Origin: Octopus sinensis
Taxonomy: Eukaryota
Direction of reading: 5' to 3'
Assembly: GCF_006345805.1 (NCBI RefSeq)
Contig: NC_042999.1
Coordinates: 162,440,001 to 162,504,000, forward strand
Length of the DNA stretch: 64,000 bases
Shown here one piece after another: positions 1-64,000 of the stretch. Both the position numbers and the translations under genes were made by a program. A model generated the notes under the pieces. That model ran no database searches. It worked only from the letters and a program-made list of their open reading frames with translations, and was not told where the DNA came from. Position 1 is the stretch's first letter. The number at the start of each line of letters is the position of its first letter.

Positions 1-293
1 ATTGAGTGAAAACACCTAAAGCTCCACGAGGCTCCAGCAGGGGATGGTGATGATCCCTGCTGTACTCTTTCACCACAACTTTCTCTCACTCTTACTTCCT
101 GTTTCTGTTGTACCTGTATTTCAAAGGGCCGGCCTTGTCACTCTCTGTGTCACGCTGAATATCCCCGAGAACTACGTTAAGGGTGCACGTGTCTGTGGAG
201 TGCTCAGCCACTTACACGTTAATTTCACGAGCAGGCTGTTCCGTTGATCAGATCAACCGGAACCCTCGTCGTCGTAACCGACGGAGTGCTTCC
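1..293 (+). mobile_element. tRNA-derived SINE, family A (5' end cut by window edge)
   Basis: Near-identical to full copies at 9577, 19314, 51412 and 52473; ends ...ACGGAGTGCTTCC. Confidence 0.9.
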
Positions 294-296
294 ATC

Positions 297-377
297 CATC
301 CAATTCTCCACAGTAATGAGACATGGACTCTGAATGCAGAGGAGATGCATAGACTAGAGAGGAATGAAGGTAGTATG
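297..377 (+). mobile_element. RTE-clade LINE fragment
   Basis: Translates LHSNETWTLNAEEMHRLERNEGSM, resembling the RTE post-RT motif LxGxETW...ERNExxMLRWM. Confidence 0.6.
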
Positions 378-420
378 TTTGTGTGTCTGTGTTTGTCCCC
401 CACCAACACTTGATAACCGA

Positions 421-483
421 TGATAAAATTCCGAGTTTCAGATGTTGGGGCGGAAACCCATGCCGGCATCTCTTCAGTTATCG
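421..483 (-). ncRNA. Type I hammerhead-like motif in the inverted PLE1 repeat
   Basis: Minus strand: gataa CTGAAGA gatg...catc t GAAA ctcggaa TT ttatc; helix III has a mismatch. Confidence 0.55.
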
Positions 484-775
484 GGCCATCAAAAAAAAAT
501 GTTATGGAAATGACCGTTAAAACAAAGGGAAATTACTGTGTGATTGAATGTTATTAAGACAAAAGAGCTATTAGTCAAAAGACCTCTAAGTAAGGGGAGG
601 GAGTAAAAATGTTCATAGTAATCACGTATGGTCTCATTCATTCTTTTGTTGTCTTGCCATTTCTATCAATAAGTTACCTCCCATACACCGCTATTTTTCC
701 GTAAGGGCCAATACAGCTTATTTTGGAAAATTGCCAGAAATCGGTTGAGATCTCTACCCCGCAGAAGAATTCAAT

Positions 776-2845
776 ATGGACGCCTATCACATCGATTATT
801 CTATGAAAGACATACCTATATGATCAAGGGAACTTATACTCTAAGAAACTTTTGGAGAAAATTACAGACCTTATTAAGAGCATGAGATGGAAAGCTTTCT
901 TTTATAACATGGAAGAGGACGCTACAGAGAATATATTCTATGGTATTAAATCTAAGAAATTCCTTTCCAAAAACCAAAGGCTTGGAAGACTTCGAAGCAG
1001 GCCTACTGAAGCTCAGAACAAAATAAAATTCCGTAAGTCTTTTAACACTTTCCAACAGAAACTGAAAACAGATATCAATTACATAAAGTGTTCCAAAAAA
1101 AAAAAAAAAAGCACTTTTTTCCAATAAAACCAAGAACTTATACTAGTAGAAAACAGCACATATTCACGATTTCTGCACAACAGCATGATCAATAATTACA
1201 CCAAGGCTAGGCCACAAACCTATAACAAAATTAATAAAGAAGCTAGCATTATCGCCACCAGACTTCAATTAGATAAAAAAAAATAGAGGTCCTCCCCAAA
1301 AAAGAGGCCTTTATAACTATCAAAGACTATAAAAACAACTTCCTATCTAATCCTAAATGTAGGCGTATTAACCCATTAAATCAGAACTTGGTATTATTAG
1401 TAAAGAAATTCTAGGAAAAATCAATGCGAAAGTCAGGAATGCCACTAGGTTAGTACAATGATCCAATAGTATAGAAGTCGTTGACTGGTTTAAAGCCATT
1501 AAGAATAAGAATAAAGCATGATTCATGCAATTCGATATTGTCAATTTTTATGCTTCTATCTCTAAGGAACTGCTAGACAAAGCCCTCACCTTCGCAAGCA
1601 AATTCATAGAAATCAGTACACAGGATAAGGACATAATTTTCCATGCTAGAAAGACTTTACTCTTCAGCAAGAACGCAGAGTTGGTCAAGACTACCGACAC
1701 AGAGGGTGCTTTCGATGTGAGCATGGGGTCATATGATGGAGCAGACATATGCAATCTTATTGGACTATTCCTACTCGATACGTTGAGCAAGACTTTTCCT
1801 GACTTATACTTCGCCGTTTACAAAGATGGTGCCCTAGCTTTAACTGCAAATACCAACGGACCAGCACAGGATCAGTTTAGGAAGGACATTATCCATTTGA
1901 TGAAAACTTTCGGTCTTAGCATAACTACAGACACCAACCTGACGGTTGTTAATTTGCTGAAGCCCAATGATAGACTTAGTTATATTAATATGGGTTCCTG
2001 CCATCCTCCCATAGTGTTTAAAAATTTAGTTAAAAACATTAGCAAAAGAATTTCTAGCCTCTCCTCCGATAGGGACATTTTTAATAGCGTTGCCCCAGTA
2101 TATAATAAGGCTCTAAAAGATAGAGGTTTTAGCAAGGAAATAACCTATACACCTGCTACCAGTCCAATAATAAAGAAAAGGAAGCATAGGAATAGGAAAA
2201 CTATCTGGTTCACAACCCCCTACTCACCCAAAGTGACCTTTAATATAGGCAAGTATTTCTTAGCACTGATAAACAGACATTTTCCAGTTGCCCATAGTTA
2301 CAGAAAGCTCTTCAATAGACAGAACTCAAAAATCAGTTTCAGTTCAACTACTAATTTTTAAAATATAATTCCACGCAACTCACAAAAACCACAATATGAA
2401 ACCAGCTGTTCATGCAGGGATAAAAGTTTGTGCCCACTAAATGGAGCTTGCATGTCCGAGACCATCATTCATGAAACCACCGTGGACTCTATATCCACTA
2501 AGGACATGGTTTCGATGAAGAAATAAGTGGGCCTTACAGAGGGTAATTTCAAGGCCAGGTCCAATAATCACACCTTGAGCTTCAGATACAGGGATAAAAG
2601 GAAAACAACAAAATTATCCAGTCATATATGGTCCTTAAAAGATAAAGGTATCAGTTACAACATCCATTGGAAGATCTTAGCCAAGTATACTTTAGCCCTA
2701 CACCAACGGCAGTGGAAAGTATGGTCTTTGTGATATGGAAAGATGGCTCTCCTGGAAAAGCAGCTTAGACTCCGCCACATGTCTAAATTCAAGAACTGAA
2801 CTTTTTGGATCATGTCCACATGTGGCTAAATATTTGTTACATTTT
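776..2845 (+). pseudogene. PLE reverse transcriptase / GIY-YIG endonuclease pseudogene (frameshifts, stops)
   Basis: Motifs MRWKAFF, FDIVNFY, MGSYDGADICNLIG, YKDG (decayed YRDD), SCHPP, IWF..P, CSCR...CPLNGAC, GLTEGNFKARSNNH, CPH. Confidence 0.85.
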
Positions 2846-3609
2846 TGATCCCTCCCAGATTACAGATAGGACTTGCTTTCTATATTGTGTCCACATACAA
2901 GCTTTTTATCTCTCTATACTTATATTTCTTATACATTTTTTACATATTTTTAGAGATATTGGTTTATAGTTTTATTGCTCATATATTTTTTTTTACACAT
3001 AGTTTTTCTGTATTCTACCTTCCACCCTGCATTTTTCCTGTGCGTATATAGACGTGTATATGGAATTTTTTGTGAGCATGTGTGGATGTGTGTGTGTGCA
3101 GGTATGTGTGTATATAGACGTGTGTGTGGGCGTGCATGCAAGTATGTGCGTATGTAGACGTGTTTTACACTTATTGCTTATTTTTTACACTTTTTTACAC
3201 ATTTTTCTGTATTTTGCCTTTAGCCCTGTATTTTCTTGTGCATGTGCATATATAGATGTGTGTATGAACCTTTTTGTGTGTGTGTGAGTGTGTGTGTGTG
3301 TGTGCATGTATGCAAGTATGTATATATATATTTTTTGGCGAATGTGTGGGTGAGCATATGTGTGTTTCAAGTGAGGGTGGATGAGTATAAACATATAGGC
3401 ACATGTACGTGGGTGTGCAGGCACGCATGTGTATGTATGGACATTTTCACTTACGCGATTACTATGAACATTTTTACTCTCTTACCTTTACTCCCACCCC
3501 TCACTTAGCGGTCAATTCTAATAGCTCTTTTGTCTTAATAATGGTCAATCACACAGTAATTTCCCTTTGTTTTAACGGTCATTTTCATAGCATTTTTTTT
3601 TTGATGGCC

Positions 3610-3672
3610 TGATAACTGAAGAGATGCCAGCATGGGTCTCCGCCCCGCCATCTGAAACTCGGAGTTTTATCA
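3610..3672 (+). ncRNA. Type I hammerhead-like motif in PLE1 3' repeat
   Basis: tgataa CTGAAGA gatg..catc t GAAA ctc-g-gag TT ttatca; helix I tgataa/ttatca. Confidence 0.7.
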
Positions 3673-3741
3673 TGGCTACCGAATAATTGTCACATATTAT
3701 ATTTACAGATATATATAACTGTTAAAAAGGACGTCAAACAT

Positions 3742-4295
3742 TAAGTTAAGTTAATTTTTTGGCTCAAAAAGCAAGGCCATGTAGGGGGACATGGAGTTAT
3801 GTACAGGGAGGGTGTTCTTGCAAAGAGTTCAGGACATTTCTGGTCAAGAGAGACTTTGAACCGAGCGGTCGTCGGCATCTTCACTATCTCATCCGGCAGC
3901 TTATTCCACGGATTCGCAACCCGGACGGAGAAATCTCCTCTCCTTCAATTGAGATGAAATCGTCGCAGATAGAGCTTTTCGGAGTGACCCCGCAGCCGAC
4001 ACTCTGGAGCAGGAGTGTAGAACAGCTCTTTTGAAACGTTACATATTCCGTTTATGATGTTGTGAGCGAGAATGAGATCACCATGGCGGTGGCGTTTTTC
4101 GAGAGAATAAAGGTCGAGCGTCTTCAGCCTTTCTTCATAAGACAAATGATTGAGACCAAGAACCATGCGGGTAGCCAGCTTCTGGACTCTTTCGAGATGA
4201 TGTATGTCTTTGAGGAGATAAGGAGAAGAGGCTTGAATCTCGTACTCCAATATGGGTCTCACCAGCATGACATAGAGCATTAAGGCAAGGCAAAC
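3742..4295 (-). mobile_element. CR1-group LINE, 5'-truncated 3' end
   Basis: LVRPILEY..SPY.KDI..LERVQKLATRMV.GL..LSYEERL..LDLYSLEKR..GDLI; tail (TTAAC)n; second tail copy at 61313-61577. Confidence 0.85.
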
Positions 4296-4333
4296 ATCTC
4301 AAGTGATATACAATATTATATGAAGAAATTCAA

Positions 4334-4389
4334 ATCTTACAGCTGTTTCTGGGATATCCCTGAGTATGGGATATTCCTTCATCAGAGAC
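4334..4389 (-). ncRNA. Type I hammerhead-like motif in an ORF-less, probably PLE-derived remnant (~4298-4660)
   Basis: Minus strand: gtct CTGATGA aggaatatccc-atactca-gggatatccca GAAA cagctg TA agat. Confidence 0.75.
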
Positions 4390-4686
4390 AAATAGAGGAA
4401 AAAAATATGGAAAATGAGAATGGTATATACCAATAAGATGACAACACAGAGGAAGGAGTAAAAGAATAAGGAGACGGAAAGAGAGAAGGAAAAAGAAGCA
4501 TAAAAGTTCATAGTCCAACTTTCCAAAGTTATAAAAACAAGAGTGCGAGTCCTTAGGTGCAATCCTGCATAGATCCATGAGCGTAAGTCCTAGCATACCT
4601 AATTCATGAGTGTAAGTCCTAGTGTACCTAATTCTTTAGATCACCTGTGAAATAAACCCCCATACTTTGTGTGTGTATATATATAT

Positions 4687-4990
4687 GCGCATTAGCCCAG
4701 TGGTTAGGGCAGCGGACTCGCAGTTGTAATATCGCGGTTTCGATTCCCAGACCGGGTGTTGTCAGTGTTTATTGAGCGTAAACACCCAAAGCCCCACGAG
4801 GCTCCGGCAGGGGGTGGTGGCGATCCGTCCTGTACTCTTTTGCCACAACTTTCTCTCACTCTTTCCTCTGATGGCCTGCTCGCTTAGCCAGCGGGGTGGC
4901 ATCACTTGAAGGCTAAAACAATGCAAAGCACATTGTGACCAGCGATGTGTAGCAATATCTGATAGCCTGGTCGGTCACGGTCACGGTGAT
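4687..4990 (+). mobile_element. SINE with family A head/body and a different 3' tail
   Basis: Matches family A to ~4862, then an unrelated tail ending ...CTGATAGCCTGGTCGGTCACGG. Confidence 0.8.
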
Positions 4991-5435
4991 ATATATATAT
5001 ATATAAAAATAGATAGATAAATAGATATTTAACTATAATTGTCACTAAACGTGACCAGGGTGTTAGAAACACATACACTGCTAGAAATAAGTGTTAAAAT
5101 GCTGTAATGCTGTAGTCAAAGCACATAATTGTATGCATATATACTGACAGGGACTCTAATCATCTGAAAACACCTTTCAAGAATACGGAATTCTCGAATG
5201 ACGTTTTTGGGCAATTACAGTCCATCAGTATATAAGTATACAATAATGTGGTTTGAGTACAACATTAAAGCATTTTAGCTGTTACTTCTAGCCATGTAGT
5301 CACACTTCGTGAGGAGTCTAGTTTTCCTTTTTGGTGAAACATTGCAAACTGCTGCCTACTTTAATTTTATTAATTGATTGATTGATTGATTGACAGACAG
5401 ACAAACACACACCTATATATATATATATATATATA

Positions 5436-5807
5436 TCTCTCTATATATAAACGGCAGTTTGTCTGTGCGTGTTTCTGTGTGTCTGTTTTCTCGTACCCTC
5501 ACCCTGACCACGGCTTTCAACCGATTCTGATGAAACTTGACACACGCATAGCCCAATGTCATAATTCAAAACTAACGCAGCGAAAATTTTGAAAAGTTCC
5601 CCCAGTTCTGAAAAAAATCGATAAATTCGACATGGGGTCGAGAATAAAAAAAAACAAACCACAGACTGTCTAGGGGACGCAACTCCACCTTTTTTTACTC
5701 TCAAAAAAAAATTTACCATCATTTTTTTTCCATTTTTTTGCTATTTTTTGGCTATAACTCTCTAAAAATGCTTTACAAACCCGAGCAACGCCGGGCGATA
5801 CTGCTAG
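5436..5807 (+). mobile_element. Non-autonomous Helitron
   Basis: 5' TC after A, GTCT/GT-rich head, subterminal hairpin CCCGAGCAACGCCGGG, 3' CTAG followed by T. Confidence 0.75.
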
Positions 5808-6911
5808 TATATATATATATATATACATATATATGTATGGGTGTCTGTGTGTGAGCATGTACACATACATGGCCATCTATATTAGATAGATATAGAAAGC
5901 AGCAGAGAAGAAAATAAATAATGATAATTCTAGGAGATCCTTCCTAATTTTCAGTATAAATATGTGTTCTTAGGTTGAAAAATATTTAAAAAATAAGAAA
6001 AACACTGAATGGTGGATAATTGGAAGGAAAAATTTTAGAAGATATTTTACATTTCTGTTGCAAATGAGCTTCTAAATGCTAAAATAAATTCTTCATTTCT
6101 TATATGTTCCTGCATGGATTATGAGAGGAGAACAATTAGAGACATCTAACAAGATTTTGCTGATAAATCTAAAAAGCTAGTGAATATCAAACAGATGTTC
6201 TTAACTGCTTGAAAAGCTTTCAAATATAGAATATTTGGTCCCATGTTCATCAATAGCAAGTCCAATTCCACCAACATTTAAAAAATTTTATAATGCCCAA
6301 GACAATCATTAATGTCTCCACTCAGTCAAAACAAGAGAACACCATTAAGAACCTTTCCAGCTCAAAGATATTCTTTCTCTGTTAGTTGATTTTGTTCATT
6401 ACCACCATATTTTGTTGTGTATATTGCCTGTAGCTGCAATCTATGTGAAGGATAGGATGGATGAAGTGAAGTATTCTGTTTTGTGCAGACGAAGCAATCA
6501 AATCTTTTAAAATTATTCTTCACTGTCACATATTGCTAGTTTATTTTCCTTCACAAAGTGTGTCAAAATGAACATTTTCAGTCCACCGTATACACAGAAA
6601 TGCTATCAATCTTATTAGGTAAGGACTAAAATCTATTGATTGCACTGATTGGAGGATTAGTAAAGATAGTGTTGGTTGTGTATCTAATAATAGTGGAGTT
6701 GCTAGGTTGCTAGTTATCAGGAATGATGAAGGTATTCTTTGATGCATGTATGACATGTGGTGTTGGTGGAGCAGTGAAAAGTGGACAGTGAATGTAGGAA
6801 ATAACTAGTGGCTGAAGTGGAATGAATTTAAAATAATCCACCTGATGTGTAATGAGAATCTAAAATATACATGTACACACACATGCACATAATTGTATGC
6901 ATCTATGTATG

Positions 6912-6958
<47 letters not shown>

Positions 6959-6988
6959 AATATATACATGCATATATGCATATACATA

Positions 6989-7037
<49 letters not shown>

Positions 7038-7589
7038 TATACAATCATCATCATTTAAAGTCCATTTTCTATGCTGGCATAGGTTGAATGGTTTGACTGA
7101 AAACTGGTTAGCTAGGGGCTGCTATATATATATATATATATATACATGCATGTACATATATATGTGTATATATATATGTATGCATAATGTATGTATGAAT
7201 ATATATATATATATTACAGGATGCATAAGGTATTTAAGGTCATACCTTTTTGGGGTCATTGTGGCATCCCAGTGGGTTTAAGTGTGTTCAGAAATTCAAC
7301 AGGGCATTGAACAACCTTGTCTTGATTGACTGTTGTCAGTTGATTAAAAAGACATTTCTGATGTATCTGTTAACTTTTGAAGAAGTGAATGATTGAGTTT
7401 ATCAACCATTTCATTAGTTGTATGAGTGCAGATAGCATGGTAGTATTGAAGGTGCTGACATGTGGGGTCGTGTCCAGTTCTGCTTTGAATATATCTTTTA
7501 TTGTGATAGATGCCTTTTATCCTGGCATTATTCTCCTCAAGATTCCATTACATGCAAGAGAGATGTAGGTTACTATGAAGGAGGAAGAG

Positions 7590-7855
7590 CATCAATTAAC
7601 TACAATGTGAAAAACCATGGAAAGATTCATTCCATGCTCAGAATATCTTTGCAAGAGCATATCTGAAATGAGATAATTCAAGAACAAAGCAAAGTAAACA
7701 ACATGATAGCAGAATTCTGAAAGCACAAATTCCACTGGGTCAGACATATTGCAAAGTTCATTGACAAGGAATGGACCCATGCAGTCGTCAAATGGTATCC
7801 AAAATGTTGGAAAAGGCTACTCGTAAGACCTCCATGATGATGGAAAGACAGCAGT
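7590..7855 (+). mobile_element. Degraded RTE-clade LINE C-terminal fragment
   Basis: MLRISLQEHI.NE...KFHWVRHIAK..D.EWT..V.KWYP...KR..RPP..WKD. Confidence 0.65.
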
Positions 7856-8450
7856 GGATAAATAACAACATCACATAGTCTGGTCGATACAGTGATATAT
7901 AAATATACATTTGCATGTATGCATCATATACGTGTGTGTATATATCATATGTACATATACATATATTTTAATTCTTTTATGCTGAAGCTTATAAATGCAT
8001 ATAAATACTGGGTTGATAATCCATTTTGGATAGAAATAGTAAAAGGCACTTATGTGCTTCAAGATCAAATTCCAAAAAGGAATTAATTCATGTTCTCTTG
8101 ATAGTTTATAAATTCTTATGATGTCAGCAACACACAGGCCTTGCTGGTAAGAATAAAGTTTTTAAAATGGATAGAGAAATTCAAAGGATTGCTTAGGTCC
8201 AATGGTAGAATGTCTGTTCATGTCCACAGGAAAAATTCAACATTTTCTATCCAAAAGTGTTTTTTAACCCAATATTTATATGTTATTATATTTATAGCAT
8301 TTACGTGCTTCGAGATCCAATTTCAAAACAGAATTAATTCACACTCTCTCAAAAGTTTATAAAAATTCTTATGACATCAACAACATACATATGTATCCAC
8401 ACACACACACACACGTTTTATGGTTTTCAAGCATAGCAATATTAATAACC

Positions 8451-8608
8451 AGGAGTGGCTGTGTGGTAAGTAGCTTGCTAACCAACCACATGGTTGCGGG
8501 TTCAGTCCCACTGCGTGGCATCTTGGGCAAGTGTCTTCTGCTATAGCCCCGGGCCGACCAATGCTTTGTGAGTGGATTTGGTAGACGGAAACTGAAAGAA
8601 GCCTGTCG

Positions 8609-8651
<43 letters not shown>

Positions 8652-8868
8652 TTGTGTGTCTGTGTATGTCCCCCTAGCATTGCTTGACAACCGATGCTGG
8701 TGTGTTTATGTCCCCGTTACATATCGGTTCGGCAAAAGAGACCGATAGAATAAAGTACTGGGCTTACAAAAGAATAAATCACGGGGTCGATTTGATCGAC
8801 TAAAGGCGGTGCTCCAGCATGGCCACAGTCAAATGACTGAAACAAGTAAAAGAGTAAAGAGTAAAGAG
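8451..8868 (+). mobile_element. tRNA-like SINE family B (internal TA/TG microsatellite, LINE-shared tail)
   Basis: A/B-box-like TGGCTGTGTGG and GGTTCAGTCCC; CTTGGGCAAGT segment; tail CCAGCATGGCC.CAGTCAAATGACTGAAACAAGTAAAAGAG; many copies in window. Confidence 0.85.
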
Positions 8869-9576
8869 TTGTTAGAACTCAATATACGTATGCTTTAGAG
8901 CAAAGTAGTAGGTGAGTACAGATCTAGAAACTATACAGAAAAAGAATACTAATGGCAGTTCTTTTCAAAGTTACAACATTCCATAGAATTACTGTTTATA
9001 TTTGTTTCCTATAATGCTTAGCAGATGAGAAATACAATCTGGCAGTAAATAGAATGTGATCTATTACAAGGAGCTTTTACTGTTTGAGAAATTGTATTAT
9101 AGAGTGGAACCATTATGTTGTAGCTAGTTGAGAGCTGAGCAACTTGACCCGTAGACACAACACATGTATGAGCTGCTGACCCCTCAGCTCATTGTGAATA
9201 TCACCACTTTAGACAGTCATACATTCTAAAGACTGAGGAAGGGTAATACAGAGATATTAAATCTGGTAATCATGCCGTCTCAAAGATTGGCAGCAGCAAT
9301 TTTACCTATGCTAGTTTGGTGGTGACTTGGTTATTGCGCAAATGGTGGTGTTGGTGGGTGTGATAGTAGTTGTGTTAGTATGGTGGTAGTGTTAGCAGTG
9401 ATGGTATCAATTGTACTTCTGTCTGTGTTAATGGTGCTGCTATAGTAAGGGTAGCAACATTGCTGTCAATTACAATATTCTTGTCTGTTATTCTTAGTGG
9501 GTGCCTTTCTGATTTGCTTCGTAGCACTCAAAAGAAATAAAAAATAATTGTATTTGAAGAGTTTGTTGTAATTAGT

Positions 9577-9972
9577 GGAGGCGCAATGGCCCAGTGGTTA
9601 GGGCAGCGGACTCGCGGTCATAGGATCGCGGTCATAGGATCGCGGTTTCGATTCCCAGACCGGGCGTTGTGAGTGTTTATTGAGCGAAAACACCTAAAGC
9701 TCCACGCGGCTCCGGCAGGGGATGATGGTGATCCCTGCTGTACTCTTTCACCACAACTTTCTCTCACTCTTACTTCCTGTTTCTGTTGTACCTGTATTTC
9801 AAAGGGCCGGCCTTGTCACTCTCTGTGTCACGCTGAATATCCCCGAGAACTACGTTAAGGGTACACGTGTCTGTGGAGTGCTCAGCCACTTACACGTTAA
9901 TTTCACGAGCAGGCTGTTCCGTTGATTCGGATCAACCGGAACCCTCGTCGTCATAACCGACGGAGTGCTTCC
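9577..9972 (+). mobile_element. SINE family A, full length, with TSD
   Basis: tRNA-like head (TGGCCCAGTGG, GGTTTCGATTCC); TSD TGTTGTAATT at 9564-9573 and 9974-9983; 14-bp internal duplication CGCGGTCATAGGAT. Confidence 0.92.
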
Positions 9973-10526
9973 ATGTTGTAATTGTTATGTTTAGCTCCAA
10001 TTCTATTCGAATCAAGTAGGCTTATGATTGAAATCATTTCAGCCATAAACATGCTGCTTTTTAGGAGGAAACAAAGATTACATTATAGATTATGTCCCTC
10101 CTGCATTAAGACAGTGGAGTCTGATTTAAGGGAGATTTAACTGGTTGAGTCACTGTGTAATGGTTGCTTATAGGGGTGCCTTGCCTCTGTGACATTGCTA
10201 CCATTATTATCTTTATTGTAATAGGATATTTTATATATTATTACAGTAGCAGTAGAGCTCAAAGTTTTGATAGGCTATAAACTTGTGTGCATTTTCCAGA
10301 TTACTGTTGTTGTAGCAACTTGTTTCTTTTAATACTTGATGACAAGTTTTTTCAAAGCCTCAGTTCCCTCAGCTATGATGATCAGGAAACCTTTCTTTTG
10401 GATTAAATTGAATTGGCCGAGTATTCTATGTTAGGCATTCATCCATGAAAGGCTGATCTGCACCAATCATGCCATTTTAGATTTATGTTTCATGTAACAC
10501 TCCATGCATCTATGCAGCTCTCTTAA

Positions 10527-10745
10527 CCCTTTAGTATTTAAACCGGCCATATCTGGACAAAATAGCTAATCTGTTTTATGTTCAAACTGACCAGATCCAG
10601 GCTCTCACACCTACCCTACAATGTTATTCTACATTAAGTAATTACACCATCAAGATCTTGAAGATATGAGATAATGCATGATTAATCCAAATCAATGGGA
10701 ATCAATAGGCATTATGTTTGATAGAATAATCTGAACACTAAAGGG
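10527..10745. mobile_element. piggyBac-like MITE
   Basis: TTAA|CCCTTTAGT...ACTAAAGGG|TTAA. Confidence 0.75.
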
Positions 10746-11138
10746 TTAAATAAGTAGGAAATAGGTTCTGTTCACACTTGCTTGCTGTCTTATAGAACAC
10801 ACATAAGCCCAAGATTTTATTTTCATAGCTTACAAAGAGTAATTAAAAATTCTTTGATAAAATAATTGCACTGAATCCTTGTTGGCTCAAAAGACATCCT
10901 CCAGGAAACTGTCCAGTTTTCATACCAACATTTTTAATCAAGTTAGCTATTACAAGGTCACCCTAACATGCTAATAATAAAATCATTTCTGAAAATTAAG
11001 AACAAATATGGAACAAGTATTGAACCTTGTTAAATCTGGATTATGGATTATGGATGGGTAATGAATGAAGATTCATCTGAAAGAATAATCTTAATGGTTC
11101 TCCCATTAAGGTTGCTCACCAAACAGTTACATAATAAA

Positions 11139-11534
11139 CTAGCAGTATCGCCTGGCGTTGATCGGGTTTGTAAGGGAAATAACTATATAAGCATTTTTAG
11201 AGATGTAAAGTATAATAGCCATCTTAATATGGCTAACCACAAAAGGGGGTGTTACTGTGGCTTTTTACATTCTGAGATTTAATAATACATTTTTAGAGAG
11301 TTACTTCCCTTATATAATAGCAAAAAAAATGCATTAAAAATGGGAAAAATTGATGGTAATTTTTTTTTTAAATCGTAGACTCATCGTAGACGTGCGCTAA
11401 TACCCAGAAGGGCTCGATATGAATCACGACTATAAGATACCCGGTTTTGGTTAAACTGCACCGCAAAATGTGGGAGTAGTTAGGAATCTAAATCGTAGGA
11501 GACAGACACACAACTTCACTTTTATTTATAAAGA
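11139..11534 (-). mobile_element. Non-autonomous Helitron related to 5436-5807
   Basis: Minus strand TC...hairpin...CTAG; terminal ~35 bp shared with the 5436 copy. Confidence 0.75.
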
Positions 11535-11882
11535 TTTCCCAAGATTCCTTTGAATATCAACTTGACTAAGTTCATTGCATCAAACAATTAAAACCCAATA
11601 ATGTTCTGGGCTATGACACATATTTCCTAACCTACAGTTAAGAAATTGTCTTATTTATAAGAAAATAACAAAGGTTTGCTGTACTGGGGTTTGATTGGTG
11701 CCAGGTTATTCCTCCGAAATGAATCGCTAAAGATAACTTTGTTTGCTGCTGCTCAGAGATGAGTGGAATCAGCACACACACACACACACACACATATATA
11801 GGAAGAGAGAGGAAGTGAGAGAGTCAGGGAAGAAAGAAGTTATATCATTGTCTTCCTTTCTCGGGATCTTTCCTTCTCCTAT

Positions 11883-11917
11883 GTTTCCGACGAAGAGCTC
11901 TGCTCGAAACGTCAAAC
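11883..11917 (+). ncRNA. Minimal hammerhead-like motif (core variant CCGACGA)
   Basis: gttt CCGACGA a gagc-tct-gctc GAAA cg TC aaac; lies in a pyrimidine-rich remnant ending at (TA)n. Confidence 0.6.
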
Positions 11918-12009
11918 CCTCCTTCTTCCCTTCTTTCCTGCATGTCCAATAATACTTTATTTGTTCCGCTTCCTTGCGTTGTTGTCTTTTTGTTTTCTTA
12001 TTTAGATTA

Positions 12010-12059
<50 letters not shown>

Positions 12060-12103
12060 AATATCATCACACTTTTTAATTCATTTTTTTTCAAGCAGGT
12101 TAC

Positions 12104-12164
12104 CTGATTGAATACTTGTAGCATAAAAGGAGTAATGCATCAACTGCTTCCACAAAATATAATT
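12104..12164 (-). CDS. Candidate host-gene exon (61 nt; NYILWKQLMHYSFYATSIQS)
   Basis: AT-rich TAG acceptor, CAG|GTAACC donor, unique sequence, phase-0 start matches the exon at 23329; a second frame is also open. Confidence 0.35.
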
Positions 12165-12483
12165 CTAAATAATTATATACTTATTATATAATTATATAAT
12201 TTAGATCTACTAAATGTATTTGTAAGTCCTGATTAGTCAATGTTACAATTTCACCTGTACATGCACACATATTTCGAAATATAATCAAAACAAACACCTT
12301 TCATATCCAAGAATATCTAAGCAGAAAAACACTATATATACGTGTATATGTATATGTCTGTGTGTCTGTGTGTGTATATATATATATGGCCCCCGTGCCG
12401 GTGGCATGTAAAATGCACCCACTACACTCTCATAGTGGTTGGTGTTAGGAAGGGCATCCAGCTGTAGAATATATATATATATA

Positions 12484-13412
12484 TCATCATCATCATCATC
12501 ATCGTTTAGCGTCCGTTTTCCATGCTAGCATGGGTTGGACGGTTCTACTGGGATCTGTGAAGCCAGAAGGCTTCATCAGGCCCAGTCAAATCTGGCAGTG
12601 TTTTTACGGCTGGATGCCCTTCCTAACGCCAACCACTCCGTGAGTGTAGTGGGTGCTTTTTACGTGCCACCCGCACAGTTGCCAGACAGAGCTGGCAAAC
12701 GGCCACGAATGTATGGCGCTTTTTATGTGCCACCAGCACGAGGGCCAGGCCAGGCTGGCAACGGACACGAAACGGGGCGGTGCTGGCAATGGTCGCGAAA
12801 CGGAAGGTTCTCTTACATGCCACCGGCACTGGTAACACATCAGCTATTTCCATTGATCGATTTCCATTCTGATCCTCACTTGCCTCAACGGGTCTTCACA
12901 AGTAGAGTTTCGACATGCCACCGGCACTGGTAACACATCTGCAATTTCCATTGATCGATTTCGATTCTGATCCTCACTTGCCTCAACAGGTCTTCACAAG
13001 TAGAGTTTTGTGTCCCAAGGAGGGAAGGTATGCATACGTAGGCTGGCTCCATCCCATGTAGAAGGCCACGGGTTATGGACTCACTTGTCCTGCCGGGTCT
13101 TCTCGCGCACAGCACACTTCCAGAGGTCTCGGTCTCTAGTCATTTCCTCAGTGAGACCTAAAGTTCGAAGGTCGTGCTTCACCACCTCGTCCCAGGTTTT
13201 CCTGGGTCTGCCTCTTCCACAGGTTCCCTCAACCGCTAGGGTGTGGCACTTTTTCACACAACTATCTTCATCCATTCTCGCCACATGACCATACCAGCAC
13301 AAACGTATCTCTTGCACACCACAACTGATGCTTCTTAGGTCCAGCTTTTCTCTCAAGGTACTTACACTCTGCCGAGTATGAGTACTGACATTACACATCC
13401 ATCGGAGCATAC
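12484..13412 (-). mobile_element. RTE-clade LINE 3' end (ORF C-terminus, 3' UTR, (GAT)n tail)
   Basis: MLRWMCNVS...LCWYGHVARM...GRGRPRKTW...DRDLWK; ~98-bp tandem duplication in UTR (12815-13008); short opposite-strand UTR piece at 12389-12468. Confidence 0.9.
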
Positions 13413-13438
13413 ATATATACAAACACACACTCACATGT

Positions 13439-13562
13439 GAAGCACATGGCCGAGTGGTTAGGCTGCTGCACTCACAATTGTTAGAATGTGAGTTCAATTC
13501 CCAGACCGGACAGTGCATTGTGATCAGTAATGTGTAACATCTGATAGTCAGGTTGGTCATGC
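13439..13562 (+). mobile_element. Short SINE: tRNA-like head joined directly to the 4687-type tail
   Basis: Head TGGCCGAGTGGTTAGG..GTTCAATTCCCAGACCGG, then CATTGTGATCAGTAATGTGTAACATCTGATAGTC, similar to 4932-4977. Confidence 0.6.
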
Positions 13563-13619
13563 ATATGGCCACAGCTCATTAGCTGAAACTGGAAAAATCA
13601 AAAAATCAAAAATCATATA

Positions 13620-14010
13620 TAGGCGCAGGTGCAGCTGTGTGGTAAGAAGCTTGCTTTCCAACCACATGGTTCCCGGTTCAGTCCCACCGCATGGCACTCT
13701 GGCTGTCTTCTACTATAGCCTCATGCTGACCAAAGCCTTGTGAGTGGATTTGGTAGATGGAAACTGAAAGAAGCCCGTCATGTATGTATGTATGTATGTG
13801 TGTGTGTGTGTTTGTCCCCCATCACTGCTTGACAACCAGTGCTGGTGTGTTTATGTCCCCGTAACTTAGTGGTTCAGCACAAGAGACTGATAGATTAAGT
13901 GCCAGGTTTCAAAAAATAAGTACTGGGGTTGATACATTCAACTAAAATTTCAAGGTGGTGCCCCAGCATGGCCGCAGTCAAATGACTGAAACAAGTAAAA
14001 AGACAAAAAG
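13620..14010 (+). mobile_element. SINE family B
   Basis: Colinear with the 8451 copy. Confidence 0.85.
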
Positions 14011-14020
14011 ATTATAATTA

Positions 14021-15039
14021 TCTTTATTATATATATAAAACTGAGAATGTGTGTCTGTCTGTCTGTCTGTCTGCATGTTTCCCTAAAACTTGAGAACTAC
14101 ACAACCAATTTCATTCAAATTTTACACATGCCTTACTTAGGGTCTATGTAGTTTGATGGGCAAAAAAAAAATGTTCGACTTCTTGCCTAAAGCGAGCCCA
14201 TAGCAATATCATATCTTCTCCACTATTTCAGTATTACGTGTTAAAAGTGAAACAAAAACGTTTCTCTATTTTATGTCAGATACTTTCACTTTAACAATAA
14301 AAATAATAACAATTGAATTATATGTAGTAAGTAATAATTAAATTCAAACTAAAGTATAATATAATCGTAACATAACAAAAGTAAAAATAGCAATTGGTAT
14401 AAATTGCATCAATGATTTGAACTTGAATAAGTGGTTTCACATGAATGGGAATAAATTAAAAATAAAATTAGCGTACAGAAATAGTCCAGATGGATAATAA
14501 AAAATTAAATTAAAGAAAAGACTATTGTCTATAAAGTATACAATGTAGAGAAAAAAGATTTGCACACATGGAGGAAAGCACCTTCGAAAAGTGTCTTGGT
14601 GCGACTATGAAAGGTATCAGAGGCGGTAAATTCGCCACAATAGAAGCAAGGTTTGAGTCAACGGAGCATGCAAAGGGAGTACTCGACTCGAACTTGCAAA
14701 TGGGAAATATTTAATTTTTACCTTTATATCTGGGACGTAGGACGTGCCGGAAACAAATTTAAAATGCCCCCCACCCCCCGAAGTAGAGGTAGGCTAGATT
14801 GTAGCCACACTTCTAAACAAGAGGGAGGACAAGATACAATTGATTGAAATTACAAGAGACGGGCTAACAATTCCAGTCTGTTATATATTTTGAGTATTGT
14901 TATCACTAGCGATATCAAGATATAACTTTGTATTTTGTATTTTGTGTAGATGTATATATATATAGATGTACATGTAATATATACACATATATACATGCAC
15001 TAGCACTATGACCCGGCAACGACGGGTCTTTAATGCTAG
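14021..15039 (+). mobile_element. Non-autonomous Helitron carrying a captured coding fragment
   Basis: A|TC start, (GTCT)n, hairpin GACCCGGCAACGACGGGTC, CTAG|T; internally deleted relative of 40112-41820. Confidence 0.8.
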
Positions 15040-15199
15040 TATATATATATATCACCTATTGTAATGGAGACAGCCATTAACAATGTCCTTCTCTGACATC
15101 TACCTCACTCAGAAATCAAAATGGTAGACATTAATGACTACCATTTTGATTCCTGGTTTACATAGATCCAGATTCACTAGTAACCTACTCCATTGTTAT

Positions 15200-15790
15200 C
15201 TGCTAGTGGGGCTCTTGTCTTAAAGGAATTCGGTTAAAGTCATGTTGACATCCTTAACTTACATCAGTAAAGCTGTCCACCATATCTGGCACACCAAAGC
15301 TTCCTGCCTCTCGGTTCCACCATCTCTCATCTCTTGAACCAACAGCTTCATATCAGATTACACTATGCCATATATGCTGCTGCAGCCTTTTCTGCCTCTC
15401 ATTCTATCAGCTTCAATGTAGCCCTGAGTTTGGTTTTATCTGTTGTTCTCTTCCTTCTGTGTCAATGACTTACTTGCTACCGTATTCAACAACACTCATT
15501 CTTATGCAGATAATATTACTCTTCATTCCACCTTAACACTCTTCAACCATATATTATCTACTTATAACCTAGACACCATGTCAAACACATGCTAACCCCA
15601 TGAACAGAGACCTTAAAAGCATCCTCCAATGGGAATATACCAATTTTGTTTCAGAAGCGAGAAAGCACATTTCAAGAAAACATCATTGCATCACATAATT
15701 ATTCTTTAATCATGAGCAGCACTCAATTAAAAAATGCTCAAAATTGCTCCGATTATTAGGTCTTACTACCACTAAGGATCTCTCAGTGGG
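15200..15790 (+). mobile_element. Degraded CR1/L2-group LINE RT fragment
   Basis: LFLLCxNDL...HSYADN-like segment; homologous to 35330-36310. Confidence 0.5.
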
Positions 15791-15869
15791 AAAAAAAACA
15801 TAGGGAAAAAAACATAGGACTCCCTATTGTCCTCAAAGGAGTAGCCACATGTAGTATGTTGAAAGGGAG

Positions 15870-16660
15870 TAGGTATAAATTCTATTTAGTATACCCAATG
15901 GATGCACAAGAGATGTAGTGGAACCATAGGCAGGCTGAGAGAAAAGGAAGGCTTCATATGTAACAGATTCAATGAAGTGGTAAGAGTTGGAACATCCATG
16001 AAATAAGTTCTTTCAGATGCTCAGAAAACTCTAAAGAAGTAATGAGAACAATTATTTCTTAAATAGTAGAAGCTATCAAGATGGAAATGGGTGCACCAAA
16101 ATCATAGTAACTAGAATAAGAACAGAATGGGAAAAGTTTAGAGAGCTGTTACTTCTGCTGATAACATAGGGAATTTCCATGTAAGTGAAGGGCAGATTGC
16201 ATGATGTTAATGTGAAAAGTACAATGTTGCATGTAAGTAAAACATAAGCATTTAATGCAGAAGATATATGAAGGATGGGAAAGAAATGAGGTGTGTGTGT
16301 TCCATTGGGTATGTAAAGTTCAGTGAACATGAACGATTGCATGCAAAAGACCTGAGAGAAAAACTAGATACCAGAGGAATCAAACGAAGTGTGCAAAAGA
16401 AGAGATTTCACAGACAAGTAATGCATTTAGCAAATGTCAGTTGGATAAAGAAACTCCTAACAATCCAAGTAAAAGGAACCGACCAAAAAAGAAACAAGGA
16501 AGACATGGGACGAAGTAGGAAAGATTGAATTCATGAGGCTGGACATCACATACAAGATGATGAGGGACAGCAATAAGTGGCAAGATGCTGAACTAGAGAA
16601 GATGTGTCTAACTCATGCATGGAAAATGGATACAAATGTGATGGTAATGATGATGGTGAT
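15870..16660 (+). mobile_element. Degraded RTE LINE 3' region
   Basis: RIRTEWEKFRELL, LREKLDTRGIKRSVQ, KTWDEV-like segments; (ATG)n tail. Confidence 0.65.
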
Positions 16661-16961
16661 GTGTATATATACACACACACAAACACAAATGTACTTCTCT
16701 CCCTATATACCACCTCCTTCATTTAGTATATCTTTCACTCTCCTCCTCATCTAGCAATTTCCCTTATCTATCAATCAATCAATCTCTCTCTTCACTATCT
16801 ATTAATCTATTTCTATCTTTCTCTCATCTTATACTATTAATATTTCTCTCAAAGAAACGGTACAATAAAACCTGCGTATTTTATACCAGCATGTCAGTAT
16901 GTGTGTCCATGTATTTGTGTATATAATTGAATGTGTTTTAGTATATCCATAAATGTATATA

Positions 16962-16993
<32 letters not shown>

Positions 16994-18534
16994 GATGGAC
17001 ACACTTTCATGAGTGTTAAAGTATTTGAGTCAGTGCATGTGATTGTGTTTATACAGATTTGATATACGCAAGCACACACAAGCACATATATAGCAGGTTA
17101 GACGATGGTATGGCATAACTGAATCATACCCTCAATCTCTCCATCATTACCACTATCACTATCTCTATCAGGATCTTCACACTACTGCCCCTCATCATCT
17201 CCATCATCACTATCTCCTCCTCCTCCTCTTTATCATCACCATCATAACCACCATTATCACTACTCCCATCACCACTATCACCATTGTTTAGCATCATATG
17301 CATCATCATCATCATCATCCTTATAATCAACTTTCTCATCATGCTACTAAAACCACCACCATTATCATTACCATTACCACCATCATCAGAGTCATCTTGC
17401 ATTTGGTTAAAGCAACATGGAAGCACTTTGGCATTTTGGCTTTTTCTGAATAAAAGAGAAAGATTATCATGTAGTTACTGATTGCCGAAAACTGTTGCAC
17501 TTGTAAATGGTGAAAACCTTTTAAGAGAGTGAAATAATTTTCCTTTATTGAATGACTAACAAGAATCTTTTTTTTTTTATTATTATCATTATCAAGAAAG
17601 AAAAAAAAGAAAATGAAAGTTCTTATGCCCATAACCAAATAGTAAAAAAATAAAATAGAAATTTAAAAAAGAAACTACTGAACAAATGTTATTTATTTAG
17701 CAGAGATGGTGAAGGAGATGGTAGTGTTTGAAGGGGATAAAAGCAAATATGTTATTGATTCTGTTAGTGTAGGGGTGAATCTCTTAGCTAAAGTTAAAAA
17801 GAAACGAAAAAATGAATAAAAAAAAATAATGCAGTTGTAAAAGATTGACAACCATAACCCAACATATTCAATTTTGTGAATACCTATCATCTTGCCATTA
17901 CCCTAAACAGTTAAAAGATGATAAACAGCTTTAAACTTTTTGCCCAAAACTAGAAGTGTTGTAAATGTTTGGTATTGAAAGTGTTTGAAGAATGTCAATA
18001 CAGGAATAAACTATCATCCTTAACTATCATCCTTGGATACATCCAAGGACTACATTGGACTCCACTATTTACTTTAGCTTGGTTTCTATGGTTGATGCCC
18101 TTCTTAAAGCCAACCACTTTACAGCATGCACTGGGTGCTTTTTGTGGAACCAGCACTAGTGGGGTCACAATGCAGCTTCCAAGACACCAGATGATGGGTT
18201 AACGAATGAGAAAAGGAGTTAGAGCTGAATGGATTACTTGCAGTTGAGGGGTCACATGGCAATTCACATTTTGGTAGAGGTGAGGGAGTGATCAGGGTGG
18301 AATAGGGAAGAGATAAAATAGTGGTGATAAGACATCTGTGTGGACCCTTAATGTCTGAGGCAAGTAGAAGTGAATGGGGGCAGAGGAACCAGGATTGTGG
18401 GTGGATGGGGTTGCAAGAGTGCTTGGCAGAGTGAGAGATGGTTAGAGATGGATAATTGGTAAGAAAGTGCATATAATAAGGAATAAGTGTTGAGTGGATG
18501 TTATGTAGGGGAAGTAAGGAAGAGTAGGTGACAA

Positions 18535-19028
18535 CTGTGTAAGATTAGACAGGGTTGAAGAGTGGAAACAGTGAATAGTGGATAAGAGTGTGTGTGTGGG
18601 GGTGGTGATTAAAGATGCATGGTGATGAAAAGTAGCAGAAGAGTAAAAATGATACAGTTGATAGGAGAAAGATATAAGACAGAGAGATGCCAGGTGGTTG
18701 AGTAGGTTGTAAGAGTGTTGGGACAGAAAGACAAGTGTAATACATGGACAGAGTGAGAGACATATGGTGATATAGAAGGTGAGATGATTTGGGGGGGAGG
18801 TCAAGATAAAATGTGAGTGGTGGACAGTATTAAGGATGAGGGATGTATAAGAACTAAAATGGTTCCAAGGAGTAAGAAAGATTAGTGGTCTCAAGGATAT
18901 GCTGCAGTTTGAGAGATGATGGGTGGCGGGTCATCTTGAGAAGGAAATCAAGCAAAGGGCCAAGCTGTGCATGGGTGTGTGTGTGTGCTTCCAGTATTTT
19001 TTGTTGAGCTGGGTGGATCCTTTTGAGA
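18535..19028. repeat. ~493-bp direct duplication, copy 1 (copy 2 at 22006-22498)
   Basis: Almost base-for-base identical by eye. Confidence 0.9.
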
Positions 19029-19313
19029 ACCACATATTACCAGTCAACCTGGTTATTTTTCATCTTCTCTGTCAGGTTCAAGATCCTGAGATCAGCCTTC
19101 ACCACTTTGTCCCGTGTTTTCATGTGTCTCCCTCTTTCACAAGCTCCATCCACGTTAAGTGATTGTCACTTCTTTATACAGCAGTCCTCGTTCATATGCA
19201 TCATATAACCATACTAGTACAGTCTTGTTTTTTACACGCTACATCTGATTCTTCTTACACCCAGTTTTTTGTCTCAGCACATTTGTACTATATCATTCTT
19301 GTACACTAACATA

Positions 19314-19694
19314 GGAGGCGCAATGGCCCAGTGGTTAGGGCAGTGGACTCGCGGTCGTAGGATCGCGGTTTCGATTCCCAGACCGGGCGTTGTGAGTGTT
19401 TATTGAGTGAAAACACCTAAAGCTCCACGAGGCTCCGGCAGGGGATGGTGGTGATCCCTGCTGTACCCTTTCACCACAACTTTCTCCCACTCTTACTTCC
19501 TGTTTCTGTTGTACCTGTATTTCAAAGGGCCGGCCTTGTCACTCTCTGTGTCACGCCGAATATCCCCGAAAACTACGTTAAGGGTACACGTGTCTGTGGA
19601 GTGCTCAGCCACTTACACGTTAATTTCACGAGCAGGCTGTTCCGTTGATCGGATCAACCAGAACCCTCGTCGTCGTAACCGACGGAGTGCTTCC
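19314..19694 (+). mobile_element. SINE family A, full length
   Basis: TSD ACACTAACAT / ACACTGACAT; inserted in RTE coding remnant. Confidence 0.92.
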
Positions 19695-21451
19695 ACCACA
19701 CTGACATTGCACATCCATCATAGCATGCTTGCACTATTTCTCTTGACACTTCTCAAATATTCTGCAGTAAAGGCTCATGTTTCCTTATCATGCAGCATCA
19801 GAGTTCAGAATGTAAGCACCATACAATCTGCCCTTCACTTTGAGGAAAAACTCCTTCTGGCCAGCAGCAGAACTTCCAAACCATCCAGGTATTTGAGAGA
19901 ATTTATTCTTGATGAACTCATAGAACATACTACTCCAATATACCTGTCACATATAAAGCTTACTTTCTCTGATAGTCTGCCTGTGATTCCACTACAGCTC
20001 TTGAGTGTCCATAATTCATATTGGGTACCTACTTATATTGGTTGATACTTACTTCTTTACTGCATGTCATGTAAGGCATTTTCCATGAAGATACCTCTTG
20101 ATTTAGAATTTCCTTTCTAATTTCCCTGTAGATTCACTTATGAGAACTATATCAGCTTAATGAAATCCCCATGGATATTCAGCCTTAAACTCTTCTGTGG
20201 GATTATGATGAATAAGGATTGAGGACCTAAACTTGATAAACTACATTCATGCTAAATTTGAAGTTGTTGTCAGCTCTCACTTTACTTGCTGCATCTTTGT
20301 ACATAGCTTACACAGTCCTCCCAGGCCACTTGTCTACACTAGTTCCTTCAGTGACCACCAAATTACTGAACATGGTACCTTGTCAAAAACCTTCTCCAAA
20401 TCAATAGAAGCCAGGTACAACATTTATTCTTAGCCAACCAGGTTAAGATTAAAACTATATGCACAAACATGCATGCACACATACAAACATGTGTGTGTGT
20501 GTTTGTGTGAGGTCGGTCATTGCATATCTGGACAGATTGTGGTTGAGTCAGTTCTGACACTAACCTACTGCTTCCCAAAATCAGGGATTATGTCTTGTTC
20601 ATGCATTCCATTTTCAACATGCCTTCTTTGGTTGAATGCCCTTCTGATAGCCAATTATTTTATAGAGGTTACTGGGTGCAACACTAGCACTATAAAAGCT
20701 GTCTTGTCTTTGCTAAGACTAAACAGGGTTCTCTATCTTACATTGTCTCCAGTCATTTGTTCACCAACATCCGGCTGAAGAGTCAATTCTACTCTGAAAT
20801 GTCTTTGCATGTTTCCCTATGTTCTCCCAATAAAACTAGATTAGATGGGAAAAGAGTGCTACAAAAGCATTAAAAGTTTTTTAAAAATCAGTGACAGAAG
20901 CGATAGTGTGACAGAAAACAGAATTATGGGAGAGAGAATGAGGAGTGGTGGTCAGCTACATGATGTTGGCAAATAGACTAAATAGAAGCAACATGCACGA
21001 GTAAGTGCAAGAAAAGAAGGTAATAGCAGAGAAGCAAAGAAATAAGGGTGAATGAATGGTACAGGAGAGAGAGAGAGAGAGAGAAGTGAAAGAAATGAGA
21101 GAGAGTGATGGGAGAGGGAATGGTGAATATAAAAAATGAATGATAGATGAGGGAATAATATAAGAGTAATGGATATCATTGAAGATGGATGATGGATTAA
21201 CAATAACAAGTGATGGAAGCGGAAGGAATAAGTGAGAGGGTGATAACAAACAATAAAAAGGAACTGGTGACTGTACAGGAGTACTTCACATGAGAGGAAA
21301 TATGTTAAATGTGATGGGAATCATCAACTGAATTTAACAATTTTTCCTTTATATTAATTTAGTGATAAAGCATCTGAAGAGCAGTTGATAAGTAAGGAGA
21401 CCACCTTCATTGAAAAATATTAATTGCACTTAAATGAGAACATTTAATTAA

Positions 21452-21671
21452 CCCTTTCGTTACCAACCCGGCTGAAACCTGCTCTGGCTCTAAGTACAAA
21501 TATCTTGTTTGCATAAGTTTTGAATTAAAATCTTCCACCAAACCTTAGTCACAATTTATGTTCCTAACACCAGCTTAATGATAACTAAGTTATTTTACTA
21601 AATTCTTTGTTATGTTTGAAGTAATTGACAGAAACATTGAGCATCTCAAAATAAATACAGTAACAAAAGGG
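21452..21671 (+). mobile_element. piggyBac-like MITE, family 2
   Basis: TTAA|CCCTTTCGTTAC...GTAACAAAAGGG|TTAA; inverted copy at 53849-54068. Confidence 0.85.
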
Positions 21672-22005
21672 TTAATTTCCAAGTAGTCTCTTCCAGTCTC
21701 CTGGATATCACTTGACAACTGCATGGTGCCACCTAGTTTCTGTGAGCCTTGCAATAATATCCAGCCCAGCAGAACTTGTACTTTCGGGATTCTGCAATCA
21801 CACTGTTCACTCCCCACCATTCTTGAATTACCTCATTTCTAATATACCCCTGCAATCACGTTCTTGTTAGGGCCCTCTGAAGAAGAAAGATCAGAATCTA
21901 GCCAGCTGTTCTTACTTCTTCATAGTAGCCCACAAACAGATTGGCATGCTGAGTCTTGTCTAGTACTTTGAGCACATCTTTAATGCCTTCTATTTTGTTC
22001 TTATT

Positions 22006-22498
22006 CTGTGTAAGATTAGATAGGGTTGAAGAGTGGAAACAGTGAATAGTGGATAAGAGTGTGTGGGGGGGGGGTGATTAAAGATGCATGGTGATGAAGA
22101 GTAGCAGAGGAGTAAAAATGATACAGTTGATAGGAGAAAGATATAAGACAGAGAGATGCCAGGTGGTTGAGTAGGTTGTAAGAGTGTTGGGACAGAAAGA
22201 CAAGTGTAATACATGGACAGAGTGAGAGACATATGGTGATATAGAAGGTGAGATGATTTGGGGGGGGGGGTCAAGATAAAATGTGAGTGGTGGACAGTAT
22301 TAAGGATGAGGGATGTATAAGAACTAAAATGGTTCCAAGGAGTAAGAAAGATTAGTGGTCTCAAGGATATGCTGCAGTTTGAGAGATGATGGGTGGCGGG
22401 TCATCTTGAGAAGGAAATCAAGCAAAGGGCCAAGCTGTGCATGGGTGTGTGTGTGTGCTTCCAGTATTTTTTGTTGAGCTGGGTGGATCCTTTTGAGA
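22006..22498. repeat. ~493-bp direct duplication, copy 2
   Basis: Matches 18535-19028. Confidence 0.9.
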
Positions 22499-23328
22499 TC
22501 ATGTTTCAGTATATATTTATTGTCTCTACTGGGTAGATGTGCTCCTTCACCTCTTCAATCTCATAGCTTTACCCTACTATTTAGCCTTATTTCAGACATG
22601 TCTTGGGGTGGCTTATTCTGAGGCCTACTAATGACATCTAGTTGTCCAGCCCTGCCAGCAGAGTCTGCACCAAATCTGAGGTTTCTGCAATGAGCACAAA
22701 GTCATCTGCCGACCAGAAGCATATTAACAACTGATCACTGATATTGACAGCACCTTCCTAGTCAATGTTTTCATTTTTCCACGACCATTTTGAGGTATTC
22801 AGTGAAAGACTTAAGAAAAAGTTATTCATAAAAACTATCATATACACACCCAATATAAAAAAATATATCTAAGTAGTGTGTGTGTGCGTGTGCACATGCA
22901 TGTGAGAGTGCAAAACTAATTTTGTGTGAATGAAGTTGTTTACATATGCATAATCTTATCTCTATATCTTTTCATCATACATCAGACCAACTTATCAGGG
23001 AGTGGCTGCTGAAGTACTAAAACCCAAAAAAGAATACAAATGAGTATTACACAGAAAATATATTACCACCTCCAAATATATAATGTGTGTGTGTGTGTAA
23101 AAAGTAGTTTCATATGTCTTCTATGCTAATTAAATTTAGAAATAAACCAAGATTGTATCCTCAACATTCTAAGGTGAGAACTACAAGTAAACAAGTAAGC
23201 AGTATACTGGATGATGAGCAGTATACTGATAATCACTAAGTTTGCATTGAATCTATAGTCATCAGCTGAAATAAGTAAAAGGGTTTTGTTATCTTTCATG
23301 TTTATCCCCTTTAATGAGACAAAGTTAC

Positions 23329-23384
23329 CTGTGGATAGCCTATCACCTTAGCCCAAGAGAAGAACTGTCTGTCCAGTGGGTACT
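23329..23384 (-). CDS. Candidate host-gene exon (56 nt; [E]YPLDRQFFSWAKVIGYPQ)
   Basis: Strong polypyrimidine tract TTTTTGTTTCTTTTTACATACATCAG, CAG|GTAACT donor, only one open frame (phase 1 to 0). Confidence 0.5.
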
Positions 23385-24149
23385 CTGATGTATGTAAAAA
23401 GAAACAAAAATTCCATATCAAGAAAGCTTGCAGTGGTATGTATATGAAGAACATGGACAAATACAGGTATATCAAATGCCATACAGTATAAATTCATGAC
23501 TTATTACAATTATCTCTGCCACCAGGGGATGTATCAGAGTTACCAATGGATAACTGAGACTGGCTCCATATGAGGATGGGAGATAATAACTTCAGAGAAT
23601 TCTTCATTCTTGAGATTGACATACCGTTACAGAAAAGGACAAGCTCAATAAACATCATCAGCACGATAACTGACCAAGGGACAAAAGCAGAGACAAGAAT
23701 GGTAGAAGACATTTACAAATTATTTGCATAATCTAAATATTCATAAACAATCAAATTCTGTATGTAGATTCTATTAAATTTTGAAAATGAAATATTTTAT
23801 TAAGCAGTAACTTTATACTCATCTACTTTGTGTATACATTTTGAGGAGGGGACACCCTATATAGACAGACAGACAGACAGATAGATATATATATAGATAT
23901 ACAAATCATTACAGACCAGATCTATATATACATAAAATCACCCCCATTGTCATCGTAATTTACTGAAGCAGACATTCTATGGTCAAATGCTCTTCCTGTC
24001 GCCCCCCCGCCCCCCCCCCATGTTTCCTAGCAAGGTAATATTTCCCCATGGCCTGACATGTTTTTCAAAGAGAACATGAAACAAGCACTGTTCAGTTACA
24101 ACCATTACACAGTGTTAAGAGGAGAGCCCCCCCCCCACACACACACACA

Positions 24150-24313
24150 TTCAATAGGCCTTTTCAGTTTCCACCTTCCAAATCCATTCACAAGGCTCTG
24201 GTTAGCCTGGGTTATAAGTAGAAGATACTTGCCCAAAGTGCCATGCAGTGGCATTGCACCCTAAAATTACATAGTAGGGAAGCAAGCTTCTTACCACATA
24301 ACCATGCCTACAC
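24150..24313 (-). mobile_element. SINE family B, degraded 5' half
   Basis: Reverse complement of the family B head. Confidence 0.65.
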
Positions 24314-24479
24314 CTACAGTATGTATGAAAGTGTGTGATGTGAGCAGTCATGTATTTCGTTTATAACAAGAAATCTGTTCTGATCCTTTCTTTTATACTC
24401 TGACATTTCATCATCTAGCATAAGCTCCTCCGTTTCTAGTGTAGTCCCACTAGGTCAATGGAGATCTTAGTCTTGTGTG

Positions 24480-24688
24480 CTACATGGCAATCTCACTTGT
24501 GTTGATGCCACAACAAAAGTACCCAGTATACTCTGTAAAGTGTTTGGCATTAGGAAGAGCAAGCATCTAACTGAAGAAATCATGTCAAAGCAGTCACTAG
24601 AGCACACCAGAGTGCTCTGATCATTTCAATCAAGTCAAACTGCCAAACCCATGCCAGCATGGAAACAGACATTAAAAGATGATGATAT
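24480..24688 (+). mobile_element. Degraded RTE 3' UTR/tail
   Basis: GGCATTAGGAAG...CCCATGCCAGCATGGAAACAGACATTAAAAGATGATGAT. Confidence 0.6.
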
Positions 24689-24720
24689 GCATTCACACAC
24701 ACATACACACACGTACATAC

Positions 24721-24797
<77 letters not shown>

Positions 24798-25469
24798 CAT
24801 GTATGTATGTATCGTCAGTCTCTTTCCATTACCTCTCATCCAATAAGAATCAAACTAAATTACTATTTCCAGAATATTCTGCTTTCTCAGCAGATAGGCA
24901 GATAGTTGTAGCATTAATTCTCTGGCCTATATTGAGTGTGGACTGGTAATATAGATAGTGACGAAGAAGAGTAAGAAAATCAGAGAGAATGAGAGATGGA
25001 ATGAGGAAAGTGGGAGGAAATGCAAGAAAGACAGACAAAAAGAGTAAGAAAGCGATAAGGAAGGACATTACAATAAGATGAAAGAGATAAGGTGGAAAAT
25101 TGCTGGAGACACACGGATAGTGAAATGATAATAATAAATGTAAAAGAGTTGAAAAGGGAAGGGAAAAATTGAATAAAAGACATAGAAGAAGGGAGACAGC
25201 AGAAGAGAGAAAGAGAGAGGTTTGGAAGAATGAGAGAGATCAAATAAGAATTTCTAACATAATTACACAGCTTTGTATTTTTGGTGTAGGGATGGAATTA
25301 ATTAAATTCAACCAGTAATTTTACTGGTATTTCTTATATCAAACCTTGGGAGGATGAAAGACAAAGTAAATCCTGGTATGATTTGAACTCAGAATGTAAA
25401 GGGATGTAACTAAATGTTAAAATGTATGTGGTGTCACACTTTATTACTTCAGCCACTATTCTTCCCTAA

Positions 25470-26080
25470 AAGGAATAAATAATAGAAGAGATGGAAAGAG
25501 AGAGAGAGAGAGAGAGAGAATGAAATAAAGAGAAGAGAGAGTGTGAAGTAAGTGCAAGTGTATAAGAGAAGTAGTGAGAGAAAGAAAGAAAATAAGGAAA
25601 ATAATATGAGAAAGAAAAGGAGATAGGGTGGGGAGGAAATAGGATAGAAAGAGAAATAGCAGGATTAAGAAGAAAGTATAAAATAAGGAGGGATATATAA
25701 AGGAAGGGATCAAAAAGAGAGATAGAAAGAAAGAGAGAGAGGAAAAGAAAAATAAATAGGCAAAGGGAAGGAGATGAATAGAAAAAAATGAGGGAAAGGC
25801 AGAGACAAAGAAGAAAGAAGAGAAGGAAGGATAGAAAAGGAAAGAAAAGAAATGGAAAGAGAGAGGAGACAGAAAATAGGATTGAAAGGGGAAAAGAGGG
25901 AAAAATATGAGGAGATAACATGAGAAAACATGAGACAAAGATAACAGTTGGAGAAAGTAAAATAAAGAAATGGTGAAGGGGAAAGAGGAAGAGAAGAAAT
26001 AAAATGGAAAAGATGTAAAAAGGAGAGAAGAAAGACGTAGGAGCAAGAGAGGAAGAACTGTGAAGAGAAGGAAAATATGG
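25470..26080. repeat. GA-rich low-complexity tract
   Basis: Almost purely purine on the + strand. Confidence 0.9.
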
Positions 26081-26161
26081 ATTAACTGAAAAGTGTATTT
26101 CCATTTCTGACAATTCTGTTTTCTGGTCAACCTACATATTAATGGCTGCTCACAGGTTGTA

Positions 26162-26196
<35 letters not shown>

Positions 26197-27083
26197 TAGC
26201 CAAAACAGCAACAGTAGCAACAACAAGACAAGAGAACATGTGTCACTCGACTTGCAGCAAATAGCAACCAAATATATTTTAATCAAATCTTAAATGAGAA
26301 GTATACACTAAATAATGCAATCTTAGATACACTCTGAAAAAAAATGAAGCTGAGATGGTTATGGATGTAACACTTATAATCTAATCAGGCCTGATTAGAA
26401 TTAGATGTACCTATACATTATATGATAAATATACTATTATATTATATACTAAATAAACAAACCAATAATGGGGCCTCAACACATTCTGCTAAAAATAGTC
26501 ACCAAATCTCTCTTATATCACATTTGCTATCTTAAACAAGAACACATTCAATAGTTTACTCTCAAAGAAGCAAATGGCAGGATGGTCATGACTGGAACAC
26601 TCTTGATCACAGGTCTGTTTTATTAGATTTCTGAGGTCAAACACAATAACATCAGCAAGTAGCCATCATCAATATCAACAGCAGCACAGCAGCAGCAACA
26701 GATGGAGGGAGAGGAGGAGGAGGAGGATCAACAGCAACTACAATAGCAACTATAGTTGCAGTAGTAAGTAGTAGTTGTAAAAGAAGGAGGAGGAGGAGCA
26801 GCTGTAGCAACCATGGCAATTGTAGTAGTAATAGCAACAATAATAATCGCTACAACAGCAACAGTAGTTGCAACAGTTGTAACAATATTAATTATGTACA
26901 TTTTATTTTTCTCAGTTGGCTCAACGTGGAAAGAGAGGCAGGCCCGTGGCCCCTGCTATTAAGCTTCTCTTGAACTGTTGCAGGAAAAATGTGCAAGGGA
27001 GAATTACTGTGGGCCAACATTCTGGAGAGAAAATAATGATTAGTGTAGGGTTTGGAAAGGCAGTGACACAATATGGGTAACAA

Positions 27084-27313
27084 GGCGGCGAGCTGGCAGA
27101 AATGTTAGCACGCCGGGCGAAATGCGTTGCCGTATTTCGTCTGCCGTTATGTTCTGAGTTCAAATTCCGCCGAGGTCGACTTTGCCTTTCATCCTTTCGG
27201 GGTCAATTAAATAAGTACCAGTTACGCACTGGGGTCGATATAATCAACTTAATCCGTTTGTCTGTCCTTGTTTGTCCTCTCTGTGTTTAGCCCCTTGTGA
27301 GTAATAAAGAAAT
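27084..27313 (+). mobile_element. SINE family C (Meta-domain-like central motif)
   Basis: GCCTTTCATCCTTTCGGGGTC.AT.AAATAAGTACC; TSD ATGGGTAACAAG / ATGAGTAACAAG; second copy at 56845; decayed copies near 25290-25410, 51030-51130, 55030-55330. Confidence 0.8.
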
Positions 27314-27854
27314 AATGAGTAACAAGAGAAGAAAAGATGAGTTGGGGGAGCCTGGGTAGGTGGAGGTTGCATGGGACCAGCCAACTAGCAAGCACCAAGA
27401 AGCAGAAGCCAGTAGAGTGACTGTAGAAAAGGCAGAGAAAGGAAACAGCACAAATGTAGGTCAGAGGTTAAAGTGCATTTGTGAGTGAAATAAACCAATT
27501 GAGTGGTCTTTCTTTGGATACAGCCTAAGATGTCTGTGAGTGTAGAAACAAGCTTCTGATGAGCCGACTGGATGTATCAGAGAGTTCAGGAAGTGAGAAA
27601 TATTGATTGTTATGTGGCACCATGGTGAGTAAAGAGTGGATAACCTGATAGGTTCAGAGATGTTGATGTTGGGTTCTGAGGTAGGAATGAGATTGAGGGT
27701 AATTGGAATGTCAGTGTATCAACCAAGTATGCCTGTAGGGAAAAAAAAATTGGTGTACAGAAATAAGGATTGAAAAAGATTCAGGGATTGGCAGCATCAG
27801 AATGGGGCAAATGTGAAAGACAAGACAAGTGATGGAGAGGGATGAAGTTAAATA

Positions 27855-29067
27855 TTGGGTTAGCAGCTAAGTTCCCGCCATTTTTTAAAATTTTAATATT
27901 TTAAAAGGTTTAATAAAAAGTACCAACTAATTAATCAATAATGTATTCACCCTTGTTGTTTACAACTTCTTCCCAACGTTCAACAAGATTTTCAATGCCT
28001 CGTTGGTAGAAATCACCCAATTTCGGCACGAAAATTGATCCAACCAAACTCTCAATTCTGCATCGGTACTAATGAAACTCTGCGTATAGCATTTGAAAGA
28101 GATCGAAAGAAGTGGAAATCCATTAGTGCCAAATCAGGAGAGTATGGCAGGTGTGGCAGCACTTCCCGGCCATGCATTTGCATGGCTTCCTTGGTCATAT
28201 TGGCGATATGAGGGCAGGCGTTGTCATGCAGCAGAAGAACTCCATGTTGCCGATTAGGTCTTTTCTCTTGAATAGCACTGTTGAGTCATTTCATCTGTTG
28301 AACATAGAATTCCACGTTGACCGTTTGGTTCCATTCAAGCAATTTGTAATGGATAATCCCTTCCCAGTCCCACCATATGCACAACATATGAAGATCTTGT
28401 TTCACACACAGTGTTGCTTGTTTACTAGGGCTAAGCTATTCCTTACGCTGCTTCATATTGATATATAGGAACCATTTTTCGTCGCCAGTAACAATTCAGT
28501 AAAGAAATCGTTGCTTGTGTCCATGAGTTGAGCGGTAATGAGCAAGCAAACCAGCGGAGATTGTGGCTCGTTGACTTTTGTTGTTGTCACTTAAAGCATG
28601 GAGAACCCATGCTCCATACTTCTGAACCTTTCCCATCGAGTGAAGATGCTTCTCTGTAGCAGTGTGGGAGCATTCCATTTACTCTGCTAGTACCTTTGTT
28701 GTTTGATGAGAATTTTCATGCAAAAGTTGGTTTAATCGCTCTTCATTGAACTGAACTGGATGACCAGAACAAGGTACGTCTTTGAGGTCAAAATTTCCAT
28801 TTTTGAACTCGGCATACCAATCACAAGCGGTTCTTTCAGCTATGACACCCTCTCCATACACAGCACAAATGTCGTGAGCAGCTTTTGCAGCCTTAAAACC
28901 TTAATTAAAAGCAAAAAGAAGGTGTCGAAAATGTTTGTTTTTCTTAACTTGACATTCCACTTTAATGATCTGAAAATAAACAATAATTAACAAAAATTAA
29001 CTAGAAAAAAAAAACCATATAGATTCCAAAATTTTTAAAAACCGCGGAAACTTAGTTGCCAACCCAA
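27855..29067 (-). mobile_element. mariner transposon, near full length, transposase pseudogene
   Basis: TA-flanked TIRs TTGGGTTAGCAGCTAAGTT / AACTTAGTTGCCAACCCAA; motifs SGHP, WVLHAL, VTGDEKW, DNACPH, PYSPDLA. Confidence 0.92.
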
Positions 29068-29331
29068 TAGATGTACTTCATATAAGAAGAGATATGGTTG
29101 AAAAGTTGTTGGTAACTGGAAAAGTTTTGGAAATGGTAGAAGTAGATGTATTTGGAGAAATGGGTTTGAGCTAAAGTAACAGGAAAACTTTGTTACAGAT
29201 ATCCAGGTGTGAGAGATGAGTTGTGGGATAAGTGGAATCTAAAATATGCACAGACAGAATCTACAATATGCATAGACACTGCCTTTCAGAATGAAATTTA
29301 AGTAGAGTATAACCTAGATAGGAGAAATGGA

Positions 29332-29733
29332 CTCTCTCTTTTACTCTTTTACTTGTTTCAGTCATTTGGCTGTGGCCATGCTGGAGCACCACCTTTAGTC
29401 GAGAAAATCGACCCCAGGACTTATTCTTTTGTAAGCCTTGTACTTATTCTATCAGTCTCTTTTGCTGAACCACTAAGTGACGGAGACATAAACACACCAG
29501 CATCGGTTGTCAAGCAATACTAGGGGGACAAACACAGACACAAACATACACACACACATATATATATATATATATACGACGGGCTTCTTTCAGTTTCCGT
29601 CTACCAAATCCACTCACAAGGCTTTGGTTGGCCCGAGTAGAAGACACTTGCCCAAGATGCCACGCAGCGGGACTGAACCCAGAATCATGTGGTTGGTAAG
29701 CAAGCTACTTACCACATAGCCACTCCTACGCCT
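29332..29733 (-). mobile_element. SINE family B
   Basis: Full reverse-complement copy. Confidence 0.88.
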
Positions 29734-30719
29734 ACGACTGCAGATAATAGTTGAGAGATCTGTATCTCAAAAGAAGATGCGTGATTTGCTTGTTAGTATG
29801 AGATTATGTGCAGAGTATAAGTTGGGTTGTTATCTGTGGATCTTAAGAAAAAGGAAAGAGAATTGTCTAGCAGATTCAGTATGAATACTTGAAATGGAGT
29901 GGTGTCCACTAAAGGTATGTACAGATTAAATGGTAGTGTTAAACTGAAGAGCATGACATGCCAACCAAAAACTAGAGAGAATACCCTTCTATTCTCTATA
30001 AAACAAGATAACATCAGGTGAATGGTGACCTAGAGTCAAACAAAATATTGCCACAAATAATCACAACCAATCCACACCAGCAAAGAAAAAGCAGATATAG
30101 AAACAATGTATGTGTGTGTGTGTGTGTGTGTGTGTGCATGTATGTATGCACACACAAACACACACATGATAAACATTTATTGACTGGGGCAGATGCAGCC
30201 ACTATCAAATAGAAAGTATCCAATATATAACATATTTATATTATATAGAGAGCACAATTACACATAGATGCCGCACGCTAGGAGGGACTTTTAAAGTCAA
30301 AACTACCAAAATAAACAAATTGTACCGAATGCAATCTTCAAAGCGAGTCATTTAAAAACAGAATTTAGTTACATATCACCTGTGATTTCGCAATCAATGC
30401 AGTATATGCATTTTATGTTCTTCAGTGCAACAAACTCAAGATATATATGAATGAACAAGAACAACATACCAGACGAGCAACCGCAGTGTCCATCGCAGCA
30501 TATAGGAATGTACATCCCTACATATCTATGTAAATGGCGGGCTATTCGAATTGCATTTCGGTAACAACGTGCTTACTCGGAACAAAAATTCAGTATTGAA
30601 TTGTTCCGGTGAAAAATATAAATTTAAAAATAGGATAAAATCTTCATAAGAAATTATCAAGTAGTTAGCGTGAAAAAACATAGGTAAGAATGAAAGGGAT
30701 TTATTTATATGACATCCCT

Positions 30720-31800
30720 ATGGGAGCCAGTGACTCTGCTGAAGCTACTGACCTCGTTGGACTCTACCTACTTAACAGTCTCCATTAACCATTTCCCAAC
30801 ATCTCCGGTGAGCTATAGAGAGATGGCACTGTTCACTATCCAAAATTCTAGTAAGCAGATAACGAAACAAACTAAAAAAAGATGAAGAAGCTTCTTTAAA
30901 AACGTTGGCTTCAGTATCTCTTTCTAAAATGTCAAAACCACTAATTTCTTCGATGTTACCCTGGACTGACAAAACCAAACCTACCCATACCACAAACCTG
31001 GGGAAAGCCTCCTCCTCTGCTAATCAAGATTTATTCGATCAACATGCTGAATATTACAACTGTGCCCAACAACATGCTGGATATTAACACTTAATTGAAT
31101 ATATACCCATGTGGGACATTCATCTCTCAACTAAACCCAGAGCAAAAACTAGTTCCTAACCCCCATATTATAAATGTAACCCCCTACTCCACCCCTCCAA
31201 TACCCATCCAAATATTGGAGTAGCAAATGACCTAACAAACGACCCACCCCCTACCTGATAATCCCTAATCCCATATACGCCACAACCAACCAAAACACAC
31301 CAACATACACCTCCAAAACCCTATCTCCATCTAGGTAACCCTCCCTAATCAAATTAAATGAATTAGACACAAGACGTCATCTAGTTCCACCCCACCCATC
31401 GCCCTTTATGTCCAGACTTGAGTACCCAAACTCTTCTTCTCCCTACTCAAAAAATATTTCCCTAAATCTAACCCCCTTAGAAAAATATTTAATCCCCAAT
31501 CTATAAAGTTGTCCTACTCTACCACTACCAACAACACTGCTGGAGTTACCCAAAATCTTAACAAGAAACTCTAAAATCCATCAATGGTTAACCTCCACCC
31601 TAGTAAATTAATTCAACATAACTTCTAACTCCATGCATATAAACCCAATGCACCAACTGACCCCCTTAACAAAACTAACCCCTGATAACTACAATTATAA
31701 TGCCAAAGCTAACACCTGACTCTTAAATGCACCACAATGCCCAAATATACTTCCTGTCATAATAGTGAACATCCCAGAGGATAAACAATAATCATACAAT
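30720..31800 (+). mobile_element. Highly degraded PLE fragment
   Basis: ~31452-31535 translates KYFPKSNPLRKIFNPQSIKLSYSTT, homologous to KHF...YRIFNRRTLKVSYS in PLE2; outer limits uncertain. Confidence 0.5.
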
Positions 31801-32864
31801 ACAACCCAACAACACCACCCTCAACTCCTCTCCAGCTTTGTCCGTGTTACATGCAATTGAAGAATTAGACTTTTCGGTTATATTTTCTGTAATGAACTGG
31901 AATACCTATGATTCGAATTTCATCAAAATTGCAGATGAGGGTTCTTTCCCTCTTTGCACACCCTAAAAAAATTCTAATCATGACACATGTATCCCATATT
32001 ACTGATCTTTATGCGCAGATTCCAAAATTCCAGTCTTATAGAATCTGTTAAAAGGATTTTACTCTTGAAAAATGGAGGTCATGGAGCTCTAAAATGTGGG
32101 AGTTAAGGCCCCTATTGGGGGTGGGTGTCTGAATGTCAACCAGAGAAGTTGAATTGTTGAGAATCTTTTTATCTTGGGTCTTATATGTATTGTTCGAATT
32201 TCTTTGAAATAGGAAATATGTGTTTACTGGGTTTATAAAAGAGAGAGCAAAGCTACAGGAAACCAAAAGACGAATGATCACAATGAGCAGTCAGCTACCG
32301 TACCCTAGTCGTTACTACTCCCCAGTGTAGGATTCCTCACCATACAGGTGACAGGCACAGCTGTAAGATGCATTACGAATCTATAGCAATTGGAAGTGTG
32401 TGACCCAACTGAAATAAACATTAACAAATGTGTGATGTGAGGGCTAAGGAGAACTGAAAGTGTTACCTCTGGAGTTTGCAAATGACCACTATACTGATAC
32501 GTAACTGGACAGAATAAATTTACAATCTATAAATGTCTTTGAATAACCAGTCATTCATTTGAGAAGGCCTTGAAATCAATATTACCATCTGGGGACTATG
32601 TGTGACCCTGTGATAATAAACACTGAAAGGAGGTCTGCAACCAAATAACTTTACTCAACACTTTGCAACTGAATCAGTGGAGGCAAAGATGCCTCTCATT
32701 TACTTGACAATTTATGCACCACATTGCAGAAATCACAATCTAAGTATATCTCAAAGCAAACTCTTACACTGTTGCACCATTGAATTATAAATAATGCTCA
32801 TCTTTTATGCTAGGGTGACCCTACAGCTTCCAAGAGTACAACTGTATTCATCTTTGCTTAGATA

Positions 32865-33335
32865 AAATGACTAAATTGTGGGTGTTAAGTCCCCATGAAA
32901 GGGTCTTTCTAACTTCTAAGAAGACGAAATTTTATAAATATTACTTCATTTGTATCTATGGTTAAAATTTCATCAACAGCAAAAATATATGAATTGTCAT
33001 GGGTGTTATGACCCTTATGCATAGAATATAATTTCCAACTTTCATAAAGATCCATTCAGTACTTTTGACCTAGTTTTGGATCATAAAAAATGACTAAAAT
33101 TTGGGAGTTAAGGCCCCCATTCGGGTGTCTTAAAATACTCATGAAGTGGAAACTTTGAGAATAGTTCTTGATGTGTGTCGATTACCTATGGTTGAAATTT
33201 CAAAAACATCGAAAAATTATGAATTTTCATGGACATTCTGCCCCCTTTAAGCCATCTGAAATTCATTATACCCGCCCTTATGCATTGAATCTAAGTTCCA
33301 AATATCATAAGGATCCATTCAGTAATTTTGGTCCA
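32865..33335. repeat. Two diverged tandem units of ~220-250 bp (partial third near 32090)
   Basis: Recurring AAATGACTAAA..GGGAGTTAAG.CCCC, CTATGGTT.AAATTTCA, CCCTTATGCAT..., CATAA.GATCCATTCAGTA. Confidence 0.65.
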
Positions 33336-33488
33336 TGAAATTGTATGAAACACACAGCATTACCTGGACACATCCTGTTAAAATAAATTGGATCTGCACA
33401 AATGAAAACAAACAGCAGCCATTATTGTGTAGCAGCAACATTTCTGCTGTCCCAAATTATTAGGCAGGTACCCAATTTAAGTGTCATT

Positions 33489-33840
33489 ATGGGTCAGAAA
33501 TGTGATCTTACCTTGAATGAGAAGTCTACCATTGTGTCAGAGCTTGGAAAAGGAAAAACAACCATAGAAATATCAAAAATACTGGAAAGAGATCACTGAA
33601 TAATGAAGGAATTTGTGCAGTCTCTTATATCTGTCCAGTTGAGGGCAGATAAGAGTAAGTTGAGGGTTGCTTCGAATCATACTTTGTTACGTGTGAAAAG
33701 GGAAGTTGTGTGGAATCCATGTCTGACAAGTAGAGAAGTCTTCAAATATTGTGGTAGGAAAGATATATAAAAAATTACCAGGCATCTCCACTTGAAGCAG
33801 GTAGCCAAGAATGTTAAACCTGTTACAAGGCCCCCTCTGA
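33489..33840 (+). pseudogene. Tc1-like transposase N-terminal (paired-like HTH) fragment
   Basis: MGQKCDLTLNEKSTIV...EISKILERDH*...RADKSKLR...NPCLTSREVF...RPPL. Confidence 0.75.
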
Positions 33841-33899
33841 ACTGATGCAGAAGTACCAGGAAGACATTAAATGTGTTCTATAACAGCACTAAGACTTTT

Positions 33900-35178
33900 T
33901 TTGCTAATATGTGTTTTAATTTGCAATGGACAAAAAAAGATTTGGCATTTTACTTTGTACGTGAAGTTCCATGTTGTCCAAACTTCTACAAAAGATTTTT
34001 GCAATAACTTCATCAAATAACTGATCAATATTTATTACTTGCTTTCCAATCTTTTGGTTTATCTTAATTGTAGACTGCTCAGTAATAGGCCAAGATATGT
34101 CTCCAGAATTTTTATTACATTCCTAAGTAGAAATGTAATACTGAATAATGAAAAGTATCATTTTAGCATTTTTTCAATTAGAAGCATCTACAGAAATTGT
34201 CATAAAATTTGCTAGCCATTCATGCCATTACATTTAAAATTCGGGCTTCACATTGTGTCACTGCAAGACAGAACTTTGGCTCAAAATGTTTTGAGACTAA
34301 CTTTGACAAACAGTAGGGTGTCTTGAAACCCAGTTTATGAGAAACAAAAAAACAAGAGACCTCTTTCAAGGCAATAAGAAACTCCAGTTCAATTACTTCC
34401 AACTTTTTAAAAGAGTATCTAATCATGATACACTAACTACAAAACTCATTTTGTGCTTTTAAGATTTCAAATGACCTTTAATATCTGACCTACCTCCGTG
34501 CACTACAGTGATGTCTGCAAAACAGTGACCACATTTTACTGTCAAACAAAGTTTTTTTAGAAAAAATCCAGCATTTTCTGTGTTTTAGTTAAGACTGAGT
34601 AAAAGATAAAAAACAAAACAACAGTGAGAGACTTATGTCAGTCAGCTATCAGTGTCCAATTGTACAGACACCTCTAGCAATCTTGGTGAATTGTCTGAGG
34701 GACAAGTTGAATCACCTAAGTTCTGCAGTCTGACTCTATTTCTCATGTAAAACATCTTATAAAAGGCCTAATATTATTATTCATTAATGTGTAAATGAGT
34801 CAGAGTTCAGAGACTTCTATTATTTCTCTCAGTCTATGAAAAATTACTGTCACCAGCTGGTTTTTCTATGGGCCACCTATTTCTTCCCAGTTGAAGTAAT
34901 GATTTTGAATATCATGGTTCATGTGTACGAGTGAAGCAGAGGGTTTTAGTCTCAAATCTTGGTTTGGCTATTGTTACAGGAGTCTGATATTCTACTAAGA
35001 AGACTAATTAGCATCAATACTAGTGACTTTTCTAACAAACAGGGTAAAAAAAAATCATAGCAAATAAATTTTTTCAAATTCCCAAAGATGTGGGACATAA
35101 TTCCAAACCAGCTGGCATACCAGGGCAACATTAATAAACCAGGACAGTCCCGGACAAGCTAGGCTGTATGATAACTAA
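33900..35178 (-). mobile_element. Degraded hAT (Tip100-like) transposon remnant
   Basis: Minus strand SHKLGFKT..CLSKL..KHF.PKFCLA.TQCEARILNVMA...FMTISVDASN; GGACAGTCCCGG subterminal motif near 35142. Confidence 0.55.
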
Positions 35179-35329
35179 TATATCATAATAATTTTAACTT
35201 CAATATTTTTACCAACACCTTGAATTTCTCTTACTCTCTCTGTCTCCCCACTACTATAAGAGAGGTTAAAGGCACAGCTTACATAGAACAAGATTCAACA
35301 AAAGGTCTACCTTCTTATATCACTCCCTA

Positions 35330-36310
35330 GTGGGCTCTTGCTTTACAGAAGTTGGCAAAATGAAAGTTGTTGATCTAGAATTTAGCGAAGTTTGTTCCTG
35401 GCATGCAAATCTATCAAAACCTATGTGCTCCACCCACCTCTCATCTGTTGGATCAGTAGCATCCTTTCAGTGCACCACTGGCATGTGCTGACAGACTTCT
35501 TACTGCCCTACTCTCAGCCCAACTGGTGTTCCCCAGGATTTAGTTTCTGACCCACTTTCGTCTTTCTATACATCAATGATCCTGCTTACATATCCAACAA
35601 TGCCCACTCTTATGCAGATAATTCAACCCTTCATTCTTCTCAATCTTTCCCTGACCATACATCATTCACACACACACTCTACACACAACATATCAAACCA
35701 GAACTTTCCATGAATGAACAACTTGAAGGTATCCTCCGGTGGGGGCTGTGCCAACCTTGTCTCTTTTAACAAGTAAACTCAAGCACTACTCATAGAAAGA
35801 AAATATCACCACACCACACCCCTTCTGAAAATGTACTGCATTCAGCTAAGGCCCTTGAAATCACCCCAAATTCTACTCCTTACCATCACTGAGAATCTGA
35901 CTGATAAAAACATGCATTTAGAAGAGCTAGGACTGCATCCAGTAGGTATTCCAGCCCCTAATAGCTGCTGAGACTCTACAAGGCCGAAATGGAGTACTGT
36001 TCCCACATCTGAAACTGTTATGTTACAGTCATCTTGAACCACATCCAGAGAAGGGTCACTCAGGTGACATTTACATTGTGGACACATTTCAGCCTCTGAC
36101 ACACAGTCATACAGTTTCTTCTCTCTGCCTTTTCTACCACTATTATAAGTCTGCTCCTACTAAGAACTAATTTCATACCTTCCCTGCTCAGATATCACTG
36201 ACTCACTGCTCATGCCTCTGGTGTCCAGCCCCACACAGTCTTCCACTAACAACTATGTCCTATCCTTTCTTCTCAGATAATCAGCCATTTGGAATCTCCT
36301 TGCTCCACTG
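35330..36310 (+). mobile_element. Degraded CR1/L2-group LINE RT fragment
   Basis: GVPQD...FLYIND...HSYADNSTL, RPKWSTVP / MEYCSHI-like segment. Confidence 0.6.
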
Positions 36311-37257
36311 CATTTTGAAACAAGAACTGAAACAAGCAAATATATTAAAAATAAAATATCATTTCTGCTGCAAACTTCAGCCACACACAACCACTCTTAC
36401 ATCCCAACAGTCTTAATATAGTCAAAGAAGTTTTGTAAACATGTGTATTACATGTGTGTGCATGAGGGAGTGGAGGAGGCATGTTTATGTACACATGTAA
36501 TACATGTGTACAGAAATACCAACAGCCTTAGTTAAAGTGGGAAGAGGTGAGTACGTTTTTATTTTTTTATTTGCAATTAATTAACTTCTAACAGTTGGAA
36601 ATAGAATGGAACAGACTAACATACTGTGCAGCCTGTATGTTCTTTAGGTAATTGAAAACAACAACACATTCTACACAATTGCCACTCATTAATATAACAC
36701 ACACAGCATATACTCCACACAATCACTGTAATACCAATTACCAACCAAAAATACTAACACCACCCAACAAAATGAGAAATCACATTGTACGCCCAATCAA
36801 TAAAAAGACTAAACACTAAAATAACACCAGAAACAAATAAACACCCACAAAATAGCAAAACTGATGTATACAAACACAATTCTACATCAGAAGATGATGA
36901 TGCACACACCTTAGGAACACAAAGATGCACTTGGTGGTGCGGCAGAAACTTGCATACAAAAGTTGAAAACAACTACAACAATCTGTAAAAAACAAGACAA
37001 GTCAATAGACCATATAATTTCATGGTGCTCCACCATGTCTCCAGTTGAATATAAAGCTAAGCATAATCAAGTTGGTCAATACATTTACTGGACACTATGC
37101 AAATATTAGGGTACAGGTCATATAAAAAAACTGGTATGAAAACCATCACCTACCAGTAGTTGAAGCAAAAATGCAACAATTTGATGGAGTTTTACACTAC
37201 ACACTGACTGCACCATAAATGCCAATTAGCCTGATATTATTTGTTTTTTTCTTTTAT

Positions 37258-37435
37258 TTCTTTTACTTGTTTCAGTCATTTGACTGCAGCCATGCTGGAG
37301 CACTGCCTTGAAGGGTTTTAGTCAAAGAAATCAATCCCAGGACTTATTCTCTGTAAGCCAAGTACTTATTCTATCAGTCTCCCCTGCCAAATCACTAAGG
37401 TATGGGGACAAATACAGACACACATACACAGTTAT

Positions 37436-37478
<43 letters not shown>

Positions 37479-37820
37479 ATATATATTTGTTACTTTTCAT
37501 CTGTCTTGCTCGCTTACATTCTGGTGTTTGCTAAATTTTCTTGAGAACATTTCTTAGTGGTAAGACCATAGCAGATATACTTCTAGCATAAGGGTTGTCC
37601 ACATAGAGGTCATCCCTCTCATATGTATGTAATACAATTTACTGAACCATCAGATTTTAACATGCTAGACCACTGGTTTTAAATTGATGTTTAATCAACA
37701 ACCAAATCCACTCACTAGGTTTTGGTCAGCCTGAAACTATAGGTGCCGTGCAGTGAGACTAAACCCAGAACCATGTGGTTGGGAAGCAAGCTTTTTACCA
37801 CACAGCCATGCCTCTGCCTG
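37258..37820 (-). mobile_element. SINE family B split by a ~300-bp insertion
   Basis: Tail 37258-37405, head 37703-37820. Confidence 0.75.
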
Positions 37821-37914
37821 TAAAAGATTTTAAAAATAGAACATGCATATTCATTGACATGACAATATCATCTGATAAAAATTTATCTGTTAAAAAGTAT
37901 AACAAATTTGCAAA

Positions 37915-38163
37915 GTAGCTTTTAGCCCCAGGAGATCATCGTCTCCAGCTGGCTTTAGGTACACTATCTGTGCCCTTATGGTATTTGCAAAGAGAGGCCA
38001 TCCCTTTCTCGTAAGCCTAAGTGCAACAACCTCGAAACTGCAGTCCGGTTGTATCACTTAGGCTTACGAGAAAGGGATGGCCTCCCTTTGCAAATACCAT
38101 AAGGGCACAGATAGTGTACCTAAAGCCAGCTGGAGACGATGATCTCCTGGGGCTAAAAGCTAC
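37915..38163. repeat. Long near-perfect inverted repeat (109-bp arms, 31-nt spacer) attached to Helitron body sequence
   Basis: 37915-38023 pairs with 38055-38163 with one visible mismatch; 38155-38212 matches Helitron 11208-11265 in reverse. Confidence 0.9.
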
Positions 38164-39026
38164 AGTAACACCCACCCTTTGTGGTTAGCCATATTGAGAT
38201 GGCTATTATACTTATTATTATACTTTATAAAGACCTAGAAAGACCAGCAGAATGAGTCAATCGAAAACACAAACTACTCAAGCTGGTGCACTTGGAGTCA
38301 TAAAGAAAGGCACAGATGAGCTTCTTGAAAACAACCCTGGTAAACCCAACATTTATGAATTTCAAAAAAAAAAAAAAAAAGTCACAATAGCACAGCTCAC
38401 ATTTTATGCAAATTTGTATCTTTGTAATACGAAATAATTAATACTGATACTCTTCTTGATTTGTTTATGGTACCAAGGGCATGTACTACATTAATACAGC
38501 TGAGTAATCAGGTCAATACAAGAAAAATAATAATAAATCAATAAACAGATAAGAGCCAATAATTAGTACAGAAAGTCGGGACAATTGTTTTGGAGGATGA
38601 AAAAAGGCTTCATTCTTCTTAATTTTCCAGAATATGGCAATACCATGAAGAGCAAGCAGTAGAGAGACTCTCAAAAAAACCTTAGACAAGCTTTTAGGAG
38701 AAAGAGACAAAAGAAAAACCTGAAAATGATACACATTCACCCCTGACAATGAATGACCACACATGTCTTTGGCAACAAGTCAAGCAATTGGCAAACTCCA
38801 CCAGCTTAGTCCAATGAAGATCAGTCTTCAGACATAATGATTTGATGATACAGATGAGGTGAAAATGACAGTAAAGTGGATACAATAGGGCACATCTGAA
38901 ATCTTTCAAAGACTATTTGAGAGTCGGGCTCAGTAATGGTGCAAATGAATTGCTTATGATGGAGACCATGTTGGGTAGTACCTTTATATAGAGAAGAGTT
39001 ATTATACCAGCATATACTATTTGAAT

Positions 39027-39173
39027 GATGTATTGAGGTAATATGCAGTTAAAAATGAGTTATATATATATCTCAAGGCGTCGTCAGAGATTATAAAAAT
39101 ATAATTATAAAAATATACAAATGCAGATATAAATATGAAACAAAATACACACACACAAGAGTATATATATATA

Positions 39174-39212
<39 letters not shown>

Positions 39213-39623
39213 TGTATATACATATATATATATACATGTATATAAGTGTATATACATATATATACATGTATATAAGTATATATATAATAATATACATACA
39301 CATAAGGTTACAGATAATCAAATATATATACTGGAGTATACATATACATCCACATCAATGGGTACATATACAAAGTCCAAAGTTCATTACAATACATTAC
39401 CAAAACTATTAATATTATTATTATCATAAATAATACCAATACTGGAATATGTGCATTCTGCTATTCACAATACATAGAAGATGGAAAATACCACATAAAA
39501 TATAGTATAATATAATGGACTTTGTATATGTACCCATTGATGTGGATGTATATGTATACTCCAGTATATATATTTGATTATCTGTAACCTTATGTGTATG
39601 TATATTATTATATATATATTTAT

Positions 39624-39681
<58 letters not shown>

Positions 39682-39960
39682 TCTTGTGTATGTTTATTTT
39701 GTTTCATATTTATATTTGCATTTGTATATTTTTATAACTATACTTTATAATCTCTGATGAGGCCTTGAGATATATATATATATAAGTAACTCATTTTTAA
39801 CTGCATATTACCTCAATACATCTGACTAATATAGGCACAATGAGATACCTTTATCTACAGGCTGAAACAGCTGTAAGATCCATTTTATGTGTAATATTTT
39901 TAAGGTATTATCTTACTTATTGATGTATATTGTTTTATTCTGTTGGATTTGGATGTTCCT
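39027..39960. mobile_element. ORF-less PLE-like remnant with inverted repeat arms
   Basis: 39027-39379 is the reverse complement of 39516-39822; right arm continues through a hammerhead motif. Confidence 0.7.
39750..39879 (+). ncRNA. Type I hammerhead-like motif with 93-nt insert in stem-loop II
   Basis: atct CTGATGA ggcct [93 nt] aggct GAAA cagctg TA agat. Confidence 0.72.
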
Positions 39961-40043
39961 ATTTAAGTAGTTAATAAATAATATGAATTGGTATTATCTG
40001 TAAGTCGATGATTGAAAGGAATCTGTTCCTCCATTTTCTTATT

Positions 40044-40093
<50 letters not shown>

Positions 40094-40865
40094 CATATAT
40101 ATATATATACATCTATATATATAAAACTGAGAATGTGTGTCTGTCTGTCTGTCTGTGTGTTTCCCTAAAACTTGAGAACTACACAACCAATTTCATTCAA
40201 ATTTTACACATGCCTTACTTAGGGTCCATGTAGTTTCATGGGCAAAAAAAAGTTCAAATTCTTGCCTAGGGCGAGCCCATAGCAATATCATATCTTCTTC
40301 ACTATTTCAGTATTACGTGTTAAAAGTGAAACAAAAACATTTCTGTATTTTATGTCAGATACTTTCACTTTAACAATAAAAATTAGAGATAATAATAACA
40401 ATTGAATTATATGTAGTAAGTAATAATTAAAATCAAACTAAAGTATAATATAATCGTAACATAACAAAAGTAAAAATAGCAATTGGTATAAAATTGCATC
40501 AATGACTTGAACTTGAATAAGTGGTTTAACATGAATGGGAATAAATTAAAGATAAAATTAGCATACAGAAATGGAATAGTCCAGTTGGACTATTATACAT
40601 AAAGGACTATAGCTTCAACTGCGTACTGCTTTTTGATTCACAGTAAGGTTTGTTGTTATTATTATTATTACTGTTTAACTATTGTTATCACGATTGTTGG
40701 TTCCGCGTAAGGGAAACGTTGTTGTGTTGCATTTGTTAAATAATTGTAAACTGTAACCCTCTCCCTTTGGGAGGAGTTTTGGTTATTGTTTAAAAATTTA
40801 ATTGTGTCCCTGTTTGGGTAAATTGACAATATTTTCACCGTTTACACAGAAGCATTTTTGTTAGA

Positions 40866-41398
40866 ATGCCTTCGATAGAAGAAAGTCCAAAAATGAATTT
40901 CGCTGCAGCTGTCGGCGGGTGCAAACCCATTAAAATTAAAATGGAAGAAAAAGAAACCTATTTCGGATTGATCACCGACAAAGACGGTGAATCTAGGATA
41001 ACACCACCAAACGAAATAAAAAATTAAATTAAAGAAAAGACTACTGTCTATAAAGTATACAATATAGAGAAAAAAAAAGATTTGAACACCTGGAGGAAAG
41101 CACCTTCGAAAAGTGTCTTGGTGCGACTATGAAAGGCACGACTAGAGGTGGTAAATTTGCCACAATAGAAGCAAGGTTCGAGTCAACGGAGCATGCAAGG
41201 GAGTACTCGATTCGAACCTTGCAAAGTGGAATTATTTTATTTTCACCTTTATATCTGGGACGTAGGATATCCCGGATAAAAGTTTAAAATGTCCCCCCAG
41301 AAGTAGAGGTAGGCTGGATTGTAGCCACACTTCTATACAAGAGGGAGGACAAGATACAATTGATTGAAATTGCAAGAGATGGGCCTACAATTCCAGTC
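40866..41398 (+). pseudogene. Captured LINE ORF1-like N-terminal fragment
   Basis: MPSIEESPKMNFAAAV...KFATIEARFESTEHAREYS...PLYLGRRISRIKV*NVPPEVEVGWIV (2 stops, 1 frameshift). Confidence 0.55.
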
Positions 41399-41511
41399 TG
41401 TTATATATTTTGAGTATTGTTATCACTAGCGATATCAAGATATAACTTTGTATTTTGTATTTTATGTGTAGATGTATATATATAGATGTACATGTAATAT
41501 GTACACATATG

Positions 41512-41771
41512 CCGCCTCGACTGGCTTCCGTGCCGGTGGCACGTAAAATGCACCAATCCAACCGTGGCCGTTGCCAACCTCGCCTGGCACCTGTGCAGGT
41601 GGCACATAAAAAGCACCCACTACACTCACGGAGTGGTTGGCATTAGGAAGGGCATCCAGCTGTAGAAACATTGCCAGATAAGACTGGAGCCTAGTGCAGC
41701 CTTCTGGCTTCCCAGATCCCCGGTCGAACCGTCCAACCCGTGCTAGAACGGACGTTAAACGATGCTGATGA
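41512..41771 (+). mobile_element. RTE 3' UTR/tail inserted in Helitron
   Basis: Homologous to 12484-12700; absent from the 14021 Helitron copy. Confidence 0.85.
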
Positions 41772-41845
41772 TATACATGCACTAGCACTATGACCCAGCA
41801 ACGATGGGTCATAATGCTAGTATATATATATATATATATAAATAA

Positions 41846-41892
<47 letters not shown>

Positions 41893-42020
41893 TAATAAAA
41901 GGAATTCCAACCTTGTCTGATTTTCACGTTTTATTTACAATCTTATAATGATATAATATAATATAATATAATATAATAAAATAAAAGAAAATAATAGAAT
42001 GTTAAATGTTCATTCTGATT

Positions 42021-42063
42021 GAACTAGTACTTTCATGCATTAAATTCTGCAATCTTCAGGTTC
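42021..42063 (-). ncRNA. Type I hammerhead-like motif
   Basis: Minus strand: gaac CTGAAGA t tgca-gaatttaa-tgca t GAAA gtac TA gttc. Confidence 0.72.
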
Positions 42064-42065
42064 AT

Positions 42066-42604
42066 GTAGTAGTGGTGACAGTCATGCTTCACAATTTTTG
42101 ACACAATCAAGATCTTGTACAACTGAAACCAGAGTGTGTTTTTGGTCAGCTGAAAGTAGCTTTGGCACAAACTTGGTAGACAAATCTTCAGTGATAATGA
42201 TTTCCCCTCACAGCTGTACCCACATCTGTGATGTTTTTCTCAGTTCTGCTGGTTGTGGGTCTCCCTGAATGTTCGTCAATGTCAACATTTTTTCAGCCAT
42301 CTTGGAAACATCCTAACCACTCATACACTCCTATCCATACACTTTCTGCAACTTTGTGTTGGCCTCTGAGCAGGTATCGCCAAGCTTTTGGCAAAATTTG
42401 ATGCAGATTCTCTGCTCAACTTTCTCTGTCATGGTCAATGCAATGATCACATGCTATACATGTTCCTTTCAAGCACTGCTGTAAACAGCGGAAATGAGCT
42501 AGAACGTTAAAACTTAGCACAAATGCACAGCAGAGTTCAAGGTACTCCGAATAATTTAGCTTTATTACTATGGCAACAGTCAAGAAACTTATTGATCAGA
42601 CCAT
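42066..42604 (-). mobile_element. mariner 5' fragment
   Basis: TIR-like TGGTCTGATCAATAAGTTTC; EQRICIKFCQKLGDTCSE, KFVPKLLSADQK. Confidence 0.75.
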
Positions 42605-42794
42605 GTATAGTTCTAAATATACAAAAAGTTTACTTTAAAAAGCCATAACCTTTTATGAAAAATTGTAAGGTTCAAATTAAGGGAAATTTGTATGCTATTT
42701 CTAGAAACTAAAGAGATTTTGTAATTTTTTTAGTCCCAGGTCAACATTGACCAAACAGACATTTTAGCCATAGTCACTTCTCTACAGAACTTAC

Positions 42795-42828
42795 CCAATA
42801 CAATACTAGGTCTATACTCTTTCGACAT
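42795..42828 (-). CDS. Candidate first coding exon (MSKEYRPSIVL + G)
   Basis: ACAATGT start context, G|GTAAGT donor, phase 1 joins the exon at 23384 to give GAG (E). Confidence 0.3.
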
Positions 42829-44189
42829 TGTCGACTGAACCAAATTTATTCAACCATCTCTATTTATAAATGCCCCACCCACCCACCATCACTAAAGATT
42901 TACCAGTAATAGGTTTCTAGGGATTATGGGATAGGCTTCTTTTCAGACACAACAATATGAGAGAGAGAGAGAGAGAGAGAATTGCTCCTGATTTACAGCT
43001 GAATAATTAATAGAAAGAAGTTCACCATTTATGCAAATATCCGAAATTTGAAGATAGTAAATAAAATGTATCCACTGATGCTAGTGTGGCAAATTGGATG
43101 TTAAAACACAAAAACGCTTGATAATTTAAAAAGCTAAATCACTGCCAAACATCACACTTTGTTAAAATATTTGAAGATTCCATGACATAAAGATCAAAGT
43201 TCTAGATATTTAAAGCAGAAAGCAAGGAATGTTCTTTTGCATTCTGAGCCAGTGAGTTCTATTCATGCATGTGGTAAAATAAACAAAACTTGGACATCAA
43301 ATGAAATTGACCTGACTGTAACCAATTATTTTGGGAATTCTTTTTTGCTTCCCTTCCATTGTTCTGATGAATACAAGAGAAGGTCTGTTATTGATTTTTT
43401 TTTTTGTGTTAGGTTCTCTTCAGAGAGAGTTAGTTGTTTTTCCAGTACAGATACTGCTGCAATAAACTGCACTGCAGTGGTAACCAAAGAGAGAATACAT
43501 AAATAAATAAAAATAAAAAAATGATTCAGGCCAAGAGTTTTTCACAAAAAGATTTTTCATATGACACCAGAACAATAACAAGAAATGAAGAAAGGAAAAG
43601 CCAACAATGGATAAATAACTATAGCTTGTTTTCAACTATGCATAAAGGTCTGTAGTTTAAGACAGAAATTAAGAGAATTTTGTGATATTCATAGTTTCCC
43701 AAAGACATTAACAAGTGAAGCAGAATCTCAAAATCTATTTATAAAGTTATAGATTTTTAACTGAACATGAAAGCATCAAGGTTATAAGAAGGTGGATCAA
43801 AGAGATGCGAAGTCGTAACGTTTTCACTCACTCTGCTGTCACCCACATTCTGTCCACTTCCACTCCCATCACCACTCCATACACACATCATCTAATACAC
43901 TTGGTCCTTCTTTCCCAGAACATTATCCTTAGAGTTTTTATGGGGATTCAACTGTTCACACTGGTATTTTTTTTTTTAATTACTTTCGTATTAAAAAGAA
44001 GAATTGTCAGTGAAGAGAAATGATTTCAACTAATGTGCTGCAGACTCCAGTGACAATCTATTTCTTGTTCTACAGCACTCACAACAGTAATAATAGACAG
44101 CTGGTTATGCAGGTGTGAATAGCTTCAGATTTATAGCAGGAGTTAGAAAGAGAAATGAAAAGTTGTGATCTTTATGCCTTTCCAACTAT

Positions 44190-44678
44190 GAGGGGAAGTC
44201 AAAAATGATATAACATATCTTTATTATTGTCACACCCCCTTCTGAGCATGCATGCTTATAGTTGGTAATATTGTGGTCATATGATCAAAGTCTGATTGCA
44301 CCATATTTCTTTTTCGCTTTACAGTGTAAGCATGACCAGTCTATTAGCAATGTGCACCAAAGAAGTTTAAAAGTCGATGGACAAGCACGATGCACAAAGA
44401 GGGAGCAGGACGCCTGTCAACCTCCACCACTGATGAAAAGATTCAGCAAGCTCGAGAGATGGTAATGGTGAACTGGTTCACCAGTTCATCATTACCATCT
44501 CTTGGATCATTGCTTTTTGTTCTTCTTTGGTGCATATTGCTAGTGGAGCGGCCATGCTTACACTGTAAAGCGAGAAAGAAAAATGGCATGATCAGGCTCA
44601 AACTTCAATCACGTGACCACAATAGTACCAACTATAAGCACGCATGCTCAGAAGGGAGTGTGACAATAATAAAGATAT
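44190..44678. mobile_element. mariner-derived fold-back MITE
   Basis: ~150-bp imperfect arms 44216-44364 / 44521-44678; core translates GAGRLSTSTTDEKIQQAREMVM (mariner GRPST motif). Confidence 0.75.
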
Positions 44679-45139
44679 TACTAATTACTAATTAATTAAT
44701 AAATTTTATCCTTTATTATTATGGATAATATAATTCTCTCCCTGATAATAAACTACAGATTTTTCTGTAGGAATTTGTTGCTCTATAACACGCGTGGGTG
44801 GGTGACGGAGAATACGAAGTCTCGTTCGTATGTTTTGAATTCGTTAGTACTGGATGTTGGAAGTGGTTTGTCTGATGTTACTTTAAACCTTTCCGTAAGC
44901 CCAATGAAAAGCTATCGTATATTAGCAAAGATTCGAACCATCCACCAGTTATCCTTAGGAACTTAGTCAGCAATGTAGGTAGAAGAATATCTTCAATTTC
45001 TTCGGACGAGGCAGCATTCCATAATGCTGCATCTTATTACGATAGCGCATTAAAGAATAATGGATTCTCTGAGAAGATCCAGTACAACCAGTTTAATGCT
45101 GGTAATAATGCTGCACGAAGAACTAGGACCAGGAAAGTT

Positions 45140-45817
45140 TTGTGGTTCAACCCGGCTTTCAATTTTACCGTAAAGACTAATATAGGTAAGGAATTTTTGA
45201 GATTAGTCTCTAAGCATTTTAAGCAGGGTCATAAATTTTATAGGATATTTAATAGAAGAACCCTGAAGGTTAGCTATTCTTGTTGCAGAAATTTCGCCTC
45301 TTACATTAGCCAGCATAATAGGAAGCTAATTGAGATTAGACATGGTGCCGAGCCCATTAAGAAATGCAATTTCAAAAACGAAAGCTCCTGTCCGTTAGAA
45401 GGGAAATGTCTAGTGAAAGGAGTAGTTTATAGAGCCAAGGTCCAAGTAGAAGGCTCATCGGAATACAAGACATACACAGGGGCTTCAGAAAATTCATTTA
45501 AAACACGATTTTATTCTCATAAAAATTCATTTAAATACCCAGAGAATAGGAAGAGGACCAGCCTAGCGAAATATGTCTGGGAACTAAAAGAAAAGGAAAC
45601 CCCACCTTTCAACGTGACATGGAGCATTCTGGACAGAGCGGCACCATACAGGCATGGAGCATACAAAAATAATTTTAAGTGCAAACTTTGCCTATTAGAA
45701 AAAATGTACATTTTATTCAAAGACAATAATTCTTTGAATCAAAGAAGTGAGCTAATGAACTTATGTAGGCACGCGGCTAAATTTAAAATGTCGAATATAA
45801 ATATACCATATGGATAG
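45140..45817 (+). pseudogene. PLE linker + GIY-YIG endonuclease (open C-terminal 225 aa of a truncated ORF)
   Basis: WFNP, CPLEGKCL, GVVY...TYTG..FKTRFYSH, CKLCLLEK, LNQRSEL..CRH. Confidence 0.88.
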
Positions 45818-46926
45818 AGTATATATTTTGTATTTTTGATTTTTGATTTTGACTCTTGAACTAGTATGTAAACGCTACGATGGATTTTGTTCCACGCTAT
45901 GCAGATTTTAATCCGTATAGCAAAGTCTTATATTTCCACATATACATTAGGAAAAACCTTCGACTTTGTTTATTTCATGTTATTGTATTGTATAGGATTA
46001 CCTTGATTATTTATAGATGATCCAAAATAGGGTGTTATATTTTATTTTATATGTCTTTTGTATATATTTTTATTTTTTATTATTGCACTCATTTTTTTTT
46101 AAAAAAGCAATGTTGTCAAAAATTAGAATTTTGATATAAGTATGTGTATAGCCATGGATATGTATTTGTAAGCATGCGTATCTGTGTATGTGTAAGTGAG
46201 CGTATGTTTGTGCTTAAGCACACATATACACGACTGTATGTGTATGTATCCATTCGAACTTGTGTATTTGTATACTTGTCTCCATATATGTCAATAATGC
46301 CGTTACACAGCTTGTGTACATAATTTTTTCTTATTTCGTTTTTTTCCCCACCCCTCCTTTTTCTTTTTTCCTTCCCCCTTCTTCGTCCCTTTTTCTCTCT
46401 CTTCCTTTCTTTCGTTTTTTTCTCCAACTGATACTGATGCAACTTTACGTCCCCTTACTCAGTATATGAGAATCGCTACATAGATGATTTTAACTTGCGT
46501 GCGAGATGGATTGCGTGCATATATGTACGCATGCATTTATGTGTATATTTTAGATTTATATTTATGTCTGTATATGTATGGTGTTTGCATGCATCCCTCT
46601 GTGTATGTTGATATATATATGTACACTTTAATTTAAATATGTATTGCAGTGTAATATTTATAATAGGTTTTAATTTCTATGCTTTAATTATACTTTCCTC
46701 ATTAACGTCAATATGTATTTTATTCAATGTAAGGTTTTTTTCCTCGAATTTTATAATTTTTATAAGTTTTTATATATATATACATATATTTTTGACCTTT
46801 TTGTTTATCGCTCGAAGATTGACCGTTTTTTCTAAAGGGCCAATCAAACAAGTCCATTTTTTTTAAAGGTGTAGCGTTTGTAAGAGTCTAGATTGAATTG
46901 ATATATCGGTTCCATTCTAGCAAAAA

Positions 46927-46964
46927 CTGTCTGATGAACGGCAACGAGAAACTCAGAGTAACAG
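46927..46964 (+). ncRNA. Type I hammerhead-like motif in PLE2 3' repeat
   Basis: ctgt CTGATGA a cg-gcaa-cg a GAAA ctc-a-gag TA acag; helix I extendable by caaaa/ttttg. Confidence 0.75.
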
Positions 46965-47068
46965 ATTTTGTTGAATTTTCTGCTGCTTAAAATAAAGCAT
47001 ATTACTCTACCACTGGTATTTGAGTACTCTTTTTTCCACCTTGTTTCACATTTATGTGTTTACTCCGG

Positions 47069-47102
<34 letters not shown>

Positions 47103-47789
47103 TCATCTACTACCACAACAATTGCCAATACCACATTCAAAACCACAATTAGACTACCACTACCACCACTACTATCACTTCACACTAGTTCTTCACTACT
47201 GCACAGAACATTTGTTTGACGCTATTTCTATAAAGAGCAAACAGCCAATATATGTCACAAGTGACAATATACACTTGAGTGACATTAAAGTTACTTGGAG
47301 ACAGAGCACATTTAAAACAGACACTTAAAAGATGAAATATTGATTTCTCATACAGACACAAGGTCACAACAGATTTATAATAGAGTTAAATGACAGGGAT
47401 ATTTTAGTACTGCAAAGTGATAGTTAAGCTTGTAAGTAAAAGTAAACTAAATCTTGCAATGTAGTTTCAATTCTTGTTTGAACCCTTTCAATACATTGGC
47501 TCATTGTGCTTGCAGTTTCTGACAATAGTCAATAGTCTAAGCAAAGTAAATCTCAGTGAAATGATAATAATAAAAATAATAATAATAATATAATAATAAT
47601 AATAATAACAATAAAATCGAATCAGATACCATTGCGATACATACTTAATAGATGATCCTTTCTGTGGCCAGTTACTATTGTCTGACTGCTTGTTTACCTA
47701 TGATGCAGAAGCTTCTCATTGGAATAAGAGGAAAGCATCAATATATGATAGAAGGATTTAAGTAGGATTGAGGAAGTAAGGAGTGGTAA

Positions 47790-50545
47790 TATGAGACTCA
47801 ATGAAAGAGATGAGAATTACATGAATAAGAAATACCACCAGGTGGATAAGAGAACTCTAGTTATATTGGATATGTTAAAACAAAAGATTAAAGCAAATGC
47901 AGTTAAGATCAAAAGATACAAGGGAAGATGTCTACAGTTTAAACAAAATCAACTGTTTAGAATAAATCAGAAGCTAGGTTCCCAACTTCTGGCTGAAACA
48001 TCTCACCAGTACCCATACTTCCATAGTAGAAGTATTAAATTGATTAATAAGCAAGCCAGAATCAACACCAAACTGGATGCTAGAAGGACAAACCACATTA
48101 AAGTCCCAAAAACAAAGACACTGTACACCCACAAAATTATAGGCCAATAACATGCCTATCAACATCCTACAAAACCCTCACATCAGTTATATATAACTGG
48201 TTTATAAAACAAATGGAAAATAAAGTTTTACCAGAAGAACAAAAAGGGTGCTGGAGAGGGATGTATGGTTGTAAGGAGTAACTTCTGGTAAACCAAGCCA
48301 TTATAGAGGACTGTAAGAAGAGAAAGACAAACCTGAACATGACTTGGAGTAATTACCATAAAGCATTTGACAGTGTTCCATACTCGTGTATACTGGAATC
48401 TCTCCATACAAATAAAGTGGCTCGAATACTACTAAAATATATCAAACATGTAATGGCAAACTGGAATACCACTATAACACAGAAAAATGAATCACAACTT
48501 ATTAAAACCTACCCTATGCCCATAACTAGAGGGATTTTCCAAGGAGACTTGCTGTCATCTCTGCTTATCTGCCTTGCTCTGACTCCCCTAACAAACTTGT
48601 AAAATGAAACTACCACTGGTTATAGATACTATGGACAAACAATAAACCATCTCCCGTATACGGATGATTTAAGCGTTTTCATTAAAAATACCACAGAACA
48701 GAAAAACCTTCTAAAATTGTCCATAGTTTCAGCAACGACATTGGGATGAGCATGGAGCTGAACAAATGTGCCAAAGGGACACTGAGAAGAGGCAAATTAA
48801 TCAGCACTGAACACACTGCACTCGACATAGACACAGAAATCACAGAATTAGATCACGATTGCCCATACAAATATCTAGGGATAGATGAAACAGCGAAAAT
48901 ACAACACACAGGAATGAAAGGGAAAGTTAGAAGAGAGTATTACAGAAGAGTTAGACTAATATTAAACACTGAACTCAATGCTAAAAATAAGATAATAGGG
49001 ATAAACACACTAACCATACCAGTAATAAATTACAGCTTTAACACAACAAACTGGAAGATCAGTGAATTGAAAAACTTATATAGAAAAACCAGAAAATTAT
49101 TAACAGCATACTGAAGTATCTCCTCAAAGTAGACACAGATAGAATATATCTGTTTGTGAAAAGGAGGCTATGACCAAACATAGAAAGTGAACTACTATAA
49201 AATAACAACAGTTGGACTAGAAAAGTACTTAGAAACAAAAAGTGGAAGATGTAATAGAGCAACATGAGAAAAATAAAATGTTTTTCTCTATACACAAGGA
49301 GGCAACAAAATACAAAACAGTGGCTGTGTGGTAAGTAGCTTGCTAACCAACCACATGGTTCTGGGTTCAGTCCCACTGCGTGGCACCTTGGGCAAGTGTC
49401 TTCTGCTATAGCCCCGGGCCAACCAATGCCTTGTGAGTGGATTTGGTAGACGGAAACTGAAAGAAGCCTGTCATATATATGTATATATATGTATGTGTGT
49501 GTGTGTGTGTTTGTGTGTCTGTGATTGTCCCCCTAGCATTGCTTGACAACCGATGCTGTTGTGTTTACGTCCCCGTCACTTAGCGGTTCGGCAAAAGAGA
49601 CCAATAGAATAAGTACTGGGCTTACAAAGAATAAGTCCCGGGGTCGATTTGCTTAACTAAAGGCGGTGCTCCAGCATGGCCGCAGTCGAATGACTGAAAC
49701 AAGTAAAAGAGTAAAGAGTACACTGATACACTGACCTCAGATGACAATATAGCAAAAATGGCCAAAGAGACAAAAAACAATATGAAAACAGAACTACAAA
49801 ACCTACTAAAGAAGAAATGGAGAGAAAAATCACTCCATATTCAATACCCTGCAAGGCTTGACAGAGAAGAGTGAGCCTAAGTAAAAGCCAACAATGGCTC
49901 AAAAGCCCTAGGCTAAAAATGGAAGGACTAATTCTCACTGTACAAGACCAATACCTGACCACAAACAACTATAAAAGCAAAATAATGAAAACGGGCCCTC
50001 ACACCAAATGCAGAAGATGCAACCAGCACAATGAGACAGTTGACCACATCATCTCTGGCTGTCCAGACCCTGCCAAATCTGAATATATATATATATATAT
50101 ATACAGACATGACCAAGTAAGTAGTTATGTCCACTGGACAATATACCAACACTACAACATAAAAACTTACAATAAATAATATAAACATGTGTCAAACAAG
50201 ATACATGACAATAACCAGGCCACAATCATCTGAGATATGCCTGTTCAGACTGACAAAGAAATAAAAGCTAATTGCCCCGGCATAATAATACTGAAAGACA
50301 TTGCTGTCCCTTCTGACCAAAATAATACCCAAAAAGAAGTGGAGAAATTGTCAAAGAATAAAGATTTTGAAATTGAAATATTCAAGATGTGAGGCATGAA
50401 GATAAAAACAATACCAGTAATAAGTGGAGCTTTGGGTATGATAAAAGAATGTAGAAGCTATACCTGGACCCTCAACACTACACCCTATGCAAAAAATAGC
50501 CCCACTAGGAACAGCCCACATCCTACACACCACACTATCAATCCA
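47790..50545 (+). mobile_element. R4/Dong-like (R2-group, REL endonuclease) LINE, degraded
   Basis: NYHKAFDSVP, GIFQGDLLS, HLPYTDDL, YKYLGI, KCRRC...ETVDHIISGCP, RHDQV, DIAVP.D...KEVEK; (TAA)n just upstream at 47565-47610. Confidence 0.85.
49320..49719 (+). mobile_element. SINE family B nested in the R4/Dong-like LINE
   Basis: Colinear with the 8451 copy. Confidence 0.88.
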
Positions 50546-50676
50546 ATAATACAACCCAAATAAAACAATCCACAAATGCAAGATACACTCTATATAGCAA
50601 ATATCCAATAAAATAAACAACCACCAGCAGGCTCATATGCAATGCATTGCACACACAATATGCAGTACAAACACTC

Positions 50677-50812
50677 ATCATCATCATCATTTAATGTCTG
50701 CTTTCCATGCTGGCATGGGTTGAAGGGTTTGACTGAAAACTGGTAATCCTTGGAGGGCTGCACCAGGTTCTAATCTGATTTGGCAAGGTTTCTACAGCTG
50801 GATGCCCTAAAC
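50677..50812 (-). mobile_element. RTE tail fragment
   Basis: (CAT)n TTTAATGTCTGCTTTCCATGCTGGCATGGGTT...GCTGGATGCCCT; similar pieces at 7045-7120, 20590-20700, 53090-53280. Confidence 0.7.
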
Positions 50813-51411
50813 CAACAAAAGACTGCACCAAACTGATGCAATACAATACTGAGAAGAGTTTGCACTCCCCCAACAACAAAAAAAGGAACACACAATGTGG
50901 CACACATCCCAGTAATACAGAGTAATACAGCAGGTGATGCAGTTGAAATTTACTTGAAACTACCAAACATTAAATAATATTTTCCAGCATAATTACAAAA
51001 TTACAAATCTTATAGAAGAGAACAGGTGATTAATTCAGCTTTATTACTTAACAGGTACTCCTTTTATTAATTCCTGAAGAACAAAAAAAAAATAAATAAC
51101 ATTGGCAGGATTTGAATTCAGAATATAAAAGGATATGACTAAAACCTAAAAAGTAGAAAGAAGCCTGATTTAAAAAAACAAAAACACCTAATAAGGAATA
51201 TTTTAATTTTTGTGTATGAACAGACCTCTAGCTTCATGGTTTTACCACAAGATTAACAATTTACCTAAATATCTTGTATTCTTATGAATGGCTTCCCTTG
51301 AAGCCAATTTACTTCGATAAGCTTATTTTATAATATACTTTTATATATTTTTCACGTTCTTTGAAATTTTGTTTTTTATATTTTTTTACTTTAATGTATT
51401 TATCTTTGGTT

Positions 51412-51784
51412 GGAAGCACTCCGTCGGTTACGACGACGAGGGTTCCGGTTGATCCGAATCAACGGAACAGCCTGCTCGTGAAATTAACATGTAAGTGGCT
51501 GAGCACTCCACAGACACGTGTACCCTTAACGTAGTTCTCAGGGATATTCAGCATGACACAGAGAGTGACAAGGCTGGCCCTTTGAAATACAGGTACAACA
51601 GAAACAGGAAGTAAGAGTGAGAGAAAGTTGTGGTGAAAGAGTACAGCAGGGATCACTACCATCCCCGCTGGAGCCTCGTGGAGCTTTAGGTGTTTTCGTT
51701 CAATAAACACTCACAACGCCCGGTCTGGGAATCGAAACCGCGATCCTACGACCGCTGCCCTAACCACAGGGTCATTGCGCCTCC
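51412..51784 (-). mobile_element. SINE family A
   Basis: TSD TGTATTTATCT at 51395-51405 and 51785-51795. Confidence 0.92.
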
Positions 51785-51899
51785 TGTATTTATCTATAGC
51801 TTCTTTCTCTGAATTTGTATTTTGGACCACCATGAATTGTTCTGAAGATTAATCTGTTAGTTTACTTTTCAGCACATTTTACATATGGGTGTACGCATA

Positions 51900-52872
51900 C
51901 AGTAATACCTCCCTTTATGAAGACCCACTTTTATGATAAATGTAAAAAGATTAAACAGTGGATAAAGCCTTGGAAATTTTTCAAGCACAAGATCCAAATT
52001 TTGAACAAAGTGCAAAAGTTTCTACTACCATAACAAGTGCTTCTGCATGTCACCAAGAAATTTATAGAGAGTGAAAAAGAGCTTCTAAGTAAACAACTCT
52101 AGACTTATTTTTTGTTTAAATATCTTTATGTCCATCTACAAGTGCTTGTGGATCGGCAATTGTGTCTACAAATGATGGTTTGCGTGAGTATAGTGCAAGT
52201 GAAAGTGATTCAAAAAGCAATTATAATAATAATATTTTTTATTATAAATGAACTTGATATTCTTTTTACTTTACATAAAATATCCTTTATATTCTACTGT
52301 TGTTTTATTGTCATTTATTTATGAGTATTATAAATTTTAAAGGTAAAATATTTTTCGGGGAACAAATTATGATTTATAACATTGCTACTATGGGAAATTA
52401 TTGCTCTGCTTTACAAGTTTTCACTTTACAAGTGGTCTCCAGGAATGAATTAATTCATATATCGAGGCATTAGGAAGCACTCCATCGGTTACGACGACGA
52501 GGGTTCCGGTTGATCCGATCAACGGAACAGCCTGCTCGTGAAATTAACGTGTAAGTGGCTGAGCACTCCACAGACACGTGTACCCTTAACGTAGTTCTCG
52601 GGGATATATTCAGCGTGACACAGAGAGTGACAAGGCCGGCCCTTTGAAATACAGGTACAACAGAAACAGGAAGTAAGAGTGAGAGAAAGTTGTGGTGAAA
52701 GAGTACAGCAGGGATCACCACCATCCCTGCCGGAGCCTCGTGGAGCTTTTAGGTGTTTTCGCTCAATAAACACTCACAACGCCCGGTCTGGGAATCGAAA
52801 CTGCGATCCTACGACCGCGAGTCCACTGCCCTAACCACTGGGCCATTGCGCCTCCACATCGAGGCATTGCTG
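51900..52872 (+). mobile_element. Tigger/pogo-like internally deleted DNA transposon
   Basis: TA|CAGTAATACCTC..TATGAA ... TTCATATATCGAGGCATT[SINE]GCTG|TA; remnant DPNFEQSAKV...CHQEIYRE*KR..K*TTLD resembles the Tigger C-terminus. Confidence 0.7.
52473..52855 (-). mobile_element. SINE family A inserted in the Tigger right TIR
   Basis: TSD ATCGAGGCATT at 52461-52471 and 52858-52868. Confidence 0.92.
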
Positions 52873-53025
52873 TATATATATTTATATGTATATTTTATAT
52901 ATGTGCAAATGTTGGAGTAATATTTATTGTATAACTCACAAAATTATAAAACAACCGTATATGAATGGAATAAGTATATTCTCTCACCCACCTCACTCAT
53001 CTTATCTGTTTTCAGATATATGTGT

Positions 53026-53069
<44 letters not shown>

Positions 53070-53848
53070 ATGTGTGTGTGCTCATACGTCTGATTTCTAT
53101 GCTGACATAGATGGATGGTTTGACATGGAGCTGTCCAAATTCTGACGAGTTGTGGCATGGTTTCTACAGCTGGATGCCCTTACTAATGCTAACCACTTAA
53201 CAGTGTGCTGGGTGCTTTTTATGTGTCACTGTCATGGGTGCATTTATGCAGTGCCAAAACGGGTATGTTAACATAGCACTGGCATTATATATATATATAT
53301 ATATATATACATACACACACACATCTATAAATGTTTGTTTTATGGTGGCACATAATAAAAACAATTCTATATTAAAACAAAGGATTATTCAATACTTTTG
53401 TAGAGTACACATTTATATTCACATGCTGACTGTGACTTTGAATTTTAGGCTTACTGGCCTTCATTGGACAATCTGATCAAAGTTAGAAAACTAAGAAGTA
53501 TGTGATAGCAAAATGAACTTCTCAACTATCTGGCTATGCTTGCACTCAGCAAGTGTTAACACTTTTACTGAGTTATTAGATTATTATATTGCCAGTCAAT
53601 AGTATGGCAATCTTATCAGTACTACAGTATTAATTAGGTATAACGAGTCAGTAATGCTTATGCTGTAAGAAGGGCATTTCATATAACTAAATGAATTGCT
53701 TTCTGGGTTTTTTTCTTTTTTTAGTTTTTTCTAACAAGTTCAAATACCCCACAAGAAAAATTAGTGATGGACTAGATAGCACCCTACCTATATTGAAGGA
53801 GGGAGTTTCAAACTGCTTCCTGGCAAGTACATTAAGCTATGCTCTTAA

Positions 53849-54068
53849 CCCTTTCATTACTGTATTTATTTTGAGATGCTCTGTGTTTCTTTCAGTTACT
53901 TTAATTATAACAAAGAATTTTGTAAAATAACTTAATTATCATTAACCAAGTGTTAGGAACATTAATTGTGACTGAGGTTTGGTGGAAGATTTTGATTCAA
54001 AACTTTTGAAAACAAGACATTTGTACTCAGAGCCAGAGCCAGTTTCAGCTAGGTTGGTAACGAAAGGG
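53849..54068 (-). mobile_element. piggyBac-like MITE, family 2
   Basis: TTAA flanks; reverse complement of 21452-21671. Confidence 0.85.
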
Positions 54069-54790
54069 TTAACACAACATACTAACTTCCTCTAAAAGTA
54101 ATAGTAATGGATAAAAGCAATAAGAAGATGGAATAAGGAATAAGAAAGATGACAAAACATTTTCGTATTTTCACTCAAATATAAATTTAGATAAGAAAAG
54201 GAAGCAATGCTTGGTGGATAAGGAAAAAAGGATAAAAACAATACATGATGGGTAAAAATAATAAAAGAATTTATGATTGGTGAAACAAACAAATAAAATG
54301 AAGTAAAAAGTGACAGAAAATTCCTATGAAGCAATGGAGAACTAAATTTTTCAGAAATTAAGCTACCTTAATTTCAAAGAAATTAAGAAACAAAATATAG
54401 AAAAAGTAATAAGTAAATAGAAGGGAGGAACAGAATGTTAAAATGAATCACTAATTTCTCAAAAGCATTTTGATGGTGCTAAAAATCCTAAGGGGCAGTA
54501 CAAAACACATCAACCTATATTTTAATGGGATGATGTCACTGTTCAAAGCAACTGCTAGCTATTTTATGGCTGGTAGTTTTGGGAGGTTTTATTAACATTT
54601 TATTCATCTATTTATTGTTTCTTTACTTTTTTGTTTGGTAATTTTGCTTTGTAATTTTTTCATCATTTAAAACACTCAGCAATTTTTGCAAACTCACATT
54701 AGCTACTGAACTAAACTGATGCCTCTGAGATATTGCCCCACATTCTTTTCATGAAAATGCTTTTGTACATGTAAGAGTGCATGCAAGTAA

Positions 54791-54835
<45 letters not shown>

Positions 54836-56844
54836 TGTGTGTGTGTGTGTGCATGGTTACACATGTATATGCAAAAGCTCATAAGGATCATGTGCCAAAT
54901 ATGAACTAAGTATGTCTCCTATCACACTTTAGTAACTGTAAAAAAAAGATGTAAACATAATTACAATTCTGAAAACAACAATGGAATGGCAGAAATAGGT
55001 AATGCTCTTCATTATTTAGTTGTATTTTTATATTCAAATTCCAATGAGGTCATCTTTGCCTTCCAAAATCAATAAAATAAATGCCAGTCAAATACTGGAG
55101 TTGATTTAATTTCCACCTTTAAAATTTCTGACTGCATGCCTAATTTACAAATCATCATCATCATCATTGTTATTATCATTTAAGATGTTGCACAGTATCC
55201 AATATCATGATGTTGTTGAAGGCAGAGAGCTGGTAGAATCATTAGAATACAAGACAAAACGCTTAGCAGCACTTTGTCCATCTTTATGTTCTGAGTGCTG
55301 GGGTCGATTTATTTGACTAAACCCTTCGTGGCCATGAAAACAAGCAAAAGGTGAAAGACAAAAATATTACTTATTTTTTCATCTTAGAAAAGGAAGGATA
55401 ACATCCATGACCTTTTCAGAGCCCCAAGATTTGTGAGAGGTTAGTAGGAAGGTCTCCTCATTGTGGAGACCTAGCCTGAATGCTTGCAACAGAGTGAACT
55501 CAGCTAAAGATACCCAAGAACCAGGTGGTGGTGTTAAATCAAATGACAGAGTAAGTCTTAACTGAGCAAAGGGTGGTCAACTGAAAGGAAGAATACACCA
55601 TTGGATCTAAATGCCATATAGTACTTTAGTTTTCTAGGTTCAAATCTCACTCTTATCACCTTTACCTTGCATTCTAAGAGGGTTAATAAAAATTTATTCA
55701 CTTTGTGACAGCTAATATGAAAAATAATTCATTTAGAAAGGTGGAATAAATACAAAAGAGATTTAAAATCCATAAAGGTTTTCTGTAATTCCGCTAAATT
55801 CAAATCCCAGGGATTTTTTTTACTTTCTATACTTTAGAGATAGTAAGTGACAAAGCATAAGAAGAGGCTAATAAGATAAAATATTGCTTTTACCCACTAG
55901 AAAACAAACCAACTATCTGTGAGAGGGAGGGATCATGTGTCAAAGAAAGAACAACATTTATGTTACACACTAATTATTCCTATATTCCTGACTCTACTCA
56001 AGAAATAAATATCAGTGGAATTAGTTACATTCCTTATGTGCATGAGGAAGGCGGGGCTGTAAATTACCATATATATATATATGTATATTCATATATACAC
56101 ACACACACATACATATCTTCATTATAAGATAAGTTAGAAAGAGAATACCCTAAAATAAATATAGCAGTTGTTTATTTTTTTGTGTGTAACAACAAATTTA
56201 GAGAAATATCATTGGTTTCATATCTAGCATGAACCAGACATATCATCAGTTTCTCTAAACAATAGCTGTTCTCTGTAAAAGATGTTTTTAAAAACAGATG
56301 AATGCCAGTGATAGTTGAAGGAAAATTCCCTATAAAAATTATGGCCAGGCGAGTTATCATCCTTCGCTTGATAGCTAGGTTTTCCTATTTTGAAGTAAAA
56401 ATTTCCGAAAATGTGGAAAACTCCCCACAGCTTCCGTCCTGAAGTTTAGGTGGCCTTCCGGCTCATGTGAGTTCATTAGGATGATATATCTTTCTGCCAT
56501 ACGCAATTTACATAGCTTTGATCTATTGCAATAGCGTCTGCAAGTTTCTAATAATTTCTACCTGATGTTAAAGTGCATATGATCATCCTTTAGGCACTAC
56601 ATGCATGCTGCAAGTGTCATTATACTGCGTCTCTGCAGCACCCTGAAAGAAGATTTGTGGTTGTTCAGGCGAATTTTAAATTTGGATTCACAAGATCCAA
56701 GATAAATTTGAGTGTGTGTCCCTGTGTTTGCATTGTTGTTACTGTTATTTGTACTGTTTCTGTTTGAGGATTCCTTTCCTTGGTACACTGTAGCCTCACT
56801 GTTACATCAGCTGTCTACTGGGCATTCATTTCTAATCCAGTATA

Positions 56845-57070
56845 TATTTCTTTATTGCCCACAAGGGGCTAAACATAGAGGGGACAAACAAGGACAGACA
56901 AAGGGATTAAGTCGATTACTTCGACCCCAGTGCGCAACTGGTACTTTATTTATCAACCCCGAAAGGATGAAAGACAAAGTTGACCTTGGCGGAATTTGAA
57001 CTCACAACGTAACAACAGACGAAATACAGCTACGCATTTCGCCTGGTGTGCTAACGTTTCTGCCAGCTCG
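56845..57070 (-). mobile_element. SINE family C
   Basis: Reverse complement of 27084-27313. Confidence 0.85.
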
Positions 57071-57383
57071 TGTGGTTTAGGAGTGCTAAGTCATTTTTTC
57101 CTAACATTGGGTGTGCAACTGAAAGATATCCTTAAATTTTGTGTTAAAGATCTTTCTGCATTTGTGTGACTGCGTGAAATGCTTATCCACCAACCTAAGA
57201 AAAATCTTACCTACGCATGTCCAGACGTTTAGTGAGTAGGGGAGTGAGTGTGAACCATAAAGTCTTGCAGCGACATTTCGTGTTATGGTTGCTTGATCCT
57301 GGTGTATATACTATATGGTCTTTGAACCTGCTGGCCACTAGCACCTCATTGTAAGCAGGAGCCGCTGCATTGAAATTATCTTT

Positions 57384-57604
57384 CATCATCATCATCACCA
57401 TCATCGTTTAACGTCTGTTTTCCGCACTAGCATGGGTTGGACGGTTCGACCGGGGTCTGGGAAGCCAGGGGCTGCACCAGGCTCCAGTCTGATCTGGCAG
57501 AGTTTCTACAGCTGGATGCCCTTCCTAACGCCAACTACTCCGAGAGTGTAGTGGGTGCTTTTTACGTGCCACCTGCACAGGTGCCAGGGTGTCCGGCATC
57601 GGCC
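57384..57604 (-). mobile_element. RTE 3' tail nested in PLE3
   Basis: Homologous to 12484-12680; splits the PLE peptide SSNK|DNF. Confidence 0.85.
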
Positions 57605-58432
57605 TTTATTTGAAGATAAGTTCAAAATCCATTTACTAATTTTTATTAGGTTTCTGAACACTATGGGTGGGTGGGCGGCAGGAAGCTGTGCTAATGTATG
57701 ATGGTCTATCATTCAGCTTGCGACATGGTCTGTAGGTGCCACTGTCTAAATCAAGTGTGACATCCAAGAAGTTCACCATGAAGTTAGTCTCTATGGTGAT
57801 TTTAAGACCAAGGTTGTTAAGGGTGTGTATAATGTCTTTCCTAAAAGTGGTAGTAATAGTACATTTATGATCATTTCTGTTTACATCATCAGAATGCAGA
57901 GTCATATGTAGAGATAAGAAAAGCAAAAGACATAGGAATACATTGGTAACGAGAATAAAGACAATGGTGAGTCTTAGATTACAGCAGATTTCTTAGTTGA
58001 TAATTCTGCTGCGAAGTAGATGAAGGATGGAGGTTGTTTTGATCTGAAGTACCAAGTTTAACTAAGCACATATTTTCCACGTGTTTATTCTGGCTAGACT
58101 TTTCACCTGCGGTGTAAAGAAAAGGGATTGACTCTAACTCATGGTGAAAAGGGAGTTAACTCTATCCGGATTACTCAGTCCGGGGTGAGTAAGGAATTTA
58201 TGTGTCTTTGTAGGAAGTTCATAGTAATGGAAGCCCTGTGTAGGTGTAAAATAATTTATTATGGGGTGTGTAAAGCGAGTGGGGGTTTGGAGGTCAATGC
58301 TTGCATGTAAGTAGTTTAAGTGGTTCCCGGCTAAATGAGATTATTTAGGTAATCATTAGGAACGCCTTTGGTTTTAACCATCCCTTAGAAGTTTTAAACA
58401 CCTCTAACTTATACCTATATATGTATATATAT

Positions 58433-58471
<39 letters not shown>

Positions 58472-58491
58472 CAAATAAGAAAATGGAGAAG

Positions 58492-58614
58492 CACATGACA
58501 AGGCCTAGCGCTATATATAAGTACCTCATTTTCAACTGCCTATTACCTCTATACACTTGACTAATATAAGCAGAATGAGATGCTTTTATCTATAGGCTGA
58601 AACAGCTGTAAGTG
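58492..58614 (+). ncRNA. Degenerate copy of the long-stem-II hammerhead
   Basis: cac ATGACAA ggcct [insert homologous to 39766-39858] aggct GAAA cagctg TA agtg; CUGANGA core mutated. Confidence 0.5.
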
Positions 58615-58768
58615 ATTTTAATAATTTATATTCATGTTTTTTAATAATTGCTTTTATTCATATTTTATATGCATAGAATAATATACTATATGTATGTATG
58701 TTATTATTTACCCGCTCTCCTATGCTTCGTGCCGTTTCCCCTACGTATGTCGTTGTCTTACATAGGTA

Positions 58769-59718
58769 TTGTATTCACATCCGTCTTGTGCGTTCACATT
58801 CCTGTCTTCTACCAAGAAATCTAATGCTTACAGCTTAGTTTTTTTTCTTGGGGCTGGCCGAGTTGGAGCAAATATCAGAATTGAACAGCCGAAATTTGCT
58901 ATGATGATTCGGTGTCTGACTGAAGATTGAAGGCTTCGAATGATTTGTCTGTGTTCCGTGTTCGTCCCTTCCTGTATTTCACGTTCATTATATATAAAAA
59001 CATTCATTCTTATATTATTGCGGCGTTACGTGCACCCCCCCGTTTGTTTGTCCAATTTTAAACCCTGCACGACTTCTATACACAGTCTTTTACTACCCGC
59101 CATTGCTTCTTCACCAAACTTTTTGGCGCCTTCCGATTCTTCCCCTCTCTTCCTCCCATCCTCCTCCCCTCTTCCTCCCATCCTCCTTAATCCCTTCTTT
59201 CTCCTTCTCTCTTGGTCACTGATTCTGTCCCCTGCCTTCCACCCTCTTTGATTCCCTCTCTCTCTGTCTCTCTTTCTCTCTCTCCTGACCTGCTGCTTCT
59301 TCAACCATTCTGTTGGCCTTCGTATCTCGACCAACATGTGTCCCCGCTACCGAAATGGTAATTATTTCTACGCCAGCTGCTATGTTGTTGTTTTGTCTCA
59401 TTGGTCTAAAGTCGTATGACAACCACCGTTATATACATTTTGTTTTTTCATTACTGTTTTCAATTTCGTTTTCGTCTCTTGTATTCACATCCGTCTTGTG
59501 CGTTCACATTCCTGTCTTCTACCAAGAAATCTAATGCTTACAGCTTAGTTTTTTTTCTTGGGGCTGGCCGAGTTGGAGCAAATATCAGAATTGAACAGCC
59601 GAAATTTGCTATGATGATTCGGTGTCTGACTGAAGATTGAAGGCTTCGAATGATTTGTCTGTGTTCCGTGTTCGTCCCTTCCTGTATTTCACGTTCATTA
59701 TATATAAAAACATTCATT
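58769..59718. repeat. Two apparently identical 240-bp direct repeats (58769-59008, 59479-59718) around a 470-bp pyrimidine-rich core
   Basis: Direct sequence comparison. Confidence 0.88.
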
Positions 59719-59811
59719 TATATATATATATATATATATATATAGGTATATGTATATATATATATAGGTATATGTGTATATATATATAGGTATATGTGTA
59801 TATATATATAG

Positions 59812-59852
<41 letters not shown>

Positions 59853-60504
59853 TAGATATATATATACACGCACACACATACATAATATATATACACACAT
59901 ATGTAAAAAGGTTGAATTAGATTCATCCTTTAATTTGGGCTTTTCCAAAAAAAGATTTCTGATATAGACACTTCATATTTTGCTGGTAGCTTACTGGCGT
60001 AAAAATTGCGAATAGGAAAATAATACTTGTATATGGTGTGTTGTGAATTTATGGAAAGAAATCCCATAAAACTCAACAATTTTGATAAAAACGAAGAGAA
60101 GATGTTAAAATATATAAGAGAATTTTAATTCATGCAGACGATCGTTTCATACAGCGATATAAAAATCATGCAAATTCATGGTTGAATTGCATTAATTAAA
60201 TTAATTAGATTAAATTAAATCAATTATATATCAATGTACTCTTCAGTGCAAGAAGTATACAGAAATTTTTTTTTACAAAGGAATTGAGAAAGGAAAAAGC
60301 AGAATAGGATCTAAGAGATTCATATTTATCCTTATGAGAAAGGAAGATATGTGTGAGTCCAGTTAGGTATTAACTTAAACTAAAGGCTATAACGGTTATT
60401 TGAAAATATAAGTGAGAGAGGTTTTAGAGATGTTCCCTCTATAGAAGAGTAAGGAGATACGAAATTCTAACTCCAAATAAGTCGTGTAGGGAAAAAATTG
60501 TATA

Positions 60505-60610
60505 GAAATGTGCAATCAAATTGAATTAAGATATGACCTGAAATGTGCAATTGAATTGAATTAAGATATGACCTGAAATGTGCAATTGAATTGAATTAAG
60601 ATATGACCTG
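60505..60610. repeat. Minisatellite, 3 x 35 bp
   Basis: GAAATGTGCAATTGAATTGAATTAAGATATGACCT. Confidence 0.9.
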
Positions 60611-60802
60611 ATGGTTAGAAATAATACTTAGTGTGGTATATATTTTTTAAAAATTTAACACATGAGAATAAAGTGAAACTAGAGGAGATAGTGTATGAAG
60701 GGCTAGTGGATTGTTAACATAAACAAGTGTTATAGAAGTAACAATGGATTAAAGAGAGAATAAGATGCATAAAATGGACTAGTGTGTGTATAAGAACTAA
60801 TA

Positions 60803-61062
60803 CATCTCTCACTAACCATTCATCTATCCCTAGTTTCCTCATTGACCACCAGATAAGGGATCGGGGGACCCTGTCAAAGGCTTTCTCCATGTCAACGAAA
60901 GCCAGGTACAGAGGTTTATCTTTGGCTAGGTATTTCTCCTGCAGCTGTTTTACCAGAAATATAGCATCAGTGGTGCTTTTCCCTGGCATGAACCCAAACT
61001 GCATCTCATCTAAACTGAGATGCAGTTTGGGTTTGTGCCAGGGAAAAGCACCACTGATGCTA
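60803..61062 (-). mobile_element. RTE RT fragment ending in a 47-bp fold-back
   Basis: QFGFMPGKSTTDAIF...AFVDMEKAFDRVPR; 60962-61008 is inverted at 61016-61062. Confidence 0.85.
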
Positions 61063-61249
61063 CAATCTCCTATAAAAACTTACAAGGAAAAAATTGTTAG
61101 TATATTTACTTATATGTGAGTTGAGGAATATCTGCACATTAGTATACATAGATAGAGGAATTCCAGTTGTTTTTTGATTAGGGAATACATAAAGAAAGGA
61201 ACACCGTATACAAGTATATATACTCATACTGGTGCAAAGGGAGAAAAAA

Positions 61250-62254
61250 AAATGAGCAACCATGCCTCGTTTCACATGGATGTTACAAAGATGGTGGCAG
61301 TGTGCAAGAGCGTCGGCTGCGGGGTCACTCCGAAAAGCTCTATCTGTGACGATTTCATCTCAATCGAAGGAGAGGGGCTTTCTCCATCTGGGTTGCGGAT
61401 CCGTGAAATAAGCTGCTGGACGAGATAGTGAAGATGCCGACGACTGCTTGGTTCAAAGTCTCTCTTGACCAGAAATGGCCTGAACTCTTTGCATGAACAC
61501 CCTCCCTGTACATAACTCCATGTCCCCCTACATGGCCTTGCATTTTGCTTTTTGAGCCAAAAAATTAACTTAACTAAATGGCCAGATGGATTCAGAGAAC
61601 CTTCAGAACAAGGGACCAGGAAACTATGCTGGTCCTATGGAGGACATTTGTCCTCAGCCGTCTTGACTACTGCTCTCAACTATAGTCACCCTATATTGAA
61701 GGATTAATAGCAGAACTTGAGGCCATTCAGAGATACTACACGAGGAAGATTGCATCAATAGAACAACTGAGCTACTGGGAGAGACTGAAAGAGCTACGAC
61801 TCTACTCCCTGGAGCGAAGACAGGAGAGGTATGCAGTGATATATGTATGGAAGATACTGGAGGGGCTGGTACCAAACTTTCAAATTGAGAGTTATACCAG
61901 ACCTCGAAATGGATGTCACTGCACTGTTCCAAAAGTCCCAGCTGTCTTATCTAGGGTGAGGACCATGTACTGCAATAGCTTGGGATTCAAGGACACACAG
62001 CTTTTTAACTCCTTGTCAAAACATCTGAGGGACCTCCATGGAGTGGGAGTAGATGTTTTTAAGAAACAACTTGACCTCTTACTATCCAAGATCCCAGAAG
62101 AACCAATATCAAGGCAGGAAACTCAGAGTGGTCAGCGATATTGAACTCCCTCCTTCACCACAAGCCAAACCCATAGAATTGGCCAATTAAAAAGTGATTA
62201 CAATGGCGGTGCCCCAGCATAGCCACAGCCTCAAGGCTGAAACATAAAAGAATA
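61250..62254 (+). mobile_element. CR1-group LINE 3' region with SINE-B-like tail, interrupted by another CR1 tail
   Basis: MSNHASFHMDVTKM|ARWIQRTFRTRD...LSRLDYCSQL.SP...YWERLKELRLYSLERRQERY..IYVWKIL. Confidence 0.8.
61313..61577 (+). mobile_element. CR1-group LINE tail (same family as 3742-4295)
   Basis: Reverse complement of ~3745-4005; (TTAAC)n end. Confidence 0.85.
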
Positions 62255-62477
62255 TATATATATATATATATTATATATGTGTATATATATATTTATATGT
62301 CCTATATTTTTCTCTGGTGTGTCCTGTACACAATGTGTATACTTTTGGTATTTTGTCATGTACTTATCTCGTGTGTTTACGTACTTTTCACTCGTTGGCA
62401 ATGTCCTGTACACAATGTGTACTTTTTATTTTATTCATAATCAAACGCCATGCAGCCTTGTCCATAGTAAGTTCTTA

Positions 62478-62514
<37 letters not shown>

Positions 62515-62523
62515 TAATAAACA

Positions 62524-62643
62524 CAGGCATGACTGTGTGGTAAGATGCTTGCTTCCCAACCGCATGGTTCTGGGTTTAGCCCCGTGTGGCACTTTGGGTA
62601 AGTGCCTTCCGCTATAGCCATGGGCTGACCAAAGCCTTGTGAG
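62524..62643 (+). mobile_element. SINE family B 5' fragment
   Basis: Head sequence, truncated after CCTTGTGAGT. Confidence 0.75.
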
Positions 62644-62867
62644 TAATTTCTCGCTATAATCGCAGTTCACCTATTGCAGCTTAAGCTTATATCGATTCCT
62701 CCGTGGTATTGTTTTGCGTTTGTAATAAAATAAATATATACAAATTATAAAAATAATCTTTTTAAAATATACAGTACGGTACTGTTTCTACTTTGTAGAT
62801 TTTCACCTATCACAGGGGCTTTTGGAACATAACACCTGCAATAGCCAAGGGATTATTGTGTGTGTGC

Positions 62868-62903
<36 letters not shown>

Positions 62904-62910
62904 TTTATTT

Positions 62911-62947
62911 TGTTACTCTGAGTTTCTCGTTGCCGTTCATCAGACAG
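62911..62947 (-). ncRNA. Type I hammerhead-like motif (PLE2 family)
   Basis: Core identical to 46927-46963. Confidence 0.72.
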
Positions 62948-64000
62948 TTTTTGCTAGAATGGAACATATATATAAATTCAATCTATACTCTTACAAACGC
63001 TACACCTTTAAAAAGAAATGGACTTGTTTGATTGGCCCTTTAGAAAAAAACGGTCAATCTTCGAGCGATAAACAAAAAGGTCAAAAATATATGTATATAT
63101 ATATAAAAAAACTTATAAAAATTATAAAATTCGAGGAAAAACCGAGGAAAAAACCTATTGCCGTTAATGAAGACAGTACAAATTAATGCATATAAATTAA
63201 ACCTTTTATAAATACTGCAATACATATTTATATTAAAATCCACATATATATATCAACATACACAAAAGGATGCGCGTAAACGCCATACATACATATACAG
63301 ACGTATGAATATGAATCTAAATTATACACATAAAAGCATGTGTACATATATTCACGCAAACCGTCTCGCACGCAAGCTAAAATTCATCTATGTAGCAATT
63401 CTCATATACTGAGCAAGGAGGGGGAACGAAAGAAAGGGAAAGAGAGAAAAAGGAACGAAAGGGGGGGGGGAACTTGTAGCGATGTTATTGGCATCTATAG
63501 AGGCCAGTATACATACACAAGTTTGAATTGATACATATACATACCGTCGTGTGTATGCGTGCTTAAGCACAAGCATACTTTCACTTACACATACACAGAT
63601 ACGCATGCTTACAAATACATATGCTTTGCTATACACAAACTTATATAAACATTCTAAATTTGACAACATTGCTTTTTTTAAAAAAACATTGCTTTTAAAA
63701 AATGGGCGCATTAATAAAAATATATACGAAAGACATATAAAATAAAATATAACATCCTATTTTGGGTCATTATAAATAATCAAGGTAATATAAATAATCA
63801 AGGTAATCCTATGCAATACAATAACATGAAAACAAAGTTTGTAGGTTTTTCCTAATATATATGTAGAAACAATAAGACTTTGCTATAGATCCGTCGTAGC
63901 GCTTAAGAGTCAAAATCAAAATCAAAAATCAAAATACAAAATATATACTCTATCCATATGGTATATTTATATTCGACATTTTAAATTTAGCCGCGTGCCT
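62911..64000 (-). mobile_element. Second copy of PLE2 (3' UTR and ORF end; runs off window)
   Basis: Reverse complement of ~45767-46963 with scattered differences. Confidence 0.9.

Follow-up and report, generated by a model that had tools for sequence, protein, structure and literature searches.

What are the hammerhead-like motifs scattered over this 64,000-nucleotide stretch of Octopus sinensis DNA (here, the window), what carries them, and how might they cleave? A sequence-only reading had listed nine motifs of at least six designs, described helix III as palindromic in all of them, and attributed them to type I hammerheads of Penelope-like elements (PLEs). All nine were found, with positions and strands correctly given, and they fall into six designs (A to F). 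Eight carry an intact CUGANGA/GAAA/UH core in type I order, with C3 at 477(-), 3616(+), 4385(-), 11887(+, U4C), 39754(+), 42059(-), 46931(+) and 62943(-); the core variant noted at 11883 is this U4C change. The motif at 58492, already suspected of decay, has lost its core, C3 and G8 both reading A at 58495(+), and an inverted element tip stands in place of the 5' strand of its helix I. The palindrome is perfect in eight of the nine, the 421 copy having one mismatch (CUCGGAA). Core halves lie about 100 nt apart in the 39750 and 58492 motifs. The list proved incomplete, as three more intact-core motifs lie at 56249(-), 57892(-) and 60246(-); the window also holds a decayed motif at 30425(-) and a 5' half alone at 39087(-). 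The motifs, their host remnants and two PLE reading frames are:

420 to 628: inverted 3'-end piece holding the design A copy of 421 to 485
421 to 485, minus: inverted copy of the design A hammerhead; C3 of the core at 477, cut predicted after 427; a single mismatch in helix III (CUCGGAA)
837 to 2760, plus: decayed, putatively Hydra-clade PLE ORF (family A) with RT, thumb, CxCx5C linker and C-terminal GIY-YIG; stops and frameshifts; 38% to the family F ORF across 489 aa
3608 to 3674, plus: design A hammerhead, 3' end of the element with the decayed ORF 837 to 2760; core 3616, predicted cut after 3666; helix III CUC-G-GAG
4278 to 4579: 300-nt PLE 3' remnant, host of the design B motif
4334 to 4389, minus: design B hammerhead; core 4385, predicted cut after 4338; helix III CAGCUG
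11867 to 12055: 190-nt remnant of a Neptune-like PLE, host of the design C motif
11883 to 11917, plus: design C hammerhead; U4C core 11887, predicted cut after 11913; helix III CG
30368 to 30431, minus: decayed hammerhead, read by eye and passing neither structural descriptor (below); core 30425; helix III arms UCAC/GUGA; helix II base mismatched; beside Hydra-type RT fragments 30684 to 31571 (plus)
39027 to 39516, minus: inverted partner of the design D insertion; motif 5' half only, core 39087
39516 to 40046: host remnant of the design D motif, ending at (TA)n
39750 to 39879, plus: design D hammerhead with extended helix II, its core halves 103 nt apart; core 39754, predicted cut after 39875; helix III CAGCUG
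41821 to 42113: 290-nt remnant of a Neptune-like PLE, host of the design E motif
42020 to 42064, minus: design E hammerhead; core 42059, predicted cut after 42025; helix III GUAC
44882 to 45814, plus: young, putatively Hydra-clade PLE ORF of family F, 5'-truncated; 3' 311 codons, 96% to the full 727-aa frame of locus L073
46927 to 46964, plus: design F hammerhead; core 46931, predicted cut after 46960; helix III CUC-A-GAG; tail to 47072, then (TA)n
56199 to 56257, minus: extra hammerhead; core 56249; helix I of 8 pairs; helix III CCAAUGA (family form CCA-N-UGG)
57860 to 57898, minus: extra hammerhead; core 57892; helix III UGAUCA; immediately upstream of Hydra-type RT fragments 57842 to 57137 (minus)
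58495 to 58614, plus: design D copy, decayed; C3 and G8 are altered and the inversion junction has cost it the 5' strand of helix I; 3' half intact
60133 to 60250, minus: extra hammerhead; core 60246; 91 nt between core halves; helix III CGAUCG
62911 to 62947, minus: design F hammerhead; core 62943, predicted cut after 62914; ends a 3' UTR running to 64000

All six designs could be traced to ORF-bearing PLE families, the weakest link being the subfamily of the 4334 motif (B), and the attribution to PLEs thus held. Full-length copies elsewhere in the genome carry the motif at both ends, on the same strand and 3.3-6.3 kb apart; this layout, a requirement of the published dimer model, was seen in F, E, C and a family denoted J, and a 3' motif only in A, B and D. 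In family F, five copies have an open frame of 727-766 aa between same-strand motifs 3.33-3.37 kb apart, the motif lies downstream in 11 of 12 loci chosen by protein alone, and the intact-looking 727-aa frames of young elements are 94-98% alike. Family E shows motif, ORFs and motif over 4.27 kb, with ORFs matching RVT_1 and GIY-YIG, and family C a 6.27 kb unit with RT. Hydra-type ORF parts precede a ~3 kb 3' UTR in four of nine family D stretches. For B, the endonuclease lies immediately upstream in locus L141, and in L289 (56% alike to L141) other repeats intervene. The 62911 motif has its ORF and an inverted partner immediately outside the window (locus L077).

Named by motifs and not by a tree with reference PLEs, the six designs would be the 3' ends of four Hydra-clade and two Neptune-like families. 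The RT reads DKT in F (L078) and J (L338) and NKT in decayed A; the exact CxCx5C linker with a C-terminal GIY-YIG lacking CCHH is present in A, B, D and J; and copies with a TA run after the tail number 45 of 53 in F, 25 of 31 in A, 72 of 78 in D and 48 of 50 in J, (TA)n being common in the genome. Together with the hammerhead itself, these are features given for the Hydra clade in the available text of Craig et al. 2021 (PMC8557442). That text describes few families, mostly <3 kb, whereas here there are at least five, with 384-5,659 motif matches each and a unit length of 3.35 kb in F and 4.6 kb in J; moreover, D has Asn-rich insertions besides its long 3' UTR, and the first linker motif of F is CNF, not CxC. 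Family E shows DKG, a Cx2-5CxxC linker plus a C-terminal GIY-YIG that has CCHH, and family C DKG and RT only, its endonuclease being decayed; the label Neptune-like covers features that do not separate Neptune from Nematis. Pfam gave no match for the Hydra ORFs and, on 42 window ORFs, nothing but RVT_1 and zf-RVT fragments of other retroelements. No Hydra loci were found in viral contigs. A protein search gave 120 homologues; in a separate set of seven Hydra loci from other sources, four have the same layout with other palindromes.

Seven exact patterns gave 36,122 matches genome-wide:

Design A: 384 matches, reversed control 0
Design B: 2,024 matches, reversed control 1
Design C: 23,485 matches, reversed control 278
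Design D: 1,018 matches, reversed control 0
Design E: 1,150 matches, reversed control 2
Design F: 5,659 matches, reversed control 0
Family J: 2,402 matches, reversed control 0

The U4C core occurs in 12 of 25 E loci and is common in C. A loose pattern gave 661 matches versus 184 in the control, too noisy for counting families, and relatives of the 57892 and 60246 motifs were absent from the genome loci examined. At least 14 helix III palindromes occur in the genome. Helix III alone was rejected as a family code, CUC-N-GAG, CAGCUG, CAAUUG, CGAUCG, CG and CCA-N-UGG each being common to unlike designs.

Our overall reading, to which we assign a probability of roughly 0.8, is that the motifs come from six PLE families whose 3' ends (pseudo-LTRs) carry type I hammerhead sequences, that the insertion ends in the window are truncated and likely inactive, and that full-length copies, with a motif at both ends, would undergo cleavage by paired copies and then reverse transcription. 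Given the observed both-end layout, a full-length element transcript would bear the motif twice on the same strand. The two copies would likely pair through the palindromic helix III, exchanging helix I strands, and each core would cut the UH site of the other. Unit-length RNA would be released and may be circularised, probably aided by the element's own protein, as papers on other PLEs suggest. Reverse transcription would likely begin at either of two points downstream of the cut site, on a template that may be uncut or re-ligated RNA, and the new copy would insert at (TA)n, where insertion ends are observed. In most families the tails have two end points, like the two RT start sites reported in the available part of PMC11167929. 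Truncation at the 5' end and inversion could then spread lone or back-to-back motifs such as those in the window. Dimeric minimal hammerheads cut weakly in vitro (PMC4209133), and the U4C core, a natural variant of repeat-type hammerheads, is less active in vitro according to the available text of PMC3088659.

The motifs may instead have the same identity and another job, as a protein-assisted or late-acting ribozyme or as a PLE passenger, with cutting not needed for transposition. We consider this possible, if on the unlikely side. In the available part of the anole PLE study (PMC11167929) the hammerhead cut only with protein, was dispensable for insertion in vitro, mutants inserting normally, and RNA-seq reads with an end at the site were absent; and in the available text of PMC8557442 Naiads spread without canonical motifs, its authors raising the idea of hammerheads parasitising PLEs. 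The insertions studied here also retain the uncut site: (TA)n lies within 30 nt of it in 1 of 284 copies, so that the predicted cleavage does not set the insertion 3' end. Against a dispensable role, families with protein pieces only ~20-55% alike retain the core and its pairing, and so do the D subfamilies, which argues for selection on the fold in transposing copies.

For the paired-copy reading, the dimer is the best structural model of the motifs. With helix III left unconstrained, 51 of 60 distinct matches were palindromic to the centre, 6 nearly so and 3 otherwise (reversed control 1), at loci mostly picked by palindromic patterns. Computed helix III energies were +2.1 to +6.4 kcal/mol for monomer hairpins, where these were possible at all, and -1.2 to -11.1 for duplexes. 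In family J, pair 15.3-16.3 is G·U in 46, A-U in 26, G-C in 26, other in 2 and A·C in none of 100 copies counted by eye (16/9/5 for G·U/A-U/G-C by script in 30 loci), a series of three subfamily states rather than 100 independent events. Since this pair would close a 2-nt loop in a monomer, the series fits the dimer only. That the longer designs (CUC-N-GAG, CAGCUG) act as monomers with a helix III of 2-3 bp, making the dimer unneeded, is improbable in our judgement: A and F can form a 3-bp stem with a 3-nt loop, and monomeric hammerheads of invertebrate retrozymes cut with a helix III of 2 bp (available text of PMC7229834), but besides the positive hairpin energies and the inner J pair, the palindrome takes in the loop positions too in 14 designs, and a useful monomer stem is impossible for CG and GUAC.

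Helix II is of ordinary size (up to ~8 bp) in A, B, C, E and F and not in D (88-109 nt inside the helix) or the 60246 motif. Covariation across family copies, a check proposed with the sequence-only reading, was found for D: in an alignment of 25 related rows, 85.2% of pairs were kept versus 79.9% after shuffling and 29-40% in slid controls, and both partners differed in 12 of 30 pairs, but two of five measures did not go beyond shuffles (35 and 30 of 500). RNAalifold on this alignment gave local hairpins only and missed the hammerhead fold. For the insert by itself, folding z-scores had a median of -1.4, with 9 of 25 below -2 and +0.2 for the window copy; the D arm is thus better supported by covariation than by folding stability. 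An intron inside this helix, prompted by a GT...branch-like...YAG/G order in the window copy, was rejected: the 3' AG is missing in 12 of 25 aligned relatives (10 end in CAT, 2 in ATG), the context of the GT is not constant, the insert shows hairpin covariation, and no splice joint turned up in contigs of four runs. As a separate observation, contigs had greater depth over the F motif and tail; since contigs cannot reveal RNA ends or levels, this was given no weight. We found in print neither a covarying helix II of ~100 nt (1,018 copies) nor the A-U/G·U/G-C helix III series. One speculative proposal, which we think doubtful, is that the 60-100 nt helix II of Hydra-PLE hammerheads serves as a conserved arm on which the element's own RT-endonuclease docks, thereby licensing cleavage of the dimer, while helices III and I would form a family-specific pairing address keeping dozens of co-resident families from cross-cutting.

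The five motifs said to lack an adjacent ORF (4334, 11883, 39750, 42021 and 58492) do lack one, and are 5'-truncated 3' ends of coding elements. A usable same-strand partner is absent for every window copy, so they are most likely fossils, and the window motifs are likely truncated, inactive PLE insertion ends. Back-to-back pairs are an insertion form already published for PLEs; in the first 100 J-pattern matches, counted by eye, 26 pairs diverge within 6 kb, 4 are direct and none converge. Taken by itself, the window is a motif-rich stretch of ordinary PLE debris. The suggestion that the ORF-less motifs are non-autonomous retrozymes (tandem short repeats making small circular RNAs) did not survive for these nine and seems very improbable: such arrays exist elsewhere in the genome (597-nt units in L236, 545-nt units in L291), and a 2026 preprint, in its available part, derives them from PLE ends (10.64898/2026.07.22.740005), but none of the nine lies in a tandem array and all match 3' ends of coding PLE families.

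The 4334 and 39750 motifs, both CAGCUG, had also been proposed to heterodimerise, cutting each other in trans. On paper they are the sole compatible pair of 36, with helix III 8/8 paired and helix I of 4-5 pairs in both directions; the incompatibility of the other 35 is expected for unlike sequences and is no sign of selection. But they lie on opposite strands 35 kb apart, B and D designs never occur on the same strand within 5 kb among the loci examined, trans pairing of rare transcripts faces competition from the cis partner, and the match may reflect shared ancestry or chance. We hold such an encounter highly unlikely.

A strict structural descriptor matched the window eight times (six of the nine and two new motifs), versus 0.005 times on average over 200 dinucleotide shuffles (a single match in one of them, none in the other 199) and none in the reversed window. 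A looser one gave nine matches, adding 477, 4385 and 56249 and missing both 46927-type copies (reversed window 0). This confirmed the proposed descriptor search, with both descriptors built after the motifs were known and thus tuned to them; a covariance-model search, also proposed, was negative, Rfam giving no hammerhead family among 109 matches at E<=10. Chance matching of a short core in AT-rich repetitive DNA, where bare CUGANGA..GAAA occurs 14 times in the window, several times without helices, is refuted by the shuffle controls, by genome copies in thousands with controls near zero, and by helix covariation.

The motifs are the known minimal hammerhead of PLEs; published work already covers the class, its palindromes, the dimer model and the presence of many families per genome. 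Besides Cervera and de la Pena 2014, Lunse et al. 2017 is, by its title, on such minimal hammerheads. As in the metazoan PLE pseudo-LTRs of Cervera 2014 (PMC4209133), the motifs are type I with short helix I and palindromic helix III, most designs have an additional base before helix II, many families share a genome, two copies flank the RT-EN ORF, and copies are mostly lone or on opposite strands, from truncated PLEs. There helix II has 6-8 bp, whereas D, J and 60246 have 60-103 nt between core halves, and the palindromes here reach 8-11 nt. Palindromic helix III was published by Perreault 2011 (PMC3088659), where, in the available text, loop III of repeat-type hammerheads pairs fully in the dimer, up to 10 bp (Fig. 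S8 legend), unlike here without a tie to PLE clades. Non-LTR retrozymes, in the available parts of Cervera and de la Pena 2020 (PMC7229834) and the Li et al. 2026 preprint, share type I order, weak helix III, dimer activity and very high copy numbers (a coral with >6,000 motifs of 16 families, axolotl with 126,247), but theirs are tandem 170-400 nt non-coding units, whereas the nine of the window are scattered ends of coding elements.

The long-armed designs show that standard descriptors undercount these ribozymes. The spacer in published core searches was 7-17 nt, and a further part of the speculative docking-arm proposal is that such motifs may therefore also hide in PLEs called ribozyme-less. 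With young Hydra-clade elements bearing the motif at both ends, this genome offers material on what PLE hammerheads do, and its natural subfamily series (A-U/G·U/G-C in helix III, U4 versus C4, short versus 100-nt helix II) provide ready pairs for tests of the dimer model and of the role of the protein.

(TA)n and interspersed repeats abound in the window (G000:C3:162440001-162504000 of the 2.72-Gb animal genome), and the genome's repeat landscape looks octopus-like. All nine hammerhead-like sites claimed by the sequence-only reading are present in it, eight of them with an intact core:

421(-) and 3610(+), design A, helix III CUC-N-GAG (one mismatch at 421, CUCGGAA)
4334(-), design B, helix III CAGCUG
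11883(+), design C, helix III CG
39750(+), helix III CAGCUG, and 58492(+), both design D
42021(-), design E
46927(+) and 62911(-), design F, helix III CUC-N-GAG

At 58492, core residues C3 and G8 are both altered and an inverted element tip replaces the 5' helix I strand. A strict structural descriptor matched the window 8 times (mean of 0.005 in 200 shuffles, 0 in the reversed window) and a looser one 9 times (0 in the reversed window), both having been composed once the motifs were already known. Combined, they pick out 11 motifs with an intact core, of which 56249, 57892 and 60246 are new. An Rfam search did not find hammerhead families in the window. The motifs are real and more numerous than first listed. 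Two more decayed Hydra-type RT remnants, at 30684-31571(+) and 57137-57842(-), adjoin the extra motifs 30425 (decayed) and 57892, respectively.

We counted genome matches to exact patterns, each against a reversed control, including a further Penelope-like element (PLE) family, J, which is absent from the window.

Genome matches per pattern, followed by matches of the reversed control
Design B: 2,024; 1
CG helix III (several families, C among them): 23,485; 278
Design D, narrow: 345; 0
Design D, wide: 1,018; 0
Design E: 1,150; 2
Design A: 384; 0
Design F: 5,659; 0
Family J: 2,402; 0

The seven main patterns total 36,122 matches, from which 0.85 would be expected in 64 kb. The window holds 8, its flanks (60 kb) none, and arbitrary stretches totalling 90 kb one. 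With the general descriptor the flanks contain 6 motifs, mostly of other designs, and the arbitrary stretches 0. The region is thus above the genome average in motifs, yet the motif is common throughout the genome. Among the genome matches listed, designs C, D, E and F each have the U4C core variant as a recurring subfamily state.

Families A, B, D, F and J carry the Hydra-clade marks, as given in the accessible part of Craig et al. (bioRxiv 10.1101/2021.04.23.441226; PMC8557442). In family F, window ORF 44882-45814 is the 3' portion of a 727-aa frame; of 127 matches scored, the majority were 90-98% alike. Two same-strand motifs flank this frame at 3.33-3.37 kb spacing in five examined copies, and a motif lies downstream in 11 of 12 loci selected on the protein alone. 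For copy 62911, both an ORF of its own and an inverted partner lie immediately beyond the window (L077). For the main ORF, a bivalve protein (43%) is the only species-named homologue among 120 listed. The A motifs 421(-) and 3610(+) are back-to-back ends flanking a decayed ORF, 38% like F. Hydra-type ORF parts were met upstream of a ~3 kb 3' UTR in 4 of 9 D stretches walked, and an endonuclease upstream of B only in L141 and L289, among 14 stretches examined. The J unit measures 4.63 kb with a motif at each end. For the five ORF-less window motifs, the match to PLE 3' ends spans only 120-530 nt. In the Hydra-type ORFs of D and J, long Asn-rich insertions separate RT, thumb and endonuclease (L268:3247-5163; L271:2881-4090; L338:3192-3970). 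Of 7 Hydra loci taken from other sources, 4 are laid out like these families, with different palindromes. Five loci in records titled bacterial MAGs (L360-L364) contain PLE ORFs of Hydra type, in three cases flanked by hammerheads; these ORFs are likely animal DNA within bacterial bins.

Families E (unit 4.27 kb) and C (6.27 kb) both have DKG-type RTs and appear Neptune-like. An E element (L146:2136-6408) has a separate 467-aa frame (stop to stop) upstream of its 728-aa RT-endonuclease frame. Other repeats in the window are:

58710-59725, PLE-like remnant with a minus-strand GIY-YIG-like fragment near 58747 and a 247-nt direct repeat (58769-59015, 59479-59725)
1-298, 4687-4868, 9575-9974, 19313-19695, 51407-51785 and 52473-52857, a SINE-like repeat of 300-400 nt present six times, most copies being 93-97% alike
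14028-15052 and 40114-41833 (the latter interrupted), ~1-kb repeat starting at (TA)n, 90-92% alike
37915-38163, MITE-like inverted repeat of 117 nt, near-perfect, around a spacer of 15 nt
47752-50179 and 60717-61079, other non-LTR retroelement fragments (RVT_1, zf-RVT matches)

Intact elements have two motifs on one strand, the arrangement that the dimer model in the accessible part of PMC4209133 requires. In a scan without a palindrome requirement, over loci chiefly obtained through palindromic patterns, 51 of the 60 distinct matches had a helix III whose palindrome extends to the centre, and a catalogue over 1.29 Mb holds at least 14 distinct helix III palindromes (0 in reversed sequence). 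Computed energies predict favourable helix III duplexes and unfavourable monomer hairpins. In the first 100 of 2,402 J matches, from a pattern with four inner positions unconstrained, pair 15.3-16.3 by eye was G·U in 46, A-U in 26, G-C in 26, other in 2 and A·C in 0; 30 loci gave 16/9/5 (G·U/A-U/G-C). This pair is impossible in a monomer, and its variation represents three subfamily states.

Among 284 copies inspected, (TA)n lies at most 30 nt from the predicted cut site in just one, insertions extending beyond the site, and in most families there are two end points. Both features agree with the anole PLE, which, in the accessible part of PMC11167929, has two RT start sites and an uncut template, its cleavage being protein-dependent and dispensable for insertion. 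The template is therefore likely uncut or circular. The sole same-strand pair in the window joins 39754 and the broken 58495 (core C3 positions), 18.7 kb apart; no window motif is left with a same-strand partner that it could use, so the window copies most likely are fossils.

That 4334 and 39750 might heterodimerise, as suggested, is possible on paper. Taking a dimer as helix III pairing plus exchange of helix I strands, we scored both-helix compatibility, and among nine window designs B-D alone was compatible (1 of 36 pairs); A and F have helix III in common and zero helix I pairs. However, 35 kb separates the two sites, their strands are opposite, and B and D never occurred on one strand within 5 kb among the loci examined. 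Protein similarity between B and D is low (19-29%, over pieces that are short and decayed). A B/D heterodimer is possible and unsupported.

Design D holds 88-109 nt within helix II in 65 distinct copies. In an alignment of 25 (mean identity 72%), tested against a structure named from single folds, 85.2% of cells were paired versus 79.9% in shuffled and 29-40% in slid controls; both sides changed in 12 of 30 pairs, the rows being related. Two of five measures fell within the range of shuffles, RNAalifold did not recover the arm from this alignment, and folding z-scores were modest. A reading of an intron in this helix was tried and failed. Long arms also occur in J (60 nt), at 60246 (91 nt) and in a retrozyme-like tandem array (L236:6013-8962; G000:C11:44206500-44216499) whose 597-nt units all carry a hammerhead with a long arm and helix III CGUACG. 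A second retrozyme-like array, on the minus strand (L291:7256-9516; G000:C1:79803000-79812999), has units of ~545 nt, each with a hammerhead-like motif that has a U4C core and CGUACG after GAAA. Craig et al., in the part accessible, used a core search spacer of 7-17 nt and mentioned, for Naiads, half-cores at 35-50 nt. We found no published description of long helix II arms in the accessible literature; such arms may appear in the supplementary material of Cervera 2014, Craig 2021 or Perreault 2011.

In their accessible portions, PMC4209133 describes the class, the presence of many families in one genome, copies that stand alone or on opposite strands, and the dimer model; PMC3088659 a loop III palindrome giving a 10-bp dimer stem, and the U4C variant; PMC7229834 per-genome counts from thousands to >100,000; the review PMC6765202 summarises dimer studies; and a 2026 preprint connects retrozymes with PLE ends. 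A recent octopus repeat annotation (PMC13282606) lists Penelope-like families, and the words 'hammerhead', 'ribozyme' and 'Hydra' are absent from its main text as accessible. The window motifs belong to a known class, the minimal hammerheads of PLEs, with a long-armed variant.

Follow-up and report, generated by a model that had tools for sequence, protein, structure and literature searches.

The window, the whole 64,000-nt stretch of Octopus sinensis DNA that was analysed, holds a type I hammerhead motif in the truncated tail of a Hydra-clade Penelope-like element (PLE), that tail again in inverted orientation and, downstream, a relative of the motif. The features are as follows.

39750..39879, + strand: type I hammerhead motif, its helix II arm 103 nt long (sequence, motif scan)
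39750-39753 and 39876-39879, + strand: helix I strands ATCT and AGAT (seen in the sequence)
39754..39760, + strand: core strand C3-A9, CTGATGA (CUGAUGA in RNA; seen in the sequence)
39761..39863, + strand: helix II arm, in which the basal helix is followed by internal loops and three more helices, as predicted (fold, family pair counts, z-scores)
39761-39765 and 39859-39863, + strand: basal helix II strands GGCCT and AGGCT (seen in the sequence)
39766-39858, + strand: 93-nt insert between the helix II strands, containing a TA run
39864..39875, + strand: GAAA core (39864-39867), 8-nt palindromic helix III and cut triplet
39867-39874, + strand: helix III palindrome ACAGCTGT
39873-39875, + strand: cut triplet GUA, predicted cut after 39875
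39516..40046, + strand: forward, 5'-truncated tail of the Hydra-clade PLE, matching L251:6729-7343
39027..39516, - strand: inverted copy of the same tail, with the 5' half of the ribozyme
58496..58707, + strand: sister-subfamily relative, 5'-truncated inside the core, arm and 3' half present
58462..58496, - strand: inverted 3' end of the sister subfamily, origin of an apparent 'cac' helix I strand

Every part of the 39750-39879 motif named in a preliminary description of this DNA was present where it had been placed, from the core halves with GGCCT/AGGCT and GAAA to the 93 nt, TA run included, that separate the helix II strands. The core C3 U4 G5 A6 N7 G8 A9 / G12 A13 A14 / A15-U16 / H17 (as defined in the available text of PMC3088659) was complete in this copy and intact in 26/30 of its nearest copies. 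All pairs of the three helices around the core, with helix I open, were found in the sequence; GAAA was followed by the palindrome ACAGCUGU and then by the GUA triplet, and the long arm replaced loop II. A mechanical type I scan with long arms allowed gave two matches on both strands of the 64-kb window (39750-39879 and one at 60246, minus strand), and the 18-nt 3' half had at least 1559 exact copies in the 2.72-Gb genome searched, against none for the reversed control; the motif is therefore not a chance match. Rfam gave no match at gathering score over the window, finding neither long-armed hammerhead, and over 39600-40100 it missed the hammerhead at E ≤ 10 and returned TA-repeat noise alone. 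The core search of Craig et al. (PMC8557442, available text) used a spacer of 7-17 nt, and the earlier expectation that length-limited searches would miss such a hammerhead was thus correct.

Almost all genomic copies carry the long arm. When the pattern was split in two, a gap of 75-105 nt between the parts gave at least 1559 genomic copies and a gap of 4-34 nt a single one, confirming that the insert is kept family-wide; this total and that for the 3' half came from different patterns with different match lists, and we take their equality as coincidence and read both as at least 1559. The sole short-armed copy (L116:1501-1545) is a natural arm deletion that retains the core and a paired helix II; the deletion runs between short direct repeats, away from splice-like sites.

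Ninety-four distinct copies were sampled by position from one contig. Two fixed 3' ends ~170 nt apart were common to family copies, with variable 5' ends; the first end motif occurred alone in 47 copies, both in 18, the second alone in 3 and neither in 26. As regards the RT-binding site proposed for the insert, these ends are likely RT start points and lie outside the arm, the first ~170 nt and the second ~340 nt downstream from the cut site. The forward tail at 39516-40046 stops at the first of them, beside a TA microsatellite, while the inverted tail stops at the top of the arm and lacks the later ribozyme parts; together (39027-40046) they sit between TA runs. The 5' ends were spread, 30 of the 94 falling in the 110 nt immediately upstream of the 3' half and 22 in the 90 nt beyond. 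No clear peak marked RT stalling at the arm, and TA runs blur the distribution further out.

The hammerhead belongs to the non-coding tail (terminal repeat) of a Hydra-clade PLE. Walking upstream led to a locus (L214) with a PLE-type RT frame running into the same tail. The parent was then sought by protein search, and the first 20 RT loci were fetched; the long-armed motif lay downstream of the RT on the same strand in 12 (L259 and L263 by DNA match alone) and was not seen in 8 within the span fetched. One locus, L249, carries an intact frame in a partial tandem with a unit of 5602 nt: repeat, 960-codon open frame, 2.1-kb UTR and repeat, both repeats containing a ribozyme at a spacing of 5602 nt. 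The single frame, with its first Met ~500 nt downstream of the cut site, encodes RT followed, at the C terminus, by a GIY-YIG endonuclease (EN), recognized by motifs and by likeness to the other PLE pieces in the window. Its protein has RWR, DKT, CxCX5C, CxxC and CxH motifs, with RWK in place of RWR in L254, L258 and L262; the Hydra clade is marked by RWK, DKT, a CxCX5C linker, CxxC and CxH (PMC8557442, available text). In a further locus (L251), RT and EN are accompanied by a ribozyme with 94% identity to the 39750 copy. The layout traits of Hydra elements were also found, namely partial-tandem terminal repeats, inverted truncated copies, a tail and TA targets. Membership of the clade is assigned on motifs and layout, the RT tree holding elements of this genome alone, and Pfam and PDB searches gave no significant match to the Hydra-like proteins. 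Long Asn-rich linkers stand between RT and EN in the frames of L214 (2793-3248), L217 and L249, and in L214 the frame continues into what is non-coding tail in other copies. That the element might be a SINE or retrozyme of 365 nt was considered and rejected because copies continue upstream into RT and EN; rather than the short non-coding tandem monomers of retrozymes, each with a hammerhead, the copies are dispersed, variably 5'-truncated and coding upstream.

The insert is best read, from predicted folds, as a long imperfect hairpin extending helix II. The idea of a split ribozyme housing a foreign module was not upheld, since the insert folds back and continues helix II. The discontinuous Clec2 hammerhead, reportedly described by Martick et al. 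in 2008, is said to have core parts distant in sequence and to be a host mRNA element. The motif here resembles it in having core parts far apart in sequence, but its spacer is paired and closes helix II, and it is a transposon motif rather than a host mRNA element.

The exact core strand stood upstream in 47/94 copies, from which two with a core from unrelated flank and one duplicate were dropped to leave 44. Their arms measured 88-110 nt (mode, 97 nt), most folding as a single rod. The inner arm had z < -2 in 28/44 copies (median, -2.55, against 40 dinucleotide shuffles), compared with 0/44 and 5/44 for equal-length downstream pieces; the reverse strand of the arm reached this in 21/44, as expected of a hairpin. 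Covariation was examined in a sequence-only MAFFT alignment of 45 rows (the 44 copies and the window copy). A hand-drawn arm structure, which was taken from folds of these same copies and is thereby favoured over slid controls, paired in 79.3% of cells, against 75.8% when shuffled (reached in 0/500) and 32-38% when slid. Cells changed on both sides numbered 76, against 50.5 when shuffled (0/500), and were present in each arm helix, although they represent few subfamily events, each counted many times; alternate pairs included G-C 19 / A-U 13, C-G 28 / U-A 11 and A-U 23 / G-C 13. The proposed check by folding and covariation thus succeeded in part: pairing was kept with compensatory changes, but two of five pairing measures failed to beat shuffles (two-sided-change pairs, 13 versus 15.1; pair types, 36 versus 40.4), and RNAalifold, given that alignment, recovered the base of helix II and not the inner arm. 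Sequence identity was 0.67 in the arm and 0.70 and 0.70 in the flanks (250 random pairs, 42 copies), internal loops differed between subfamilies, and the TA run varied in length and was absent from several subfamilies. Pairing, rather than sequence, is conserved in the arm.

In the intact-frame family, whose arm was found via the protein and independently of the pattern, the arm is predicted as an 85-nt rod (-38 kcal/mol; helix II P about 1.0), with G10.1-C11.1 and a GUC site; it is homologous to the 39750 arm, in a comparison that excluded L288, and shorter at the tip. The 39750 copy folds weakly (z -1.2), with helix II at P 0.0 even when the inverted arm is left out of the fold, and P exceeded 0.5 in 0/26 intact copies of its subfamily (predicted monomer). 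Its helix II pair next to the core is G-U, the U being present in 99 of the 100 subfamily copies listed.

Arm length was set against an RT tree of 36 pieces from this genome, restricted to pieces of at least 200 aa (L280 falling below). Arms were 85-100 nt wherever the motif was found in a 19-row RT clade (support 100/100) and 16-19, 39, 54-55 and 58 nt in other RT lineages of this genome, and arm length is thus graded. In the HHR table of PMC8557442, as available, Hydra arms are ~10-25 nt, and the longest, ~50 nt, belong to spike-moss elements. The present lineage therefore shows that helix II can be longer than published Hydra arms by a factor of four to eight with core and pairing still kept, and standard descriptors and Rfam would consequently undercount such motifs (at least 1559 here). 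No arm of this size was found described for an animal PLE in the available texts, among which subscription journals are thinly covered, and supplements of PMC4209133, PMC3088659 and bioRxiv 10.64898/2026.07.22.740005 may list such arms. The host element, the ribozyme type and the insertion layout are already described, and the arm length of 85-110 nt was not found in print within that literature; what is added here is an intact Hydra parent, a controlled family-level structure test, a graded arm series and the dismissal of the helix I, intron and switch claims. Downstream of a Hydra frame (L260:4750-5500), degenerate hammerhead-like units (arm, 30 nt) were also seen repeated in tandem.

A diverged relative had been reported from position 58492. 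It does keep the insert (87 nt; 89% identity over 101 nt), having lost C3 and changed G8 to A. The compensatory helix I (cac/gtg) ascribed to it proved illusory: family homology begins at 58496, inside the core, where an inverted family 3' end is joined, so that the apparent covariation is a junction artefact. ATCT precedes the core in the majority of the 30 nearest relatives of this copy.

Helix III consists of two pairs round a self-complementary loop, forming the 8-nt palindrome (predicted self-duplex, -11.1 kcal/mol), the middle of which changes between the lineages traced by protein search (AGCT, ACGT, ATAT, AATT, GATC) yet stays self-complementary. Helix I has two well-kept pairs (43/45 and 44/45) and outer pairs kept in 31/41 and 28/43. 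With a two-pair helix III round such a loop and a two-pair helix I, a lone copy would be expected to cut poorly. In the available texts, metazoan PLE hammerheads show weak, dimer-dependent cleavage (PMC4209133), and cleavage of a PLE hammerhead was protein-assisted in vitro and dispensable for insertion (PMC11167929). By analogy, cutting would likely need either two copies in a tandem transcript or a protein, as for PAc. The 39750 copy, being predicted to misfold, likely does not cut. Read-through of the cut site was seen in 184/197 subfamily copies. Among the first 100 listed there were six exceptions (five point changes and one start at the site), and that single start is near the background of ~0.3 ends per 100 copies per base; genomic-copy starts were not in excess at the predicted cut site. 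Uncut RNA is therefore the usual template. One copy, beside a TA run (L312:1501-1520), begins no more than one base from the predicted cut site.

We consider it probable, overall, that the motif lies in a Hydra PLE terminal repeat, within a truncated tail accompanied by its inverted copy; that the 93-nt insert is a long hairpin, as predicted, lengthening helix II; that such hammerheads cut only as helix III dimers or with protein; and that this copy goes uncut. The arm may have grown by small steps in this Hydra lineage, with selection acting on its pairing, which would hold the two halves of the core together, and not on its own sequence. Cutting would serve the processing of tandem transcripts and would not be needed for insertion.

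Accounts of the insert as promoter, intron or switch gained no family-wide support. Extremely unlikely is a role as promoter DNA within the terminal repeat, a promoter having been among the earlier suggestions: an internal promoter is cited in PMC8557442 (available text) for the terminal repeat of Penelope, and the insert of the 39750 subfamily has a TATA-like run, but the run is found in 12/45 rows, others having C-rich or T-rich words, and what the arm conserves is pairing, its sequence being no better kept than the flanks. A 75-nt spliceosomal intron within the insert (GT at 39786, AG at 39859-39860), whose splicing would shorten helix II, is also very unlikely. The 39750 copy does contain donor-, branch- and acceptor-like words, GT occurs in 28/30 and CAG in 26/30 of the nearest copies, and a Penelope intron overlaps its hammerhead (PMC4209133), lies in the 5' UTR and measures 75 bp (PMC8557442; both as available). 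AG, however, is present in just 40/94 sampled copies and together with GT in 13/45 rows, the intact-frame family has neither, the GT is base-paired within the arm, and the sole short genomic copy (L116) is not cut at these sites. Contigs from four runs guessed to be RNA cover the stretch in pieces with no joint listed, and such contigs show presence, not absence. The cut triplet and next bases are donor-like, GU(A/C)AG, across the whole lineage (L249:765-780 and 1270-1295), the AG after the cut site being also explained by helix I. An acceptor-like AG stands just before the first Met in two of four subfamily junctions (L249 type and L262; absent from L254 and L258).

Two accounts give the arm an active part in cleavage. 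As a folding switch, which had also been proposed, its 3' strand would refold with GAAA, the palindrome and the cut site into an 'off' hairpin, and cutting would await a partner or a protein. This hairpin is predicted at P 0.96 in the 39750 copy and at P > 0.5 in 16/44 sampled copies, and the U that permits it is the state of the subfamily (99/100 listed copies). Its pairing is no better than shuffled (82.2% versus 82.0%; 212/500), it was absent in 5/5 tested copies of the 85-86 nt family, and it follows from the palindrome and the strand shared by helix I and the arm. Lacking covariation and missing from the intact-frame family, the hairpin is read as a by-product within one subfamily, and we judge the switch unlikely. 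A more tentative matter is whether the arm is a needed part, either a handle for the protein of the element or a docking partner that replaces the loop I-loop II contact and offsets the 2-bp helix I. The preponderance of long copies (at least 1559 to 1), a length held at 85-110 nt over the well-supported RT clade, and a middle helix homologous between the 39750 subfamily and the intact-frame family point that way, as does a PLE hammerhead that required the protein of its element to cut in vitro (PMC11167929, available text). On the other side, other Hydra lineages here amplified with 16-58 nt arms, published Hydra arms are ~10-25 nt (available text), the arm shows no greater sequence conservation than the flanks, its internal loops vary between subfamilies, and scarce short copies would be equally expected if master elements simply had a long arm; the needed arm is thus possible but rather improbable. 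More doubtful is a fuller scheme, in which the 85-110 nt arm would be a selected RNA domain, gripped by the protein or docking on the stubby helix I, that makes cleavage dependent on protein or a second copy; separately, GU(A/C)AG at the cut site would double as a 5' UTR intron donor, the RNA going to translation once spliced or, if left intact, to copying.

The preferred reading, a helix II lengthened by a paired arm in a Hydra PLE, was compared with known systems through the available parts of the papers cited. Like the Hydra-clade hammerheads of Craig et al. 2021 (PMC8557442), the motif has a type I core in a terminal repeat and a short palindromic helix III, and its element shares TA-microsatellite targets, inverted 5'-truncated copies, a one-sided tail and protein motifs; unlike them, it has an arm of 85-110 nt (about 10-25 nt there), a 5.6-kb unit with a 2.1-kb 3' UTR (listed elements mostly < 3 kb) and a tail of ~170 nt (30-40 there). 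With the metazoan PLE hammerheads of Cervera and de la Pena 2014 (PMC4209133) it has in common a dimer-type helix III, a short helix I (2 bp in D. virilis), a bulged, longer-than-usual helix II, and mostly solo truncated copies with opposite-strand pairs. It differs from them in its predicted multi-helix rod, against a helix II of 6-8 bp, and in having no family-wide intron in the arm, where the Penelope intron ends at helix I. PAc (Poseidon) of Anolis (Frangieh et al. 2024, PMC11167929) likewise has a ribozyme followed downstream by two fixed 3' ends, and genomic copies templated by uncut RNA. Its frame, however, starts in stem II, whereas the first Met here is ~500 nt past the cut site, and protein-assisted cleavage was demonstrated there, the present motif being known from sequence. 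Animal non-LTR retrozymes (PMC7229834; bioRxiv 10.64898/2026.07.22.740005) are similar in being AT-rich non-coding repeats that derive from PLEs and bear a type I hammerhead, but they are tandem monomers of 300-400 nt rather than dispersed truncated tails of a coding element.

Hammerheads of Penelope-like elements are a known motif with an unsettled function. The natural arm series (16, 39, 55, 58, 85 and 100 nt) is tied to RT lineages and, with one intact-frame family and one arm-deleted copy, makes a ready set for asking whether arm, partner copy or protein controls cutting. If the arm is merely tolerated, the finding is an annotation note.

Further PLE sequence lies elsewhere in the window. 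A second, unrelated long-armed hammerhead is present at 60127-60254 on the minus strand, with a 91-nt AT-rich arm (fold z, -2.6), the palindrome ACGATCGT and a GUC site; it had 618 candidates, with at least 45 matches listed, and 25 loci of ~3 kb gave no Hydra protein match. Another PLE remnant spans 44876-47070, with an endonuclease-end frame at 44876-45817 and an ordinary short hammerhead with a 10-nt arm at 46927-46964, and an inverted copy of its UTR is found at 62911-64000. More broken Hydra-like RT or EN pieces lie at 1372-2682 and 30705-31108.
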